Shown: positions 1-64,000 of the stretch, in pieces
Layout of the letters: every line of letters begins with the position of its first letter
Numbering within the stretch: the first letter of the stretch is position 1
Assembly (NCBI GenBank): GCA_031285845.1
Contig: JAITVK010000006.1
Location: 1,286-65,285, forward strand
DNA from: Propionibacteriaceae bacterium
Lineage (GTDB): Bacteria; Actinomycetota; Actinomycetes; Propionibacteriales; Propionibacteriaceae
Reading direction: 5' to 3'
DNA length: 64,000 bases
Made by a program: the position numbers and the translations under genes
The notes under the pieces: generated by a model
Database searches by the model: none
Seen by the model: the letters and a program-made list of their open reading frames with translations, nothing else
What the model was told of the DNA's origin: nothing

Positions 1-377
1 ACTTCCGGATGGATGCGGAAGGGCTCGGCCACAATGTCTCCCACCGTCTTGCGCGGGTTCAACGAGGTGTAGGGATCCTGGAAGACGATCTGAACGTTGC
101 GGCGCAGCCGACGCAACTCCGCGGCCCCCTTGGTCAGAACGTCTTCACCTTCGAACATCAACGACCCGGCGGTCGGTTTCTCCAAACACATCAGCAACCG
201 ACCGAGAGTGGATTTGCCGCAGCCCGACTCCCCGACCACACCCAAAGTCTCGCCTGCGGCCAAATCGATGTCGACACCGTCAACAGCGTGGACCTGGCCA
301 ACAGTGTGGCGCAGGACGCCGTCTTTGATCGGGTAGTGCTTGACCAGATCGCGGGCGGACAAGATGGCCTCGCTCAT
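1..377 (-). CDS. Peptide ABC transporter ATP-binding protein (OppF/DppF-like); N-terminal part only, the rest lies beyond position 1
   Basis: The minus-strand frame is open to the window edge. The ATG at 377-375 overlaps the stop of the upstream ATPase gene (ATGA). My translation is [18 protein letters not shown]...[12 protein letters not shown] (Walker A)...[13 protein letters not shown], typical of the Opp/Dpp F subunit. Confidence 0.85.
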
Positions 378-1549
378 GATCTCTCCTCCAATCGGTCCCA
401 CCACGGACAGGCGACGGCCCGCCCCGGTTCGATCTGAACCAGCGGCGGCGGATCACCGATCGAACACTGCGGCCTGGCGAAGCGACAGCGCGGGTTAAAC
501 GGACAGCCGTCAGGCATCGCCAACAGGTTTGGCGGCAGCCCGCCGATCGCCGGCAAGGTCTCACCCAGCTTCGCATCCAAGCGAGGCACGGATTCCAGCA
601 ACCCGATGGTGTACGGATGCCGCGGCGTGGCGTACAACTGGTCGACTGGGGCGGTCTCGACCAGTCGACCGGCATACATCACGGCGATCCGATCGGCCAC
701 GTCGGCCACCACACCCAAATCGTGGGTGATCAGGATCAGGCCCATCCCCGAGTCGGACTGCAACTCTTTCAACAGATCCATGATCTGCGCCTGCACGGTC
801 ACATCGAGCGCAGTGGTCGGCTCATCGGCGATCAGCACCGCCGGATCGAGCGCGATCGCCATCGCGATCATGATGCGCTGACGCATCCCGCCTGAGAACT
901 GATGCGGATAGGAGGCCACCCGGTCCGCAGCCGCAGGGATGTGAACCCGCTCCATCAGGCGTACGGCCTGTTTCAGCGCGTCAGTCTTGTTCATCTTCTT
1001 GTGGACCCGGAACATCTCCGCGATCTGCCACCCGACCGGGAACACCGGGTTGAGCGACGATAAAGCGTCTTGGAAGATCATGGCGATCTGAGCGCCGCGC
1101 ACCTGCTGACGCGACTTCTCCGCCAACCGCAACAAGTCGACCCCGCAGTAGTCGACCGTGCCTTCGGTGACGAAGCCAGGCGGGGAGTCGATGATGCCCA
1201 TCACCGCCTGGGCTGTGACCGACTTGCCCGATCCTGACTCACCCAGAATGGCCAGCGTCTCACGCTGATCCAGATGGAAACCGACCCCGTTGATGGCGTG
1301 GGCGACACCGTCGCGCATCCGGAACTCGACCTGAAGATCCTCGACCGTCAACAGGCGACCGTCCACAGGCGACCACGAGTGTCCGGATTCGAGAACCTGT
1401 GTGCCTTTGATGTACGGCCGGTTTTTGGCCGGAGGCCGCGACGATTTCGGTTTGCGGGCCGCAGTCTGTTCCAAGTCGATGGTGCCTCGCCCCTCCGACT
1501 CGACCATCGCCAGATTCTCATCATAAAGCGGCATATCGTATCGCGCCAT
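374..1549 (-). CDS. Peptide ABC transporter ATP-binding protein (OppD/DppD-like)
   Basis: Track ORF with Walker A GESGSGKS, the signature FSGGMRQR, Walker B LIADEPTTALD and a C-terminal oligopeptide-ATPase tail (PRHPYT...CPFNPRC). Confidence 0.9.
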   Translation of the reverse strand: MARYDMPLYDENLAMVESEGRGTIDLEQTAARKPKSSRPPAKNRPYIKGTQVLESGHSWSPVDGRLLTVEDLQVEFRMRDGVAHAINGVGFHLDQRETLAILGESGSGKSVTAQAVMGIIDSPPGFVTEGTVDYCGVDLLRLAEKSRQQVRGAQIAMIFQDALSSLNPVFPVGWQIAEMFRVHKKMNKTDALKQAVRLMERVHIPAAADRVASYPHQFSGGMRQRIMIAMAIALDPAVLIADEPTTALDVTVQAQIMDLLKELQSDSGMGLILITHDLGVVADVADRIAVMYAGRLVETAPVDQLYATPRHPYTIGLLESVPRLDAKLGETLPAIGGLPPNLLAMPDGCPFNPRCRFARPQCSIGDPPPLVQIEPGRAVACPWWDRLEERS

Positions 1550-1552
1550 GGC

Positions 1553-2521
1553 TCACCTCAGCTTCGGATCGAGGGCGTCGCGGACGACTTCGCCCATCAT
1601 GATGAACGCCAGGACGGTCAGACACAAGAACAGAGCCGGGAAGAGCAACATGTGCGGCACCTGCCGGATCAAGCCCAGATCCGAGGCTCGCGAGATCGCG
1701 CGGCCCCAGGAGATCACAGTGTCGGGTAGGCCCACGCCAAGGAAGCTCAGCGTCGCCTCCGTCACGATATAACCACCGAGGTCGATCGTGGACACCACCA
1801 ACACCGGGGTCAGCGCGTTCGGAACGATATGCGAGGTGACGATCCGCAGAGGATTCGCCCCCAAAGCCCTGGCCGCTAAGACGTACTCGTTCGGTTTGAC
1901 CTGGAGCACAGCCGAACGCATCAGACGGAAGATGTTGGGCCAGCCGAACAGGGCCATCGCCGCGACCACTTTGAAGATCACGAGGGGGAAGGGGGATTCC
2001 GGACTGGAAGGGATCGAGTACATCACGACGATCGCGCCCAACAGCAACGGAATGGCGAAGAAAATGTCCGCGAAGCGGGACAGCACCGTGTCGACCCAGC
2101 CACCGACGTACCCGGCGAAGGTGCCCAGCAGGCCCCCCAGCAACGCGGTGAACAAAGCAGTGGCCACTCCGACGATGATCGAGGCTCGTGCGCCATAGAT
2201 CGTACGAGCGAAGACATCGCAGCCTTGGGCGTCGTAGCCGAAAATCGCGTCACCGCCTGGTGGTTGACGAGAGTACGTCAAGTCGCACAGCGTGGGATCC
2301 TTGGCGGTGAACAACTGCGGGAAGATCGCCATGACTAGGAAGATCACGATCAGAACAGCCGCCACCCAGAACAGGGGCCGCCCGCGCATGATGACCCAGG
2401 CGTCGGCCCACAACGAGCGGGCCTTCTCACCGGAAGCTTCGACCACCGCGGTGTCAGGGATCGGCGACTCGGCGGTGACAACCGCGGCGGCGTCGAGAGC
2501 GTCATTGTTGGGGTCACTCAT
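1553..2521 (-). CDS. Peptide ABC transporter permease (OppC/DppC-like)
   Basis: Polytopic hydrophobic ORF inside the opp-like operon. It overlaps the upstream permease stop by 8 nt. Confidence 0.88.
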   Translation of the reverse strand: MSDPNNDALDAAAVVTAESPIPDTAVVEASGEKARSLWADAWVIMRGRPLFWVAAVLIVIFLVMAIFPQLFTAKDPTLCDLTYSRQPPGGDAIFGYDAQGCDVFARTIYGARASIIVGVATALFTALLGGLLGTFAGYVGGWVDTVLSRFADIFFAIPLLLGAIVVMYSIPSSPESPFPLVIFKVVAAMALFGWPNIFRLMRSAVLQVKPNEYVLAARALGANPLRIVTSHIVPNALTPVLVVSTIDLGGYIVTEATLSFLGVGLPDTVISWGRAISRASDLGLIRQVPHMLLFPALFLCLTVLAFIMMGEVVRDALDPKLR

Positions 2522-3440
2522 GGCTGATCCTCGGATCCAAAACTGAGTAGAGAACGTCGACGATCAGATTGACCACCAGGTACACCAGCACCAGACAGGT
2601 GATCGACCCGACCAAGGCCACCCCGTCGCGTTGACTGATCGAACGCCAGATGAAACTGCCGATGCCGTTGATGTTGAAGATGCGCTCAGTCACGATCGCA
2701 CCACCCATCATGGCTCCGATCGATCCTCCGATGTAGGTGATCACTGGCAGCAGCGAGTTGCGCAACGTGTGGATCGCCACCGTACGGAAGCCGGACAGGC
2801 CCTTCGCTTTGGCTGTGCGAACATAATCAGCGCGAAGGTTCTCCACCAGGGACGTGCGCGTCAACCGGGCCGCGTAGGCCAACGACAACGCGCCCAACAC
2901 AAGCCCCGGCATCAACAACTCATAGAACGATCCTTGGCCCCCGACGGTCACCGGGAGCCATTTCAGTTTGATGCCGAAGACCAGTTGAGCCAATCCGCCC
3001 ATGACGAACACCGGCATCGAGATGAGGATCAACGTGGTGATCGTCACCAACGTGTCGATGAATTTGCCTTGGCGCATGCCCGCCCAGATACCAGCGGCCA
3101 AGCCGATGACGGCTTCGAACAGGACGGCGATCAGCGCCAGCTTGATCGTCGTCGGGTAACGCGTCGCCAACTCATGGACGACCGTGTTGCCGTAGTAATC
3201 AGTGCCGAGATCGCCGCGCAACAGTTTGCCCAAGTAGAGGACGTACTGCACAAGGAAGGGTTTGTCGAGGTTGTACTCATGATTGAACCACTCGACGTAG
3301 GTCGGTGGGCATTGGCGATCTCCGCAGCGGCCCGCCGTCGGGTCGCCTGGCATGGCGAAGTTCAAGTAGTAGATCAACAAGGTGGCGCCGATCAGTGTCG
3401 GAATGATCTGCAGCAGTCGGCGCACGACGTACTTTCCCAC
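2514..3440 (-). CDS. Peptide ABC transporter permease (OppB/DppB-like)
   Basis: The N-terminus VGKYVVRRLLQIIPTLIG is typical of this family. I chose the GTG at 3440 because a strong SD (GGAAGGGAGG) sits 5 nt upstream. The track ORF extends to 3488. Confidence 0.88.
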   Translation of the reverse strand: MGKYVVRRLLQIIPTLIGATLLIYYLNFAMPGDPTAGRCGDRQCPPTYVEWFNHEYNLDKPFLVQYVLYLGKLLRGDLGTDYYGNTVVHELATRYPTTIKLALIAVLFEAVIGLAAGIWAGMRQGKFIDTLVTITTLILISMPVFVMGGLAQLVFGIKLKWLPVTVGGQGSFYELLMPGLVLGALSLAYAARLTRTSLVENLRADYVRTAKAKGLSGFRTVAIHTLRNSLLPVITYIGGSIGAMMGGAIVTERIFNINGIGSFIWRSISQRDGVALVGSITCLVLVYLVVNLIVDVLYSVLDPRISHE

Positions 3441-3487
3441 GAGCACCTCCCTTCCTAGGGTGGTCGGACAGTGACCCTGAGACGCCA

Positions 3488-3537
3488 CAAGGGTGACAGC
3501 GCACCTCGTCAGACACGAAGACTCGCCATCACCCTTG
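3488..3537 (-). other. Intercistronic stem-loop between the SBP gene and the first permease gene of the opp-like operon
   Basis: Perfect 9-bp inverted repeat CAAGGGTGA (3488-3496) / TCACCCTTG (3529-3537). Confidence 0.4.
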
Positions 3538-3562
3538 CGAGCGACATCACTAAGTCACATTA

Positions 3563-5206
3563 CTATGCCATCTCGACGGAGCCGAAATCGAAGGTCGAGA
3601 ACGGGGTCATCTTGACGGACTTGATGTTGGTGGACCAGATGTACTGGCTCTGCTGATACCACAGTGGCATGGTCGGCATGTCCTTGTTCAAGACATCCTC
3701 AGCCTGCTGGTAGAGCTTGTTGGAGGCCTGCGAGTCGGTCTCCGCCGCCGCCTGCTTCAGCAGCGAGTCGAACTCGGCGCTGGAGTAGTTGGTGTCATTG
3801 CTGGAGGCGTTGGTGGCGTAGATCGGAGTCAGGAAGTTCTCGATCGAGGGGTAATCCATCTGCCAGCCGGCGCGATACATCCCGGTCAGTTCCCGCTTGT
3901 TGATCTTGTCACGCAAGGTCGCGAAATCCGGGGTGGTCTGGACAGTGCATGCCAGGCCGAGGTTGTTCTTGATCTGGTTGCAGACTGCGGTGGCCCATTC
4001 GTCATGGCCGCCATCACCGTTGACCCACAGGGACAGGGTCCCCGGGTAGCCGCCAGCTTCGTCATACAACTGCTTGGCCTTGGTCGGGTCGAACACGCAG
4101 TTGGTGCAAGCTCCGGCCTTGTAGCCGTCGACCACGGGTGAGACCCAGCCGGTGGCCGGGATACGGGCCGAGTTGAACACGGTCTTGGTCACCTGCTCGC
4201 GATCAACCGCCATCGACAAGGCCTGACGCATCCGGACGTCGGCCAATCCGGGATCGACGTCGCCCGGAGCGTACGACAACGCTTGGAACACCCCGGTGTC
4301 CTTGATCGCGTTGCGCCCCTCAGCGTCCTGCTTCCACAAGTCACCCACCAGGTAACCCGACGGGATGGTGTCAGTCATGTCCAAGTTGTTGGCCACGACG
4401 TCGTTGTAGGCCGCTCCCAGATCGTTGTAGATCCGGAAAGTCACGGTGTCGACCGAGCCGGTCAGCTTGCCGGAATAGTCGGCGAACTTCTTCAGCACGA
4501 TCTCCGTGTCGTTCACCTCGGTGATCGTGTACGGACCCGCGGCGATCGGCTTCTTGGCGAACTCCTTCTTGCCCTCCGACTTATCGGCGAAGAACGCGTC
4601 CGGCTGCGGCGCGAAAGCGGTGTAGCCGAGTCGAACTTTGAGGTTCGACGTCGGTGTGGTGGTCTTGATGGTGAAGGTGTGGTCGTCGACGACCTTCAGG
4701 CCAGTCATCGTCTCAGCGGTCGGCGCCTCGGTGGCGCAATCCTTGCCGCATTGCAGGTCGGCGAAGCCTTCGATCATTTCGAAGAAGTAGCCGCTGATCT
4801 GCCCATTGGGACCATAGGCGCCCCAGTTCCACGCGTCGACGAAGTTCTTCGCTTTGACTTCAGTTCCGTCTTGGAACTTGTAGCCCGGCTTGAGCTTGAC
4901 CGTCCAGTTGACAGCGTCGGTGGTCTCGATGGATTCGGCGATGTCCAGACTCGGTGACGCGTCATCCGAACTGTAGTGGACGAGCTTGGCCTCGCTGGCG
5001 TCCAGCACGTTGCCACCGCAGACCTCGTTGGTGTTCGTCGGGAGCAGGGAGTGCTGTGGGGTGCAACCACGAACAGTGATCGCCGCCCCGGCGCCGCCAG
5101 GCTGCCCGCCGGAAGGATTGGTTGAAGGGGTGTTCGAGCACGCGGCCACACTGGTGAGAACCAGCGCGGCGGCAGCGAACGCTGCTATCGTTTTGGGGGT
5201 ACGCAT
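3563..5206 (-). CDS. Peptide ABC transporter substrate-binding lipoprotein (family 5 SBP)
   Basis: The ATG at 5206 is preceded by GAGGAG. The signal peptide has a lipobox (MRTPKTIAAFAAAALVLTSVAAC). Length and composition fit an OppA/DppA-type SBP. It is the first gene of the operon. Confidence 0.88.
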   Translation of the reverse strand: MRTPKTIAAFAAAALVLTSVAACSNTPSTNPSGGQPGGAGAAITVRGCTPQHSLLPTNTNEVCGGNVLDASEAKLVHYSSDDASPSLDIAESIETTDAVNWTVKLKPGYKFQDGTEVKAKNFVDAWNWGAYGPNGQISGYFFEMIEGFADLQCGKDCATEAPTAETMTGLKVVDDHTFTIKTTTPTSNLKVRLGYTAFAPQPDAFFADKSEGKKEFAKKPIAAGPYTITEVNDTEIVLKKFADYSGKLTGSVDTVTFRIYNDLGAAYNDVVANNLDMTDTIPSGYLVGDLWKQDAEGRNAIKDTGVFQALSYAPGDVDPGLADVRMRQALSMAVDREQVTKTVFNSARIPATGWVSPVVDGYKAGACTNCVFDPTKAKQLYDEAGGYPGTLSLWVNGDGGHDEWATAVCNQIKNNLGLACTVQTTPDFATLRDKINKRELTGMYRAGWQMDYPSIENFLTPIYATNASSNDTNYSSAEFDSLLKQAAAETDSQASNKLYQQAEDVLNKDMPTMPLWYQQSQYIWSTNIKSVKMTPFSTFDFGSVEMA

Positions 5207-5621
5207 GTGTCTCCTCGTTTCGTCAGTACTGCTTTCTTTTTCTATCATGGTTGTCCGATGGCAAGCCAGCCCAGACCGAGGTTTGGGTGCAATCCGTGAC
5301 CGATGCGAAACATTTCCGTAACAAGTGTGAGAACGCATCACTCCAAGTCACACGGCATGCTATCGGGGGTGACACAGTGAAATCTCCGATCCACCGAACG
5401 GCCGACTCTCACAATGTGGACAGGTGGGGCCAATTCAGGCCGTGGCGCGACCCCGTGTCGAACCCATGTCCGACCCCGGCTCCGGCCCTGGGGCAGGATC
5501 AATTCCGGCCCCAGCTAAGCCCGCCGGCCTGCGTCCTCGTCGCGCGGTCGCCCCGGCGAGATCACGCCCCGGCGAAGCCCACCGAGCCAGTGCGCATCGG
5601 CCGAAATCGCCCCCAGCCAGG

Positions 5622-7295
5622 TCACACTCCGGCCAGCAACGCCTCACGGACCTGCGAAGCGATCTGACTCAGCCGACCCGCCGCCTCGGAGCGCAGAGCG
5701 GTCAACTGAGCGAAACTCGCCTTCGGGTCGACCGGGCGAATCACCTCCAAGTAGCACTTCACTTTCGGCTCAGTGCCCGACGGACGCACGATCACCCGGT
5801 CATCCTCCTCGGTCAGCCACACCAATCCGTCAGTCGGCGGCAACCCGTCGTACCCGAGTGCCAGATCCGACACCGCAGTCACACGCGCCCCGGCCAGGGC
5901 CTTCGGCGCTTCGGCTCGCAGATGAGCCATGATCTGAGGGATCTGCGCCAAGTCGTCGACCCGATGCGACAACTGTGAGCACAGGTACAACCCATGACGA
6001 CGGGCCAAGTCGTCCAGCAGATCGATCACGGTGGCCCCCAATGCCTTCAGGCGCGCCACCAACCGGGCCACCGCCAACGCGGTCGACAATCCGTCCTTGT
6101 CATGGACTAGATCGGGGCGAACACAGTAGCCGATCGCCTCTTCATAGGCGTACGCCAATCCGGGGACCCGGCCCATCCACTTGAAACCAGTCAGCGTGTG
6201 CTGGTACGGCCAATCGTGACTGGCCGCGATGACCGCCAGTTGACGCGAGGAGACGATCGAGTTGACCAACACCCCGCTGGCCGGTCCGCGGGCAATCTCC
6301 TCCCCCAGGATCGACCCGAGCTCATCGCCCTGCAACATCCGCCAGCCGCTGCGAGGATCGAGCACCGCCACCGCGCAGCGATCCGCGTCAGGATCGTTGG
6401 CGATCACCACATCCGGATCGACTTCGCGCGCCAGATCAAGCGCCAAGTCGATCGCGCCCGGCTCCTCCGGATTCGGAAACTTCACCGTCGGGAATCGCGG
6501 ATCCGGTTCGCGCTGGGAGGCCACCGGATGAACGTCCATGAACCCGGCACGACTGAACGCGGCCAGAGCCGGAGCCGAACCGACGCCATGCATCGCAGTG
6601 TGGACGATACGGATCGCGGCATCGGGCGCGGGTCCGGCACAGATCGCGCTCAGATAGGCCTCCAGCACTTCCCCACCCAAATCAGTCCAGCCTTCGGCCA
6701 GCGGAATCTGGTTCGCCGGTGGGGCGGCCGCGATGAAACCAGCGATCTGCGCGTCGTAGGGCGGCACGATCTGCGCGCCACGCTCAGGCTCAGTGACCAT
6801 CCGCCCGCCGAGATAGACCTTGTAGCCGTTGTCGATCGCCGGATTGTGCGAGGCGGTCACCATGACCCCGGCGTCGGCGTTCAGATGTCGTACGGCGAAG
6901 GCCAGAAGCGGAGTCGGAGACTGCGACGGCAACAGCAGGGCCGTTCCACCGGCCGCGGTCACCACGGCGGCGGTGTCGAGCGCGAACTGACGCGAATGAT
7001 GGCGGGCGTCGCTGCCGATGACCACCACCGGCTGATCCAGCCGCGATGTCAGATAGCCGATCAAACCGTGGGCCGCCGTCAAAACCACAGCCCGATTCAT
7101 CCGGTTCGGACCAGCGGCCATCGCTCCGCGCAGACCGGCCGTCCCGAACTGCAAGGAGCCGGCGAAACGGTCCTCCAATTCGGCCATCGCCGCCTCATCG
7201 GTCGAAGACCGCTCCAACAGGTCAGTCAGCTCCGCCCGCGTCGACGGGTCCGGATCCTGGCTCACCCACTGATTCACCTGCTCGGTGATTGTCAT
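5622..7295 (-). CDS. Phospho-sugar mutase (phosphoglucomutase/phosphomannomutase family)
   Basis: Active-site serine loop TASHNPAIDNGYKVY and metal loop DPDADR. Start at MTITEQV (ATG 7295). It sits directly downstream of deoC/deoA/cdd. Confidence 0.88.
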   Translation of the reverse strand: MTITEQVNQWVSQDPDPSTRAELTDLLERSSTDEAAMAELEDRFAGSLQFGTAGLRGAMAAGPNRMNRAVVLTAAHGLIGYLTSRLDQPVVVIGSDARHHSRQFALDTAAVVTAAGGTALLLPSQSPTPLLAFAVRHLNADAGVMVTASHNPAIDNGYKVYLGGRMVTEPERGAQIVPPYDAQIAGFIAAAPPANQIPLAEGWTDLGGEVLEAYLSAICAGPAPDAAIRIVHTAMHGVGSAPALAAFSRAGFMDVHPVASQREPDPRFPTVKFPNPEEPGAIDLALDLAREVDPDVVIANDPDADRCAVAVLDPRSGWRMLQGDELGSILGEEIARGPASGVLVNSIVSSRQLAVIAASHDWPYQHTLTGFKWMGRVPGLAYAYEEAIGYCVRPDLVHDKDGLSTALAVARLVARLKALGATVIDLLDDLARRHGLYLCSQLSHRVDDLAQIPQIMAHLRAEAPKALAGARVTAVSDLALGYDGLPPTDGLVWLTEEDDRVIVRPSGTEPKVKCYLEVIRPVDPKASFAQLTALRSEAAGRLSQIASQVREALLAGV

Positions 7296-7432
7296 GTGTC
7301 CACCTCTCGTCGTTGGTTGATTCACACCCTGAAACACACTGCGCGTACGGCTTATGGCCAAGCCAGACCGTGAACATCAGGCCGGGGAGCACGAGGCCTC
7401 GGGCCGGCGACGAACCGCGCGGTCGCTTCGCC

Positions 7433-8095
7433 CTATCCCAGTTCCGACAGAATCCTGGCCGTTCCCGACAACCCCAGTCGAGTCGCCCCGGCCTCGATCA
7501 TCGCCAACGCTTGAGCCAAAGTACGGATCCCGCCCGAGGCCTTGACCTGCAGCCTGTCCTCCACCGTCGACTTCATCAGAGCGACCGCGTGAGGGCTGGC
7601 CCCACCGGCCGGGTGGAACCCCGTCGAGGTCTTGACGAAGTCTGCCCCGGCCGACTCAGCGCGTTGACAAGCATGAACGATGCGTTCGTCGGACAGTGCG
7701 GCGGATTCGATGATCACCTTCAGCACCACCGGTCGAGGCACAGCCTCGCGTACAGTCATGATGTCGGCCTCGACGCCGTCCCAGTCGTCATCCAAAGCCA
7801 GCCCGAGGTTGATCACCATGTCGATCTCTTCAGCGCCGTCTGCTGCCGCCCAAGCCGCCTCCGCCGCTTTGACTTCGCTGCGATGAGCGCCACTAGGGAA
7901 GCCGCACACAGCCGCCACGTGCAACCCGCCAGCATCGACCGGCAACATCGACGGGGACACACACACCGCGTACACCCCCAACTCTTTGCCCTGCTCGATC
8001 AGCGCGGCCACATCCTCGCGGGTCGCCTCTGGTTTGAGCAGCGTGTGATCGATCATCTGGGCCAACTGCGCCCGCGTCAATTCTTGAGTCATCAT
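7433..8095 (-). CDS. deoC: Deoxyribose-phosphate aldolase
   Basis: [25 protein letters not shown]...FVKTSTGF (Schiff-base Lys region)...KASGGIRT. The start overlaps the deoA stop (ATGA-type). The upstream part of the 342-aa track ORF is not used. Confidence 0.9.
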
Positions 8096-9453
8096 GCTCC
8101 AATCGTGTCTAGGACCACTGGCGAGACCTCGGGCGGCTCCGCAGTGATCGTCCAACCACCGTCCAGCGCTTCGATCGCGCGGTTGAAACGTTCTGGGGTG
8201 TCGGTGTGCAACGTCATCAGCGGCTGCCCGCGACGGACCTGGTCGCCGATCTTGGCGTGCAACACCATCCCGGCCCCAGCCTGAACGGCATCCTCGCGAC
8301 GGGCACGGCCCGCTCCCAGACGCCAGGCGGCCACTCCGACCGGCAGCGCGCTCAGTGTGGCCAGATACCCGTCCGCGTCGGCCACCACGTCGGTGGTGTG
8401 GCGCGCCCACGGCAAAGGCGCGACCGGATCCCCGCCCTGAGCCCGGATGAGATCGCCCCAACGGTCCATCGCCGTTCCGTCGCGCAGAGCCTGCTCCGGA
8501 TCCGCGTCACGCAACTCGCGCGCTCGACGTACGGCCTGCGGCGAACCTGGAGTGATGCCCGCGCCCGGAACCCCACGGACTTCGACTTGAGCGGCGGCCG
8601 AGGCCAGCATCTGGCGAGCCAAGACGATGGTCAGCTCGACCACGTCAGGCGGACCGCCACCGGCCAGAACTTCCAACGCCTCGCGCACTTCCAACGCGTT
8701 GCCAGCCGCCATTCCCAGCGGCGTGGACATGTCGGTGATGACGGCAGTGGTGACCACGTCGTGGTCGGCCCCGATCTCGACCATCGTCTGAGCCAACTGG
8801 CGGGCGCGGTCGATATCGGTCATGAACGCGCCCGAACCGCATTTCACATCCAAGACCAGGCCCGAGGTTCCTTCGGCGATCTTCTTGCTCATGATCGACG
8901 AGGCGATCAGAGGAATCGACGCCACCGTGCCGGTGACATCGCGCAGCGCGTACAACTTGCGATCCGCTGGAGCCAAACCGGCCCCCGCTTGGCAGATCAC
9001 CGCGCCCACGCTGGACAGCTGATCGTACATCTGCTGATTGGTCAGCTCGGCGCGCCACCCGGGGATCGACTCCAGCTTGTCCAGCGTTCCGCCGGTGTGA
9101 CCGAGGCCGCGTCCCGACAATTGTGGAACCGCCACTCCGAACGACGCCACCAGCGGTGTCAGAGCCAGCGTGATCTTGTCGCCGACCCCTCCGGTCGAAT
9201 GCTTGTCCGCGGTCGGACGTCCCAATCCGGTGTAGTCCAACCGCTCGCCAGAAGCGATCATCGCTCCAGTCCAGCGGTTCAGCTCCGCCCGATCCATCCC
9301 GTTGAGGAAGATCGCCATCAGCAAGGCCGACATCTGCTCCTCGGCCACCTCGCCGGCGGTGTACGCGCCGATCATCCAATCGATCTGCTCTGGGGACAAC
9401 ACCCCATGATCCCGCTTGACGCCAATGACGTCGACCGCGTCGAATGTGCCCAT
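8092..9453 (-). CDS. deoA: Thymidine/pyrimidine-nucleoside phosphorylase
   Basis: Motifs [46 protein letters not shown] prefer the ATG at 9453 (SD AAGGAAGGG 5 nt upstream) over the GTG at 9456. Confidence 0.9.
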
Positions 9454-9496
9454 CACTGCCCTTCCTTGTCTGCTGTTTCGTTCGGCCCGGTTGGCC

Positions 9497-9871
9497 TCAC
9501 TGATCGAACCCCCAAGCCTGTGGCAGAAGCTCGGTCATCGACACGACCCCGACTGGGGTCATGACCTGCAACTGCGGTCCGCCGTGTTCCCACAGCAGTT
9601 GTCGGCACCGTCCACACGCTGTGATGACCTGACCGTCACCGTCGACACACGTGAACTGGGTCAAGCGCCCGCCGCCGGTGGCGGCCAGCGTGGACACCAG
9701 CCCGCATTCGGCGCAGAGTGTCAGCCCGTACGACGCGTTCTCGACGTTGCATCCGGTCACCAGGCGACCATCGTCGGTCCAGGCGGCGGCTCCAACCGGA
9801 TAGTGCGAATACGGCGCGTAGGCCGACCTCGCCGCCTGACGGGCGGCGGCGACCAGATCATCCCAGTCCAT
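9497..9871 (-). CDS. cdd: Cytidine deaminase
   Basis: Zinc-binding motifs CAECG and CGRCRQ, and the small size of a homotetrameric-type CDA. I prefer the ATG at 9871 (GAGGA 6 nt upstream) over the GTG at 9877. Confidence 0.9.
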   Translation of the reverse strand: MDWDDLVAAARQAARSAYAPYSHYPVGAAAWTDDGRLVTGCNVENASYGLTLCAECGLVSTLAATGGGRLTQFTCVDGDGQVITACGRCRQLLWEHGGPQLQVMTPVGVVSMTELLPQAWGFDQ

Positions 9872-9920
9872 CTCCACTCCTCACCACATCGTACGAATCC
9901 GACTCGGCCCGGTGGAACCC

Positions 9921-11255
9921 TCAGCCTTTGTAGGCGGTTCCTTCTTGGGCCGGCGCCCGGACAGTTCCGACAATACCGGCCACAGCCAGGATCGTCACCA
10001 AATAGGGCGCCATCAACATGAATTGACTGGGCACGCCGATCCCGACCACGCCGAGCGCGTTCTGTAAATTGTCGGCGAAACCGAACAGCAGCGCTGCCAG
10101 CAGCGCCCCCTTCGGTTTCCAGCCGCCGAGGATCATCGCCGCCAGAGCGATATAGCCTCGCCCGGCACTCATCTCTTTGCCGAAGGCCAGCCCGGTGGCC
10201 AGCGTGAAAAAGGCCCCGCCCAATCCGGCGATCGCCCCGCCCAGGATCGTGTTCAACACCCTGGTCCGATTGACTTTGATGCCGACCGTGTCAGCGGCCC
10301 TGGGATGCTCACCGCAGGCGCGCATCCGCAAACCCCAGCGGGAGTGGAACATCATGATCTGCAGCAGGATCACCACAGCGTACATGATGTAGACCAGGCA
10401 GCTCTGATTGAACAAGACCGTCCCGATCACGGGAATATCCGCCAACAGCGGGATGCGGACCACAGGCAACGCGAACGGGATCGAAAAGACGTCGGAGTTC
10501 GCGGTCAACACCGTCGAGAACAAATAGTTCGTCAGGCCCGTGACCAAGACATTCAACACCACGCCGACGATGATGTGATCGACCCAGTAGCGTACGGCGA
10601 ACAGCGCCAACAGGCAGCCGACCAGCGCGCCAGCCACCGGAGCGGCCAACAACCCGATCCACGCGTTCTGTGTCAACGATCCGACAACCGCTCCAAGGAA
10701 GGCCCCGCCCAACAGCTGGCCTTCGATCGACACGTTGATCACGCCGACATGCTCGCAGACCGCGCCGGCCATCGCACCGAAGATCAGTGGAACCGAGAGG
10801 AACAATGCGCCCGACAGCAACGCGGTCACTTGAAGAGCCGAGTCCTCACCCGACACCGCCCACACCAGGAAGGCGGCCACGAAAATGAGCCCGAAACCAA
10901 CACCGTACCAGGTGGTGATGTGGTGGCGGACGATCGCTTGACGCCAAGCCCAGGCGGTCATCGCCACCATGATCACGGTCATCACAGTCAAGGTGATCAA
11001 GCTGGGCAGCGACCACAAGACATCGCCGATGCCCGGGGTTCCAGTCCGAACCGAGACCTTCGAGATCGAGCCTGGATCGACGGTCAAGCAGAACACGACC
11101 GCGCCAGCCAGGGTCAGCACGGTGAAGATGATCGGGGCCTTCCATGACCGAGGGGCGAGCCCCGCGAACTCATGATCGATCTGAGGGGAACCCTGATCGG
11201 GCTTGGCCCGACGGGCAGCCTCGGCGTTGGACACCGACTCGTTGATAGTGGTCAT
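9921..11255 (-). CDS. ABC transporter permease (BMP/nucleoside-type importer, second permease)
   Basis: Polytopic membrane ORF. Its ATG overlaps the upstream permease stop (ATGA). It lies in an operon with a double-domain ATPase and a BMP lipoprotein. Confidence 0.85.
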   Translation of the reverse strand: MTTINESVSNAEAARRAKPDQGSPQIDHEFAGLAPRSWKAPIIFTVLTLAGAVVFCLTVDPGSISKVSVRTGTPGIGDVLWSLPSLITLTVMTVIMVAMTAWAWRQAIVRHHITTWYGVGFGLIFVAAFLVWAVSGEDSALQVTALLSGALFLSVPLIFGAMAGAVCEHVGVINVSIEGQLLGGAFLGAVVGSLTQNAWIGLLAAPVAGALVGCLLALFAVRYWVDHIIVGVVLNVLVTGLTNYLFSTVLTANSDVFSIPFALPVVRIPLLADIPVIGTVLFNQSCLVYIMYAVVILLQIMMFHSRWGLRMRACGEHPRAADTVGIKVNRTRVLNTILGGAIAGLGGAFFTLATGLAFGKEMSAGRGYIALAAMILGGWKPKGALLAALLFGFADNLQNALGVVGIGVPSQFMLMAPYLVTILAVAGIVGTVRAPAQEGTAYKG

Positions 11256-12496
11256 GCCGTCACCTCACTTCTCGCGACGCTGGCTTTCATGCCACGGGCT
11301 CGGCGCACCTTGTGACGTCGGCTCGGATCGGGCAAGCGGAAGATCGCCTTCACCAGCGGCGGTGCGGCGATCAGCAACACGATGACCGACTGGAGAACCA
11401 AAATGATGTCGATCGGAACCCCAGTGCCCGCTTGCATCATGTAACCTCCAGCGCGAAGCCCGCCGAACAGCAGGCCAGCTAAGACTGTGCCCAACGGCTT
11501 CGACCGGCCGAGCAAGGCGACCGTGATCGCGTCGAAACCGAACGTGGAGGCGATGTCGACGGACAACGCTTGTGAGGGCGTCCCCAACAGCGGGGCCGTG
11601 GCCGCCAGGCCGCACAGCCCACCACCGATCGTCATCACCCAGATGTACGTCGTGCGCACATTCATCCCGGAGGTCAGCGCGGCGTCCTTGTTCGCGCCGA
11701 CAGCCTTGATTCTGAATCCGAGCGTCGAACGCTCCATCAGCCACCACACGCCCACCGCCGCGGCGATGGCCAGAACGAAACCGACCGAGACCGGAGTGCC
11801 GAAAAAAGTCGGATACAACGCGTTGGCGTCGACCATCGGCGAGATCGGGTTGTTGGAACCCGGCACTCGGAAGGATTGCAGGGTCAGCAGGAAGCCGAGC
11901 AGGAAACCGGCGATCGAGTTCAACATGATCGTGACAATGACCTCGTTGGCTCCCGTGGTGGCTTTCAGAATGCCCGGAACGAAGCCCCAGATCGCGCCGC
12001 CGACGAAAGCGCCGAGCACACAGACGATCACGTGCAGGCCGACCGGCAGGTGCAAAGCGAAACCGAGGTAGGAGCAGAACACCGCTCCCAGCATGATCTG
12101 GCCTTGGCCGCCGATGTTGAACAACCCCGCCCGAAAACCCATGCCCAACGCCAACCCAGCGAAGATCAGCGGCACGGAGTTGGCCACCGTACGCGCCAAG
12201 GGCAACAGGGCCGCGCCGGAAGAGGAGGCGCCGAAGTTGACGACCGCGCCCTGGAACAGCGCGGCGTACGCTCCGCCAATCGATTGGCCCAAGGCGACAA
12301 AAAAGTCACCGGGTTGAGCGAACAAGTACGTCACGGTGCGCTGAACGTCTTCGTCCGCGGCGGCGATCAGGATGGCTCCGACCACTAGGGCGACCACGAT
12401 CGCCAGCACCACGGTCACCGCTGAAGAGTTGGTGATCTTGCGGAACGTGGCCCGCCAGTTCGGGGCCTGGGGGGCAGTGGGCGCGATGTCAGTCAT
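11252..12496 (-). CDS. ABC transporter permease (BMP/nucleoside-type importer, first permease)
   Basis: Polytopic membrane ORF that overlaps the ATPase stop by 8 nt. Confidence 0.85.
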   Translation of the reverse strand: MTDIAPTAPQAPNWRATFRKITNSSAVTVVLAIVVALVVGAILIAAADEDVQRTVTYLFAQPGDFFVALGQSIGGAYAALFQGAVVNFGASSSGAALLPLARTVANSVPLIFAGLALGMGFRAGLFNIGGQGQIMLGAVFCSYLGFALHLPVGLHVIVCVLGAFVGGAIWGFVPGILKATTGANEVIVTIMLNSIAGFLLGFLLTLQSFRVPGSNNPISPMVDANALYPTFFGTPVSVGFVLAIAAAVGVWWLMERSTLGFRIKAVGANKDAALTSGMNVRTTYIWVMTIGGGLCGLAATAPLLGTPSQALSVDIASTFGFDAITVALLGRSKPLGTVLAGLLFGGLRAGGYMMQAGTGVPIDIILVLQSVIVLLIAAPPLVKAIFRLPDPSRRHKVRRARGMKASVARSEVTA

Positions 12497-14087
12497 GATC
12501 GACTCCTTCGGACTGAACCTGATCGGTGTACGACTCTTGGCGGGTCAAGTCGAGGGCCTCGTCTGCTGCGATACCGGCCATCATCAGACCCAAAACGTTG
12601 CGATCAGTGTCGGGGGGGACGATGCCGACGAAGCGGCCCCGATACATCACAGCGATCCGATCGGCCAACGCCGTCACCTCATTGAGCTCCGTCGACACGA
12701 TCAACACCGCCGCCCCGGCGTCACGCTCAGCGATGATCTGACCATGGATGAACTCGATCGAGCCGACATCGACACCACGGGTCGGTTGGGAGGCGATGAA
12801 CACCGTCAGATCACGAGACAACTCCCGGGCCAACACGACCTTCTGCTGGTTTCCGCCTGACAGCGTCCCCATGCCGGCCTGGGCGGTGTCGGTACGAATG
12901 TCGAACTGTTCGACCTGGCGAGCGCCGTTGGCGCTGATGGCTCTGGTGTCTAAGGAACCATGGCGGGAGAAGGGCGGGTGGGTGATCTGGTCGATCACCA
13001 GATTCTCCGCCACAGAGAATCCAGCGATCATGCCATCCTTCGAGCGGTTCTCAGGGACATAGCCGACCCCGGAATCCAGAATCGTGCGCACCGACTGGTT
13101 GGTCAGATCTGTCGTGACCGCCCGCCCGGCGGCGTCTTGGGTGACCAAAGTCACCGAGCCAGCGGTCGATTTGCGCAGGCCGATCAGAACCTCGGTCAAT
13201 TCGGTCTGACCATTGCCCTGCACACCGGCGATGGTCAAGATCTCCGACTTGTGAACGTCGAAGGTGATGTCTTCCAACAGGGCACGCCCGGTTGGCTCGA
13301 CCAAGGACAAATCCTTGACCGACAGCGCCACCGGTCCGCCTTGATGCAGCGTCTTGTCCACTGACAGGTCAACCGCGCGCCCGACCATCAGCCGGGCAAG
13401 CTCGGATTGCGAGGCGGTCGGAGCGGCCTGACCGACCACCCGGCCATGCCGGATGACCGTGATGACATCGGCGACATCTTGGACTTCGCGCAGTTTGTGG
13501 GTGATGAACACGATCGAGGTCCCGGCGGCCTTGAGCTGGCGCATGATGCTCATCAACTCGTCGGTCTCCTGCGGGGTCAAAACGGCGGTCGGCTCGTCGA
13601 GGATCAGGATTTTGGCTTGTCGAGACAAGGCTTTGATGATTTCGACCCGTTGTTGGATGCCGACCGGCAGGTCTTCGACCAAGGCGTTCGGATCGACTTC
13701 GAAACCGAACCGGTCGGAGATCTGCTTGACGATGTCGCGAGCCTTGCTCACGTCGATCAGGTCGGGTCCTTTGACCGGCTCGTGGCCGAGAACAACATTC
13801 TCCGCCACGGTGAACACTGGCACGAGCATGAAATGCTGATGGACCATCCCGATGCCAGCAGCCATCGCGTCGCCTGGCCCGGCGAACTGCATTGGCTGAT
13901 CGTCGAGCAGGATCTGCCCACCGTCAGCTTCGTACAACCCATACAACACGTTCATCAGGGTCGACTTGCCGGCGCCATTCTCGCCCAGCAGGGCATGGAT
14001 CTGCCCAGGCTCGACCACCAGATCGATGTTGTCGTTGGCCACGAAGTCACCGAACTTCTTGGTGATGTGGCGCAACTCAAGTTTCAT
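12489..14087 (-). CDS. ABC transporter ATP-binding protein with two fused ATPase domains (sugar/nucleoside importer type)
   Basis: Walker A GENGAGKST. Two signature/Walker B sets (ILILDEPTAVL and LSGGNQQK...FIASQPTRGVD). SD AAGGAG lies 6 nt upstream of the ATG at 14087. Confidence 0.9.
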   Translation of the reverse strand: MKLELRHITKKFGDFVANDNIDLVVEPGQIHALLGENGAGKSTLMNVLYGLYEADGGQILLDDQPMQFAGPGDAMAAGIGMVHQHFMLVPVFTVAENVVLGHEPVKGPDLIDVSKARDIVKQISDRFGFEVDPNALVEDLPVGIQQRVEIIKALSRQAKILILDEPTAVLTPQETDELMSIMRQLKAAGTSIVFITHKLREVQDVADVITVIRHGRVVGQAAPTASQSELARLMVGRAVDLSVDKTLHQGGPVALSVKDLSLVEPTGRALLEDITFDVHKSEILTIAGVQGNGQTELTEVLIGLRKSTAGSVTLVTQDAAGRAVTTDLTNQSVRTILDSGVGYVPENRSKDGMIAGFSVAENLVIDQITHPPFSRHGSLDTRAISANGARQVEQFDIRTDTAQAGMGTLSGGNQQKVVLARELSRDLTVFIASQPTRGVDVGSIEFIHGQIIAERDAGAAVLIVSTELNEVTALADRIAVMYRGRFVGIVPPDTDRNVLGLMMAGIAADEALDLTRQESYTDQVQSEGVDHD

Positions 14088-14434
14088 GGCCTCTCCTTAT
14101 CGATTCACCCGATCCGGGTCACCAACCGTGGTGGACCCGATGATTCGGGCGGGGGTTCGAACCGGTCCGCTGGCTCGTCCACGGCTGCGGGCCTGTCGAG
14201 CAACCGAGCGAACCAGGTGTGCTCTGCGTGTGGTTAGGAATCTATCACGCGGGGAACCGGAACCGTCAACACTGGCGGGCCGATCGGCGATCCTGACTAG
14301 GCGAAGCGCCTAGCGCCGATGCGGGTCGTCGGATCAGGTCCGACGAGGTGGTTTGGACACGCGCGCCCGGTCAGACCAGCAACGCAAGCCGCTGGGTGAC
14401 CGAGTACGCGTGTCAGAGGGTCGTCCCCGTCAGC

Positions 14435-15529
14435 TCACTGCGGATCCGACGGCGAGGTCACCTTCAACTTGCCGTCAACGATCTGCTTCTTCAGATCGGT
14501 GATCTTGTCCTGAACGTCCTTGGACAGTTTCGACTCATAGTCGTGGTACGGGGCGATGCCCACGCCATCGTTGGCCAGTGTCCCGACATAGGTCGTGTTG
14601 GAGTACTTGCCTTGCGCCGTGGCCAGAATCGTGTCGTAGACGGTGACCGACATCTGCTTGACCACCGAGGTCAAGAACAGGTCTTTGAACTGCGGCGATG
14701 ACTCGTAGCCATCGGCGTCCACCCACACGATCGCCACATTGCCCGCCGCCTTGGCGGCCGCCGAAGCGCCAGCCCCGACCGGTCCGGCCACAGGCATGAT
14801 CACATCAGCGCCTTGGGAGATGAAGTTGTTCGACAGATTCTGTCCCTTGGTCTGATCATCGAAGTCACCGGTGAAAGAACCGTCCTGCTTCTCCTTGTCC
14901 CAACCCAGGACCTTGATCGACTTGGAGAAATCCTTGTTGTACTGCGCCACGCCGTCGACGAAGCCGTCCATGAAGATCGTGACCGTCGGCAGTTTGATGC
15001 CGCCGAAGGTGGCGACTGTGCCGGTCTTGGAATACCCGGCGGCGGCGTAGCCGGCCAGGAAGGCGGCGTCGGAGGTCTTGAAGATCAAGGACTTCACGTT
15101 CGGCAGGGAGATCTGATTGTCATCCAGAATGGCGAACTTCGTGTCCGGGAACTTCGTGGCTTGAGCCTTGGTCGCGTCGGACAGGTTGTAACCCACCGTG
15201 AAGGTGATGTCACACTTCTGATCCTGCATGCTGGCCAGGTTGTTGGCGTAGTCGGTCGAATCCTTCGACTCGGCCTTCTTGACCTTGATTCCGAGCTCCT
15301 TCTCCGCTCGGGTCATGCCCTCCCAACCGGACTGGTTGAAGGACCTGTCATCGAATCCGCCCGCATCAGAAATCATGCAGGCCAGGAAATCGGGATACTG
15401 CGTGGCCGCTGGAGCGGTCGTGTTCGTCCCGCCGGTTCCCGGCGCGGCGCCACAACCACTAAGCGCGACAGCTGCAGCAGCGACGATGATCGCTGATGTC
15501 GCTAACTTTTTCACTGTGAATCCAATCAT
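14435..15529 (-). CDS. BMP-family (basic membrane protein / PnrA-like) substrate-binding lipoprotein
   Basis: ATG at 15529. Lipoprotein signal MIGFTVKKLATSAIIVAAAAVALSGC. Body motifs are typical of the BMP family (DDRSFNQ, GGIKLPTV, WVDADGY). Confidence 0.88.
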   Translation of the reverse strand: MIGFTVKKLATSAIIVAAAAVALSGCGAAPGTGGTNTTAPAATQYPDFLACMISDAGGFDDRSFNQSGWEGMTRAEKELGIKVKKAESKDSTDYANNLASMQDQKCDITFTVGYNLSDATKAQATKFPDTKFAILDDNQISLPNVKSLIFKTSDAAFLAGYAAAGYSKTGTVATFGGIKLPTVTIFMDGFVDGVAQYNKDFSKSIKVLGWDKEKQDGSFTGDFDDQTKGQNLSNNFISQGADVIMPVAGPVGAGASAAAKAAGNVAIVWVDADGYESSPQFKDLFLTSVVKQMSVTVYDTILATAQGKYSNTTYVGTLANDGVGIAPYHDYESKLSKDVQDKITDLKKQIVDGKLKVTSPSDPQ

Positions 15530-15541
15530 GTTTGTCTCGGT

Positions 15542-15579
15542 GTGACCCAAGGTCACCATCTATGATGGCTCACAGTATA
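15542..15579 (-). promoter_or_regulatory. Candidate promoter/operator of the BMP nucleoside-importer operon
   Basis: On the minus strand, TATACT (15579-15574) is followed by the perfect palindrome GTGACC-N3-GGTCAC (15542-15556), 13 nt upstream of the ATG. Confidence 0.3.
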
Positions 15580-15703
15580 CCGGCGGATGGCCTGGACGGC
15601 TCAGATCGGGCAGACTCCTGTGAGCCGCGTCAGCCTCCACTTCGGCGTCCCACTGGCGTACGACCAGGGACGACGCCGAATCGCGCGACGCCAGCAACAG
15701 CCC

Positions 15704-16609
15704 TCAACCCAAGATCGACCCCAGCCAGGCGTCAGCCTGCTCGAAGTCGGCGTCCGTGGTGCCTTTGGCCGGTTTTGACGGGTACGGATCGGCTTGAGGA
15801 TACGACCCGAGGAAGATCACCTGACGGCTCGTCCGATGCAGACCAGCCAGGGCTTCTTGGACCCGACGGTCACGGACATGCCCCAAAGCGTCGATCGAGA
15901 AATAGTAGTTGCCTATTTTGTCTTTTTCGGGTCGCGACTCGATCCGGCACAGATTGACCCCGCGTAGCGCGAACTGCTCCAAGCATTCCATCAGAGCGCC
16001 GGGATGATCTTTGCGCAGATGGACCACCAGACTCGTCTTGTCCCGGCCGGTCGCCGCTCCTGGAGCGCCAGATCGACCAACCAAGACGAAGCGGGTGACC
16101 GCGTCGGGGTTGTCCGCGATGTCGGTCGCCACCGCCTCCAGACCGTACAATTGCCCAGCCACAGCCGCGCAGATCGCGGCGTCGAATTCCGATTCCGGGT
16201 CGGCCACCTCAGCGGCGGCCGCCGCCGTCGACCCCTGCTGGGTCACCGTCGCTTGGGGCAGATTCGCTTCGACCCAGCCCCTGACCTGAGCGGCGGCATG
16301 AGGATGGGTGATGATGTGGCGCACCTCGGACATGGTCGTGCCCGCCCGAACGTACAAGCCGAATCGGACGGGCAGGAGCACCTCGGCGATGATCTGCAGG
16401 CCACTAGATTGCGCCAACGCGTCGATCGTGGCCGAAACCCCGCCTTCGACCGAGTTCTCGATCGGGACCAGCCCGGCGCGGACCTGGCCTTGACGGACCG
16501 CGTCCAAGGTCGCCCCGACCGAGGCGTACGGCTGGACTGGTTCGTCGAAACGCAGACTGAGCAACGCTTGATGAGTGAAGGTGCCTTGGGGGCCGAAATA
16601 TCCGAGCAT
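15704..16609 (-). CDS. pheA: Prephenate dehydratase
   Basis: N-terminus YFGPQGTFTHQA, the ITHPHA motif, and a C-terminal ACT region with ESRP...YYFSIDALGH. Confidence 0.9.
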   Translation of the reverse strand: MLGYFGPQGTFTHQALLSLRFDEPVQPYASVGATLDAVRQGQVRAGLVPIENSVEGGVSATIDALAQSSGLQIIAEVLLPVRFGLYVRAGTTMSEVRHIITHPHAAAQVRGWVEANLPQATVTQQGSTAAAAAEVADPESEFDAAICAAVAGQLYGLEAVATDIADNPDAVTRFVLVGRSGAPGAATGRDKTSLVVHLRKDHPGALMECLEQFALRGVNLCRIESRPEKDKIGNYYFSIDALGHVRDRRVQEALAGLHRTSRQVIFLGSYPQADPYPSKPAKGTTDADFEQADAWLGSILG

Positions 16610-16779
16610 GACCCACAGACTACCGATGCCGGCCTGGCGACGCCTCCCGCTGTCTCACGACGGGGGGTGCCACGGAAATACTCACACCGTCCGGAAGCGT
16701 CGGCTATCGGCTCGTCGTCTGGTCAGGCCGCCTCACATGGTCGGCGCTCAGGCCATCAGCACTGTCCGACTCAAGCACG

Positions 16780-17232
16780 TCAGGCCGGTCGGCGTTCGAC
16801 GATGGCCACCACGTGGGTGCGCTGGCGCACCTCGCCATGCTGATTGACGGAGTCGTAATCCAATTCGACCACGCCGCGGGCTGGATTCGACTTCGAGGCT
16901 CTGACCGAAGTGACCTCCAGATCCAGGTGGAGACGGTCGCCAGGGCGAGTCGGGGTCGGCCAGGTCAGGCGAACCTCAGCGCCCATGATCCCGACAAAAC
17001 CGGAGGCGACCACCAGACGCATCGTGACTGCGGCGGTGTGCCAACCCGACGCCGCCAACCCATCGAACGGGGTCTGGGCCGCCTCCTCCTGGCTGAGGTG
17101 GCCCGGCTGTGGATCCCAACGCTTGGCGAACGTCATGATGTCTTCGTCAGTGATCTCCAACTCTTGGCTACCGTGATAGCGGTCACCCACATGAAAGTCT
17201 TCGAGCCACATGATTGCCGTCATGACCTCCAT
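16780..17232 (-). CDS. MaoC-like (hot-dog fold) dehydratase
   Basis: LEDFHVGD...ITDEDIMTFAKRWDPQP...GLAASGWHTAAV is typical of the MaoC dehydratase domain. The start is uncertain (ATG at 17232 or 17223). Confidence 0.75.
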   Translation of the reverse strand: MEVMTAIMWLEDFHVGDRYHGSQELEITDEDIMTFAKRWDPQPGHLSQEEAAQTPFDGLAASGWHTAAVTMRLVVASGFVGIMGAEVRLTWPTPTRPGDRLHLDLEVTSVRASKSNPARGVVELDYDSVNQHGEVRQRTHVVAIVERRPA

Positions 17233-17392
17233 CCTATGAGGTTCAGCCCCTAGTCGCGTTGAACCGACCATCCTCGGCCATGGGGAGTCGACCATGGTGA
17301 CGGTTCAGCCGCAGGTCTCCTCGGATCGCCTGCGACCTCAGTCGTACGACATCCGCGGTCGACACCACTCGATCAGGTCAGGCGGTCGGTGT

Positions 17393-18421
17393 TCAGCGAT
17401 CAAGTCCGGCGGGCCGAGGCCGGCACTGGGCCGAGGACCCGCGCATCACCAGCTCGGGCTCGAACAACAGCTCTTGAACCAACGGGTCCTCGCCGTCGAT
17501 CAATCGGACCAGGGCGTCGACGGCGGCCCGACCCATCGGTTCGATCGGCTGGCGAACGGTGGTCAGGGCGGGGTCGGTCGAATTCATCAGTGCTGAGTCG
17601 TCGTACCCCACGACCGAGATGTCACCCGGAACGCTCAGACCGGCCCGCCGCACCGCCCGAATCGCGCCGAGCGCAAGCATGTCAGAGGCACAGACGATGC
17701 CTGTCGCCCCCGCGGCGATCAGTTGCGCGGCCGAGGCCTGACCGGCTTCGATCGAGTACTGACTGTGGACGACCCACTCATCACCGATCTCTCGCCCATT
17801 CTGCCCGGCCCACTGACGCGCGCCGGCCAGCTTGAGCTCCGAGGGAACGTGGTCGGCCGGGCCGAGCAGGATCCCGATCGAGGTGTGGCCGAGCGTGTGC
17901 AAATGGTTGAGAGCCTGGGCCGAGGCGATGCGATCGTCACAACAGACGCGCGAGAACGGCATTGTCTCCACCGCCGCATTGATCAACACCACCGGCAGAC
18001 CGACGTCATGCAGACGCCGGTAATGGTCGTGGGAGGCCCGACGCTCGGAGAACAATCCGCCGACGAAGATCACACCCGAGACCTGCTGATCCAGCAGCAG
18101 GTCGACGTACTCCTGCTCGGTGATCCCTCCGGCCGAGCGGGTGCACAACACGGGCGTGAAACGCTGCTGAGCCAGCGCGCCGCCGACGACTTCGGCGAAT
18201 TCGGGGAAGATCGGGTTGGCCAGCTCTGGCAGCACCAATCCGACCAGTCGCGACCGATCACCGCGCAGTTTCGTCGGGCGTTCGTAGCCCAGCACGTCCA
18301 GCGCGGTCAGCACCGCGTCGCGGGTCGACTGCGACACGCCGGGTTTGTCATTCAAGACCCGCGACACCGTCGCCTCACTGACACCGACCTTTTGGGCCAC
18401 ATCCGACAATCTTCCTGACAT
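17393..18421 (-). CDS. LacI-family transcriptional regulator
   Basis: HTH MSGRLSDVAQKVGVSEATVSRVLNDKPGVSQSTRDAVL followed by a periplasmic-binding-like sugar domain. ATG at 18421. The upstream part of the 439-aa track ORF is not coding. Confidence 0.9.
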   Translation of the reverse strand: MSGRLSDVAQKVGVSEATVSRVLNDKPGVSQSTRDAVLTALDVLGYERPTKLRGDRSRLVGLVLPELANPIFPEFAEVVGGALAQQRFTPVLCTRSAGGITEQEYVDLLLDQQVSGVIFVGGLFSERRASHDHYRRLHDVGLPVVLINAAVETMPFSRVCCDDRIASAQALNHLHTLGHTSIGILLGPADHVPSELKLAGARQWAGQNGREIGDEWVVHSQYSIEAGQASAAQLIAAGATGIVCASDMLALGAIRAVRRAGLSVPGDISVVGYDDSALMNSTDPALTTVRQPIEPMGRAAVDALVRLIDGEDPLVQELLFEPELVMRGSSAQCRPRPAGLDR

Positions 18422-18427
18422 GGTGCC

Positions 18428-18433
18428 AGTATA
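18428..18433 (-). promoter_or_regulatory. -10 box (TATACT) 6 nt upstream of the LacI-family ATG; predicted leaderless transcript
   Basis: The minus strand reads GTTATACTGGCACC-ATG. Confidence 0.4.
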
Positions 18434-18554
18434 ACGATGTGGGAGGCTCACTTTCGCAAGAATTGCGTCGATGGACCGAAAGAGTTGGCGTACCTGTGGG
18501 AAGAACCGTACTGTGAGTCCGTTTCGAGGGGGAGCCGATCTGGTTGACCCCGGC

Positions 18555-19364
18555 TCAGCGGAAGGTCGTCGGACCGTCGAGCGGCATCGGCGAAGCCTCG
18601 GCGTCATCGGCTGTGAACGGGCGTGCCCCACCCAACCACCGATCAAGCTCCAGATCGTCGAGGATCCGGTAGGGGAAGTACGCGGCGGCCGCTCGTCGTA
18701 CCAACGCCGCACCGGACACCGACTGACCGGCGGCCACCACCAGGTTGCCGAACCGACGGCCCTTCAGAGTCGATGGCTCAGCCCCGACGACCACGGGTGC
18801 GAACTGACCAGCGATCCCAGCGACCACCCGACGCGCGTAGTGGAAAGGCGCTTGATCGGTCAGATTCATGATCATCACCCCGGCCGCTCCGATGACCCGA
18901 CGCACTTGCGCGAACCAGGTGACCTCACCCAGCGCGGCTGGAACCCGCGCCCCGACGAAAGCGTCGACAATCACCAGGTCGACGTAGTCGTCGCCCAGCG
19001 CCATCACACCAGCCACGCCGTCACTGGGCCGTACCTTGATCCCACTGTGCTTCGGCAGCGGGGCCACTTCACGAACAGCCGCCGTCAGGGACTCATCCGG
19101 TTCGAACACGATCTGCGCCGACGTCGCCCGGGTGTGAGCGATGTAGCGCGGCAGAGTCATCCCGGCTCCGCCGACGTGGACCGCCCGAATTCTCTGGCCC
19201 ACCGGGAAAGCCGTGTCGATGACATCGGCCACGCGTTGGACGTAGTCGAACTCCAGATAGGTCGGGTCGTACGGGTCGACGTACGACTGGTCGGTTCCAT
19301 CGACCCGGACCATCCACGAGCCAGGACGCTCATGGTCGGGCACCAGACGCGGATCAGTCATCAC
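18555..19364 (-). CDS. Spermidine-synthase-like class I methyltransferase-fold protein
   Basis: Actinobacterial spermidine-synthase-like pattern (VHVGGAGMTLPRY, DLVIVDAF). It starts 18 nt after the lysS stop, with AGGAGG upstream. Confidence 0.65.
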   Translation of the reverse strand: MMTDPRLVPDHERPGSWMVRVDGTDQSYVDPYDPTYLEFDYVQRVADVIDTAFPVGQRIRAVHVGGAGMTLPRYIAHTRATSAQIVFEPDESLTAAVREVAPLPKHSGIKVRPSDGVAGVMALGDDYVDLVIVDAFVGARVPAALGEVTWFAQVRRVIGAAGVMIMNLTDQAPFHYARRVVAGIAGQFAPVVVGAEPSTLKGRRFGNLVVAAGQSVSGAALVRRAAAAYFPYRILDDLELDRWLGGARPFTADDAEASPMPLDGPTTFR

Positions 19365-19382
19365 ACACCCCTCCTGGCGCGC

Positions 19383-20933
19383 TCAGCTCGACGGACGCAG
19401 CAGCGGGAACAGGATCGTCTCGCGAATCCCCGTGTCGGTGAACAGCATCATCAGCCGGTCGATGCCGACCCCGACCCCGCCCATCGGCGGCGCGCCGAAC
19501 TCGAGGGCGCGCAGGAAATCCTCATCCAACTGCATCGCCTCCGGATCACCGCCAGCCGCCCGCAGCGACTGCTCAGTCAGACGCTCGCGCTGAACCACCG
19601 GGTCGATCAGCTCGGAGAAGCCAGTTCCCCGCTCGACACCGCCGATGATCAAGTCCCACGCCTGACCCAACCGGGGGTCCTCGGGATGAGGACGAGCCAG
19701 GGGTTGCGCGACAGCCGGGAAGTCGTAGACGAAAGTCGGTTCGATCAACTGATGCTCGACCAGTTCCGAATACAGCTCCATCGCCATCTTGCCCGTGCCC
19801 AGATTCGGGTCGTACGTCATGTCATGGGAGCGGGCGTGCTGATGCAGCACCTCCAGCGGGGTGTCGACCGTGACTTCCTCACCGACCGCCTCGGACACCA
19901 AGTCGTAGAACTTCGCCCAGCGCCAAGACCCATCCAGATCGATCTCGACGTCGCCATGACGGACCTGACGACTCCCGAGCCCTTCGTCGGCCGCACGCTG
20001 GATCATGCGACGGGTGATGTCAGCGACCGAGAACTGGTCACCCCAAGACGCGTAGAACTCCAACATCGAGAACTCGGCCGAATGCGACGAGTCGATCCCC
20101 TCGTTGCGGAAAATCCGACCGATCTCGTAGACCCGATCGGCCCCGCCAACCATCGCGCGCTTAAGATAGAGCTCCAAGGCGATGCGCATCGTCATCTCGA
20201 CGTCGAACGCGTTCAAGTGGGTACGGAACGGGCGGGCCGCGGCCCCGCCGTGGATCAACTGCAACACCGGGGTCTCGATCTCCAAGAACCCCTCATCATC
20301 CAAGCTGGACCGGATCGACTTCATGACCGCCGACCGCAGACGCACCATGTCCCGCGACTGCGGGCGTACCACCAAATCAGCGTAACGCTGACGGACTCTC
20401 GTCTCCTCCGACAAGCCCTTGTGGAGCACAGGCAAGGGACGCAAGGCCTTGGACGCCATCGCCCACGAATCGGCCAACACTGACAGCTCACCGCGTTTGG
20501 AGGCGATGACGCGGCCGCGGACGAACACGAAGTCACCCAGATCGACGTCGTTCTTCCACGCGGTGAGGCGATCTTCGCCGACCTCGGCCAGCGACAGCAT
20601 GACCTGAAGCCGCTCCCCTGAGTTGGTTGCGGTGAAGCCATCCTGCAGGGTCGCGAAGCACAGTTTGCCCGTGTTACGCAGGAAAATGACCCGCCCACTG
20701 ACACCGACGACATCGTCAGTCTCTTCGCCCGCGGCCAAATCCCAGCGTTCGCGAACCTCAGCCAGTGAGATCGTACGATCCACTCCGACCGGGTACGCCG
20801 GTGTCCCTTCAGCGAACAGGCGAGCCCGCTTGTCGAGACGCACACGCATCTGCTCGTTGAGATCGGATGGCTCGAACACATCCGCGCTAGTTTCCTGAGC
20901 CTGATCGCCCTGAGTCGTCATGTCGTCATTCAC
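19383..20933 (-). CDS. lysS: Lysine--tRNA ligase (class II)
   Basis: OB-fold N-domain and class II motifs (FRNEGIDSSHSAEFSMLEFY, GGVGVGIDRLMM). The start is uncertain (GTG 20933 or ATG 20921). Confidence 0.93.
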   Translation of the reverse strand: MNDDMTTQGDQAQETSADVFEPSDLNEQMRVRLDKRARLFAEGTPAYPVGVDRTISLAEVRERWDLAAGEETDDVVGVSGRVIFLRNTGKLCFATLQDGFTATNSGERLQVMLSLAEVGEDRLTAWKNDVDLGDFVFVRGRVIASKRGELSVLADSWAMASKALRPLPVLHKGLSEETRVRQRYADLVVRPQSRDMVRLRSAVMKSIRSSLDDEGFLEIETPVLQLIHGGAAARPFRTHLNAFDVEMTMRIALELYLKRAMVGGADRVYEIGRIFRNEGIDSSHSAEFSMLEFYASWGDQFSVADITRRMIQRAADEGLGSRQVRHGDVEIDLDGSWRWAKFYDLVSEAVGEEVTVDTPLEVLHQHARSHDMTYDPNLGTGKMAMELYSELVEHQLIEPTFVYDFPAVAQPLARPHPEDPRLGQAWDLIIGGVERGTGFSELIDPVVQRERLTEQSLRAAGGDPEAMQLDEDFLRALEFGAPPMGGVGVGIDRLMMLFTDTGIRETILFPLLRPSS

Positions 20934-20988
20934 GCAGAACAGAATACCGCCTACCAGCGCAACCCCACGGAAGGGTCGTTGTGACGAA

Positions 20989-21047
20989 AGGACCGCCCCC
21001 GAACCAGGGGCGGTCCTCTCCAGAACTGATCAGTCGCGATCAGTTCT
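20989..21047 (-). terminator. Two tandem stem-loops downstream of the adhesin gene
   Basis: Perfect 10-bp stem AGAACTGATC/GATCAGTTCT (21022-21047). Perfect 11-bp GC-rich stem AGGACCGCCCC/GGGGCGGTCCT (20989-21017), followed on the minus strand by TTTCGTC. Confidence 0.6.
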
Positions 21048-21098
21048 TGCGATGCGTGTCGACCTCAGACCGCGCGCACCATCTCGTTCATCATCGCT

Positions 21099-24000
21099 TC
21101 AGGCGCGAACCTTCGCGCCGTGACGACGAACCGTCAACGCCAGGCCGGCGACCACCATCATGGATCCCATGAACAGCATCCCGTACGGCGGGCCGTCGAC
21201 CACACCACCGGTTTGGACGCTGACCGCGTCGGTGACCATGAACACTGCCGAGATCGAACCCGACTTGTCTCCAGTCAACGTCGCGGTGTGTGAACCCTGA
21301 GCCAACGCGGCGGGCACGTCGAAGCTGAACTTCACCGTGCCTTGGGCATCCGCCTCGGCGCACCCGATCTGGATCGGATCCGACTGCACCACCAGACAGA
21401 CCTTCTCACCAGGGTTGAAGTTCGTCCCTGTGACCGTCTGTTGTTCCAGCGGGTGACGCGTGCCGTACCCGAGTTCGATTCCAAGGGTCTCGATCGTGAT
21501 CGTCACCGGATCGGACTGGTTACCCGCCGGATCGGTCGCCACCACAGTCACCTCGTCGCCCGGGGCGAGCGGGGTCGTCGGGGTGCAGGACCAATGCCCG
21601 TCAGAGCCGACGACCGCATCCTCGCACCCAGGGACAGGATTGCCATCCGGGTCAGTCACGCTGATGTGATCGCCGGGTTCGCCGTTGTCGCCTGAGATCT
21701 CAGACCCGTTCGAGTCGTTGACCTCGGGGGTCTTCGGCGGCGTACGATCCAGGTCACCCTCACCCGGCTCGGAGTCGTTGCCGGCCGGATCGGTCGCCAC
21801 AGCCTCGATCGGCCCATCGACAGCGTCGTCCGGAGTCTCGACGCTCCAACTGCCGTCGGGCTTGACCGGAACTGTGACCGAGCCAGGCGTGCCGTCCGAC
21901 TTCGGGTACGTCACCACGACTTCGGTGCCATCGTCGACCGGAGTCGGAACCTTGCCCGAGATCACATCGTCATTAGCAGTGTCGATCACCGGCTTGCCCG
22001 GAGCCGTCGTGTCCAAATTCCCTGTGCCCGGCTCAGAATCATTCCCCGCCGGATCGGTCGCCACAGCCTCGATCGGCCCATCGACAGCGTCATCAGGAGT
22101 CTCGCAACTCCATGTGCCGTTCTGACGAACACCGGTCTCGCAGACCTTGTCGCCGTTCTTGTCGGTCACCACCACGGTGGTCCCCGAGTCGATTGGAGTC
22201 GGAACTCGACCCGAGATGACATCGTCATTGGCCGTGTCAATCACTGGCTTGCCCGGAGCGGTGACGTCCAAATCACCAGTGCCTTCGGGTGAGACGTTTC
22301 CGGCCGGATCGGTCACCACAGCGCTGACTTCGCCGTCGATCGCGTCATCAGGGGTCGGAACACTCCACGAGCCATCCGGATTCACCACCACGTCAGTGAG
22401 GGTGTTGTCGCCATCAGCCGTGGGGTACGTCACGTCGATCGTCGAGCCGTCCTCGACCGGAGCCGGAACTGTGCCAGCGATGACGTCATCGTTGGCCGTC
22501 GTGATGTCGGGCGCACCGGATGGGTCGACGTCCAGTCGGCCAGTCCCGGGTTCGGACTCGTTGCCCGCCGGATCGGTCGCGACCGCGGCCACCGGACCCG
22601 AAATCGCATCCTCAGGAGTCGGCGTCGACCACGTCCCGTCCGGATTCACCCGAACACCAGAGACCGTCTTCTCACCATCAGCGGTCGGATAGGTCACGTC
22701 GATCGTGGTGCCCGACTCCACCGGAGCCGGAACCGTACCAGCAATCACCTCATCATTCGCCGTGTCAATCGTCGGCCTACCCGGAGCCGTCTTGTCCACG
22801 GTCAGGTCGACCGAGTTGGACGGGTCCGAGGTGTTGTTCGACGGATCGGTCTGAGTCGCTGACAAGGTATGATCACCGTCAGCCAAACCCGACACCGCGC
22901 AAGACCATGTCCCGGCCGAGGTGACCGTCGCCGTGCACAGTTTCGTGCCATCAGTCTCGTCGACCACCGTCACTGTCGCCCCAGGCTCACCCGAACCCGT
23001 GACCTCGATCGGGTCGTCGTTAGTCGTGGTGCCGGTGGTCGGCGTGGTGATCTGCGGCGGCGTCGGCTTGGTGGTGTCACCAGTGCTGACGAAGACGATG
23101 TCCTTCGGATCATCGACCTGACCGGTCGCGCCGTGATCGTCGTAATCGGCCCGAATCGTCACCGTCTCGGCGACAGCGTCGGACACCGTGGCCGTCGCGA
23201 TGCCGTCCGCCCCGGTCGTACCCTTGACCACCGTCAGGGTCGACGAACCAGGAGTGACCATCGTGAATTCGACGTCGACATCCGGCACCGGGACGCAGTT
23301 CTCATCGGTCACCAAAGCTCGCACGCTGGACGTCCCAGCACCCGTGTCGGGCAGGGTGATCGGCGACTGAACCTTGAGATTCGTCCCCTCAGAACCGTCT
23401 TCGCAGGTGAACGGACCAGGCTTGACCGGCCCAGGACCGGTCGCGGTGAAGACGATGTCCTTCGGATCATCGACCTGCTCCGACGCGCCCTCATGCTCAT
23501 AGTCGGCCCGAACCGTCACGGTCTCTTCGACCGGGTCGCTGACCGAAGCCGTGGCTTTGCCGTCCGCGCCAGTCGTTCCGTTGACGACCGTCAGCGTGGA
23601 CGACCCCGGGGTCACCATCGCGAACTCGACGTCGACATCGGGCACCGGGTTGCAGTTCTCGTCGGTCACCAATGCGGTCACCGCCGACGATGCGGGGATG
23701 ACCACCGGTGAGGTGACGCTCAGGCCCGTGCCCGGACGACCATTAGCGCAGTCCGGTTTCGGACCGGGCACCGGGTCGCCGTGAACGAACGGGATCGGCT
23801 GCGCGGACCCGATCGTACGACCGAGGTACGCCACCGAAGCGTCCGAGTCGGCGTCCGCCGTCGTCGAGGTGAACTTGACCTCGTACGTCCCCGGTGTCGC
23901 TCCCGCCGTGACCGCTGACAAAACGACCTTGTCGGCGTCGTTGGACGCGTCGAAGACAATGTCAGTCAGCGTCAAACCCGTCACCGGGCGGCCCTGCGAG

Positions 24001-27000
24001 TCGTTGGCCGTCAAGATTCCGGTGTACGACGACTGTCCGTCGGCGACCACCCAGGTCGAGTCGTCGCCGAGGTCGGCTTTCGGGGTGACCTCGAAGCTCG
24101 ACTTCGACGGATCGACCGTCTGGGTGAAAACCACCGTCTTGGGCGAACCGGAGATCGCCACGTCACTCTCGTCGACGCTGATCGTGGCCGAGACCGCGTC
24201 AGTGTAGGTTCCCGCCGTCAGCGAACTGACCGTGATCGAGCAGACACCGTCGGTGTTGGTCACGCAAGTGTCGTCCCCCAACTGGAGCGCCTCAGCGGCA
24301 GAACCGAAGCTGACCGTCACACCGGGAACCGGGACGCCCTCCGCGTCGACGATCGTCGCCGTCGCGGTCAAATCGGTTCCAATCTCAGCAGTGTTGTCAT
24401 TGGCGGCCGACGTTGCCGTGTTGTCGATCGTCAAGGTCGACTTGGTCGGATCCGGAGTCAGGCCATAGCTGAACTGAACCAACACATCATCACCCAGTTC
24501 CGGGGTGAACGTCACGGTGGCCGTTGAGCCTTCGGTGGTGACCTCGGCCTCGTAAGGTTGACGCGTGGCGGTGTCAGTCACCGTCACTGAGCTGAGCCGG
24601 GCACCAGACGGCGCGGTCGCGGTGATCTGTTTGGACTGACCGACCGAAGCGGCTTTGGCCGTCCCGAAGACGACGCCAGTGGCGGCGCTGGCGGTCAGCG
24701 ACTGACCGTCGACCGTGAATGTCGCCGGATCGCCGGTGTTCACCACGGCTGTTCGATAGACCGCGTCAGCGGCCGAGAAAGCATAGTCCTCGATCTCGCC
24801 CGGAGTGGCCCAGGCCGTGGCCGAGGAATCGGCAGCGGCCTGATACTCGTCCTTGGCGTTGGTCGGCGAGGTGATCGTCGCCGTCGACACTTCGGCCCGC
24901 AGCTGAACCGACGGCGTGCCTGACACCGTCCCGCTCGGCTGGACTTGATAGGACCCGGTGGCGACGCCATCAGACACCTGAGTCGTCCACGCGGCGGTGG
25001 TGTCCCAGGTCGACCCAGTGCCGGTCGTCCACCCGACGAGCGTGGCCGCGTCGGCCTGATCCCCGGACAGTGTGGCGCCGAGCTGATATTGCGCCGTCGC
25101 GGCCACCAAGGTTCCTTCGAGCGGAATCGCGCCGGCGGCAGAGTCGATGAAGACCCCGTCGTCGGTGTCGTTGTGAGCCTCGCCGTCGGTGGCGACCTGG
25201 TTGGCGCCCAGCGAGTCACCCAGCCAAACGACCGGGTTGCCCCCGTTGACGTGGATCGGCGCGCTGGCGGCCACACTGGCCGGACCGGCCTTGGCGTCAC
25301 CGGTTGAGCCGAGCGTCGAGACGCCGAAGTTCAGGCCGGCGACCTCGGCGTCGGAATTCATCACCACGGTGGCCCAGATCGGCCAGGACGACGAGTCAGT
25401 CGACTCCAGTTCAGGATCGACGTACCCAGGATCGAGATTGCCGAAGCACTGTCCCGAACCGGTGGTGATGGTCGAGTCGCCACAATGAATGGTGACCTCG
25501 TTGACTGTGCCGTCGACCGCGCCGTAGGTCTGGACGGCGTTGACCCCGCCGATCTGCGGATGCAGAACTCGGACGTGGTAGGTTCCGTCGCCGGAGACGA
25601 TCAGACGGTACGACCCATCCTGGGCGGTGATCTGAGTGCCCAACAGGGTGTTGTCCTCGTCATAGACCGCCACGGTGACATCGGCCACGCCGACCTCGTC
25701 GTCGCTGATCACCGAGTCGGCGTTGGCGTCGTCGTAGACGAAGCCGCCGATGACCGTCAGCATCTGCGGGGAGGCGTTGTCGCGGTAGACCCGTCCGTCG
25801 ACCTGAGACATCGTGTACGACGTGGAAGCTCCACCGCCGATCGTGTCCGTGGCCTTGGCATTGTCAGCCACATCCTGAACCCCGGAAATCGCCATGTCGC
25901 CCGACAAAGGATCGATCCGCAACATCCGGGAGGCCGTGAAGTTCTCCGAGGCGGCCACTCCGTCAGCCGAGCCCTGATTGGCCGGATAGGCCTGCGAGTT
26001 GACGCCGATGTAGCCACCGGCGAGGAACTTGCCGTCATGGATGCCCGTGCCCGGAGACCAAATCGCCGACTCTGGCTCAGTCATCGTCGAGTCAGATTTC
26101 CCGAGCTTCTTGACGACGTTGTAGACCCACGGATCCGCACTCGACCCGTTCAAGAACCCGCCATCATCGCCTGTGGCCGGATTGATCCGGACCAGCGCGG
26201 CGGTGCCGTTTTGGCCAGCGCCTGCCGCGATCGGGGTCGACACGTAGATGTAGATGTTGCCTTGCGCGTCCAAACCGAAGTCAGCCGCGGTTTCGACGTT
26301 GACGCCGGTTCCACCGCCCCAGGCGACTGGGCCGTAGGCGCACGCCGACTCCAAACCTGTGACACAAGTCGTACCGTTGGTGATGGCCTGGAGACGCTTA
26401 CGCTCCATCGACTGAGCCGCCGAGCCCTTCGTGTCGGCCGGCTGAACCGGGCCTGACATCGAGTACTGACCGGTCTGCGGATCCCAGATCGAGAACTGGA
26501 CCCAGCTGGTGTTCGGACCGCCGGCTGTGGCGGGGATGGCGTCCATGGAACCATAGTCCGCCTGGACGTAGATCAGACCGTTGAGCTGATTGCCTTCACC
26601 ACCGGTGGCGAAACCATCGCCGGTGACCTGTGGCGGGAAAGTTTGAGCCATCGACGGCGCGGGCATGCAGCCGACGTAGATGTCAGGCGACTGGTCGGTC
26701 ACCCGTGCGACCGTGATGACCTGGTTGGCGCCCAAACCCGTCAGCACCGGGCAATTCAACACCGACGCGTCGACACCGTCGAAACCATCGTGGGACCAGA
26801 AGTAGACCGACAACGTGTCATTGCCCGACTGCGTCCCACCGATCGGCGCGATCGCCTGAGTCGAGAACTGGCGCATGTCGAAGAAGGGGACGCCTGCGGC
26901 TGTGCGTTCGAATTCCAACACTGGACGGGTCTTGAACCCGGTCGCGTCGTCAGTGAAATCGTACGACTCGCCGAGCATCGCCACAGTCGAACCGATCGGA

Positions 27001-27284
27001 GCCGCCGGGTTGCCGGTCGAACGATCCGAGGTCCAGTAGATCGACTCGGTGGTCAGCGGCTGCAGCCAGTTGGCCTTCAACTGGTCGACCTTCGTCCAAT
27101 TCGGATCAAAGCCTTCATTGGCCAGTCCCGGTGTCTGCGCTTCTGCCACCGGCGCTTGCACACTTTGTCCGAGGAAGATTCCGCCAATAGTCAAGACAAA
27201 CGACGCCAAGAGCGCCGTCGGCCTCAACCAACTCGGCTTGCCAGTCGTCACGTGATGAGGCGTGCGCGAAGCACCATCCATCAT
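21099..27284 (-). CDS. Giant secreted cell-surface protein (adhesin-like) with SdrD-B/Cna-B-like, Big_1-like and tandem Ig-like domains and a C-terminal anchor
   Basis: I prefer the ATG ATG at 27284 (GGGGGA upstream) to the TTG at 27305. Signal peptide ...LGQSVQAPVAEA/QT. An SdrD-B-like segment (GGFVYDDANADSVISDDEVGVADVTVAVYDED). Two ~119-aa invasin-like Ig repeats and six ~85-90-aa Ig-like repeats. C-terminal hydrophobic helix plus RRHGAKVRA tail. Confidence 0.85.
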   Translation of the reverse strand: MMDGASRTPHHVTTGKPSWLRPTALLASFVLTIGGIFLGQSVQAPVAEAQTPGLANEGFDPNWTKVDQLKANWLQPLTTESIYWTSDRSTGNPAAPIGSTVAMLGESYDFTDDATGFKTRPVLEFERTAAGVPFFDMRQFSTQAIAPIGGTQSGNDTLSVYFWSHDGFDGVDASVLNCPVLTGLGANQVITVARVTDQSPDIYVGCMPAPSMAQTFPPQVTGDGFATGGEGNQLNGLIYVQADYGSMDAIPATAGGPNTSWVQFSIWDPQTGQYSMSGPVQPADTKGSAAQSMERKRLQAITNGTTCVTGLESACAYGPVAWGGGTGVNVETAADFGLDAQGNIYIYVSTPIAAGAGQNGTAALVRINPATGDDGGFLNGSSADPWVYNVVKKLGKSDSTMTEPESAIWSPGTGIHDGKFLAGGYIGVNSQAYPANQGSADGVAASENFTASRMLRIDPLSGDMAISGVQDVADNAKATDTIGGGASTSYTMSQVDGRVYRDNASPQMLTVIGGFVYDDANADSVISDDEVGVADVTVAVYDEDNTLLGTQITAQDGSYRLIVSGDGTYHVRVLHPQIGGVNAVQTYGAVDGTVNEVTIHCGDSTITTGSGQCFGNLDPGYVDPELESTDSSSWPIWATVVMNSDAEVAGLNFGVSTLGSTGDAKAGPASVAASAPIHVNGGNPVVWLGDSLGANQVATDGEAHNDTDDGVFIDSAAGAIPLEGTLVAATAQYQLGATLSGDQADAATLVGWTTGTGSTWDTTAAWTTQVSDGVATGSYQVQPSGTVSGTPSVQLRAEVSTATITSPTNAKDEYQAAADSSATAWATPGEIEDYAFSAADAVYRTAVVNTGDPATFTVDGQSLTASAATGVVFGTAKAASVGQSKQITATAPSGARLSSVTVTDTATRQPYEAEVTTEGSTATVTFTPELGDDVLVQFSYGLTPDPTKSTLTIDNTATSAANDNTAEIGTDLTATATIVDAEGVPVPGVTVSFGSAAEALQLGDDTCVTNTDGVCSITVSSLTAGTYTDAVSATISVDESDVAISGSPKTVVFTQTVDPSKSSFEVTPKADLGDDSTWVVADGQSSYTGILTANDSQGRPVTGLTLTDIVFDASNDADKVVLSAVTAGATPGTYEVKFTSTTADADSDASVAYLGRTIGSAQPIPFVHGDPVPGPKPDCANGRPGTGLSVTSPVVIPASSAVTALVTDENCNPVPDVDVEFAMVTPGSSTLTVVNGTTGADGKATASVSDPVEETVTVRADYEHEGASEQVDDPKDIVFTATGPGPVKPGPFTCEDGSEGTNLKVQSPITLPDTGAGTSSVRALVTDENCVPVPDVDVEFTMVTPGSSTLTVVKGTTGADGIATATVSDAVAETVTIRADYDDHGATGQVDDPKDIVFVSTGDTTKPTPPQITTPTTGTTTNDDPIEVTGSGEPGATVTVVDETDGTKLCTATVTSAGTWSCAVSGLADGDHTLSATQTDPSNNTSDPSNSVDLTVDKTAPGRPTIDTANDEVIAGTVPAPVESGTTIDVTYPTADGEKTVSGVRVNPDGTWSTPTPEDAISGPVAAVATDPAGNESEPGTGRLDVDPSGAPDITTANDDVIAGTVPAPVEDGSTIDVTYPTADGDNTLTDVVVNPDGSWSVPTPDDAIDGEVSAVVTDPAGNVSPEGTGDLDVTAPGKPVIDTANDDVISGRVPTPIDSGTTVVVTDKNGDKVCETGVRQNGTWSCETPDDAVDGPIEAVATDPAGNDSEPGTGNLDTTAPGKPVIDTANDDVISGKVPTPVDDGTEVVVTYPKSDGTPGSVTVPVKPDGSWSVETPDDAVDGPIEAVATDPAGNDSEPGEGDLDRTPPKTPEVNDSNGSEISGDNGEPGDHISVTDPDGNPVPGCEDAVVGSDGHWSCTPTTPLAPGDEVTVVATDPAGNQSDPVTITIETLGIELGYGTRHPLEQQTVTGTNFNPGEKVCLVVQSDPIQIGCAEADAQGTVKFSFDVPAALAQGSHTATLTGDKSGSISAVFMVTDAVSVQTGGVVDGPPYGMLFMGSMMVVAGLALTVRRHGAKVRA
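21490..23075 (-). repeat. Six tandem Ig-like coding repeats (period ~255-267 bp) inside the adhesin gene
   Basis: Repeated protein module ...TAPGKPVIDTANDDVISG.VPTPV..G..V.VTYP..DG......V.PDGSWS..TPDDA.DGP..AVATDPAGN.S.PG.G.LD. The DNA motif GGCTTGCCCGGAG recurs at 21991 and 22246. Confidence 0.75.
23085..23785 (-). repeat. Tandem duplication of a ~357-bp (119-codon) Big_1/invasin-like Ig module in the adhesin gene
   Basis: An identical 30-mer GAAGACGATGTCCTTCGGATCATCGACCTG occurs at 23091-23120 and 23448-23477. The flanking DNA looks broadly similar by eye (not aligned). The protein repeats share LVTDENC.PVPDVDVEF.MVTPGSSTLTVV.GTTGADG. Confidence 0.75.
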
Positions 27285-27297
27285 GAGTCCCCCTAAA

Positions 27298-27326
27298 ATA
27301 CGCAATACGTATTCCCTATACGTATA
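27298..27326. promoter_or_regulatory. Paired AT-rich palindromes (operator-like) just upstream of the adhesin start codon
   Basis: AATACGTATT (27304-27313) and TATACGTATA (27317-27326) are both perfect 10-bp palindromes sharing the core ATACGTAT. An extra ATACGC half-site lies at 27298-27303. They sit 20-45 nt upstream of the ATG at 27284. Confidence 0.4.
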
Positions 27327-27655
27327 GTCTCAGGCGGATGTCCCCCAAAAACACAGGCCCCCATCCTGAGGCCAAGCTCGCCGCTTGACACAAGCAATCA
27401 TTCCAGAACGGAATCAGAAACGCAACATCGCTGCATCGTATGAAAGCAGGCCCGACCGCCCCGGTCGAGGTCGCGCGAAAACTGGCTACGACAAGGAGAA
27501 ACTCAACAAAACTTCGCGATAGGACGCGGCGATCAAGCAACGCCTCAGCCCGTCCGGGGACGACCGCTGGCCCCGGTGGTCGCGAAGCCCGGCGGGGTTT
27601 CCCGTGTACCCCCAGTGCGGCACGGACCCCGGTGGCCGCAAAGCGAGGGCATGGA

Positions 27656-28603
27656 TCAAGGAAGGAACAGCGTGTCATCGACCGCGACGACACCGACCTC
27701 ACCAACATCATCCAGCCACCGCTGAACTGGACGGCCCTCCAGGATCGCATGAGGATCGCAGTCGAGCCATGGACGCAAGACAAAGGCGCGCTCATGGGCC
27801 CTCGGATGGGGCACCATCACCTGCGGATCTTCACTGACCTCATCACCCACACTGATCAGATCGATGTCGAGAGTACGCGGGCCGTGAGGCACCGACCGTA
27901 CCCGGCCAGCCAGCGCTTCGATCTGCAAACCTCGATCAAGCAGCGCCGGCGCCGACAAGTCCGACCAGGCCCGAACCACGGCATTGAGGAACCGATTCTG
28001 GCCCGTCACCCCGACCGGCTCAGTCTCGTACACCCTCGACACTGTGACCCGGCTCAGCCCTGGGGTCGTCGCCAAAGCGTCGAGCGCGAATTGCAGGTAC
28101 GGCGCACGCGGCTCTATGTTGGAGCCGAGCGAGAACACCACCGGTCGCGACGGCGGGCGAACATCCTTGGCGTCGATCACCACCTCGCGACGCGACGCGA
28201 TCGGGGTCGTGACTATCACATCGGCGAACGTCACTGACAACGGCGCTTGTGGCTTGTGGATTCGTACCCTGACGTAAGCCATCGAGAAACGATCCAGCAG
28301 CCGACGCTGGATGCGCGCGGCCAACGTCTCGATCAGGTCGACCGGGGACCCCTGCAACAGATCCACCACCTCATCGGCCACCATCGAATAGTCAGTGGTC
28401 GACCCCAGATCATCCGCCTGCGCCGCCTGAGTGAAATCCTGCCACCACGTGACATCCACCCGAAACAGTTGGCCATCTTGACGCTCGTTGTCGAAAACCC
28501 CGTGGTACGCCCAGGCCTCGACGCCCGTCAGATCCATCCGTCCCAACCCTGACGGTTCATCATGGGCGCCCGACACGACTCGTCGGGGGATTGCGTCTGC
28601 CAT
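27656..28603 (-). CDS. folB/folK: Bifunctional dihydroneopterin aldolase / 6-hydroxymethyl-dihydropterin pyrophosphokinase (FolB-FolK fusion)
   Basis: The FolB-like part (MDLTGVEAWAYHGVFDNERQDGQLF) runs in frame, with no stop, into the HPPK-like part (VFSLGSNIEPR...PHGPRTLDIDL...VPHPRAHERAFVL). Start is either ATG 28603 (GGAAGG 8 nt upstream) or ATG 28537. Confidence 0.82.
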   Translation of the reverse strand: MADAIPRRVVSGAHDEPSGLGRMDLTGVEAWAYHGVFDNERQDGQLFRVDVTWWQDFTQAAQADDLGSTTDYSMVADEVVDLLQGSPVDLIETLAARIQRRLLDRFSMAYVRVRIHKPQAPLSVTFADVIVTTPIASRREVVIDAKDVRPPSRPVVFSLGSNIEPRAPYLQFALDALATTPGLSRVTVSRVYETEPVGVTGQNRFLNAVVRAWSDLSAPALLDRGLQIEALAGRVRSVPHGPRTLDIDLISVGDEVSEDPQVMVPHPRAHERAFVLRPWLDCDPHAILEGRPVQRWLDDVGEVGVVAVDDTLFLP

Positions 28604-28866
28604 GCCACTCACCTTCCTGCCATGACACTGGGACCGGTCCATCAGGACCTGCGCACTGGGACCTGTCAGCCATTTTTCCACGAAACCGAGTACGTGAAAT
28701 CGATGCCCATCCACAGATCGGTGGGATTCTGCGGGCCGGCGGCACGAGGGCGAGCACGCACGGAGGCGCGGAGGTCCGGAGCACGAGGGTGCCGCGAAGC
28801 GAGAGTCACGGGGCGGGAGGGCGCGTCACGCGTCGGGCGGGGTGCGCTCCCGCATTCAGGGGCAGC

Positions 28867-28952
28867 GCCGAACCTTGTAGTACGCGCGAAGCACCGCCGA
28901 ACCTGTAGTACGTGCGGAGCACCGCGGAATGTGCAAGTACGCGCGAAGCAAG
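28867..28952. repeat. Three tandem 28-29-bp direct repeats in the folP-folBK non-coding island
   Basis: CGCCGAACCTTGTAGTACGCGCGAAGCAC / CGCCGAACCTGTAGTACGTGCGGAGCAC / CGCGGAATGTGCAAGTACGCGCGAAGCAA, read directly from the sequence. Confidence 0.7.
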
Positions 28953-28996
28953 AGTACAGAGCGAGGGCACGGAGGGGCTGGTCGCACGGCGTACCT

Positions 28997-29153
28997 GACA
29001 CAACCCTCCCCAAGTTGGCCCCATCGGCCCTTGGTGACAGCTCGTGGATGGATTGTGTCGTCGTTTTGGCCCGATTTCGCTCTTTTCGACGACACAACCC
29101 ATCCTCGAGTTCGTCGCCAGGCGTTTCAGGGCTCACTTGGGCAGGGTTGTGTC
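28997..29153. repeat. Nested inverted repeats built from four copies of a GACACAAyCC motif
   Basis: The outer pair is GACACAACCCT (28997-29007) and AGGGTTGTGTC (29143-29153). The inner 18-bp arms GGATGGATTGTGTCGTCG (29046-29063) and CGACGACACAACCCATCC (29087-29104) have one mismatch and a 23-nt T-flanked loop. Confidence 0.7.
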
Positions 29154-29436
29154 GCCGGTTGGAGGATGACAGAAGTTCAGCCACTGAAGAGAGTTCCGGA
29201 CCATTCGAGCACAGGGTACGGCGACTCACGGAGACGCGAAGAGCGCGGGCACGACAACGCGGCTTGGAGCAGTGGTCGGCGCCGAGCAGAAGAACCCCTG
29301 CCAGCGAGCACCCCTCGAACTCGAGACCTGAATCCGCCCGGCGCACATTACGGGCCAAAACCGATCTGGGAAGCGTCCTCGGCACGATTGGGTATGGGTT
29401 TCCACTCAAATCGAGCGTCATCGGAGGGTGGAACAG

Positions 29437-29477
29437 GGCAAAATCGACGCCGGGGTTTCAATGAGGTCGATTTTGCC
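29437..29477. repeat. Perfect 12-bp stem hairpin in the non-coding island
   Basis: GGCAAAATCGAC (29437-29448) / GTCGATTTTGCC (29466-29477) with a 17-nt loop. Confidence 0.65.
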
Positions 29478-29540
29478 ACGGTCCGGCCACAGCCAGAGCC
29501 GTGGGGTGGGCCCCACACTGCGACGTTCACGCTCCCGTTC

Positions 29541-29670
29541 CCGACTCGACCCGCTTGTCACCACCCGACCCGTCGACCGCGACGCGACCCGGCATCCCGA
29601 CCCGCCAGCTCCGATCAGGCCCGCTCGTCACCATCCGACACTCAGGCCCGTACGCTCAAGTCCCGACCCG
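29541..29670. repeat. C-rich (plus strand) / G-tract-rich (minus strand) periodic region downstream of folP
   Basis: CCCGACCCG occurs at 29564, 29596 and 29662. A 20-bp direct repeat CCCGCTyGTCACCAyCCGAC lies at 29550-29569 and 29620-29639 (18/20 identical). Confidence 0.6.
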
Positions 29671-29717
29671 AGGCAGGCCACTGACCTCTATTCGACTCGC
29701 GGGTCCAGACCCGACGC

Positions 29718-30518
29718 TCAAGCCTCAGCCCGGATCAGCTCCGCCACGGCGATCGCGGCCTTATGCTCGGGAGCCGTGTGCGCTCGTACCGCCCAGACTC
29801 GTTGACGTGCCAACAAGCCGGTGATCGAGGCACCGGCCGCGTCGCGCTGCCACGGCTGGGTCGGATGAGCATAGGCCTGAGCCAAGAATCGTTTGCGAGA
29901 AACCCCCCACAGAACCGGGAATCCCAAGTCCGAGACCACCTGGGCATGAGCGATCAACTCCCAGTTCTGACTAGCGGTTTTCCCAAAGCCGATGCCGGGA
30001 TCCAGGATCAGGCGATCCGGGTCGATCCCGGCTTCAATCGCCGACTGAGCCCGTTCCCATAACTCGTCCGCGACTTCGCTCACCACCGCCTCGTGGGTCG
30101 GGCGATGAGAAAACGGGGTACGCCAATGCTGAAGGATGTAGTGGGCTGAACTGTTCGCCACAACCGACCACATCTGGTCGTCGGCCAAGCCGCCCGAGAC
30201 GTCGTTGACAAAATGGGCGCCAGCTCGTACGGCGGCTGCCGCCACCGATGAATGCACCGTGTCGACGCTGATGGTGATCCCCGCGCCCGCCAGCGCTTCG
30301 ATCACCGGGAGCACCCGTGCTGCCTCGTCTTCCGGGTCGACCCGAGTGGCGTCAGGTCTGGTCGACTCGCCGCCGACATCGATCAGGTCGGCGCCTTGCC
30401 CGACCAACTCCACACCCCAGTCGATCGCGTCAGTGACGCTACGATGGACGTTATCTGCAAAGGAATCTGGGGTCACATTGACGATCCCCATCAAACGGGT
30501 CGGCGCCGCAGTCATCAT
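29718..30518 (-). CDS. folP: Dihydropteroate synthase
   Basis: GIVNVTPDSFAD, DVGGESTRP, SVDT and GFGK motifs. I chose the MM start at 30518. The long N-terminal extension in the track ORF is not protein-like. Confidence 0.9.
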   Translation of the reverse strand: MMTAAPTRLMGIVNVTPDSFADNVHRSVTDAIDWGVELVGQGADLIDVGGESTRPDATRVDPEDEAARVLPVIEALAGAGITISVDTVHSSVAAAAVRAGAHFVNDVSGGLADDQMWSVVANSSAHYILQHWRTPFSHRPTHEAVVSEVADELWERAQSAIEAGIDPDRLILDPGIGFGKTASQNWELIAHAQVVSDLGFPVLWGVSRKRFLAQAYAHPTQPWQRDAAGASITGLLARQRVWAVRAHTAPEHKAAIAVAELIRAEA

Positions 30519-30872
30519 CCATGAGCCACTTCGATCAGCCCCAACCGTCGCGGTGCTTGTCGTTGATTTCACAATAGACATCCTCGCCCTTCTCTCCACT
30601 TGCCAGACTACCGCCGCGCTCAGCCATAGAGTCGACCCACCACACGCGCCGACGGCCAACACCCGCCGGAGGTTTGACCAGTCGTCGCACGCTCCACCCG
30701 CGCCATTGTCGACGTGGAGGACGCGCTGAAACTGACCAGCCGGACCGACCGCACAACTCAGCGGTGGTACGGCGCCCCCGGCCACGGCCGGTCGCACCGA
30801 GTCACCACGCCGAGCGTCCATCCAGCCGCCGGCATGGATCCGGGATCGGCGGGAGGACTCAGGTTCACCGGA

Positions 30873-31106
30873 TCACTGAGCTTGAGAATCCGCCTGGTGT
30901 TTGCGCTCGTAGAGCAGGGCGCCACTAGGGCAACTCGACACCACCTGAGCCACGCGGTCCGCGTCGGCGGCGTCCGGCAACACCCATGGGCGGCGGCCGA
31001 CTTCGAACACCTGGGGCAATCCGGACACGCAACGCCCCGAATGCTGGCACAGGTCGGCGTCGAAAGTGACGTTGATGTCTTCACCGTAGTAGGTACGTCG
31101 GGTCAT
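30873..31106 (-). CDS. Small (4Fe-4S)-binding / divergent ferredoxin-like protein (DUF1271-like)
   Basis: Cys pattern CQHSGRC...SCPSGAL in 77 aa. A perfect AAGGAG lies 7 nt upstream of the ATG at 31106, embedded in the last codons of the GNAT gene. Confidence 0.6.
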   Translation of the reverse strand: MTRRTYYGEDINVTFDADLCQHSGRCVSGLPQVFEVGRRPWVLPDAADADRVAQVVSSCPSGALLYERKHQADSQAQ

Positions 31107-31110
31107 AGTT

Positions 31111-31410
31111 TCACTCCTTGTCAGTGAGGGTTTCACGAGCGTCCGCCCGTACAAGATGATTGAACTGCGGATGTGTGGCCAAGTACGACCGGACGAAGTG
31201 ACATCGCGGCACGATCGTCCACCCGTTGCGCTCGGCGTGCTCTAGGGCGTGCTCGACCAAAGCGGTTCCCACGCCGCGACCACCATACTCAGCCGGAACA
31301 ATAGTGTGTGTGTAGGACACTGAATCCTCACCAGGGTCGAACGACAACCAACCGATGACCTTGCCATCCTCGATCGCTTCGAACGATGACTGCGCGATGC
31401 GAAACTCCAT
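31111..31410 (-). CDS. Small GNAT-family N-acetyltransferase (YjdJ-like)
   Basis: ~99 aa with the acetyl-CoA loop GGRGVGTALVEHAL and the C-terminal CHFVRSYL motif. Confidence 0.72.
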   Translation of the reverse strand: MEFRIAQSSFEAIEDGKVIGWLSFDPGEDSVSYTHTIVPAEYGGRGVGTALVEHALEHAERNGWTIVPRCHFVRSYLATHPQFNHLVRADARETLTDKE

Positions 31411-31521
31411 ACCCCCATCGTGCCACATCTTCTATCACTTTGCACCCCTTTTTTTGAAATCACAGGACCGACAGAATCGGCGGGTCGACAGTCACAACCC
31501 GGCCAATCCGACACCCGAGGA

Positions 31522-31565
31522 GTCGACGACCCCTGGACGGGTACGACGGGTCGACGACTCCTGGA
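31522..31565. promoter_or_regulatory. Two 16-bp direct repeats (GTCGACGACyCCTGGA) in the GNAT/methyltransferase divergent intergenic region
   Basis: Copies at 31522-31537 and 31550-31565 are 15/16 identical with a 28-bp period, 22 nt upstream of the methyltransferase ATG. Confidence 0.3.
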
Positions 31566-31586
31566 TCAGCGTGGCACAGTGGTGGG

Positions 31587-32936
31587 ATGGAATCGCAGAC
31601 CGCACGCTGGTTGACCTCGCCTGAGGCTGAACCGTGGATCGACACCGCCATGAGCATCGCCGACCCATCCAGTCTGGCGGCGGCGACCCGGTTGCGCCGC
31701 GACCTCAAACCCGACCAGGCGGCGGCCGTATTGGATCTGGTGTGGTTGCGCCGTCGGGCCCGCACCAAGCTCGGCCCAGCCGCCGACTCTTGGTTTCTCA
31801 CCCACGCCGGTTTGGAGCAGGCCACCCGTTGGGATGTCGCCAGATGGCGGGCCGACCAGATACGCTCCCTCGGCGTCACCTCGGTCATCGACGCCGGGTG
31901 CGGACTCGGAATCGACGCGATGGCTTGTCAGCGCTTGGGACTGGCAGTCGTGGGCATCGAGCGGGATCCGGTGGTCGCAATCCTCGCCCAAGCCAATCTG
32001 AGTCGCGACTGGCGACACCGGGCACTCCAGATCACCGCATCCGATTCCACCCAGACCACGACATCCGGTCTCACCCAGACGTACGACATGCCCGGGGCGC
32101 GGCCATCCGATCACCAGCCTGGTCGAGTGATCACCGCCAGTGTGAAAGACCTGGATTGGACAGCTTGGCTGACCGATCCAGGCGCCGCGATCTTCCTCGA
32201 CCCGGCGCGACGCACCACCGCCGGACGATCCTGGAGGATCTCCGATCTGAGCCCTAGCTGGGATTGGGTCGAATCCATTGTCGAGGCCGCCCAAGGCCCG
32301 GTCGTCGTCAAGCTCGGACCAGGGTTTCCTCGATCATCCCTGCCGACGAACGCGGACGTCACGTGGGTTAGCCATCGCGGCGACCTCGTCGAGACCACCG
32401 TGTGGTCGTCCTCTCAGTCCACCGGCGCTCGCCAAGCGCTGATCCTCACCGAGTCCGATCAGCAGACCACATCGAAGACGGACCCCTCCGGCGACACCCC
32501 GACCATCTCCTGCTTGGATTCCTCAACGCCGCCTCCGCCGCCAGGGCCGCTGGGCGCGTACATCTATGAACCCGATCCGAGTGTCATTCGGGCCCAAGCC
32601 TTGGGCAGTTTGGCCAGCCGGCTTCACGCTCACCCGGTCGCCGCCGAGGTCGCCTACCTGACCGGCGACACCTCGGTCGACACCGTCTACGCGCAAGGAT
32701 TTGTGATCGACGACCAGCTCGACATGTCGGAGAAGAGTTTGCGCGCCTGGGTCCGCCAAGCCGGCATCGGAGTTCTTGAGATCAAGGTACGCGGACTCGA
32801 CATCGATCCAGCCGTGCTGCGCACAAAACTGCGCCTGAAAGGCTCGCGCTCAGCGACTGTCATCCTCACGCCTACGCAGACCGGCTCCATCGCCTTGGTC
32901 GTCCACCGTCTCAGCCAACCGGTAGTCACGACCTGA
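31587..32936 (+). CDS. Class I SAM-dependent methyltransferase with THUMP-like C-terminal region
   Basis: SAM motif I VIDAGCGLGIDAMA. The overall layout resembles actinobacterial THUMP-like methyltransferases. Confidence 0.65.
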   Translation: MESQTARWLTSPEAEPWIDTAMSIADPSSLAAATRLRRDLKPDQAAAVLDLVWLRRRARTKLGPAADSWFLTHAGLEQATRWDVARWRADQIRSLGVTSVIDAGCGLGIDAMACQRLGLAVVGIERDPVVAILAQANLSRDWRHRALQITASDSTQTTTSGLTQTYDMPGARPSDHQPGRVITASVKDLDWTAWLTDPGAAIFLDPARRTTAGRSWRISDLSPSWDWVESIVEAAQGPVVVKLGPGFPRSSLPTNADVTWVSHRGDLVETTVWSSSQSTGARQALILTESDQQTTSKTDPSGDTPTISCLDSSTPPPPPGPLGAYIYEPDPSVIRAQALGSLASRLHAHPVAAEVAYLTGDTSVDTVYAQGFVIDDQLDMSEKSLRAWVRQAGIGVLEIKVRGLDIDPAVLRTKLRLKGSRSATVILTPTQTGSIALVVHRLSQPVVTT

Positions 32937-33227
32937 CGGGTCACGCGTGACCAGACCGTGATCGACCATGTAGCGACGCAGCATCGCCGCGTCCTCATGG
33001 AACTGGCGCAACGCCAGATTCAGCTCGACCTCGTTGAGACTGTCAGTCGCCGCCAGGACCTGATGGGCGATCCAGGTCAACACCTGCGCCCGAACGGCGA
33101 GTTTGGCGGGCATCGACTTGAGTCGACCCTCGTCGTCAAAAAACCGGGCGATCGTCGCCGGAATCATGCTCACATCCTGCTCACCGGCACTCTGACGCGA
33201 GTCGTCCGAATCAGGCACGCCGACCAT
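32850..33227 (-). CDS. DUF2087-domain protein (putative regulator)
   Basis: FFDDEGRLKSMPAKLAVRAQVLTWIA...LNEVELNLALRQFHEDAAMLRRYMVDHGL matches my memory of DUF2087. Its 3' end overlaps the convergent methyltransferase gene by 87 nt. Confidence 0.6.
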   Translation of the reverse strand: MVGVPDSDDSRQSAGEQDVSMIPATIARFFDDEGRLKSMPAKLAVRAQVLTWIAHQVLAATDSLNEVELNLALRQFHEDAAMLRRYMVDHGLVTRDPSGRDYRLAETVDDQGDGAGLRRREDDSR

Positions 33228-33230
33228 GAG

Positions 33231-34196
33231 TCACTCCGACTCGGCCATCAAGGCCAACCGACTCCACGAGGGCACGAAGAACAGTTGCCCGCTCAGCAGT
33301 GTCGAGAAACTCAGCAAGGCGTCGTCCCGTTCGACCATCTGAACTAGCATCGCTCTAGTGATCGTCCAGTGGCGGGCGTAGCCGATGAAGTAGGTCCCCG
33401 TCTGCTGCTCAGCTGGGTTGGAGAACGGCACGTTCATCCGTACGATCTTCTTCTCCTCGCCGTCGATCTCGATCTTGCTGGCGTTGTTGTGGGTGTGGGT
33501 GTCCTTCTGATCGTCGTCCAGCTCGATGTCGGTGAACTTCTGCCGACCGACGACCTTCTCTTGGGCCTCGGTCTTCAGTCCGCGCCAGTGCCCCATATCA
33601 TGAAGCCACTTCTGAGCGAAGGCGTACGACCCTCCGGCGAAGTCAGGATCCTCGTCGCCGACGATGGCATAATCGGCCGACTCGCTGACCGCCGGAGCCT
33701 CGGTCCCGTCGATGAAGCCGATGATCGCTCGACCTTCGAAGTAGCGGAAGCCGTGCGTCGCATCGACAACCGTCACCGTGTCGGCGAGGAAACCGCGAAT
33801 CTGATCCATCAACTCGTAGACGACCGCTTCCGAGTTGGCGCGCAGATGGAAGAACAGGTCGCCACCGGAGGCGGGCATCGAATGGGGCTCTCCGGGCAGA
33901 CCGGCGAAGGTCTCCAGCTCTTTCGGCTTGGCCATGCCAGGGAAAAGATAATCCCAACCCTCATTCGACACGCCCATGGCGCAGCGCAGCCCGTCGTCGG
34001 CCGCGCGGATGTTCATCGACCGGATCAACGCGGGCAGTCGATCGAAGGTCTCACGGGCAGCAGCCAACTCTGCCGTAGGATCCTCACGCTTGAATCGCAG
34101 CACGGCGAAGATGACATTGTGTCCGATGTCCTTGAAGACGTCTTGGGCGTCTTTGAGAACGGCGGTGGTGATCGAAGATTCCTGGGCGGTAGTCAT
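33231..34196 (-). CDS. Dyp-type (dye-decolorizing) peroxidase
   Basis: Length and motifs (FIDGTEAP, the RMNVPF region, TYFIGYA) fit the DyP family. ATG at 34196. Confidence 0.82.
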   Translation of the reverse strand: MTTAQESSITTAVLKDAQDVFKDIGHNVIFAVLRFKREDPTAELAAARETFDRLPALIRSMNIRAADDGLRCAMGVSNEGWDYLFPGMAKPKELETFAGLPGEPHSMPASGGDLFFHLRANSEAVVYELMDQIRGFLADTVTVVDATHGFRYFEGRAIIGFIDGTEAPAVSESADYAIVGDEDPDFAGGSYAFAQKWLHDMGHWRGLKTEAQEKVVGRQKFTDIELDDDQKDTHTHNNASKIEIDGEEKKIVRMNVPFSNPAEQQTGTYFIGYARHWTITRAMLVQMVERDDALLSFSTLLSGQLFFVPSWSRLALMAESE

Positions 34197-34302
34197 ATCA
34201 CGGACCCTACACCCCAACGCCGACAATGAGGCCATTTCCATCTCGTACGCTGATGTCACGGTCTTGCGAGGTTCGACCGCGCGCTCGCGTCCAGGCGACA
34301 TC

Positions 34303-34308
34303 TATAAT
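34303..34308 (+). promoter_or_regulatory. -10 box (TATAAT) 6 nt upstream of the SIMPL ATG; predicted leaderless transcript
   Basis: TATAAT at 34303-34308, ATG at 34315. There is no correctly spaced SD. Confidence 0.45.
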
Positions 34309-34314
34309 TGGAGT

Positions 34315-35016
34315 ATGCCAGCAACGGATATCAAAGTCAGCGGTACCGCTCGCGACGTACGCACCCCCGATCGAGCCGAGGTCCGCCTTCAAGTCAGCAA
34401 GTGGGGTCGCGACTGGGACTCGATCCATCATGCCGTCACAGTGACCGTCGGCGGGCTGACCAACGCGATCAAGGAACTCGAATCTGATCATCCTCATGCC
34501 CTGTTCGACCACTCGATCGATCAGATCTCACAACGGCGCTGGACCGACGGAATCGGCACCGCCTATTCCGAGACCGTCGACTTACTTGTTGTCTTCGTCG
34601 ACTTCCAAGTCATGAGCCGGTGGGTCTTCAACCAATCCTCCGAGGATGTCCACGTCGACCAGATTCGCTGGCAACTATCGCCATCGGCGAGAAATGAGCT
34701 GAGCATCTCGTTGAGCGTCGAGGCGATCCGCAACGCTCGACGCAAAGCGGAGACTTTCGCTGTCGCCGCCGGACTGACGGTGGTCGGCATCCACACGCTG
34801 ACCGACACGGCCACCGACGAGGATTCACAGCCAGCCACCTCGTCGGCCCCGTTCGACGGCAGGGGATCCCAGACCGGGGCCGACAGCGTCAACATCACCC
34901 CGGTGCCGATCGAGACGAAGATCGTCATCGAGGCCCACTTCCTGGCAGAACCCGATCCCGCCTCCAGCAGCTTCCCCGCCACTCGGCGCCTGGTGCCGTC
35001 GTTCACCCCAGCCTGA
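34315..35016 (+). CDS. SIMPL-domain (DUF541) protein
   Basis: Composition and the pattern ...AIRNARRKAETFAVAAGLTVVGIHTL... fit SIMPL. ATG at 34315, 6 nt after a TATAAT box. Confidence 0.7.
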   Translation: MPATDIKVSGTARDVRTPDRAEVRLQVSKWGRDWDSIHHAVTVTVGGLTNAIKELESDHPHALFDHSIDQISQRRWTDGIGTAYSETVDLLVVFVDFQVMSRWVFNQSSEDVHVDQIRWQLSPSARNELSISLSVEAIRNARRKAETFAVAAGLTVVGIHTLTDTATDEDSQPATSSAPFDGRGSQTGADSVNITPVPIETKIVIEAHFLAEPDPASSSFPATRRLVPSFTPA

Positions 35017-35168
35017 GCCGTCGACCACAGGATGCACGCTGTCGCGGGGATTCTGCGCAACTTCGCCGAATCGAGACCACACACCGCCGAACTTCACAAG
35101 ACGTACGCCCGCCTCGCGGTCTCGACAACGATGCCTGCCGCTTCTCCACGCGACACACACAATGGCCT

Positions 35169-35177
35169 TGGTAGAAT
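35169..35177 (+). promoter_or_regulatory. Extended -10 (TGgTAGAAT) 6 nt upstream of the DUF2510 ATG; predicted leaderless transcript
   Basis: TGG TAGAAT at 35169-35177, ATG at 35184. Confidence 0.45.
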
Positions 35178-35183
35178 CGATTC

Positions 35184-36140
35184 ATGAGTCCAACCACCCA
35201 GACTTGGCTGCCGGATTGGTATCCGGACCCGCACGATCCGACCCGTCTGCGCTGGTGGGACGGGGTGCAATGGACCAACCACTCGCGCTCCGCGTCGACT
35301 CCGGCGACTCCCGGACCGACCAACCCACAGTACGACGCCACGTCGGATGGGACTGCGCCGACCATGACCGTTCTCAGCCGGACAACACGCCTGATCTGCG
35401 GCGGACTGTTCGGCGTGGTCGCAGTGTTGAGCCTGATCCAAGTCCTGATCATGACCACCTTTTTCAGCTTGCGCGACTCGTACGGCCATGGCCTGCTGGT
35501 GGCTCTGCCCTTCGACTGGTACCTGCTGCTGACCCCGTACTGGATGCCTCATCGCGACCCATACCTGTTCTGGGGTCTGATCCCTGCGGTGATCCTGCTC
35601 GCCGGCTGCGCGCTGGCATGGTTCGCGTTCGCCCGGCGGCGAGCCCATGTCGCCCAGACGATCATCGCCGGGGCTCTGACACTGGAAAACATCCTCGTAT
35701 GGGTGCTGCTGCTGGTCAGCGTCGGGACTGAATTCCGCTCCGGCCCACTGCTCGACGCTGAGGTGTTCGCCGTCAACGACGCCATGGGTGTCTTCGTCGC
35801 GGTGATCATCGCCCACCTGCTCGTCACGATTCTGCCACTGGCATGGCTCTGGGCGGTGTGGAGCGGATCGAACACGCCGACATGGCGCGGCGGGGTCTTT
35901 CTCGGTGTGGCTGGAGTCTACGCCGTGTGGTGCGTGGCGACCCTCCTCATCAACCCGGACCAGTCCACTTTCCTGCTCACCCCAGGACCGGCCAGCCAAC
36001 CGCTCGCCTGGGTGTCGATTGTGACCACCCTGGCCTTACTGGTCGGGTTGGCTCTGCCCGTGGCGCAACGCTTCCGCCCTGATGTCACCACGGCTTCGAC
36101 CGACAGGGCCGACCAGACCGCGGTCGCGCCCGGGCAATGA
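35184..36140 (+). CDS. DUF2510-domain membrane protein
   Basis: N-terminus WLPDWYPDPHDPTRLRWWDGVQWT (DUF2510 signature) followed by about 6 hydrophobic helices. Confidence 0.7.
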   Translation: MSPTTQTWLPDWYPDPHDPTRLRWWDGVQWTNHSRSASTPATPGPTNPQYDATSDGTAPTMTVLSRTTRLICGGLFGVVAVLSLIQVLIMTTFFSLRDSYGHGLLVALPFDWYLLLTPYWMPHRDPYLFWGLIPAVILLAGCALAWFAFARRRAHVAQTIIAGALTLENILVWVLLLVSVGTEFRSGPLLDAEVFAVNDAMGVFVAVIIAHLLVTILPLAWLWAVWSGSNTPTWRGGVFLGVAGVYAVWCVATLLINPDQSTFLLTPGPASQPLAWVSIVTTLALLVGLALPVAQRFRPDVTTASTDRADQTAVAPGQ

Positions 36141-36144
36141 TGAC

Positions 36145-36166
36145 GCGGCGCCGGGCCTGGCGCCGC
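36145..36166. terminator. GC-rich hairpin between the convergent DUF2510 and cydDC genes
   Basis: Perfect 8-bp stem GCGGCGCC/GGCGCCGC with a 6-nt loop, 5 nt after the DUF2510 stop. There is no U-tract. Confidence 0.3.
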
Positions 36167-36262
36167 ACGACCGGATCACCACTGCAGGGCCGTCACACCC
36201 TCCAGCTTCAGCGCCGCGTCACGCGGTGTGGGCCTCGGCGCGTCACCACCTGATCACCCCCG

Positions 36263-39200
36263 TCATTCCATGATCAGCACATGATCGCAGCGCTGGGCGA
36301 CCGACTCGTCGTGGGAGATCACGACCACGGGACGCCGGTCGAGATGGGCGAAGATATCATCCATCAACGCCTGCGCCGTCTCCCGATCCAAGTGCTCGGT
36401 CGGCTCGTCGAGGACGAGCAGCCGGTAGTCGCCGACGAACAGCCGGGCCAAGGCCAGCCGACGGGCCTCACCGCCGGACAGACCGGCACCCATCTCATGA
36501 ATCTGGCGGCCCAACTCCAGATCGAGTCCGGCTTCGCTCAGCGCGGCCCGTACCTGATCATCGGTGGCGTCCTTGTTGCCGATTCGGACGTTCTCGGCCA
36601 CCGAGGTGGCGAAGATGTGGGCGTCTTGGGCCAGGTAGCCGACCCGTCCCGTGGTCTCCAAACTGCCCGCGACCGGCGGAATCAACCCCATCACCGTCGC
36701 TGCCAGCGTCGTCTTCCCAATCCCTGACGGGCCCATCACCGCCACCGCGTGCCCGGCAGACACCGCCAAGTTGATGCCGTCGGCGACCCGTGGATGACCG
36801 GGCCAGCCGATGCTCAAATCCTCACACTGAAGACTCGGCGCTTCGTCACTGCGACCGATCGGAACATCGCCACGACCAACCGGTGAAGCGTCCAGAATCG
36901 CGGTCACCCGGCCCAGCGCGACGCGGGCCCGAGTCCACGTCTGCGCCGACTGAGCGAAGGTGGCGAAGACCTCATGCAACGCCATCGGCGTCAACACCAA
37001 CACCGCCAACAGCCGACCGCCGAGCGTCCCGTCGGCCACAGCGACCGACCCGATCCACAGTCCGCCGACGAAGCCGATTCCCGCCACGATGGTCTGCAGT
37101 CCCGCGCCGACTCCCTGAGCCCAGCTGGTACGCTCCGCCGTACGTCGCAATTCCAGGTCGACATCGCTCAACCGCCGCAACGCCCGACTCTGCGCGCCGA
37201 AAGCAGCCAAGTCGACAGCATTGCGCGAGATGTCGTGAACCACCACGCCCAACAGGCCGCGCAGCGGCACAGCGTCACGATCAGCCCGCAGCGACACCCG
37301 TTGAGTCAGCCACGGAATGACCAGGCCCCCCAGAATCGCCGTCAGCAGGATCAATCCCGCCGCCGCCAACGAGAACCGCGCCACCATCGCACAGACCACC
37401 ACCACGACCAAGGCGGCCGCCAAGAACGGCTGCACGATGCGTACGATGATGTCATCGATCGCCGACACGTCGGTGACCACTCGGACCAGCAGATCCCCTT
37501 GGCGACGCCCGAGCAGAGTGGTCCGAGCCAGCGCGTCGTACGTGCGCAAGCGCAGCGCGGACTGCATCGACAAAGCGACGTCATGGCCGACGAGCCGCTC
37601 GATGTAGCGGAAGACGCCACGCGAGATGCCGAAGAAACGCACTCCGACCGCGGCCACCGACAAGTCAAGGAAGGGCGGATGCTCGGCCGCCTTCGAGATC
37701 AGCCAGGCCGACACCCCCATCAAACCGACCGCCGCTCCCGATGCGCAAGCGGCGAGGACGATCGCCAGAACCAGACGGGAGCGCGAACCCGGAACGGCGT
37801 CCAACAGAGAGAACACCAACCGCAGCATCGGAGAAGAGGTCGCGGGTCTGCGATGAGAATCATGTACGGGATCCGCCGACGGAGGCTTGAACCCCGGCTG
37901 AGAGTCGACCACCTGGCGGCCACCGCCACCGCCAGCGGTCTCAGCCGACTCACCGCGCTGACGTGGACCGCCGCGGTCCGGCTCGGACGACTCGCGAGAT
38001 CCCGCGCCGCGCGGACTGAGCGACAGCGACGAGTCCGATCGATCAGCCCAGGCACGGTCATGGGCCACGGTCGAATCCGATCGATCACCCTGGACACGGT
38101 CATGGATGACTGTCAGATGCTCGATATTCGAGTCGGCCATCGAACGGGGCCGCGCTCCGACCGGCTCCAACCCCGGGTCGCTCCCACCGACGACTGCGCC
38201 GATCTGAATCACCTCGTCGGCCGCGTCGAGCACGGCCCGACGATGGGACACCACCAGCGCAGTCGCCCCGGATCGGCGCAGGCTGACCAAGACTTGGGCT
38301 TCAGTGTCCGCGTCCAAACCGGCCGTCGGCTCGTCGAGGATCAACAGCTTCGCGCCTGATCCGATCCTCACCAAGGCGCGCGCCAAACCGACCCGGCGAC
38401 GCTCCCCGATCGACAGTCCCTCGCCCTCCTCGCCGACCCCGCGCGCCGGGTCCAGCCCGCCCGCGCCAGCCGCCGCCAATGCAGCCGTGACCTGATCGTC
38501 ACTGGCCTGATCGTCACCCAGGCGTACGTTGTCGGCGATCGTGCCGTCGATCATGCCCGGGATCTGAGGCACATAGGCGATCATCGACCGCCAAGCCGCC
38601 CAGTCGACCTGTGACCACTCGACCCCACCCAAGGTGAGCACCGGCGTGGAACCAACCGTACGCTCGCCGCTCGACATCGCACCGGCGCTGTCGAGCGGCC
38701 CGGGCGACCCATCCGGGGCGTCGGGGGCCAGAAATCCCATGACACAGTTCAACAGCGTCGTCTTGCCGCCCCCGGATCGACCGGCCAGCGCCACGATCTG
38801 GCCCGGACGCAGGCTCAGATCGAACGGTCCGACCCGATGCTCGCCATCGGGGTAAGTGTGACTGAGATGGCGAGCCTCGATCGACGGCTCGTACGCCACC
38901 TGACCCCCAGACGATCCCGCCACAGTCGTCGTACGATCGATCTCGCAGAAAGCCGCCTCGGCGGCGGCCAACCCGTCAGCCGAGTCGTGGTAATGCACCC
39001 CGACCTGACGAATCGGCAGATACACCTCAGGGGCCAAAATGAGAACGAACAAGGCGGTCGAGAAATCCATCTGGCCATAGACCAGACGAGTGCCGATGAC
39101 CAGGGCGACCACCGCCACCGCCAGGGTCGAGAACAGTTCCAAGACGAAGGCCGACAAGAACGAGATGCGCAAGATCCCCATCGTCTCGCGGCGGTTGGCG

Positions 39201-40345
39201 TCCTCAGTCCGCTTCAGACCGGCGGCCTGCGCCTTCGCCCGGCTGAAGACCTGCAGTGTCGGCAATCCGGTGACCAGATCGGCGAAATGACTGGCCAGAC
39301 GGGCTTGGAACGCCCAGCGTCGGGTCACCTGTTTTTCGGTCGTCCACCCGACCAGGGCCATCAACAAGGGGATGAACGGGATGGTGGCCGCGATGATGAG
39401 GGCAGTGCGCCAGTCAGTGAACAGAATCGCCGCCCCCAAGATCACCGGCACAGTGACCGCCAAGAGCAGTTGTGGAAGGTACTTCGAGAAGTAGCCGTCC
39501 AGCGCGTCCAACCCCTGGGTGACCAGCGTGACCAACGCCGAGGAGGACGACCCTTCGTGGACCGGTGAGGCCAGCCGCGCGGCGATGATGTCGTGACGCA
39601 ATTGGGATTTCACCGCGGCGGAGGCACGCTGAGCCAACCAAGCCGAAGCCCAGGCCAGCAAACCCCGTCCGACAAGGACCAGCGCCAACAGTCCCAGCGC
39701 CAAGCCGAGACCGGCCAGCGTGTGGGTGGCGAACACATCGGCGATCGTCGACGACAACAATTTGGCTTGACACAGGACTAGCACGCCGGTGGCGGTTCCG
39801 ACCACGACACCAAGAATCATGTACCGCTTGGTGGCGTGGGCGCGCTTCAACAACCGAGGATCGATCGGGCCAGCGGGCACTTTGCGCGGCTGAGACTCAC
39901 CGCCGTCCCGCTTCGAGCGCCGCCGGGCGGCCTTCGTCCGATCATCAGCCGCTCGGTCAGGCGTTGCAACCGCTCCGAATTCGCCCACGCCGACCACCGC
40001 CGGAGACTCGCTTGCCCCCATCCCACCCGAAGCCGGCTCGTCGACCTCCAGGACTGCCGTCGGATCCGCGCTCGCCAGATCTGCGGCGCTGACCTCATCT
40101 GACGCCACGACCGCGTCCTCACGATCCTCGACTGTCGCAGCCATCGTCGCCGCGTCGCCCTGATTGCGATTCACCTCTGTGTCCTTCCCCGGTTCCGCGA
40201 GCCCATCGTCGATCGCGAGGCCCACCCCGGTCGATCCGTACGGCCCACCGGCATGCTCCGCTTTCAACGCAGTACGGGGCCGCTTGGTGGCGACCCCGTA
40301 CTGGGCGATATGAACTGAATCCGTCTTAGGAGGCCGTAGTGACAT
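36263..40345 (-). CDS. cydDC: Fused CydD-CydC thiol-reductant ABC exporter (single 1,360-aa ORF)
   Basis: Two TMD+NBD halves lie in one frame. The CydD-like half has PIDPRLL, Walker A GRSGGGKT and LILDEPTAGLD. The CydC-like half has Walker A GPSGIGKT, LSGGEARR and LVLDEPTEHLD. They are joined by a ~120-aa low-complexity linker. The ORF overlaps the cydB stop by 20 nt. The exact start is uncertain. Confidence 0.85.
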   Translation of the reverse strand: MSLRPPKTDSVHIAQYGVATKRPRTALKAEHAGGPYGSTGVGLAIDDGLAEPGKDTEVNRNQGDAATMAATVEDREDAVVASDEVSAADLASADPTAVLEVDEPASGGMGASESPAVVGVGEFGAVATPDRAADDRTKAARRRSKRDGGESQPRKVPAGPIDPRLLKRAHATKRYMILGVVVGTATGVLVLCQAKLLSSTIADVFATHTLAGLGLALGLLALVLVGRGLLAWASAWLAQRASAAVKSQLRHDIIAARLASPVHEGSSSSALVTLVTQGLDALDGYFSKYLPQLLLAVTVPVILGAAILFTDWRTALIIAATIPFIPLLMALVGWTTEKQVTRRWAFQARLASHFADLVTGLPTLQVFSRAKAQAAGLKRTEDANRRETMGILRISFLSAFVLELFSTLAVAVVALVIGTRLVYGQMDFSTALFVLILAPEVYLPIRQVGVHYHDSADGLAAAEAAFCEIDRTTTVAGSSGGQVAYEPSIEARHLSHTYPDGEHRVGPFDLSLRPGQIVALAGRSGGGKTTLLNCVMGFLAPDAPDGSPGPLDSAGAMSSGERTVGSTPVLTLGGVEWSQVDWAAWRSMIAYVPQIPGMIDGTIADNVRLGDDQASDDQVTAALAAAGAGGLDPARGVGEEGEGLSIGERRRVGLARALVRIGSGAKLLILDEPTAGLDADTEAQVLVSLRRSGATALVVSHRRAVLDAADEVIQIGAVVGGSDPGLEPVGARPRSMADSNIEHLTVIHDRVQGDRSDSTVAHDRAWADRSDSSLSLSPRGAGSRESSEPDRGGPRQRGESAETAGGGGGRQVVDSQPGFKPPSADPVHDSHRRPATSSPMLRLVFSLLDAVPGSRSRLVLAIVLAACASGAAVGLMGVSAWLISKAAEHPPFLDLSVAAVGVRFFGISRGVFRYIERLVGHDVALSMQSALRLRTYDALARTTLLGRRQGDLLVRVVTDVSAIDDIIVRIVQPFLAAALVVVVVCAMVARFSLAAAGLILLTAILGGLVIPWLTQRVSLRADRDAVPLRGLLGVVVHDISRNAVDLAAFGAQSRALRRLSDVDLELRRTAERTSWAQGVGAGLQTIVAGIGFVGGLWIGSVAVADGTLGGRLLAVLVLTPMALHEVFATFAQSAQTWTRARVALGRVTAILDASPVGRGDVPIGRSDEAPSLQCEDLSIGWPGHPRVADGINLAVSAGHAVAVMGPSGIGKTTLAATVMGLIPPVAGSLETTGRVGYLAQDAHIFATSVAENVRIGNKDATDDQVRAALSEAGLDLELGRQIHEMGAGLSGGEARRLALARLFVGDYRLLVLDEPTEHLDRETAQALMDDIFAHLDRRPVVVISHDESVAQRCDHVLIME

Positions 40346-41435
40346 CCAAAGCCGGGATGTTCTTCGTGCTCAGGCGACGCCTGAAGACGAAGAAATAACT
40401 CCACGCGGTGTAGGCCAAGACGACCGGCACCAGGAACAACGCGACCCAACTCATGATGGTCAACGTCAGCGACGAGCTCGACGCCGTTGTCAGATCAAGC
40501 GAGATCCCCGTGTTGCGACTGTTGTCGAAACCCAGGCTCGGATAGAAGTGACAGAAGAACATCACGATGAGCGTCACCGTCGCCACAGCAGTGCCGACGA
40601 AGGCCCAACCGTCACGACCGCGACTGTTCATGAACCAGGCGAAGCCGACTGAGACGATCGCGAGGATCCCGGTGATCCAGGCGGCGACCATCAACCAACC
40701 GACCTGTCCGGGCAGCTTGTAGGCGATGTTGCCCCAGATCACCAAGGCGATCGCCAAGACGCCGGTCACCAACGCCAGATTCCCACCGACCGTGCTGGCA
40801 CGATCATGGATCGGGCCTGTGGTCTTCAGTGAGACGAAGAAGGCCCCGTGCGTCAGGAACAAAGCGACGAACAGCAACCCGCCGATGAGGCAGAACGGCA
40901 TGAACAGGCCCCAGAAGGTTCCGGTGTACAACGTCACCGTATTGCCGAAGACCGTGGTGTGCGGTCCGACCGGCAGCCCTTTCAGGAAGTTCGCGAAGCC
41001 AACGCCGAACACCAGCGCCGGAAGGAACGACCCGACAGCCAGCGCCCAATCCCAGGCATTGCGCCATGTGGCGTCCTCACGCTTGGACCGGTATTCGATG
41101 GCGATCCCACGCACGATCAGGCCCAACAGGACCAGGAACAGTGGAAGATACAGCCCCGAGAACAACGTGGCGTACCACCCGGGGAAGGCGGCGAACATCG
41201 CGCCGCCCGCGGTCAGCAGCCACACCTCGTTGCCATCCCAATGTGGGCCGATGGTGTTGATGACGAGCCGACGATCCTGGTCGGTCTTGCCGAGGAAAGG
41301 AACCAGCATCCCGACCCCGAAGTCGAAGCCTTCGAGGAAGAAGAAGCCGATCCATAGAACCGCCACAAGGATGAGCCACAGAATCTGTAAGAAGCTCGGG
41401 CTGGCGGCGGGAACAGCAATATCCAGTATTGTCAT
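40326..41435 (-). CDS. cydB: Cytochrome bd ubiquinol/menaquinol oxidase subunit II
   Basis: Polytopic ORF directly after cydA, with WLILVAVLWIGFFFLEGFDFGVGML typical of the CydB N-terminus. Confidence 0.9.
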   Translation of the reverse strand: MTILDIAVPAASPSFLQILWLILVAVLWIGFFFLEGFDFGVGMLVPFLGKTDQDRRLVINTIGPHWDGNEVWLLTAGGAMFAAFPGWYATLFSGLYLPLFLVLLGLIVRGIAIEYRSKREDATWRNAWDWALAVGSFLPALVFGVGFANFLKGLPVGPHTTVFGNTVTLYTGTFWGLFMPFCLIGGLLFVALFLTHGAFFVSLKTTGPIHDRASTVGGNLALVTGVLAIALVIWGNIAYKLPGQVGWLMVAAWITGILAIVSVGFAWFMNSRGRDGWAFVGTAVATVTLIVMFFCHFYPSLGFDNSRNTGISLDLTTASSSSLTLTIMSWVALFLVPVVLAYTAWSYFFVFRRRLSTKNIPALDVTTAS

Positions 41436-41449
41436 ATCTGAATCCCTTC

Positions 41450-42916
41450 TCAGTACGCGAACGACAGAGGCTCAGCCTCGTCTTTGATAGACACGTCGAC
41501 CTTGGGAGCCAACCCGATCTTGATGTACTTCAGGAGCAACCTGACCTCGATCACAGCCAACACGGCGTAGACGAGCGTGTACACGATCATGGAGAACCAC
41601 ACCGGACCGACTCCCACGCTGGGAGACAGCCCTTGCAAGGTGGGTAGCACACCGTTGACGATCCACGGCTGGCGACCCATCTCGGTGAAGATCCACCCGA
41701 AGGAGTTGGCGAGCAGCGGCAACAGCGGCATGACCACGGCCAGACAAGTCATCCAAGCTCCGGCACTGGGAATGTGGTCTTTTCGAATCGCGATCAAGAA
41801 ATAGATGCCACCGAGCACGGCTAGCATCCCGACCCCGATCATCAATCGGAACATCCAGAACGACACCGTGGTGTCGGGCAGAGGATCGACGTCGGCCTTG
41901 ATCTTGTCGAGTTGGTCAGCGAATTGCTGCTGCAACGCGTTGCCGGCGATGGGCTGACCGGCAGCACGATCAAACTGCTGGAATCCCTCGGATTGGAACT
42001 GCTTGTCGAGGTCAGGCAGGGACTGAATCGTGTCTGTGCCGTACAACCAGTTGAGCAGGCCAGGGAAGAGGTTCACCCCTGGCAAGACCTGGAACGGGGC
42101 CTGGCCTTCGGGGAAATTCTCTTGGATGTTCTCAGCCGCAGCCATCTTGGTCGGCTGGGTCGTGACCAGTTGCTTGCCCATCAGGTCACCGGTGATGACA
42201 GTGCACACACCAGCGACGATGAGAACCCAGGCGCCGAACTTGGTCGCCTTGCGATATGCCGCCAGATCATCCTTGGGCGCGCCTTCCTTGGCCTTCTTCG
42301 CCAACATGTAGCAGGCCACGGCGGCCATGAACGCCCCGGCCGTCACGAAGGCGGCAGCGATGGTGTGTGGCCATTGGGTCAGGAAGATCGGGTTGGTCAG
42401 CAGAGCCAAGAAGTCACTCAACTCAGCACGACCTTGCTCGGCGTCGTAGATCGCGCCCACCGGATTCTGCATCCAGGCATTGGCCGCGATGATAAATATA
42501 GAGGAGATGAAGGTGCCTGCCGCGGCCAACCAGATGGTCGCCAGGTGCACCCCCTTGGACAAGCGATCCCACCCGAAGATCCACATTCCGAGGAAGGTGG
42601 ACTCCAAGAAGAACGCGATGAGAGCCTCCAGCGCGAGCGGAGCTCCGAAGATGTCGCCGACGAAACGGGAATACTCCGACCAGTTCATACCGAACTGGAA
42701 CTCCTGCACGATACCAGTAACAACTCCCATGGCGAAGTTGATCAGGAAGAGCCGCCCGAAGAACTTCGTCAACCGTAAGTAGGCATCATTGCCAGTTTTT
42801 GCCCAGGCAGTCTGCAGCACGGCGACAAGAACACTCAGCCCAATCGTGAGAGGCACGAAGAAGTAGTGGTACACCGTCGTAATAGCGAACTGCCATCTAG
42901 CCATGGTATCCGTCAT
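41450..42916 (-). CDS. cydA: Cytochrome bd oxidase subunit I
   Basis: ARWQFAITTVYHYFFVPLTIG is the conserved CydA N-terminus, and a Q-loop region is present. I prefer the ATG at 42916 to the TTG at 42925. Confidence 0.9.
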   Translation of the reverse strand: MTDTMARWQFAITTVYHYFFVPLTIGLSVLVAVLQTAWAKTGNDAYLRLTKFFGRLFLINFAMGVVTGIVQEFQFGMNWSEYSRFVGDIFGAPLALEALIAFFLESTFLGMWIFGWDRLSKGVHLATIWLAAAGTFISSIFIIAANAWMQNPVGAIYDAEQGRAELSDFLALLTNPIFLTQWPHTIAAAFVTAGAFMAAVACYMLAKKAKEGAPKDDLAAYRKATKFGAWVLIVAGVCTVITGDLMGKQLVTTQPTKMAAAENIQENFPEGQAPFQVLPGVNLFPGLLNWLYGTDTIQSLPDLDKQFQSEGFQQFDRAAGQPIAGNALQQQFADQLDKIKADVDPLPDTTVSFWMFRLMIGVGMLAVLGGIYFLIAIRKDHIPSAGAWMTCLAVVMPLLPLLANSFGWIFTEMGRQPWIVNGVLPTLQGLSPSVGVGPVWFSMIVYTLVYAVLAVIEVRLLLKYIKIGLAPKVDVSIKDEAEPLSFAY

Positions 42917-43130
42917 GACTCGCAATCTACCTCGTCACAGGGGGATTTGCAATTACAGGCCCTACTGGCCAAGACGGGTGATAGTGATCAGCTATTAGGA
43001 TGGTGGGTTGACATGACTGGGAGATCGGTTTCGGGTCACGCTCCGGGCTCGCTCGCCGCAGACCGCGCTGACCGATTCGACGTAAGCTCACGGAGATGTC
43101 AGCCTACGAGTCGTGTCGATTTGCCCTGGA

Positions 43131-43166
43131 CTGTACGGACGTATAGTGTGCCGTACGTGCGTACAG
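43131..43166. promoter_or_regulatory. Cluster of GTAC-core inverted repeats around a TATAGT hexamer between cydA and the ABC-2 exporter
   Basis: In CTGTACGGACGTATAGTGTGCCGTACGTGCGTACAG, CTGTACG pairs with CGTACAG and GTACGG pairs with CCGTAC. TATAGT lies at 43142-43147. Confidence 0.3.
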
Positions 43167-43307
43167 CCAAGTCGGATGATTTCGGCACCCGCGAGCCCCA
43201 GACGGCATCCAGCGTGAGTTGGTCGCCGACGAGCCGGCCCGCTGACGCCGAACACCCCGGTGACGAAGTCACTGGCGCGCACACCCCAACACAACGAAAG
43301 GACAACC

Positions 43308-44237
43308 ATGTCTGGCAACGCTATTGAAGTTGTCGGTCTCACCAAGCATTACGGGAGCTTTCATGCCCTGAACGGTTTGGACTTGACAGTCGAAGCTGGT
43401 GGAGTCACCGGCTTCCTTGGGCCGAACGGCGCTGGCAAGACCACGACGATTCGTATCCTGCTCGGACTACTCCACGCCGACGGCGGAACCGCCCAGGTTC
43501 TCGGCGGCAACCCGTGGACCGACGCGGTCGAACTGCACAAGCGTCTGGTCTACGTGCCCGGTGACGTCGCACTGTGGCCGAACCTGACTGGCGGCGAGAT
43601 CATCGACGTGCTGGGACGACTGTCCGGAGGCTTGGAGAAATCTCGCAAGACCGCGATGCTGGAACGCTTCCAACTGGATCCGCGCAAAAAGGCCAAGACG
43701 TATTCCAAGGGCAACCGCCAGAAGGTCGCCCTCGTCGCGGCTCTGGCCTCGCGCGCCGAGCTGCTCATCCTCGACGAGCCGACCTCCGGGCTGGACCCGA
43801 TCATGGAAGCCGAGTTTCAATCCTGCATCCGCGAGATCAAAGGCGAAGGCCGCGCGGTCCTGCTGAGCTCTCACATCTTCTCCGAAGTCGAGAAGCTGGC
43901 CGACTCCGTCACCATCATCCGTGACGGACGCAGCGTCGAATCTGGCACTCTGGAACAGTTGCGCCACCTGACCCGGACCCACGTCCGAGCAGGTTTCGCC
44001 ACCAACTCCGATGCGTTGGCCCAAGTCAACGGGGTGTACGACTACTATGACGACAAGGGCGAGGTCACCTTCTCGGTCGATCATGACCAGTTGCCGAACG
44101 TCTTGGCAGCGGTCGCGGCGCTCAGCCCGACCGCACTGGTGGTCAACCCGCCGAGCTTGGAAGAGATCTTCCTGTCCCACTATGAAGACACCATGTCGCC
44201 CGCTCAGGCGGCCGCCGTCCGGGGAGAGATGAAGTGA
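43308..44237 (+). CDS. ABC transporter ATP-binding protein (ABC-2 exporter type)
   Basis: Walker A GPNGAGKTTT, signature YSKGNRQK, Walker B LLILDEPTSGLD. AAAGGA lies upstream of the ATG at 43308. Confidence 0.9.
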   Translation: MSGNAIEVVGLTKHYGSFHALNGLDLTVEAGGVTGFLGPNGAGKTTTIRILLGLLHADGGTAQVLGGNPWTDAVELHKRLVYVPGDVALWPNLTGGEIIDVLGRLSGGLEKSRKTAMLERFQLDPRKKAKTYSKGNRQKVALVAALASRAELLILDEPTSGLDPIMEAEFQSCIREIKGEGRAVLLSSHIFSEVEKLADSVTIIRDGRSVESGTLEQLRHLTRTHVRAGFATNSDALAQVNGVYDYYDDKGEVTFSVDHDQLPNVLAAVAALSPTALVVNPPSLEEIFLSHYEDTMSPAQAAAVRGEMK

Positions 44238-45904
44238 CCACGACCTCGCCGTCAAGCGTCGTCGCGACACCGGCTGCCGTGGCCGGCTCGCCACGATCGC
44301 CATTGGCCCATCTGGGCACGATGGTGGCCTTCACCTTGCGCTACAACCGCATCCGATTGATCGTCTGGCTCCTGCTAACCGTTGGGATGGTCGCGTTCAT
44401 CGGGTCGTACTACAAGGGGCTGGACCCGCAAGCCCTGCAAGAACTCATCATCGCCGGTCGGGTGCCGTCGATGCAGTCCCTGCTCGGCTGGATCACCGCG
44501 GCTGCGCCCGGCTCGGCCCCCCTCGGAGCGGCCGTGTGGATCAAAAGCTGGATGTTCGTGTCGCTCATGCTCGGCATCGGCATGGTCTTCCTCGTCACCC
44601 ATAATCTGCGCGCCGACGAAGACACAGGCCGTACCGAACTGTTCCGCTCGCGTCCCCTCGGCTTGCACTCCTCGCTGGCTTCGACCCTGATCATGACGGT
44701 CGGGTTGTGCCTGATCGCCGCGATCGGAATCGGCGCTGTCGGCGTCGCTCAGCAATACGGCGCCACGTTGGGGAGCACAAGTGGCGGCGATCCCGACCCG
44801 CTCGGCTCCTGGGTGTTCGGCGCGTCGATCGGCGCGGTCGGCCTGATCGGGATTGGCGTCGGCGTCTTGACCAACGAACTGATGTCGACATCGGGCGGGG
44901 CCAACGGGCTCGGCGCGGCCATCCTTGGCCTGTTCTACATCGTCCGGATGGGAACCGACATCCAAAACGGCGACCTGACCTGGATCTCCCCGATCGGGTG
45001 GGCGGAGAAGATGGATCCGTGGAGCCACAACCTCATGTGGCCGCTCGCGGCGATCATCGCGTTGACGGCCGTTCTGATCGGCGTCGGTTGGATGATCGAA
45101 GCCCGTCGTGACTACGGCGGATCCTTGTTCGCTGCCCGGCCGGGCCACGCCAGCGCCCGCCGATGGATGACCTCGGTGACCGGACTGGCCGTACGTCTGC
45201 AACGCACGGCGTGGATCGGGTGGGCCGTCGGCATCGCCGTGTTCGCGCTCATGCTCGGCTCCATCACGCCGATGATGGCTGACATGTTCAAATCGGCTGA
45301 TATCGGTGGAGTCGACGCCTCGTCGATGCTGGCGGTCATCGGGTTCCTGCTGTCCATGATCTCACTGGGTGTGTGCTCGTTCGCGGTCTACTCGACCTCG
45401 ACGATGGCGCTCGACGACGCGCACGGTCTGCTCGAACATCAGTTGTCCGGAGCCGTGTCGCGCGTCGGTTGGGCGCTGAAGCGGTTGGCGGTCTCCTTCG
45501 TCGGCACGCTGATTCTGCTCATCATCCTCTGCAAGGTCTACGCGCTCAGTTACGGAGCCGGCATGAATGATTTCGGCGACTTCTGGACTATCACCGCCCT
45601 CGCCTTCGCCTTCGTGCCCTCGATGTTGGTCCTGATGGGCGTCGTGGTCTTGGGATTCGGCTGGTGGCCACGCCAAGCCGTCGCCATCGGATGGGCCCTG
45701 TTCGGCGCGCTCTGGTTCATCATGATCCTCGGCCAAGTCCTCAAACTGCCCGAGGACGTCCTGAACGCCATGCCGTTCTTCTCCGCCGCCACGACCTTGG
45801 CCAACGGCCCTGACTGGGCGACCCTGATCGTGACAGCCATCGTCGGTCTGGCGATGATCGTCATCGGGTTGATCGGATTCAGGCGCAGGAACGTTCCGGC
45901 GTAA
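44234..45904 (+). CDS. ABC-2 family exporter permease (large, ~12 helices)
   Basis: The GTG start overlaps the ATPase stop (GTGA). The ORF is highly hydrophobic and polytopic. Confidence 0.75.
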   Translation: MTTTSPSSVVATPAAVAGSPRSPLAHLGTMVAFTLRYNRIRLIVWLLLTVGMVAFIGSYYKGLDPQALQELIIAGRVPSMQSLLGWITAAAPGSAPLGAAVWIKSWMFVSLMLGIGMVFLVTHNLRADEDTGRTELFRSRPLGLHSSLASTLIMTVGLCLIAAIGIGAVGVAQQYGATLGSTSGGDPDPLGSWVFGASIGAVGLIGIGVGVLTNELMSTSGGANGLGAAILGLFYIVRMGTDIQNGDLTWISPIGWAEKMDPWSHNLMWPLAAIIALTAVLIGVGWMIEARRDYGGSLFAARPGHASARRWMTSVTGLAVRLQRTAWIGWAVGIAVFALMLGSITPMMADMFKSADIGGVDASSMLAVIGFLLSMISLGVCSFAVYSTSTMALDDAHGLLEHQLSGAVSRVGWALKRLAVSFVGTLILLIILCKVYALSYGAGMNDFGDFWTITALAFAFVPSMLVLMGVVVLGFGWWPRQAVAIGWALFGALWFIMILGQVLKLPEDVLNAMPFFSAATTLANGPDWATLIVTAIVGLAMIVIGLIGFRRRNVPA

Positions 45905-45932
45905 TCGCAGGCAGGAGAGTAGGCACGAGTGT

Positions 45933-45972
45933 GTGGGCGGTCCCGATCCGGGGCCGCCCACTGTCGTTTGCT
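45933..45972 (+). terminator. Intrinsic-terminator-like hairpin after the ABC-2 permease gene
   Basis: 12-bp stem GTGGGCGGTCCC/GGGGCCGCCCAC (one G-U pair), a 5-nt loop, then TGTCGTTTGCT. Confidence 0.55.
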
Positions 45973-46440
45973 ACGGATCGCAGGACGTACGGCGGGAAGG
46001 ACAGTTGCGCCGGTGGTCGCCTGCGGGGGTGGCGTTCGTACGCAGCGACAGCGGTCGTCCGCGGTAAAGACCGTCGCAGGGAGAACGATTCCGGCGCTCG
46101 GCCCCGGGATTCGGAGCCCGCGACTTCACACCGGCTCCGCTCTTGAGGTTTGGCGGTTAGCATCGCGCCCGAAGGTTCCGTCACCGGCTCGGTGCATAAC
46201 TGCGCAAAATCGACGAATCCGAGGTGGGTCGTACGATCCTGTCACGATCGGAGGCGAATTGGAGCCCATATCGGAATGAAACACCGCAATATCGTCGATC
46301 GAGCCGAGATGACGTCGACATTGCGCCGTTCCGTACGCCGCTCGCACATCGCCGCCCCGGCCTGCGCGCGGAGTTCGCTCTGCGGCGCGGCGCGTCGTAC
46401 CCTAAACTGGTAGAAGACTTCTTCACGGAAGGAATAGACC

Positions 46441-47181
46441 ATGTCGGCGATCCTCATCATCATTATTGTCCTCGTGCTGCTCGTAGGAGTCGTGCTGTGG
46501 GGCATCTCGGCTTATAACAACATGGTTCGAGCCCACAACCTGGTCGAGCAGTCATGGAATCAGATCGACGTCGAGTTGAATCGACGGTACGACCTGATCC
46601 CCAATCTGGTCAACACGATCAAGGGGGCGACGGCCCACGAGCAGGGCACACTCGAAGCGGTTGTCGGATTGCGCAACCAGGCCGCGTCGCTGGCCCAAGC
46701 CAAAGCCGATCCCACTCAGCGGGCACAAATCGAAGATCAGCTGTCTGGTGAACTGCGCCATTTGATGTCGATCACGGTCGAGGCCTACCCGGCACTGCAA
46801 GCCAACGCCAACTTCATGCAATTGCAGAATGAGCTGAGCCAGATCGAGTCGCGCATCGCCAACGCCCGCAAGTACTACAACGCCACGGTCGGGGACTACA
46901 ACACCATGATCCAGTCCTTCCCCACCTCGCTGATGGCGGGGCAGCGTTTCACCCGCGCGGAGTATTTCCAGATCCCCGATCAGGCGATCCGCTCCAACCC
47001 CGTGGTCGATTTCTCCACCTCCGCGCCGATGGCTCCCCCGAACCAGCCTCCGGCCACCCCGGGATTGCCCTCCCAGTTGAGCGCTCCCACCGCCCAGCCG
47101 TTCGCCACCCCGCCTGCGCCGGGCGCTGAGTACACTCAGCCTGACTTCACTCAGTCGTCTGGCATCCCGGACTCCAAATAG
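46441..47181 (+). CDS. LemA-family protein with Pro-rich C-terminal tail
   Basis: An N-terminal TM helix followed by YNNMVRAHNLVEQSWNQIDVELNRRYDLIPNLV, the classic LemA motif. GGAAGGAA is the SD. Confidence 0.85.
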   Translation: MSAILIIIIVLVLLVGVVLWGISAYNNMVRAHNLVEQSWNQIDVELNRRYDLIPNLVNTIKGATAHEQGTLEAVVGLRNQAASLAQAKADPTQRAQIEDQLSGELRHLMSITVEAYPALQANANFMQLQNELSQIESRIANARKYYNATVGDYNTMIQSFPTSLMAGQRFTRAEYFQIPDQAIRSNPVVDFSTSAPMAPPNQPPATPGLPSQLSAPTAQPFATPPAPGAEYTQPDFTQSSGIPDSK

Positions 47182-47294
47182 GTACGGGCCAACGCCGCGC
47201 CCCGGGAGCAGGTCCTGATTCGCGGGGTGCCGCGTCCCGGCGTCGGAGTCAGATCACACCACCGCCGCGCTCTCGGGCGGACAGGCCCCGGAGC

Positions 47295-47963
47295 GTGACC
47301 AGGCAGTACACTGACACGGTGACTCCGCGCTGGCCAGTAGTGATTTTCGACATCGACGGCACGTTGGTGAACTCGGTCGATCTGATCGTCGACTCGTACC
47401 AACACACTTTTCGTACCATCCTCGGACATGAGTGGGATGTCACCGAAATCAAAACCTGGATCGGCAAATCGCTGCGCGGGGTGTTCGAGGAAAAGTTTCC
47501 CGACCAGGCCGACGCGATGTTCGACGAATACTCGCGCTGGAACGACACCCACACCGCCGAGTCGATCACCGGGTACGACGGAATGCCGCAGTTGGTGGCC
47601 GACCTGGTCGCTAGTGGTGCTCGCGTCGGCGCGGCCACGTCGAAACGCCGTGAACCGGCGCGATGGGCGCTGGAACTGGGCGGCTTGGAGGCGCTGGTCC
47701 CGCTGACCATCGCCCACGAAGACGTGGACGCCCACAAACCCGATCCGGCTCCCCTGCTGGCGGCCGCCATAAAACTGGGAGCCACCCCTGATCACGTGGT
47801 CTACGTCGGTGACGCGGTCGTCGACATCCAGGCGGCCCACAACGCGGGAATGGACTCGGTCGGAGTCACTTGGGGGGCGGGAACCCTCCCGGCCATGATC
47901 GCGGCCCAGCCGAACGCATTGGTCGACACTGTCGCCGAACTGCGCGCCGTCCTGCTCCGCTGA
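47295..47963 (+). CDS. HAD-superfamily hydrolase (phosphoglycolate phosphatase/PpaX-like)
   Basis: HAD motif I FDIDGTL, motif II ATSK, motif IV GDAVVDI. Confidence 0.83.
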   Translation: MTRQYTDTVTPRWPVVIFDIDGTLVNSVDLIVDSYQHTFRTILGHEWDVTEIKTWIGKSLRGVFEEKFPDQADAMFDEYSRWNDTHTAESITGYDGMPQLVADLVASGARVGAATSKRREPARWALELGGLEALVPLTIAHEDVDAHKPDPAPLLAAAIKLGATPDHVVYVGDAVVDIQAAHNAGMDSVGVTWGAGTLPAMIAAQPNALVDTVAELRAVLLR

Positions 47964-48046
47964 CCCCACCTCAGGTCACTCCAGCGGTGGACGCCACGCC
48001 ACGCCGATCCGACCAGCGTCGCTCGCGCATCGCGCCGTACCCCTGC

Positions 48047-50359
48047 TCAGCGCCGGCAGAAGGATCGCGGAGTGATCCGGGCCCAGAATCGGGCCAATCC
48101 GGTCCGAGAGGACAGCAACTGTGATTTCTCCGCTGCCACTTCGTCCCAGTACTGACTGACGATCGCCTGATCCGGCGGCGTCGGCTGGAACATCGCGCGA
48201 TTGGTCGAACTGGCCAGCTGTTCGAGACCCGCCAGACCCATCGCGGCGGCCTGTTCCGACCGGGTCCCGGCCCTCGGCACTCGCAAACCAACGTCACGCG
48301 CCCGATCCATGACATCGGACCAGCCCGCGGCGATCCGCGCAGCGTTCGACCCGGACCGTCGGCGGATGGCGGAACGCAGCGCTTTCACCCCGATCAACAC
48401 GCCGATCAGCGCGGCCACGCCGAACACAACGCCAGCGACGCCGATCAACGTCACCTGCCACCAGGTCAAACTGGTGGTCGTGGCCGACCGCGGCGGGGTG
48501 GTCTGAGCTTGGGTGTCCATCCGCGCGGTGGTGTCCGGGGGCAACTGCGGACCCTGTTGGGCGATGTTCGGGATCTCTTGCGGCGGAGTGACTTCGGCCG
48601 GTGGCGGCGGATTCGGCGCTTGGTCACGAGGCGGGATGAAAAACTGGGGCGGCAACGCGACCCATCCGTCGGTGGTGCCGAGCTCGACCCAGATCGTGAC
48701 ATCTTTGCCCATGATCTGGTCACCCTGACTGGGCATGGCCGCGCCGAACACCACGCGGGCCGGGAAACCGATCCGATTGGCGATCAGCGCGAACGCGGCG
48801 GCGTACTGCTCGTCAGATCCGACGTAAGCCGGCAGCGTGCTCATGAAGGCCCGCAGCCGATACTCCCCATCGCCGGGGGTGTATTTACTTTCGTTGGCCC
48901 GCGTCGTGCCATCGGTCCAACCGCCCTGTCTGAAGCTCGCCGCCAGCGCTTGGATCTGCTCCCACGGGGAGCCCGCGCCGCCGAGGATCGTCGTCATGTC
49001 TTCGCTGAGAAACTCAGTCACCGAATCCGACACCAGTGGAACCCCCGACGGAACCAGCGCACGACTGCCGTCCACCGGCGCGACGTCGACCGGCAGTGAC
49101 GAGACCTGGAGTTGGTCACCGGCGCGCAACTGATCCAACACCAGCGGCTGACCTTTCGTCAGGTCGTACGCCATCGACTCGGCGTGGCCGCGGGCGGTCG
49201 AGCCGTCGAAGCTGATCGCAGTGACTTCGCCCAGATTGGGGGCCCACACGTTTAACGGAGCCTGCTCGGCGTAGACCGGCTCGACCGTGATCCTCAGGTC
49301 GACCGGCGAACCGTGTTCAGTGGCAGTGTCACTGACCGGAATGACCGCTCCGACCCGACGGAAGCTCGTGTCCGCAGCCCCCCACACCAGGCCATCCCAC
49401 GAATCGAGGACGGTGAAGCGGATCAACGCCCCCGGACTCGCCCCCTCGACTGTGAGCAGCGGGTCGTCGTAGAAATAAGTCTCCTGCAACGCCGAGGACG
49501 AGAATTTGCGGAAACTCGGCATCGGCGACGGGTATTCGTTCAGATCCACCGGCGGTGTGATCAGGTCGCGTAGCAGCAGACGTGGCGGTTGAACCCCGGG
49601 CCAATGCGGACCGACCACACCGGCCACGGCGGCGGCCACCACCATCATGACCAGCGCCATCACCGACCACCGCCAGCCCGAGCCGACCCCCGCAGAGTGG
49701 CCCACCAGTTGACGACGCGACGCGCGGTACGACGTCCAGGCCAACCCCGCCCCGACCCAGACAATCGCTTGAACACTGACGTACGTCCATGGCTCGGCTC
49801 CAATCAGAATCGACAAGACGAACAAGGCGCCAGCCGGAATCAGCGGCAGCCCGGCGACACGATGGGAGCGAGCCAGACCATAACTGCCCGCAGTGAACAC
49901 CAGCGCCATCAGAAAGGGCAGCGCCAGAAAAGACCCGGATCCGTCGACCGGAGGAATCGTGGTCAGCAGTTGTTTCCAGCCGTGGATCGACACCGTCCAC
50001 AGGTCCTGAAAGGTCTGCCCCGACGGGATGATCCGCCAGATCAGACCCTGCCGAACAGCCACCGGACCGCCCAGCAGGACGTACGCCCCCAGCACAGCGG
50101 CCAAACCGATGGTCCAATGCCACCCAGCCACGCGCACGGCATGGGTCACCAGCGCTGCGATGAGGACGCCCAAACCGACGACGGCCATGAACAGCCACGA
50201 GTCGAATGTGGTGCACAACCCGATCAGCGCGGTCAGGCTGGTCACGGCCGCGAACCCCGCTTCGACCAGGGCCCGCGAGGTCGGCAGCAGCTTGACCCAA
50301 CGGGTCGTCGTCACGCCATGGGCGCGCGTCGGGGAGGTGTCCGGATTCACCACTCTCAT
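48047..50359 (-). CDS. Polytopic transglutaminase-like domain membrane protein (TgpA-like)
   Basis: The ATG at 50359 overlaps the DUF58 stop (ATGA). About 6 N-terminal helices, an extracytoplasmic region with a TGase-core-like segment (VGSDEQYAAAFALIANRIGFPARVVFG...IWVELG...GWVALPP), then a Pro-rich stretch and a C-terminal helix. Confidence 0.78.
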   Translation of the reverse strand: MRVVNPDTSPTRAHGVTTTRWVKLLPTSRALVEAGFAAVTSLTALIGLCTTFDSWLFMAVVGLGVLIAALVTHAVRVAGWHWTIGLAAVLGAYVLLGGPVAVRQGLIWRIIPSGQTFQDLWTVSIHGWKQLLTTIPPVDGSGSFLALPFLMALVFTAGSYGLARSHRVAGLPLIPAGALFVLSILIGAEPWTYVSVQAIVWVGAGLAWTSYRASRRQLVGHSAGVGSGWRWSVMALVMMVVAAAVAGVVGPHWPGVQPPRLLLRDLITPPVDLNEYPSPMPSFRKFSSSALQETYFYDDPLLTVEGASPGALIRFTVLDSWDGLVWGAADTSFRRVGAVIPVSDTATEHGSPVDLRITVEPVYAEQAPLNVWAPNLGEVTAISFDGSTARGHAESMAYDLTKGQPLVLDQLRAGDQLQVSSLPVDVAPVDGSRALVPSGVPLVSDSVTEFLSEDMTTILGGAGSPWEQIQALAASFRQGGWTDGTTRANESKYTPGDGEYRLRAFMSTLPAYVGSDEQYAAAFALIANRIGFPARVVFGAAMPSQGDQIMGKDVTIWVELGTTDGWVALPPQFFIPPRDQAPNPPPPAEVTPPQEIPNIAQQGPQLPPDTTARMDTQAQTTPPRSATTTSLTWWQVTLIGVAGVVFGVAALIGVLIGVKALRSAIRRRSGSNAARIAAGWSDVMDRARDVGLRVPRAGTRSEQAAAMGLAGLEQLASSTNRAMFQPTPPDQAIVSQYWDEVAAEKSQLLSSRTGLARFWARITPRSFCRR

Positions 50360-51621
50360 GTCAGACTCCCCTTCAACGCCTGGGGCAGATCTCTCAGCGA
50401 TCCGATCGTCAGTTGTGTCAGACCGTCGGCGGCAGTCAAACTGATCGGCGAGCCGAGCCCGACGCACAAGACCACCAGTGGCACCCACGGGTGGACCAGG
50501 CCGCGCCATTGACGCAATTGTGCCGAAGTCGTCTGATCGCCGGTGACGACGAACACCAGCGATGCGTCGACGATCTCAGTCCTGACCCGTTGCAGGGACT
50601 GAGCCGGGTCGACATCGACCAGCTGAGCCCGGGCGTACGCGTCCAAGACGTGGTTGGAGCGCATCCCCGACACCACTTCATGACCACAGACCACAGTCAG
50701 ATCCATCGCGTCCATCACCGTTCGGACAGCCACAGACGCCGCGCACGACAACCCCAGTTCGACATCGTCTTCGATCTGATACTGGTTCTCACGCAGATCC
50801 GACACGATCACCACGTGGCTGCGCCGGGTGTCGTAGTAGCGCCGGACCAGGAACCGGTCCTGACCTTGAGCCTGACTCAGTCGAGCCGAGGACCGCCAAT
50901 GGATGTGACGACGGTCGTCACCGGGCGCGTAATCACGCAAGGCATGAAAAGCCAGATCAGCGTCGGAGGCGTCCAGAGTTGGGTTGCCTTCCAGGTCGCG
51001 CAGCAGACCCGAGCCGAGTTCGTCGACCGCGGCGATGGCAGGATGGATGAACAGTTCCGCCATGGCAGTGCGTTGGACCTCGCGCCGGATCAAGTTCCAT
51101 GGGTCGCTGCGGTAGGTCGTGACCGGGCCGACTTGGACGACGCCGCGGCGAGCGGTCGGAATGGTCACCCAGTCGGTGTAGGACTGCCCCGCCTCCAGCG
51201 CAGGAGTCGTGAAGTCGGCCGCCGACTGGCCGACCGGCATCCGCAGTTTGACCATGGCGATCGGGCGGTTGGAGATGTTGGTCAGCTCGAAGCTGCCCAA
51301 CGCCGAGGCTCCGGCGAAGACCCTGACCGGAGCCAGCCCGAGTTCGACGCGAACATCGGTTCGCCCGAAAGTCGACGCGACGGCGAACACCAGCGCCGCC
51401 AGCGCGAACGCGGCCACCACCCCGGCTTCGACCCAGCCGAAGGCCGCGCCGGCACCCCAAGCGAGCCCCGCCACGACAAGCATGGCCCATCCGGCCCCAG
51501 TGAGAGCCTTCGTTGTCTCGCGCAGCCAACGCCACACCGGGCGCACCGCCTGAGCCATCGCCTCCACCCCGTCGAGCAGCCAAGTTTTGGCCCGTTGGCC
51601 CAACTCGCCCCAGCGGCTCAT
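50356..51621 (-). CDS. DUF58-domain protein (MoxR partner)
   Basis: Two N-terminal helices and the DUF58 signature LRDYAPGDDRRHIHWRSSARL. The ATG overlaps the MoxR stop (ATGA). Confidence 0.85.
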   Translation of the reverse strand: MSRWGELGQRAKTWLLDGVEAMAQAVRPVWRWLRETTKALTGAGWAMLVVAGLAWGAGAAFGWVEAGVVAAFALAALVFAVASTFGRTDVRVELGLAPVRVFAGASALGSFELTNISNRPIAMVKLRMPVGQSAADFTTPALEAGQSYTDWVTIPTARRGVVQVGPVTTYRSDPWNLIRREVQRTAMAELFIHPAIAAVDELGSGLLRDLEGNPTLDASDADLAFHALRDYAPGDDRRHIHWRSSARLSQAQGQDRFLVRRYYDTRRSHVVIVSDLRENQYQIEDDVELGLSCAASVAVRTVMDAMDLTVVCGHEVVSGMRSNHVLDAYARAQLVDVDPAQSLQRVRTEIVDASLVFVVTGDQTTSAQLRQWRGLVHPWVPLVVLCVGLGSPISLTAADGLTQLTIGSLRDLPQALKGSLT

Positions 51622-52592
51622 GATTCGGCGGCCCTCACACTGGCCGGGGTCACGCTGGCCAGAAGTGCGTCGATCACGTCATCGATCTGGACGGAAGCGA
51701 ACAGCGCCTCCGAAGACAACAAGAGTCGATGACTGAGGACCGGGGTCGCCAGGCGCTTGATGTCGTCGGGCGTGACGAACTCGCGACCATGGGCCACCGC
51801 CCACGTCTTGGCGACCCGGACGTAACCCAGCGCCCCGCGCATCGACAATCCGAGCCGGACTTGCGGATGGGAGCGAGACGCGGTCGCCAGCCGAGAGACA
51901 TAGTCGAGAATCGACGGGTCGACGTACGCCTGGTTGGCGAACTCGGTCATCTGGGTCACCGCCGTGGCGGAGACCATCGCCCCGACTGCGGCAGCCCGAT
52001 CCCGGTTCTCCGCCTCACGCAGCAACTCCACCGTCGCGTCATGATCGGGGTAGCCCACACTGACCTTCATCAAGAAGCGGTCCAACTGGGCCTCCGGCAA
52101 CCGATAGGTCCCGGCCTGCTCGATCGGATTCTGTGTCGCGATCACCATGAACGGATGACCGACGTCGTGGCGCACCCCGTCGACGGTGACCGTGTTCTCC
52201 TCCATGACCTCCAGCAGCGCCGACTGGGTCTTCGGCGACGCCCGGTTGACCTCGTCCGCCAACACGATGGTGGCGAAGATCGGGCCGGGATGGAACTCGA
52301 ACGACTGGGTCCGCTGATCATAGACCGAGACCCCGGTCAGATCCGACGGCAGCAGGTCGGGAGTGAACTGGATGCGCGAATGGGTGCCTTGGACGGTGTT
52401 GGCGACCGCTTTGGCCAGAACGGTCTTGCCCGTTCCCGGGTTGTCTTCCAACAGCAGGTGGCCACCGCTGAGCAGGGTGACCAACGCCAGTTCGATGACC
52501 GAGTTCTTTCCTCGGATCGCCAGCGCGACGTTGTCGACCATGCGTTGGAAGTTCTCTTCGAACCAGTGGGCTTGGTCTGCGGTGATGGGCAT
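51618..52592 (-). CDS. MoxR-family AAA+ ATPase
   Basis: Walker A NPGTGKT, Walker B ILADEVNRASPKTQSALLE, and the typical MoxR length (324 aa). GAAGGAG is the SD. Confidence 0.9.
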   Translation of the reverse strand: MPITADQAHWFEENFQRMVDNVALAIRGKNSVIELALVTLLSGGHLLLEDNPGTGKTVLAKAVANTVQGTHSRIQFTPDLLPSDLTGVSVYDQRTQSFEFHPGPIFATIVLADEVNRASPKTQSALLEVMEENTVTVDGVRHDVGHPFMVIATQNPIEQAGTYRLPEAQLDRFLMKVSVGYPDHDATVELLREAENRDRAAAVGAMVSATAVTQMTEFANQAYVDPSILDYVSRLATASRSHPQVRLGLSMRGALGYVRVAKTWAVAHGREFVTPDDIKRLATPVLSHRLLLSSEALFASVQIDDVIDALLASVTPASVRAAES

Positions 52593-52635
52593 GGGTTGTC
52601 TCCTTCAGTGATGGTTGTGGTACGAAAATGTGGGG

Positions 52636-55600
52636 TTAGAGGTCGGTGCCGACGCCTTTCGCGGTGGCGGTCGTCCGACCGTCGTCACTAGCGCAGGACA
52701 CGGTCCAGTCGCCGTCGAAGAAATACCCGTTCTGAGCGCCGGTTTGCGACATGAGTCCCGACCCCATTCCGCCCAGCCGCTGCCAGTCACCGCCTTGAAG
52801 CGTGATGTTGTACAACTGATCGCTTCCCTTGTCGAAGTCCCATGTGGCCGACCAGTCAGGGGTGGCCCCTGAGTCGTCAGGGCGAGTTCCGACAGTCGAG
52901 GCGGAGCAACTCCAGGGGCCCCGGATCCGACTCAGCTCGAACACCACCGCGTGGCATCCTTGGCAAGTTTTGTCGTTGACCTCCGCGGTGCTTCTGACCC
53001 CGAGGATCGGCTCCGGATCGGGCATCGACGTCACTGTGATCTGTTCCGTGACGTCGGGCAGATCTTCCATGAACGTCTCGCCGACTGCCGTTGCTGTGAA
53101 GGTGACCGCGACCGACGGCCCCCCGGCGTCGACACACAGGTCGTACGTCTGATCCTCCGTGCCCTGGACCCACTCATCGTTGACACTGTTCGTCATCTTG
53201 AACGTGACGTCGATCGACTCGAAGTCGGGCGAGGTGAGGGTGGCCGCCACGCACACCGTCTTGTCGGTCGCTGTGCCTCGGCTGGTGTTGAAGGTGATCG
53301 TCGGTGGCGGGGTGGCGGCAGATTTGACGCTGATCTCCTCGTAAATGCGATTCGACACGGGACCGGACAACGGGATGACGTACAGAGTGAACTTCGCCGT
53401 GACGTTGGCTTGGCCCGAATCGACACACACGGTCTCCTCGATGTGTCCGACGGCCGCAATGTCCTCCGTGGTCGGAGGAGAGCTACCGATCGCATCCCAC
53501 TCAACAAGCACATGCCACCGCACGGACACGCCGTTCGTGTCAGCGGTGAAACTCGCGCACTGGGTCTTGTCCACACTCAGCGTTCCCGCTGCGGGCGAGG
53601 TGGACGTGAAGCCGCCACTCATCGGTCCGTACGTCGTCACTGACACCTCCACCGGGGTGTTCGTGTGAGTGCCGTTGTCAGCCCACACTTTCACGGTCGT
53701 GCTCTCGCCGTTGGTCAATCCGGTGATCCGGTTCGGACCGGTTCCATTGGTCTGATGTGGCTCGCCAGAGCCCACCTGGTAGTAGACCTTGAGGTCGCCG
53801 CCGTTCGAGCGGGGGAACGGGTCGACGATCAGCTGCGCCACGCCATTGTCTCCGGTGGCCTCGATGTTCACCGCATTCTGAGCGAAATCGTCCGGAACTC
53901 CGACCGCCGAGCGCAAACGAAGCGTCGCACTGGGGGAGCTCGGACGGTTCGGATCGGTGTCGATGTCAGTGACGTAGGCCGTGAACTTGACCTCGGTGTC
54001 CCACGCCCCGACATCGACACAATACGGATCCCACCCCTGGGAACCGGTGGGCCCAGTCGGAGTGACACCGCTGCCGGATCCTCCATTGCCTTGCGCGGTG
54101 ACGATCTGGTAGTCCACCTCAATTTTGCTGGCCCGCCCATTGCCGTTGCCCGACGCGGTGACACAAACCTCTTGGCCTTGGCCACCGGCTTGGGTCAGTG
54201 ACGGGGCCTGCAGCGGGCCGTACGGCCCCACACCACCGGCCACACCTGACGGACCGGGGTCGGTGACACTGAACTGGATCGGCGCGTTACAGGCGTCAGC
54301 ACTGTTGCAGGCGCTCAGTGTCAAGTCGACCGCCTCACCATTGGTCAGCCCGTTGATCAGCGCGCTGGACTGCCCTGGCCTCAAGCGGGCCACTTCGTCA
54401 CCACCGAACAGTCGGACGATCACCTCACCGGATGAGTCACGGAAATCGGGGAATCGGTTCATCGACACTCGAATCTGACCGTCGACTCCAGTGGCGGCCC
54501 CGACGAAGAACTCGGCTCCTCCCAAAGAGCTCCATGGCGCTGGGGCTCCGACGGCTTTCCAACTCGAGGACAGTTCTTCACTGGTGTGAGCCGCGCCACC
54601 GCTGGCATTCGTCGCCGTCACCGCGTAGGTGTAGGTCGCTCCGTCGTACGCCACACCGTTGTCCCCGAGCGTGGTCTCGGTCGTCGGCGGGAAGGTTTTC
54701 GTGCCGTCGGGTCCGCTGCGGGTCACGTGGTAGGTCACCGGGCCGGGTCCTTGCGGATCGGCCACCGGCCAAGTGACGGCCACTTGAGCAGTGTCGCCCA
54801 TGTCTTGGGCCCGAGCGGTGATGGCCGAGTCTTGCGGCCACAACGGAACACAGGAGGTCTGGAAGTTCACGGTCGCCGCCGAGTTCGACTGCCCATGACC
54901 GTTCACCGCCACGATCGACACCTTCCCGCTGACAGCCACGGTCGAGGCGACAGGGACCGTGTACGTTCGCTGATCCGCCCCGACCGACACCGTCGTGCCC
55001 ACGCCAGGCTGGGTCGCTGAAAAGCTCAAGGCGTACGACTCGACCGTGCCACTGCCACTAGTTCCCGACCAGGTCACCGTGACCGAGCCACAACTGACGG
55101 CGGTCAGCTTCGCGCCGAGGACCAGACCCGGTGGCGCGTCCGGAATCACCGGGGCGCTCGGCGGGCTCCACTCGGATTCACCGACCTTGTTGACGGCCTT
55201 GACCTGGAACTGGTAGGCCGTGCCATTGGTCAGGCCCGGGATCTCACAGGTGGTGTTGACCCCGCAGGAGTACGAACCGCCGTCCCAGCGCACTTCGTAA
55301 GAAGTGATCGGAGCGCCGTTGTCGGCCCCAGGGACGAAACTGATCACCGCGGACTGACTGCGCAGTTGCATATCGGCCCGCGGCGCGCTCGGCGGATCGG
55401 GCGCCCCGACCACAGTGACCGAGAAGTGACCGGTCACCTGTCGATCGGTTCGGGAGTCGTCGGAAACATCGGACGCGACGACGTCGAAGACCATCTCACC
55501 GTGACTGGTCGGCCCCGGGGTGATCGTGATCATGTCATCGTCGAAGCTGATCCCGGCCAAAGTGGACTGGGTCTGAGTGACACGGACGATGTTCTGCGTG

Positions 55601-58600
55601 GCATCGGCCATCGGCGAAACCACGGTCACCGGAATCCTCACCACACTGCCCTGCACCACATCGGTGACACTGGCCACTGCCAAGGTTGGCGCAGGCGCGG
55701 CGATCACCGCCACTGTCACTTCACCGGTCACATCGGGGTAGCCGTCGACGTGGATGGTCAAAACCGACGACTGTCCAGGGATCGAACCGGGTCCGGCTTT
55801 GATCTGAACCATGCTGGACGGCAGCGCTGCCCCATCGGCTCCACTGATCGTGACCTCGTCACCGCCGGTGGCCCACTCAGCGCTGAACCTCAACTCGGCG
55901 ATCGCGTCCTCAGTCGGCATCCAGGCGTGACACAACCGCGCGATGTCTAAAGTCCGAGCCATACCTCCTTGGACGACTTCCTGCGGGGCGCTCGGGCACC
56001 ACAGCACCGGCGTGGCCTTGCCGACCTGAACTGGAATCGTGACCACCCCGACGAGCGCGTCTGGATCGGTCGCGTCTGGCGAGTCGCGCACCTCCACGGT
56101 CAGAGCTGCTGGGCCCGAATAGTCGTTGCGCGCCTGCAACGTGATCTTGCGATCCGATTCCACCATCAATCCCAGGTTGACCTCGGGGGCGGTCCACGCC
56201 TGGGAAGCCATCGTCAACACCACCGGTTGGTCGCGCGGGGAGGTGATGTAATCGTTCAGATCGACGGTGAGCGACGAGTTGGCGTCCATCGTGATCAGTC
56301 CGCCCGAGACCAACTCTGGACGCCCAGACTTCAATGACGGAACGAAGACGACCGCCATCGCCTGAGCGCCGTCGGCGTCAGCCACGACGAATGGGATCAC
56401 CTGACCGCGATCGGTCACCGGAACCGACACGGTCGATCCGTCGAAGGTTCCAGGAGCCCCGACCGACACGATCGTGATAGCCCCAGACGGACCGTCAACG
56501 TCCCACGCGTCGTCCAGCACCTGAGCCGAGGCGACCCCGTCGACCACACTGGTGGCCACATGGTCGTACACATTCGGCGGATTGACGTAGCCTGGTTGGG
56601 AGCGGATCGACACTTGAGCGGAGACACCGGCGACCCCGTCGGCCTCCAGATGATACTTCGTGGTGGCGGCCGCCTCACCCAGCCCCGGCGCGGTCGTCTG
56701 CAACAGATGATGCTCCTGATCGAGACTGACCTTGGCCGACTGGTCGTCCGACGCGATGTCGACCCGACCTGATCCGAGTGGGATGATGTCGTTGGTCATC
56801 GGATACACGTTCACACCAGCCCCAGGCTGAGCGGTGACGACATCGTCGACCGCCAGCGATGCGGTGGCTGTCCCCACGGGCGCGACGCCGACACGGACCG
56901 TTCCGATGCCGACCGCACCGAAACGATCCTGGACATAGTATTGGAACGTGTCAGAGCCCGAATCACCCATGTCGGGATACGACTCGTAGGTCAACACGTC
57001 AGCGCCGACCGACGTGACTCGCCCGAATTTCGGCGGCGTACGGAGCCCGACCACGGTCACCGAATCACCATCTGGGTCCTGCCCATAGACGCCGATCGGA
57101 ACATCGACCGTGTCGCCGACGATGGTGCGCACCTCGATCGCGGCGGGTGTCGGCGCGGCGTTGTCCCCGGCAGCGAGCGTCGCGTCTTGACCTGTCGAGT
57201 CGGTCTGGGCAGTCGCAGGCAGAGGCACCACGTCGACCCAGACGTGTCCGGTCGTTGGGGATCCCGAAGGCGACTGGGCCTGATACTCGATGCGCAACCG
57301 ACGTTGCTGGTCACCGCCCAGGGGAGCTTGATACCGAATGAAACTGCCGTCGACGAAGGCCTGGCCGACGTCGAGCTTCGCCTGAGCCAACGGCGCGGTC
57401 GGGTCCTCGACCGTCAATTGTCCGGCCAACAGCCCGGTGACATTGTCGTTCAACACCAACGCTTCACCCGATTGCGACGAGTCGTTGCGCAGCACCGGAA
57501 TCGTGGTGACGTCGCCCACCCTGACGCGAGCGTAGTCATCGACCACCGACACCCGATCGACCGACGGGGCAACCGTCTGAGTCACGTCGACCACGCCGGT
57601 GGCTTGTTGCCCCAAACCATTGGACACCGCATACGTCACCTGGGCTTGTGCGGCCAGCACCGCCGACGACAGCATCCGTACCCTCAGCCAACGTCCTTCG
57701 ACCACGACCACCTGGATCCGATCCGGATTGACCGGCGTGGCCGAGGTGACCGTCAACACCGAGCCCGCCGAGTCATGGTCATTGCTCAACACGTCGACGG
57801 TCGCGGCCACCGTCCCGTGGACCAGCGCAGTGTCAGGCATCGCGATCAGTGACGTCTGGTCGCCGACATCGACCCTGATCTTGCCGGTGGCGAACCCCGA
57901 ACCAAAGCTGACCGTGTAATCCAAGAAGTACGATCCGACGCGTGCGGCGGTCACCGTCACTGCCCCGGTCACGATGTCGGTCGACACCTGCAAACCGACC
58001 CGCTCGCTGATTGGGGCCGCCAACGCCAAGACCGCCTGACGATCCAAAGGATCGCACCCGGGGATGTCGTTGGCCACAGGGAAGAACACCACGGGGCGAT
58101 CCACCACCGCTCGAACCAGATCGGACATCGCCTGCGGGGCGACGCCGAGCGTGGCGTTGGCCGCCAACACTTTGACGTAGACCACGCCGGGACTGGTCTG
58201 ACCCGAGCCATCGCCGACCTGGTAGTTGATGGTCACCGTCGTGTCAATGTCGACCACCGGCGCGTGATAGACGATCACGCCTTCGCTGGAGACCACGACC
58301 GGAGCCGAATCGACTTCGGCTGCGACGACGGTCACAGGATCGGAGTCGGCGTCACGCCAAGCCCACCCCGCCGCGATCGACACTGAACCGCCGCTGGCCA
58401 CCGTGTGGTCGGGGGCGTCCAGTGAGACACCCAGTTCACCGACCAGGTTGGGAGCGGTGTTCTGACCGGGTTCACGCATCGACAACGTCACGTCGGCGCT
58501 GGAGACCGACTCGGAGCCTTCGTCGTCGACCGACCGATTCGTGACCGAGTACGACACGGTCATGTCACTGGCCTGACCAGCGGGAACCTCCGCGACCAGG

Positions 58601-60066
58601 GATTGCCCGTCTGGCGAGATTCGAATCCGCGCAGCGTCCGTGCCGGTGACCGTGGTGATCGCCATGATCCCGCCGCCGGGATTCTCGTCATTGTCCAACA
58701 CGTGCAGGATCGCCGTACGACCAGGTCGAGCCCACAGATGATCCGGCCTGGCATTCGGGGTGGCTTCCTGCGACCGCTGTGGGTCGCCGGTGGTGCCTTC
58801 GTCCTGCGGATCGACCGTGTCCCACTGATCCATCGACTGCTCGTCGATGATGTCGAACACTGTCCCGGTGGCCATGTCGTTCAGAACGACTGAGCCTTTG
58901 TTGACCCGGAACGCTGGCGAGATCAGAGCCGTTCCATCGGTGGGGAACGACAGCTGCGACACCCGGGAGTCGGTGATCTTCACCACTCGCCCTGGGGTTC
59001 CCGCCCAGGCGGCGTAGGTCGTCGACGCCACCACCACTGGGCGAGCCGGAGCGCCCCACACGATGGAGTCAGCTGAGTCGGTCGAGTCCGTCGTACCGTC
59101 CCCAGGCGTGCCGTCCCCGGCCGTGCCCGACTGGGAGGCTCCGGCTTGGGGCATGCCGGATTCGGATGTGCCAGACGATGATGCGCCATCGACCTTGTCG
59201 AGGCGTGTCGGATCCCCACCGCGCAGCGGAATCGACCACAGGCCACTAGTCGCGGCCACGATCACCCGATCCGCGTTCGCCTCAGGCTGCTCCAACGCCA
59301 AAGACCGGTCAGCGCCCAACTCGTGACGAGCACCAGAGGGCAGAAACACCGCTCCTGAGATCGGATCGGCGCAGACCATCTCGCCACCGACGATCGTCAC
59401 CTCCACAGCGGCCAATTGCGCGCCCAGCGATCCGGGGGTGACGGTCCCATCCCGATCGATGCGAACCGTGTCACCTGAGGCCGAGGCCGCCACAACCACC
59501 CCGGCGGCGTCGACCGCGATCGCGACGCCGCGATCCAACCCTGACAGGACGTTCAGCGTCGCCACCGCCGGTTGATCCACCGCCAACCCGGTCAGGTCGG
59601 GAATCTCATCGGGAGCGTACGACACCGCACGAATCTCGCCCTTGTCCGAACTGATCGTGGCGAGGATCCCCCCGCCCATCGCCACCGCGCTCAACGGACC
59701 GACGGCGACCGGGCCATCGCCGGTCATCTCCACCGAACGAGGATCGATCGCGCTCAGGCGCGACTGGGAACGGGTCCATCCCACCACGGACTCCCCATCC
59801 TGGAAGACGTCGAAGGTCGCCTCACCGGCGTCGCGCAGCGGGTCGGACAGGGCAGCGTCCAACGCGCCGGCCGAACGGTTCAGGCGCCCGAACAGGCCGC
59901 GATCCCCATTGGTGACCCACACCCCGGAATCGTTCAGTTCCATCACCCGGTCGTCCATCCCGCGGCTGAAGATGGCCGCCGAGACGAGGACAGCGACCAC
60001 GACAGTCACCACGACGTACGGCGCGACAGCGCGCAACCGGGAAGAACGCGGGGTTTTGTTGGCCAT
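52636..60066 (-). CDS. Giant (2,476-aa) N-terminally membrane-anchored protein with cadherin-like/Ig-like and fibronectin type III domains
   Basis: The ATG at 60066 (AGGAG 8 nt upstream) lies 1 nt after the upstream stop. Single TM helix APYVVVTVVVAVLVSAAIF. Repeated xLxNDxDxxG cadherin-like motifs (VLDNDENPGG, VLSNDHDSAG, VLRNDSSQSG, YGQDPDGD). A clear FN3 domain (PITSYEVRW...TNGTAYQFQVKAVNKVGES) and further FN3-like modules. Confidence 0.85.
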   Translation of the reverse strand: MANKTPRSSRLRAVAPYVVVTVVVAVLVSAAIFSRGMDDRVMELNDSGVWVTNGDRGLFGRLNRSAGALDAALSDPLRDAGEATFDVFQDGESVVGWTRSQSRLSAIDPRSVEMTGDGPVAVGPLSAVAMGGGILATISSDKGEIRAVSYAPDEIPDLTGLAVDQPAVATLNVLSGLDRGVAIAVDAAGVVVAASASGDTVRIDRDGTVTPGSLGAQLAAVEVTIVGGEMVCADPISGAVFLPSGARHELGADRSLALEQPEANADRVIVAATSGLWSIPLRGGDPTRLDKVDGASSSGTSESGMPQAGASQSGTAGDGTPGDGTTDSTDSADSIVWGAPARPVVVASTTYAAWAGTPGRVVKITDSRVSQLSFPTDGTALISPAFRVNKGSVVLNDMATGTVFDIIDEQSMDQWDTVDPQDEGTTGDPQRSQEATPNARPDHLWARPGRTAILHVLDNDENPGGGIMAITTVTGTDAARIRISPDGQSLVAEVPAGQASDMTVSYSVTNRSVDDEGSESVSSADVTLSMREPGQNTAPNLVGELGVSLDAPDHTVASGGSVSIAAGWAWRDADSDPVTVVAAEVDSAPVVVSSEGVIVYHAPVVDIDTTVTINYQVGDGSGQTSPGVVYVKVLAANATLGVAPQAMSDLVRAVVDRPVVFFPVANDIPGCDPLDRQAVLALAAPISERVGLQVSTDIVTGAVTVTAARVGSYFLDYTVSFGSGFATGKIRVDVGDQTSLIAMPDTALVHGTVAATVDVLSNDHDSAGSVLTVTSATPVNPDRIQVVVVEGRWLRVRMLSSAVLAAQAQVTYAVSNGLGQQATGVVDVTQTVAPSVDRVSVVDDYARVRVGDVTTIPVLRNDSSQSGEALVLNDNVTGLLAGQLTVEDPTAPLAQAKLDVGQAFVDGSFIRYQAPLGGDQQRRLRIEYQAQSPSGSPTTGHVWVDVVPLPATAQTDSTGQDATLAAGDNAAPTPAAIEVRTIVGDTVDVPIGVYGQDPDGDSVTVVGLRTPPKFGRVTSVGADVLTYESYPDMGDSGSDTFQYYVQDRFGAVGIGTVRVGVAPVGTATASLAVDDVVTAQPGAGVNVYPMTNDIIPLGSGRVDIASDDQSAKVSLDQEHHLLQTTAPGLGEAAATTKYHLEADGVAGVSAQVSIRSQPGYVNPPNVYDHVATSVVDGVASAQVLDDAWDVDGPSGAITIVSVGAPGTFDGSTVSVPVTDRGQVIPFVVADADGAQAMAVVFVPSLKSGRPELVSGGLITMDANSSLTVDLNDYITSPRDQPVVLTMASQAWTAPEVNLGLMVESDRKITLQARNDYSGPAALTVEVRDSPDATDPDALVGVVTIPVQVGKATPVLWCPSAPQEVVQGGMARTLDIARLCHAWMPTEDAIAELRFSAEWATGGDEVTISGADGAALPSSMVQIKAGPGSIPGQSSVLTIHVDGYPDVTGEVTVAVIAAPAPTLAVASVTDVVQGSVVRIPVTVVSPMADATQNIVRVTQTQSTLAGISFDDDMITITPGPTSHGEMVFDVVASDVSDDSRTDRQVTGHFSVTVVGAPDPPSAPRADMQLRSQSAVISFVPGADNGAPITSYEVRWDGGSYSCGVNTTCEIPGLTNGTAYQFQVKAVNKVGESEWSPPSAPVIPDAPPGLVLGAKLTAVSCGSVTVTWSGTSGSGTVESYALSFSATQPGVGTTVSVGADQRTYTVPVASTVAVSGKVSIVAVNGHGQSNSAATVNFQTSCVPLWPQDSAITARAQDMGDTAQVAVTWPVADPQGPGPVTYHVTRSGPDGTKTFPPTTETTLGDNGVAYDGATYTYAVTATNASGGAAHTSEELSSSWKAVGAPAPWSSLGGAEFFVGAATGVDGQIRVSMNRFPDFRDSSGEVIVRLFGGDEVARLRPGQSSALINGLTNGEAVDLTLSACNSADACNAPIQFSVTDPGPSGVAGGVGPYGPLQAPSLTQAGGQGQEVCVTASGNGNGRASKIEVDYQIVTAQGNGGSGSGVTPTGPTGSQGWDPYCVDVGAWDTEVKFTAYVTDIDTDPNRPSSPSATLRLRSAVGVPDDFAQNAVNIEATGDNGVAQLIVDPFPRSNGGDLKVYYQVGSGEPHQTNGTGPNRITGLTNGESTTVKVWADNGTHTNTPVEVSVTTYGPMSGGFTSTSPAAGTLSVDKTQCASFTADTNGVSVRWHVLVEWDAIGSSPPTTEDIAAVGHIEETVCVDSGQANVTAKFTLYVIPLSGPVSNRIYEEISVKSAATPPPTITFNTSRGTATDKTVCVAATLTSPDFESIDVTFKMTNSVNDEWVQGTEDQTYDLCVDAGGPSVAVTFTATAVGETFMEDLPDVTEQITVTSMPDPEPILGVRSTAEVNDKTCQGCHAVVFELSRIRGPWSCSASTVGTRPDDSGATPDWSATWDFDKGSDQLYNITLQGGDWQRLGGMGSGLMSQTGAQNGYFFDGDWTVSCASDDGRTTATAKGVGTDL

Positions 60067-60067
60067 G

Positions 60068-60787
60068 TCACTGCTCCTGATCAACTGGGACGATGGGGGA
60101 GGTCGGCAGCAAGGACAGATCGTCGACGGTGACCATCTGGATGCCCAGACAGTATTCGACCAGTCGAGCCTTGCGCGACGTCGCGAGTCTCCCCGGGCCA
60201 CCATGGAGGCCCCGTACCCCCATGTCAGCGAGCTTTCCGCACAGATAGTCCAGTTTCCGGTTCAGTTTGGTGACCGACCAGCCCAACCGAGCGGCGGCCT
60301 GCGCCGACGTCGGAATGGTTCCCGCGCCCCGATTCTGATGCCGCAACACGTCTTCAGCCAAGGCGGCGACCAGGATGCGTTGCTCGACCGACAGGGTCAA
60401 CGTGCCGATCGTCAGTTCGCCCGACGCAGCCTGCTCCACGTCGACCGTCTCCCAAGGCGTGTCCTCAATGTGGATTTCGAACTCGTAGGTCGTCTCAGCC
60501 GCGGTGAACCAGACACAGACGAAAGGGAACACCAAAGGCAGCTGCCCCATCGGCGACAGCCAAGCCTGCATCTCGCCCTGATTCGATGACACCGTCGCCG
60601 ACAAGGCGGAGCCGACATTGCGCAGCCACCACAGACCGGAGTCCCACTCGACACGCAGAAACACCCGATGAAGGAACGGGTTGGCTTCGTCGAGGATCAA
60701 GTCTGCCTCCCGACCGATCGTGAACCCTCGGGTCGGATCGACCGGATAGATCTCCGAACAAAAGTCCACAGTCAGCGACGGAATCAT
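60068..60787 (-). CDS. Divergent FHA-like domain protein with C-terminal helix-turn-helix
   Basis: The ATG at 60787 overlaps the kinase stop (ATGA). The N-terminal half resembles an FHA domain (GFTIGREADLILD...WWLRNVGSALSATV). The C-terminal half has an HTH-like segment (TSAQAAARLGWSVTKLNRKLDYL). Confidence 0.55.
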   Translation of the reverse strand: MIPSLTVDFCSEIYPVDPTRGFTIGREADLILDEANPFLHRVFLRVEWDSGLWWLRNVGSALSATVSSNQGEMQAWLSPMGQLPLVFPFVCVWFTAAETTYEFEIHIEDTPWETVDVEQAASGELTIGTLTLSVEQRILVAALAEDVLRHQNRGAGTIPTSAQAAARLGWSVTKLNRKLDYLCGKLADMGVRGLHGGPGRLATSRKARLVEYCLGIQMVTVDDLSLLPTSPIVPVDQEQ

Positions 60788-62436
60788 GGGGCACATCCTT
60801 GAGTCGGGTCGATTTGGGCGTACGCGCCGGTGGCTCGGTTGACGGACACGCTGACACAGGTCTTCTCGCCCGTGACCGCCGTGGTGTACACGGGATCCTC
60901 CAAGCGCACGCGCGCGCCATCAGGAGCCACGATCCAGTAGAAATCGCTCGGATCGGCCTGGTCGTACTCCCACTGGAACGTGACCATCCCATCGGCGATC
61001 GTCGACGTGATCACTGGGGTGCCCGGATAGGTGTCGATGTCACCCACCGTGTCGTCCGGGGGGATGCTGGCGGTGGGAAGTCCCCCCGGCTCACCCTCAG
61101 GATCGGGCGAGAACACGATCCACGCTGCCACAGCCAACGCCGCGACCACGACCAGCACGACCGTGGTGATCAGCCGCCGACGCGTGGTCAGGACCGGGCG
61201 CGCGCCATCCTGATCGGCGACGGCCTCCTCGGCCGCAGGGTCGTCGTCTGACACCCCGACAGCGCTGCTCGGGCCGCCCCGTCGACGGGTGGCCAGGTCG
61301 TCGACCGCTGGTTCGCCCCGCCGACGAGTGGCCAGCTCGGTCTCCGAACCGTGTGAGCCGCCTGACTGGTTGACCGGGTCGCTCAGAGCCGGCGAGTCGG
61401 ACACAGCTTTGGCACGCGTCGCATCTGGGGAGTCCGACCGCGACGTCTGGCCGGACAAACCTGCCCCGGATTGTTGAGCCACGCCCGGCGGCGTCGCGAC
61501 TAGTGAGACCGACGCCGACCTCACCCGTGTCAGCTCGTCGTTGGTCGCCGGTGGTTGATCGAGCGACTCATCCGGTTGGTGGGCGACTTTGAACGGCGTG
61601 GCCCGCAGCCGCAGCTCCTCTTCGATCGCACCCAGCGCTCGGGCGAACGCGACCGCCGTCGCCGGACGCGACCGGGGGTCTTTACTCATCGCTTGACGAA
61701 GCAGCCGCTCCAACGACGAGGGGACGTCGCCGCGCCCAGTGGACGGCACGGGCAGGTCGCGCACCCGTACCATCATCGCGGTGGGACGATTGTCCCCGCC
61801 AGGGGCCTCGAACGGCGAATGACCGACCAAGACGTGCCACAGCGTGGCCGCCAAGGAGTAGATGTCGCAGCGCCGATCCAACGGGCCGGTGGCGAACATG
61901 GCTTCGGGCGCGGCCCACGGAACCGACAAGGACGCGTCAGTGTTGTCGACCTCATGCAGGTGAGAGGCGATCCCAAAATCCGTCAGCGCCGGGTCGCCGA
62001 ACTTGTCGATCAAAACGTTGGCAGGTTTGATGTCGCGATGCAGCAGCCCGACCTGGTGAGCGGCTTCGACCGCTGACGCCAGTTGGATGCCGACGCGCAA
62101 GACATCGGCCACCGGCATCGGTCCCCTGCGCGCCGCCTGCGCCAACGTCTCCTGCGAATAATAGGCCATTTCGATGTACGGCCGACCGTCTTGAGTGAAG
62201 CCGGAGGAATACACCCGGACGATGTTCGGGTGTTCCAGCGCGGCCATCGTGTTCGCCTCGTCGGCGAACCGCTGGATCATGCGAGGACTGAGCGCGTTGT
62301 CATGCATCACTTTGACAGCCACATCACGGCGCGGATTGGCCGACTCGTACAAGAAAACGTCCGCGAAACCGCCCGTTCCGAGCAGCCGCTTGCTGGTCAG
62401 ACCGGGAATCACCGGGGCTTGGGCGGGCGCGCGCAT
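60784..62436 (-). CDS. Hanks-type Ser/Thr protein kinase with one TM helix and a small extracytoplasmic domain
   Basis: GTGGFADV, VAVKV, HRDIKPANVLI, DFGIA and PWAAPE motifs are all present. A TM helix (LITTVVLVVVAALAVAAWIVF) is followed by a ~110-aa C-terminal beta-rich domain. Confidence 0.9.
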   Translation of the reverse strand: MRAPAQAPVIPGLTSKRLLGTGGFADVFLYESANPRRDVAVKVMHDNALSPRMIQRFADEANTMAALEHPNIVRVYSSGFTQDGRPYIEMAYYSQETLAQAARRGPMPVADVLRVGIQLASAVEAAHQVGLLHRDIKPANVLIDKFGDPALTDFGIASHLHEVDNTDASLSVPWAAPEAMFATGPLDRRCDIYSLAATLWHVLVGHSPFEAPGGDNRPTAMMVRVRDLPVPSTGRGDVPSSLERLLRQAMSKDPRSRPATAVAFARALGAIEEELRLRATPFKVAHQPDESLDQPPATNDELTRVRSASVSLVATPPGVAQQSGAGLSGQTSRSDSPDATRAKAVSDSPALSDPVNQSGGSHGSETELATRRRGEPAVDDLATRRRGGPSSAVGVSDDDPAAEEAVADQDGARPVLTTRRRLITTVVLVVVAALAVAAWIVFSPDPEGEPGGLPTASIPPDDTVGDIDTYPGTPVITSTIADGMVTFQWEYDQADPSDFYWIVAPDGARVRLEDPVYTTAVTGEKTCVSVSVNRATGAYAQIDPTQGCAP

Positions 62437-62437
62437 C

Positions 62438-64000
62438 TCAGGCCACCTCGAACACGAAATCGAAGGCGCTGGCCAGGACGACCCGGGTGCCCGGTTCCAG
62501 CGTCATCGGCTCGTTGGTGCGCAGGGCCACCGGCGGACGATGAGGCAGAATGACCTGAGTCCCATTGGTCGAACTCAGGTCACGGACCGTGACGAACCAG
62601 TCCTCCAACCGGATCTCGCAATGCTGCGACGAGATGTCACGATTCGGATCGTCGATACGAATCAGATGCGGTTGTGGCCCGACGACACCAGGCACAGCGT
62701 GCGGATTGCGACCGAACACCACCCCCCGGTCGAGCAGGATCGTCCCCCCGACCCACAGCCGCAGAATCCCCAACGCGGGTCGCGGCACTTCCAACACCGG
62801 CTGATTCTGATCCAGCACCGCGCCGCAGACCCGACAGTGCTGGGCGTACGGCGGGCTGTGATGGCCCTGAGGGCAGACGAACGCGACCACCATCACCTCA
62901 CCCGATCCACCGATCGGCGTCAGGGCCGTCCGGCGCACAGTCGCCTCCTCTGCCGGGGCATGGGCCGGGGCGATGATGAGCTCAGTCGAAGACGGGAGTG
63001 CCGCCACGGGCGGCGAAGGCACGGGGGAGGTTGGCGCGACACGGGGCGCGGAGGGGGCTGGAGCGAATTCGGGGGGTACGACGGCCGGGGGCGGTGCGAC
63101 GGTCGGAACCGGCGATGATGGTGACCTCGCCGATTCGTGGTCGGCCCTGCGCCGGACCGCCGAATACTCGGGGACCTCGCCCGTCCCGCGCCAGTCGAAA
63201 GACTCGATGAAAGCCGGTGGCTCCGAACTGCGGCGCGCCCCCGACGCGCTGCGCGGCTCGGGGTTGGTCGCCGACCAATCCTCGGCCGACGTCGTCTGGG
63301 TCTCGCCTGACGGAATCTCGATTCCCGCCTGGGCCAGATCGATGGTGGAGATCGCCACCTGTGTGCGGCCCGGATCCTCGGCGTCGCCGTGATCGGCATC
63401 GTCCCCCGCTTCCATCCCCGGGTCGTTCGCTGGGGCGACGCCGCCGAGGCCGTCAGACTGGGCGGTTCGCGCCGAATCCACTGTCGACGGATTCTGAGCC
63501 GCCGTGTTCGGCCCCACGATGCCCAGCAGATGTTCGAAGCCCATCATGGTGTCTTCGATCAGGCCAGTCGCTGATCCGGCCACACTCGAGTCAATCGCCG
63601 AAGCGAGTGCGCTCGAATCGGATTGCGCCTCGACCGAGTCATCGCTCGACCCTGGCCAGACGATGCGGTCAGCCAGCACGGACCCGCGGGCCAACTCCAG
63701 CCACCCACCGGCCGCCCCCGACCCAGCGTCGGTCGTGCCATGACCGACAAAAGCAACTTCACTGTGCGCCGGCGCCTCTCGGCGGGTCAGCTCCGCTGAG
63801 AATTGCGACGCGACACCGTCGACTGTGACGGCGAACCGCCCGTACCCCAGGATTGTCACCGTCGTCGATCCGACGACCATCGCAGCGAAGGATGGCGTGA
63901 CCGACGGCTCAGGCCCACCGCCCAGCGACGGCGTCGATCCCGATGACGAACCAGACGAACCCTCCGCGACCGCCTGGCTGATCGCGGCGATGGGGTCGTC
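62438..64000 (-). CDS. FHA-domain protein with a zinc-ribbon-like motif; the reading frame is open to the window edge
   Basis: C-terminal FHA (FGRNP...IDDPNRDISSQHCEIRLED..VRDLSSTNGTQV) is preceded by CPQGHH...CRVCG and a long Pro/Ala/Ser-rich linker. The first ATG is at 63880, but the same frame has no stop up to 64000. Confidence 0.8.
   Translation of the reverse strand, partial: DDPIAAISQAVAEGSSGSSSGSTPSLGGGPEPSVTPSFAAMVVGSTTVTILGYGRFAVTVDGVASQFSAELTRREAPAHSEVAFVGHGTTDAGSGAAGGWLELARGSVLADRIVWPGSSDDSVEAQSDSSALASAIDSSVAGSATGLIEDTMMGFEHLLGIVGPNTAAQNPSTVDSARTAQSDGLGGVAPANDPGMEAGDDADHGDAEDPGRTQVAISTIDLAQAGIEIPSGETQTTSAEDWSATNPEPRSASGARRSSEPPAFIESFDWRGTGEVPEYSAVRRRADHESARSPSSPVPTVAPPPAVVPPEFAPAPSAPRVAPTSPVPSPPVAALPSSTELIIAPAHAPAEEATVRRTALTPIGGSGEVMVVAFVCPQGHHSPPYAQHCRVCGAVLDQNQPVLEVPRPALGILRLWVGGTILLDRGVVFGRNPHAVPGVVGPQPHLIRIDDPNRDISSQHCEIRLEDWFVTVRDLSSTNGTQVILPHRPPVALRTNEPMTLEPGTRVVLASAFDFVFEVA

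Follow-up and report, generated by a model that had tools for sequence, protein, structure and literature searches.

A candidate PFNA-type operon linking a giant surface protein to kinase, MoxR, DUF58 and TgpA-like genes in Propionibacteriaceae and other Actinomycetota

The PFNA operon of Bifidobacterium, described by the Nezametdinova/Danilenko group, comprises pkb2-fn3-aaa_atp-duf58-tgm together with prpC, hyp and fha, and both operon and FN3 protein have been considered confined to that genus (PMC8430577, PMC6803598, PMC10688814). In B. longum GT15 its eight genes are reported to form one transcript, and the MoxR ATPase is among the many in-vitro substrates of Pkb2 (PMC8430577). Outside this group, PA2875-PA2874-PA2873 of Pseudomonas aeruginosa encode a co-transcribed MoxR, DUF58 protein and TgpA, the last being essential and having a periplasmic transglutaminase (TG) domain (PMC3507681), while an MRP-type MoxR operon of Rhizobium affects morphology and envelope integrity (PMC3893208). 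MoxR-vWA ternary conflict systems, described by Kaur et al. (2020, PMC7159879), are common among Actinobacteria. Here we describe a locus from a Propionibacteriaceae metagenome-assembled genome that closely resembles PFNA, compare it with these systems, and document its distribution.

Organization of the locus and its likeness to PFNA

An ORF check of the window (the whole 64-kb stretch of DNA analysed) recovered seven minus-strand ORFs without internal stops, at exactly the coordinates and junctions proposed in an initial annotation of this DNA, whose domain calls were likewise supported by Pfam annotation of the products. The features are as follows, all on the minus strand.

62438..64000, FHA1, Zn-ribbon and canonical FHA-domain protein, 5' end cut by the window (Pfam FHA, orthologue alignment)
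62825-62875, FHA1 Zn-ribbon CxxxH...CxxC (conserved residues)
62477-62719, FHA1 FHA domain (PF00498)
60784..62436, Hanks-type Ser/Thr kinase, Pkb2 counterpart (Pkinase match, motifs)
61654-62394, kinase domain (Pkinase)
61114-61170, kinase TM helix (residues 423-441)
60787-61113, kinase ectodomain, about 109 aa, C-terminal to the TM helix
60068..60787, P3, 239-aa predicted cytoplasmic protein without Pfam family (AF2 model, Foldseek)
60458-60787, P3 N-terminal divergent FHA fold (Foldseek)
60110-60388, P3 C-terminal six-helix domain, possible HTH (AF2 model)
52636..60066, giant N-terminally anchored surface protein, 2,476 aa, PFNA FN3 counterpart (Pfam, TM scan, FN3 alignment)
59971-60027, giant protein TM helix (residues 14-32)
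58822-59931, giant protein predicted beta-propeller (AF2, Foldseek)
55447-58749, giant protein cadherin-like/Big_9 array (Pfam)
55153-55398, giant protein FN3 with WSPPS motif (Pfam fn3)
52639-55152, giant protein C-terminal Cys-pair Ig-like modules
51618..52592, MoxR (MRP-type) AAA+ ATPase (AAA_3, AAA_lid_2)
50356..51621, DUF58 protein (orthologue Pfam matches, TM segments)
51376-51486, DUF58 protein N-terminal TM hairpin (TM scan)
48047..50359, polytopic TgpA-like protein (Transglut_core, TgpA homology)
48653-48985, TgpA-like transglutaminase-core ectodomain (Pfam)

Junction gaps in gene order are +1, -4, +1, +43, -4 and -4 nt: single nucleotides separate FHA1 from the kinase gene and P3 from the giant gene, and ATGA overlaps join kinase to P3, MoxR to DUF58 and DUF58 to the TgpA-like gene, bearing out the tight coupling previously suggested. 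The sole real intergenic gap, 43 nt between the giant and MoxR genes, contains a strong GAAGGAGA ribosome-binding site, and Shine-Dalgarno-like purine runs lie 5-12 nt upstream of each start (25-mers upstream of the starts). The 3' operon limit falls at 48047, with a convergent HAD-hydrolase gene downstream; the TgpA-like gene is the last operon member. By these criteria the locus appears to be a genuine, tightly packed operon.

FHA1 matches Pfam FHA (PF00498, E 4.6e-8), has the GR, SxxH and NG motifs in its FHA domain, and contains Zn-ribbon residues (C336/H340/C349/C352) invariant across four orthologues. Its frame is open up to base 64000 and the closest relatives extend about 70 residues further N-terminally, so that the window edge truncates the gene. 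This agrees with the earlier expectation that the operon continues upstream, as does the PP2C gene that precedes FHA1 in relatives. The ATG at 63880 was rejected as a start, aligning with an internal Met of the relatives' proteins in this open frame. The kinase (Pkinase, E 1.2e-39) has the full Hanks motif set (GxGxxG, VAVK, HRDIKPAN, DFG, APE) and one TM helix.

The five core families of PFNA occur in the window in the same order, kinase-FN3-MoxR-DUF58-TGM, on a single strand. Residues 1-1698 of the giant protein are collinear with B. adolescentis FN3 (26% identity, E 2.4e-92): each has a TM helix, an N-terminal domain, a cadherin-like array and, at about 1500-1700, paired FN3 domains. B. adolescentis TGM likewise matches the TgpA-like protein collinearly (E 3e-51). 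Both kinases combine a catalytic domain with a single TM helix and a variable, short ectodomain, and PP2C and FHA genes belong to both clusters. Apart from the host, Bifidobacterium versus a Propionibacteriaceae genome, three differences distinguish them: PP2C and FHA lie downstream of tgm in PFNA but upstream of the kinase in the window-type operon, an apparently extra and highly conserved gene, P3, separates the kinase and giant genes in the window, and the giant protein extends about 450 residues further at its C-terminus. On this evidence we assign the locus as the apparent Propionibacteriaceae orthologue of a PFNA-type operon. Since that gene set is published and the window proteins are collinear with FN3 and TGM, the initial view that this composite lacked a known functional description does not stand; a characterised system exists.

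Distribution across Actinomycetota

The order PP2C-FHA-STPK-P3-giant-MoxR-DUF58-TgpA-like is conserved: of 80 sampled genomes (Propionibacteriales, Micrococcales, Jatrophihabitans), most show the operon in synteny. It is single-copy and has housekeeping genes as neighbours. P3 occurs in at least 594 species genomes. Among 63 P3 loci with sufficient downstream DNA, the giant and MoxR genes follow P3 in 51, DUF58 in 50 and the TgpA-like gene in 47, and most of the remaining loci have a permuted order or tandem giant paralogues. Upstream, 59-60 of 61 loci carry PP2C and FHA. A point against the reading favored below is that 4/63 loci (Microlunatus, one Phycicoccus, Nocardioides phosphati, Timonella) show no MoxR triad within 10 kb of P3. 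Because the order recurs across dozens of genera, the arrangement is far beyond chance, and the predicted linkage of FHA/kinase and giant genes to MoxR-DUF58-TgpA-like genes proved to be strongly conserved well beyond close relatives.

Conserved linkage might nevertheless join two functionally separate units on one transcript, the triad serving general envelope homeostasis, the giant protein being an independent adhesin or S-layer-like fibre, and kinase, PP2C and FHA regulating something else, such as cell-wall growth. Proteobacterial triads occur without giant protein or kinase, as in P. aeruginosa, whose operon has an MRP-type MoxR, DUF58 and a polytopic TG-core protein in the window's order and lacks kinase, PP2C, FHA and giant surface protein genes. 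The essentiality of TgpA, the envelope phenotypes of the Rhizobium operon and the many other in-vitro substrates of Pkb2 fit such a division, as do Glutamicibacter, Xylanimonas and Brachybacterium, where the triad lies upstream of PP2C-FHA-kinase-P3 and the giant protein was not seen within the 20-kb locus. Conversely, the giant protein or its propeller stays clustered across orders even where its position has moved, as in Knoellia, whose giant-protein gene follows the TgpA-like gene. Moreover, the catalytic triad of TgpA, kept in Proteobacteria, is lost in this actinobacterial clade (below), which argues for a changed, clade-specific role. We consider separate units rather unlikely, although the strongest of the alternatives.

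Operon carriers include soil, glacier, activated-sludge and plant-associated genera (Micropruina, Cryobacterium, Terrabacter, Knoellia, Agromyces), and the operon is common in soil and sludge Actinomycetota. The 594 or more matching species genomes contradict its restriction to bifidobacteria. The presence of the operon in such genera also speaks against the published proposal that PFNA mediates host communication, with FN3 acting as a cytokine (TNF-alpha) receptor through WSxWS-like motifs and the kinase sensing immune signals. A B. longum FN3 fragment is reported to bind TNF-alpha, which reportedly also induces the operon (PMC10688814), and the window FN3 domain has a motif of the same WS-PS type (WSPPS, residue 1633). 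However, WSxxS is also present in FN3 domains from many of the orthologues in these genera, which marks it as a feature of FN3 structure and not an adaptation to a host; the Bifidobacterium-only premise is contradicted by both genome survey and FN3 alignment. As a general function, host communication is already contradicted, and we regard it as a most improbable account of this locus.

Predicted structures of the surface, FHA-like and membrane components

The giant protein matches fn3 (1.3e-17), Big_9 (6e-17) and Cadherin_5 (2e-8), has a single N-terminal TM helix, and yielded no match in a search for an LPXTG motif. An AF2 model (pTM 0.74) retrieved NirF, BamB and kelch propellers with Foldseek (E about 1e-9), and the conserved base is thus modelled as a membrane-anchored beta-propeller. 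This base is the sole part retained in Janibacter and Knoellia; in Janibacter the entire gene encodes the propeller. Identity to orthologues is 26-42%, marking a fast-diverging protein.

P3 is second in conservation among operon components (48-78% identity across orders), its homologues forming 866 clusters at 50% identity. It had no significant Pfam FHA match, but its AF2 model (pLDDT 84) gave Rv1747 FHA-1 as best Foldseek match (6ccd, E 1.2e-5, TMt 0.75), and the N-terminal domain superposes on the FHA domains of Rv1747 FHA-1, GarA/OdhI, FhaA and EmbR. The model thus indicates an FHA fold for this half. The GR, His and N-x-G motifs are kept; the Ser of SxxH is absent, and phosphothreonine binding is therefore uncertain. 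The C-terminal domain matched no known family, HTH_8 giving a weak hint (E 0.06), so that of the "FHA-like+HTH" designation first given to P3 the FHA part is upheld and the HTH part faintly suggested. Many actinobacterial FHA adaptors and regulators adjoin Hanks kinase and PP2C genes, as P3 does; EmbR combines FHA and DNA-binding domains, a combination P3 would share if its putative DNA-binding part is one, in the opposite order (FHA, then helical domain).

The TgpA-like protein matches Transglut_core (E 1.4e-9), TgpA_N is present in its orthologues, and a profile of the actinobacterial TG domain matches P. aeruginosa TgpA (6g49, E 3.7e-11); its membrane topology is an estimate from a crude hydropathy scan and homology to TgpA. 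The Pfam match and the homology to an active enzyme would suit a transglutaminase or cysteine protease that cross-links or cleaves the giant protein at the cell surface, as annotation implies and as has been assumed for PFNA TGM. Yet in P. aeruginosa TgpA (structure 6G49) the Cys-His-Asp triad is intact and transglutaminase activity can be measured, in contrast to the Asp/Thr/Pro found at the Cys404/His448/Asp464 positions of the window protein. The catalytic Cys is absent from 25/25 sequences, including the window protein, 23/23 orthologues and B. adolescentis TGM, the residue in the latter two sets being D, E, Q, N-context or S. The protein is thus a predicted pseudo-enzyme, and with the triad absent a role for transglutaminase chemistry is unlikely; we give the active-enzyme reading hardly any credence.

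MoxR (58-79% identity to orthologues) matches AAA_3 (9e-62) and AAA_lid_2 (2.6e-21), with intact Walker A PGTGKT and Walker B DEVNR. The window DUF58 protein scores under the Pfam cutoff (18.5 vs 23.4 bits), while 14/14 of its orthologues match DUF58 (best E 3.5e-15); a TM hairpin is followed by a cytoplasmic DUF58 domain, and the orthologue alignment showed no conserved DxSxS (MIDAS) motif. MoxR, a vWA-like partner and a large third protein recall the ternary conflict systems, and an NTP-dependent defence role, with the propeller protein as third component and sensor, would accommodate both the weak bpMoxR match (4.5e-11) and the rapid divergence of the surface protein. But MoxR fits AAA_3 (207 bits) much better than bpMoxR (43 bits), and the ternary types of Kaur et al. 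pair with VMAP, iSTAND or FtsH rather than DUF58 or TgpA and bear effector domains, of which Pfam found none in the window. The window operon is moreover single-copy and syntenic in a conserved, housekeeping-like context, and its propeller would be on the outside of the cell, with MoxR and DUF58 in the cytoplasm. A defence function accordingly seems quite improbable.

A possible phospho-regulated membrane module

The reading we favor, and hold to be moderately probable, is that this vertically inherited PFNA-type operon encodes a membrane module of MoxR, DUF58 and pseudo-TgpA that is regulated by phosphorylation and acts on a surface protein. The demonstrated part of this explanation consists of homology, conserved order, folds and catalytic-triad loss; the function of the operon we infer. 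In favor of such a module are the intact MoxR Walker motifs, the DUF58 hairpin, the co-transcribed P. aeruginosa triad, the replaced catalytic Cys, the retention of the propeller base in Janibacter and Knoellia, the co-transcription and MoxR phosphorylation reported for B. longum, and the envelope phenotype of the Rhizobium MoxR operon. DUF58, through its TM hairpin and vWA-like domain lacking MIDAS, and the polytopic TgpA-like protein would tether a cytoplasmic MoxR hexamer to the membrane. The dead TgpA-like ectodomain may serve as a binding scaffold, its contact being purely conjectural, for the propeller, which would form the membrane-proximal base of a giant cadherin-like/FN3 fibre. By remodelling driven by ATP, MoxR could then control insertion, folding or conformation of the surface protein, with the state of the module set through phosphorylation by the transmembrane kinase and PP2C. 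Phospho-marks might be read by the canonical FHA protein and P3, the latter possibly relaying the signal to DNA via its helical domain. Phospho-regulated, AAA+-assisted handling of a surface protein, as suggested in the initial annotation, accords with the hypothetical scheme published for PFNA.

Organization of the operon

Seven consecutive genes occupy the minus strand from 48047 to 64000, as the initial annotation had called them, and both an ORF listing and direct inspection confirmed their arrangement and exact junctions, with no internal stop codon in any of the seven ORFs.

Genes of the operon and of its downstream flank
62438-63880, minus strand: FHA1, a Zn-ribbon and FHA protein (extent as initially called)
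60784-62436, minus strand: Ser/Thr kinase, 550 aa
60068-60787, minus strand: P3, 239 aa
52636-60066, minus strand: giant protein, 2,476 aa
51618-52592, minus strand: MoxR, 324 aa
50356-51621, minus strand: DUF58 protein, 421 aa
48047-50359, minus strand: transglutaminase-like (TgpA-like) protein, 770 aa
47295-47963, convergent with the operon: HAD hydrolase
46441-47181, convergent with the operon: LemA

Read from FHA1 to the transglutaminase-like gene, the junctions measure +1, -4, +1, +43, -4 and -4 nt. A purine-rich, Shine-Dalgarno-like run lies close 5' of every chosen start codon, and one such run, GAAGGAGA, falls within the sole real gap, ahead of MoxR. Since the next genes downstream, encoding the HAD hydrolase and LemA, are convergent, we place the end of the operon at 48047; scans for consensus promoters and terminators over 47-64 kb gave no excess over shuffled expectation, within the operon as well as around it. 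The DNA comes from a MAG with a Propionibacteriaceae annotation, and the sequence matches locus tag LBV06_01320 at 100%.

One boundary required revision. The start of FHA1, previously set at 63880, is not a start: the reading frame is open as far as base 64000, and translation continued upstream in that frame (...VTPSFAA/MVVGSTTVTILGYGRF...) can be aligned to an internal stretch of orthologues, ...APAFGVMSVGDDNVRVVAYGH..., beyond which these proteins carry ~70 additional N-terminal residues. FHA1 is therefore cut by the edge of the window.

Relationship to the PFNA operon and distribution among Actinomycetota

The gene composite had been observed correctly, and its initial interpretation was right in part, but the composite had also been presented as having no known functional description, and that claim of novelty does not stand. 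A full-text literature search combining MoxR, DUF58, transglutaminase and FHA retrieved only papers on the PFNA operon of Bifidobacterium, pkb2-fn3-aaa_atp-duf58-tgm, which is accompanied by prpC, a hypothetical gene and fha (PMC8430577) and has a matching core gene set. In B. longum GT15, the only strain for which such data are reported, the PFNA genes are co-transcribed and MoxR is an in-vitro substrate of the kinase Pkb2 (PMC8430577). Using FN3 and TGM sequences of B. adolescentis taken from the supplementary alignments of PMC6803598, BLASTP aligned residues 1-1698 of the giant protein with 24-1641 of FN3 (WP_041777402.1; 26% identity, E 2.4e-92) and residues 95-763 of the TgpA-like protein with 132-801 of TGM (WP_011743632.1; 28% identity, E 3e-51). 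Both loci present kinase, FN3 protein, MoxR, DUF58 and TGM in the same order on one strand, whereas the window has an extra gene, P3, between those for the kinase and the FN3 protein; its FHA gene, an accessory component in PFNA, sits upstream of the kinase. Given the collinearity of giant protein with FN3 and of TgpA-like protein with TGM, the window holds a PFNA-type operon, a system already described in Bifidobacterium.

The PFNA literature describes the operon and its FN3 protein as confined to Bifidobacterium (PMC8430577, PMC6803598, PMC10688814), a restriction contradicted by the recovery of at least 594 loci bearing P3 when a single genome per GTDB species was scanned, together with synteny and FN3 homology outside that genus. 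The best 80 of these (at least 594) loci were annotated by phmmer, taking the proteins of the window as queries. P3 neighbourhoods of Janibacter, Propioniciclava and a further Propionibacteriaceae MAG share the order PP2C-FHA-kinase-P3-giant protein (or propeller only)-MoxR-DUF58-TgpA-like, with unrelated housekeeping genes upstream of PP2C. Among the 63 of the best 80 loci with at least 9.8 kb of sequence 3' of P3, the giant protein and MoxR follow P3 in 51, DUF58 in 50 and the transglutaminase-like gene in 47; the remainder are mostly either permutations with the MoxR-DUF58-TgpA-like triad upstream of PP2C (Glutamicibacter, Xylanimonas, Brachybacterium) or flanks filled by two or three tandem giant paralogues, leaving four apparent true exceptions. 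PP2C and FHA genes lie upstream in 59-60 of 61 loci; in 59 of the 61 the PP2C gene immediately precedes that for FHA, a position that in the window would fall past base 64000. Linkage of the FHA/kinase and giant protein genes to the triad is thus retained well beyond close relatives.

Carriers include Propionibacteriaceae, Nocardioides, Intrasporangiaceae, Microbacteriaceae, Micrococcaceae, Dermabacteraceae, Promicromonosporaceae and Jatrophihabitans. The proteins most conserved among them are MoxR (58-79% identity) and P3 (48-68%), and the least conserved are the giant protein (26-42%) and the TgpA-like protein (27-38%). As an actinobacterial module the operon is old and has been inherited widely, with carriers from soil, sludge, glacier and gut. 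This distribution bears on the proposal that the system senses host cytokines, which draws on WS-xS sequences in FN3 described as cytokine-receptor motifs of possibly eukaryotic derivation (PMC8430577, PMC10688814). Many free-living orthologues have WSxxS in their FN3 domains, as does the window protein (WSPPS), which conflicts with that description; and because the module is old and spread over such varied habitats, host-cytokine sensing, a disfavoured reading, cannot be its core task.

Two loci merit separate mention. In Janibacter alkaliphilus (16995-20705 of locus L001) a 1,466-aa gene encoding FHA and at least two FtsK/SpoIIIE ATPase domains, in an EssC-like architecture, begins 4 nt before the TgpA-like stop codon, so that the operon there seems extended into a translocase-like ATPase. 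A locus labelled as an Acidobacteriota MAG (JAGWSF010000163.1) carries a complete actinobacterial operon with P3 identity of 51%, probably reflecting mis-binning, or else horizontal transfer.

Predicted properties of the encoded proteins

HMM annotation with Pfam and NCBIfam identified FHA, Pkinase, fn3/Big_9/Cadherin_5, AAA_3 with AAA_lid_2, and Transglut_core domains, bearing out the initial calls for FHA1, the kinase, the giant protein, MoxR and the transglutaminase-like protein. The kinase (Pkinase, 1.2e-39 in Pfam) has all Hanks motifs (GTGGFADV, VAVK, HRDIKPAN, DFG, APE), a single TM helix at 423-441 and an ectodomain of ~109 residues; a relationship between this ectodomain and the giant protein's Cys-pair modules was tested and rejected (best BLASTP E 0.08). 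FHA1 has an invariant C-x3-H...C-x2-C pattern and the canonical GR, SxxH and NG motifs.

MoxR is of the MRP type (AAA_3 plus AAA_lid_2), followed by the DUF58 protein. It retains Walker A (PGTGKT) and Walker B (DEVNR), and in its clade the first P-loop Gly of GxxxxGK[ST] is replaced by Asp. The Walker A motif (52430-52450 region in the window) was matched in 58 of 60 orthologous ORFs examined; 57 of these read LEDxPGTGKT and the other IEDFPGTGKT. The DUF58 domain is sub-threshold in the window protein, although all 14 orthologues tested match it in Pfam; the protein has an N-terminal TM hairpin and is devoid of a conserved MIDAS motif, and its profile gave only chance matches to PDB sequences. 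Association of a MoxR ATPase with such a partner invites comparison with the MoxR-vWA ternary conflict systems of Kaur et al. (PMC7159879), which differ in having other partners (VMAP, iSTAND, FtsH) and in carrying effectors. The window MoxR scores 207 bits against AAA_3 versus 43 against bpMoxR, and Pfam detected no effector or VMAP-type domain in the operon proteins; we therefore rejected a conflict system as an explanation.

A single TM helix lies at the N-terminus of the giant protein, which lacks an LPXTG sorting signal. In Janibacter the same operon position is occupied by a stand-alone protein of 444 residues, homologous to the first ~415 residues of the giant protein (E 6e-22), and residues 1-440 of the latter were modelled as a TM helix followed by a beta-propeller (pTM 0.74) for which Foldseek returned NirF, BamB and kelch propellers (E ~1e-9). 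The stand-alone homologue and the model together point to a conserved core that is predicted to be a membrane-anchored extracellular beta-propeller; the rest, comprising a cadherin-like/Big_9 array, FN3 region and C-terminal Cys-pair modules, is a variable stalk. A homologue search with a 1,000-residue query returned 13 matches, just sufficient for a 9-row alignment. In Janibacter and Knoellia (L001, 10728-12062; L047, L054, L057, L062, L066) the protein comprises only TM helix and propeller (~444 aa), or the giant/propeller gene has moved 3' of the TgpA-like gene. Two or three tandem paralogues follow P3 in a Propionibacteriaceae MAG (L018) and two Cryobacterium species (L081, L083), suggesting that the surface component has duplicated and diversified.

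P3 has no match in Pfam, NCBIfam or PDB sequences, and its profile gave only chance matches to the last. Matches from Propionibacteriaceae, Janibacter and Jatrophihabitans show 50-78% identity, and a library of 1.8 billion proteins contains 866 clusters at 50% identity; none of ten clusters of distant relatives looked up carries a name. An AlphaFold2 model (pLDDT 84 overall, >90 over residues 1-110) predicts a beta-sandwich over residues 1-110 and then six C-terminal helices. The best Foldseek match is FHA-1 of M. tuberculosis Rv1747 (E 1.2e-5, TMt 0.75), followed by FHA domains of ArnA, GarA, OdhI, FhaA and EmbR (TMt 0.6-0.75); this placement among FHA domains supports the earlier description of P3 as FHA-like, and we assign its N-terminal half, as modelled, the FHA beta-sandwich fold. 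Of the phosphothreonine-binding residues of FHA domains (GR, SxxH, NG), P3 has GR, His and N-x-G as invariant residues (G25-R26, H40, N57-x-G59), but the Ser of SxxH is missing, with no Ser/Thr three residues ahead of the His. The helix-turn-helix also ascribed to P3 is less secure: sub-threshold hints of HTH_8 (E 0.06, residues 162-180, the best value), HTH_64 and CENP-B_N appear in the C-terminal half of one or two of 22 orthologues, and the whole model retrieved only FHA and SMAD MH2 folds among the matches listed.

The transglutaminase-like protein is polytopic and matches Transglut_core (1.4e-9, Pfam), with TgpA_N in orthologues. The single sequence found no match in PDB; a profile built from 13 orthologous ectodomains was needed to reach the periplasmic domain of P. 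aeruginosa TgpA (6g49, E 3.7e-11). In that alignment the TgpA His (chain 287 = H448) and Asp (chain 303 = D464) face Thr and Pro of the window protein, and C404, two residues ahead of the aligned HYA, corresponds to the Asp of GSDEQYA. We take the triad to be numbered C404/H448/D464, in agreement with the alignment offsets. The Cys position is D, E, Q or S, never Cys, in all 23 orthologues and in B. adolescentis TGM, and the His and Asp positions are kept only sporadically in this set. TgpA itself is an active enzyme in which the Cys-His-Asp triad is present and required (PMC3507681). The window protein differs in having no such triad, and its transglutaminase core is, judged by these residues, dead, making the protein a pseudo-enzyme; active cross-linking, which the domain match might otherwise recommend, is disfavoured.

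Functional interpretation and neighboring genes

Beyond the PFNA literature, this comparison shows that the operon is distributed far more widely and that its "transglutaminase" is a pseudo-enzyme, and it identifies the propeller and P3. The conserved parts are the membrane-anchored beta-propeller, the MoxR ATPase and the previously unnoticed FHA-fold P3, and they direct experiments toward a cell-envelope or surface-fibre function, for which cultivable, genetically tractable hosts other than Bifidobacterium are now on offer. In the mechanism we propose, DUF58 and the polytopic TgpA-like protein, as a scaffold, would tether MoxR, which would remodel or position a propeller-rooted surface fibre; the kinase and PP2C, with FHA1 and P3 as readers, would switch this module, and P3 may link the signal to transcription. 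In its fullest form, which we consider improbable, this would be a pan-actinobacterial trans-envelope machine that uses a catalytically dead transglutaminase as a scaffold to relay cytoplasmic AAA+ work and Ser/Thr phospho-signals to the beta-propeller at the foot of a cadherin/FN3 fibre of >2,000 residues, with P3 representing a new FHA-plus-HTH class of phospho-dependent transcription factor that closes the loop. Such a machine, if real, would control surface adhesion or cell-cell contact from the inside out, much as integrins do.

Under the main rival explanation, the triad would serve the envelope in general and the giant protein would be an adhesin co-transcribed with it. P. aeruginosa is known to have a MoxR-DUF58-TgpA triad on its own (PMC3507681), and the window resembles it in its MRP-type MoxR, DUF58 protein and polytopic TgpA-like protein; MRP-type MoxR operons of Rhizobium influence envelope integrity (PMC3893208).

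No tRNA genes, and no Rfam families at threshold, were found across the window (1-64000). A second giant surface protein (21099-27305, minus strand; 2,068 aa), with Big_6, Big_1, Big_13 and SdrD_B Ig-like domains, looks like an adhesin unrelated to the operon. A cytochrome bd cluster (36263-42925, minus strand) comprises cydA (41450-42925), cydB (40326-41435) and a 1,360-aa ORF (36263-40345) that, with two ABC halves and a long low-complexity linker discernible by eye, looks like a fused CydD-CydC.
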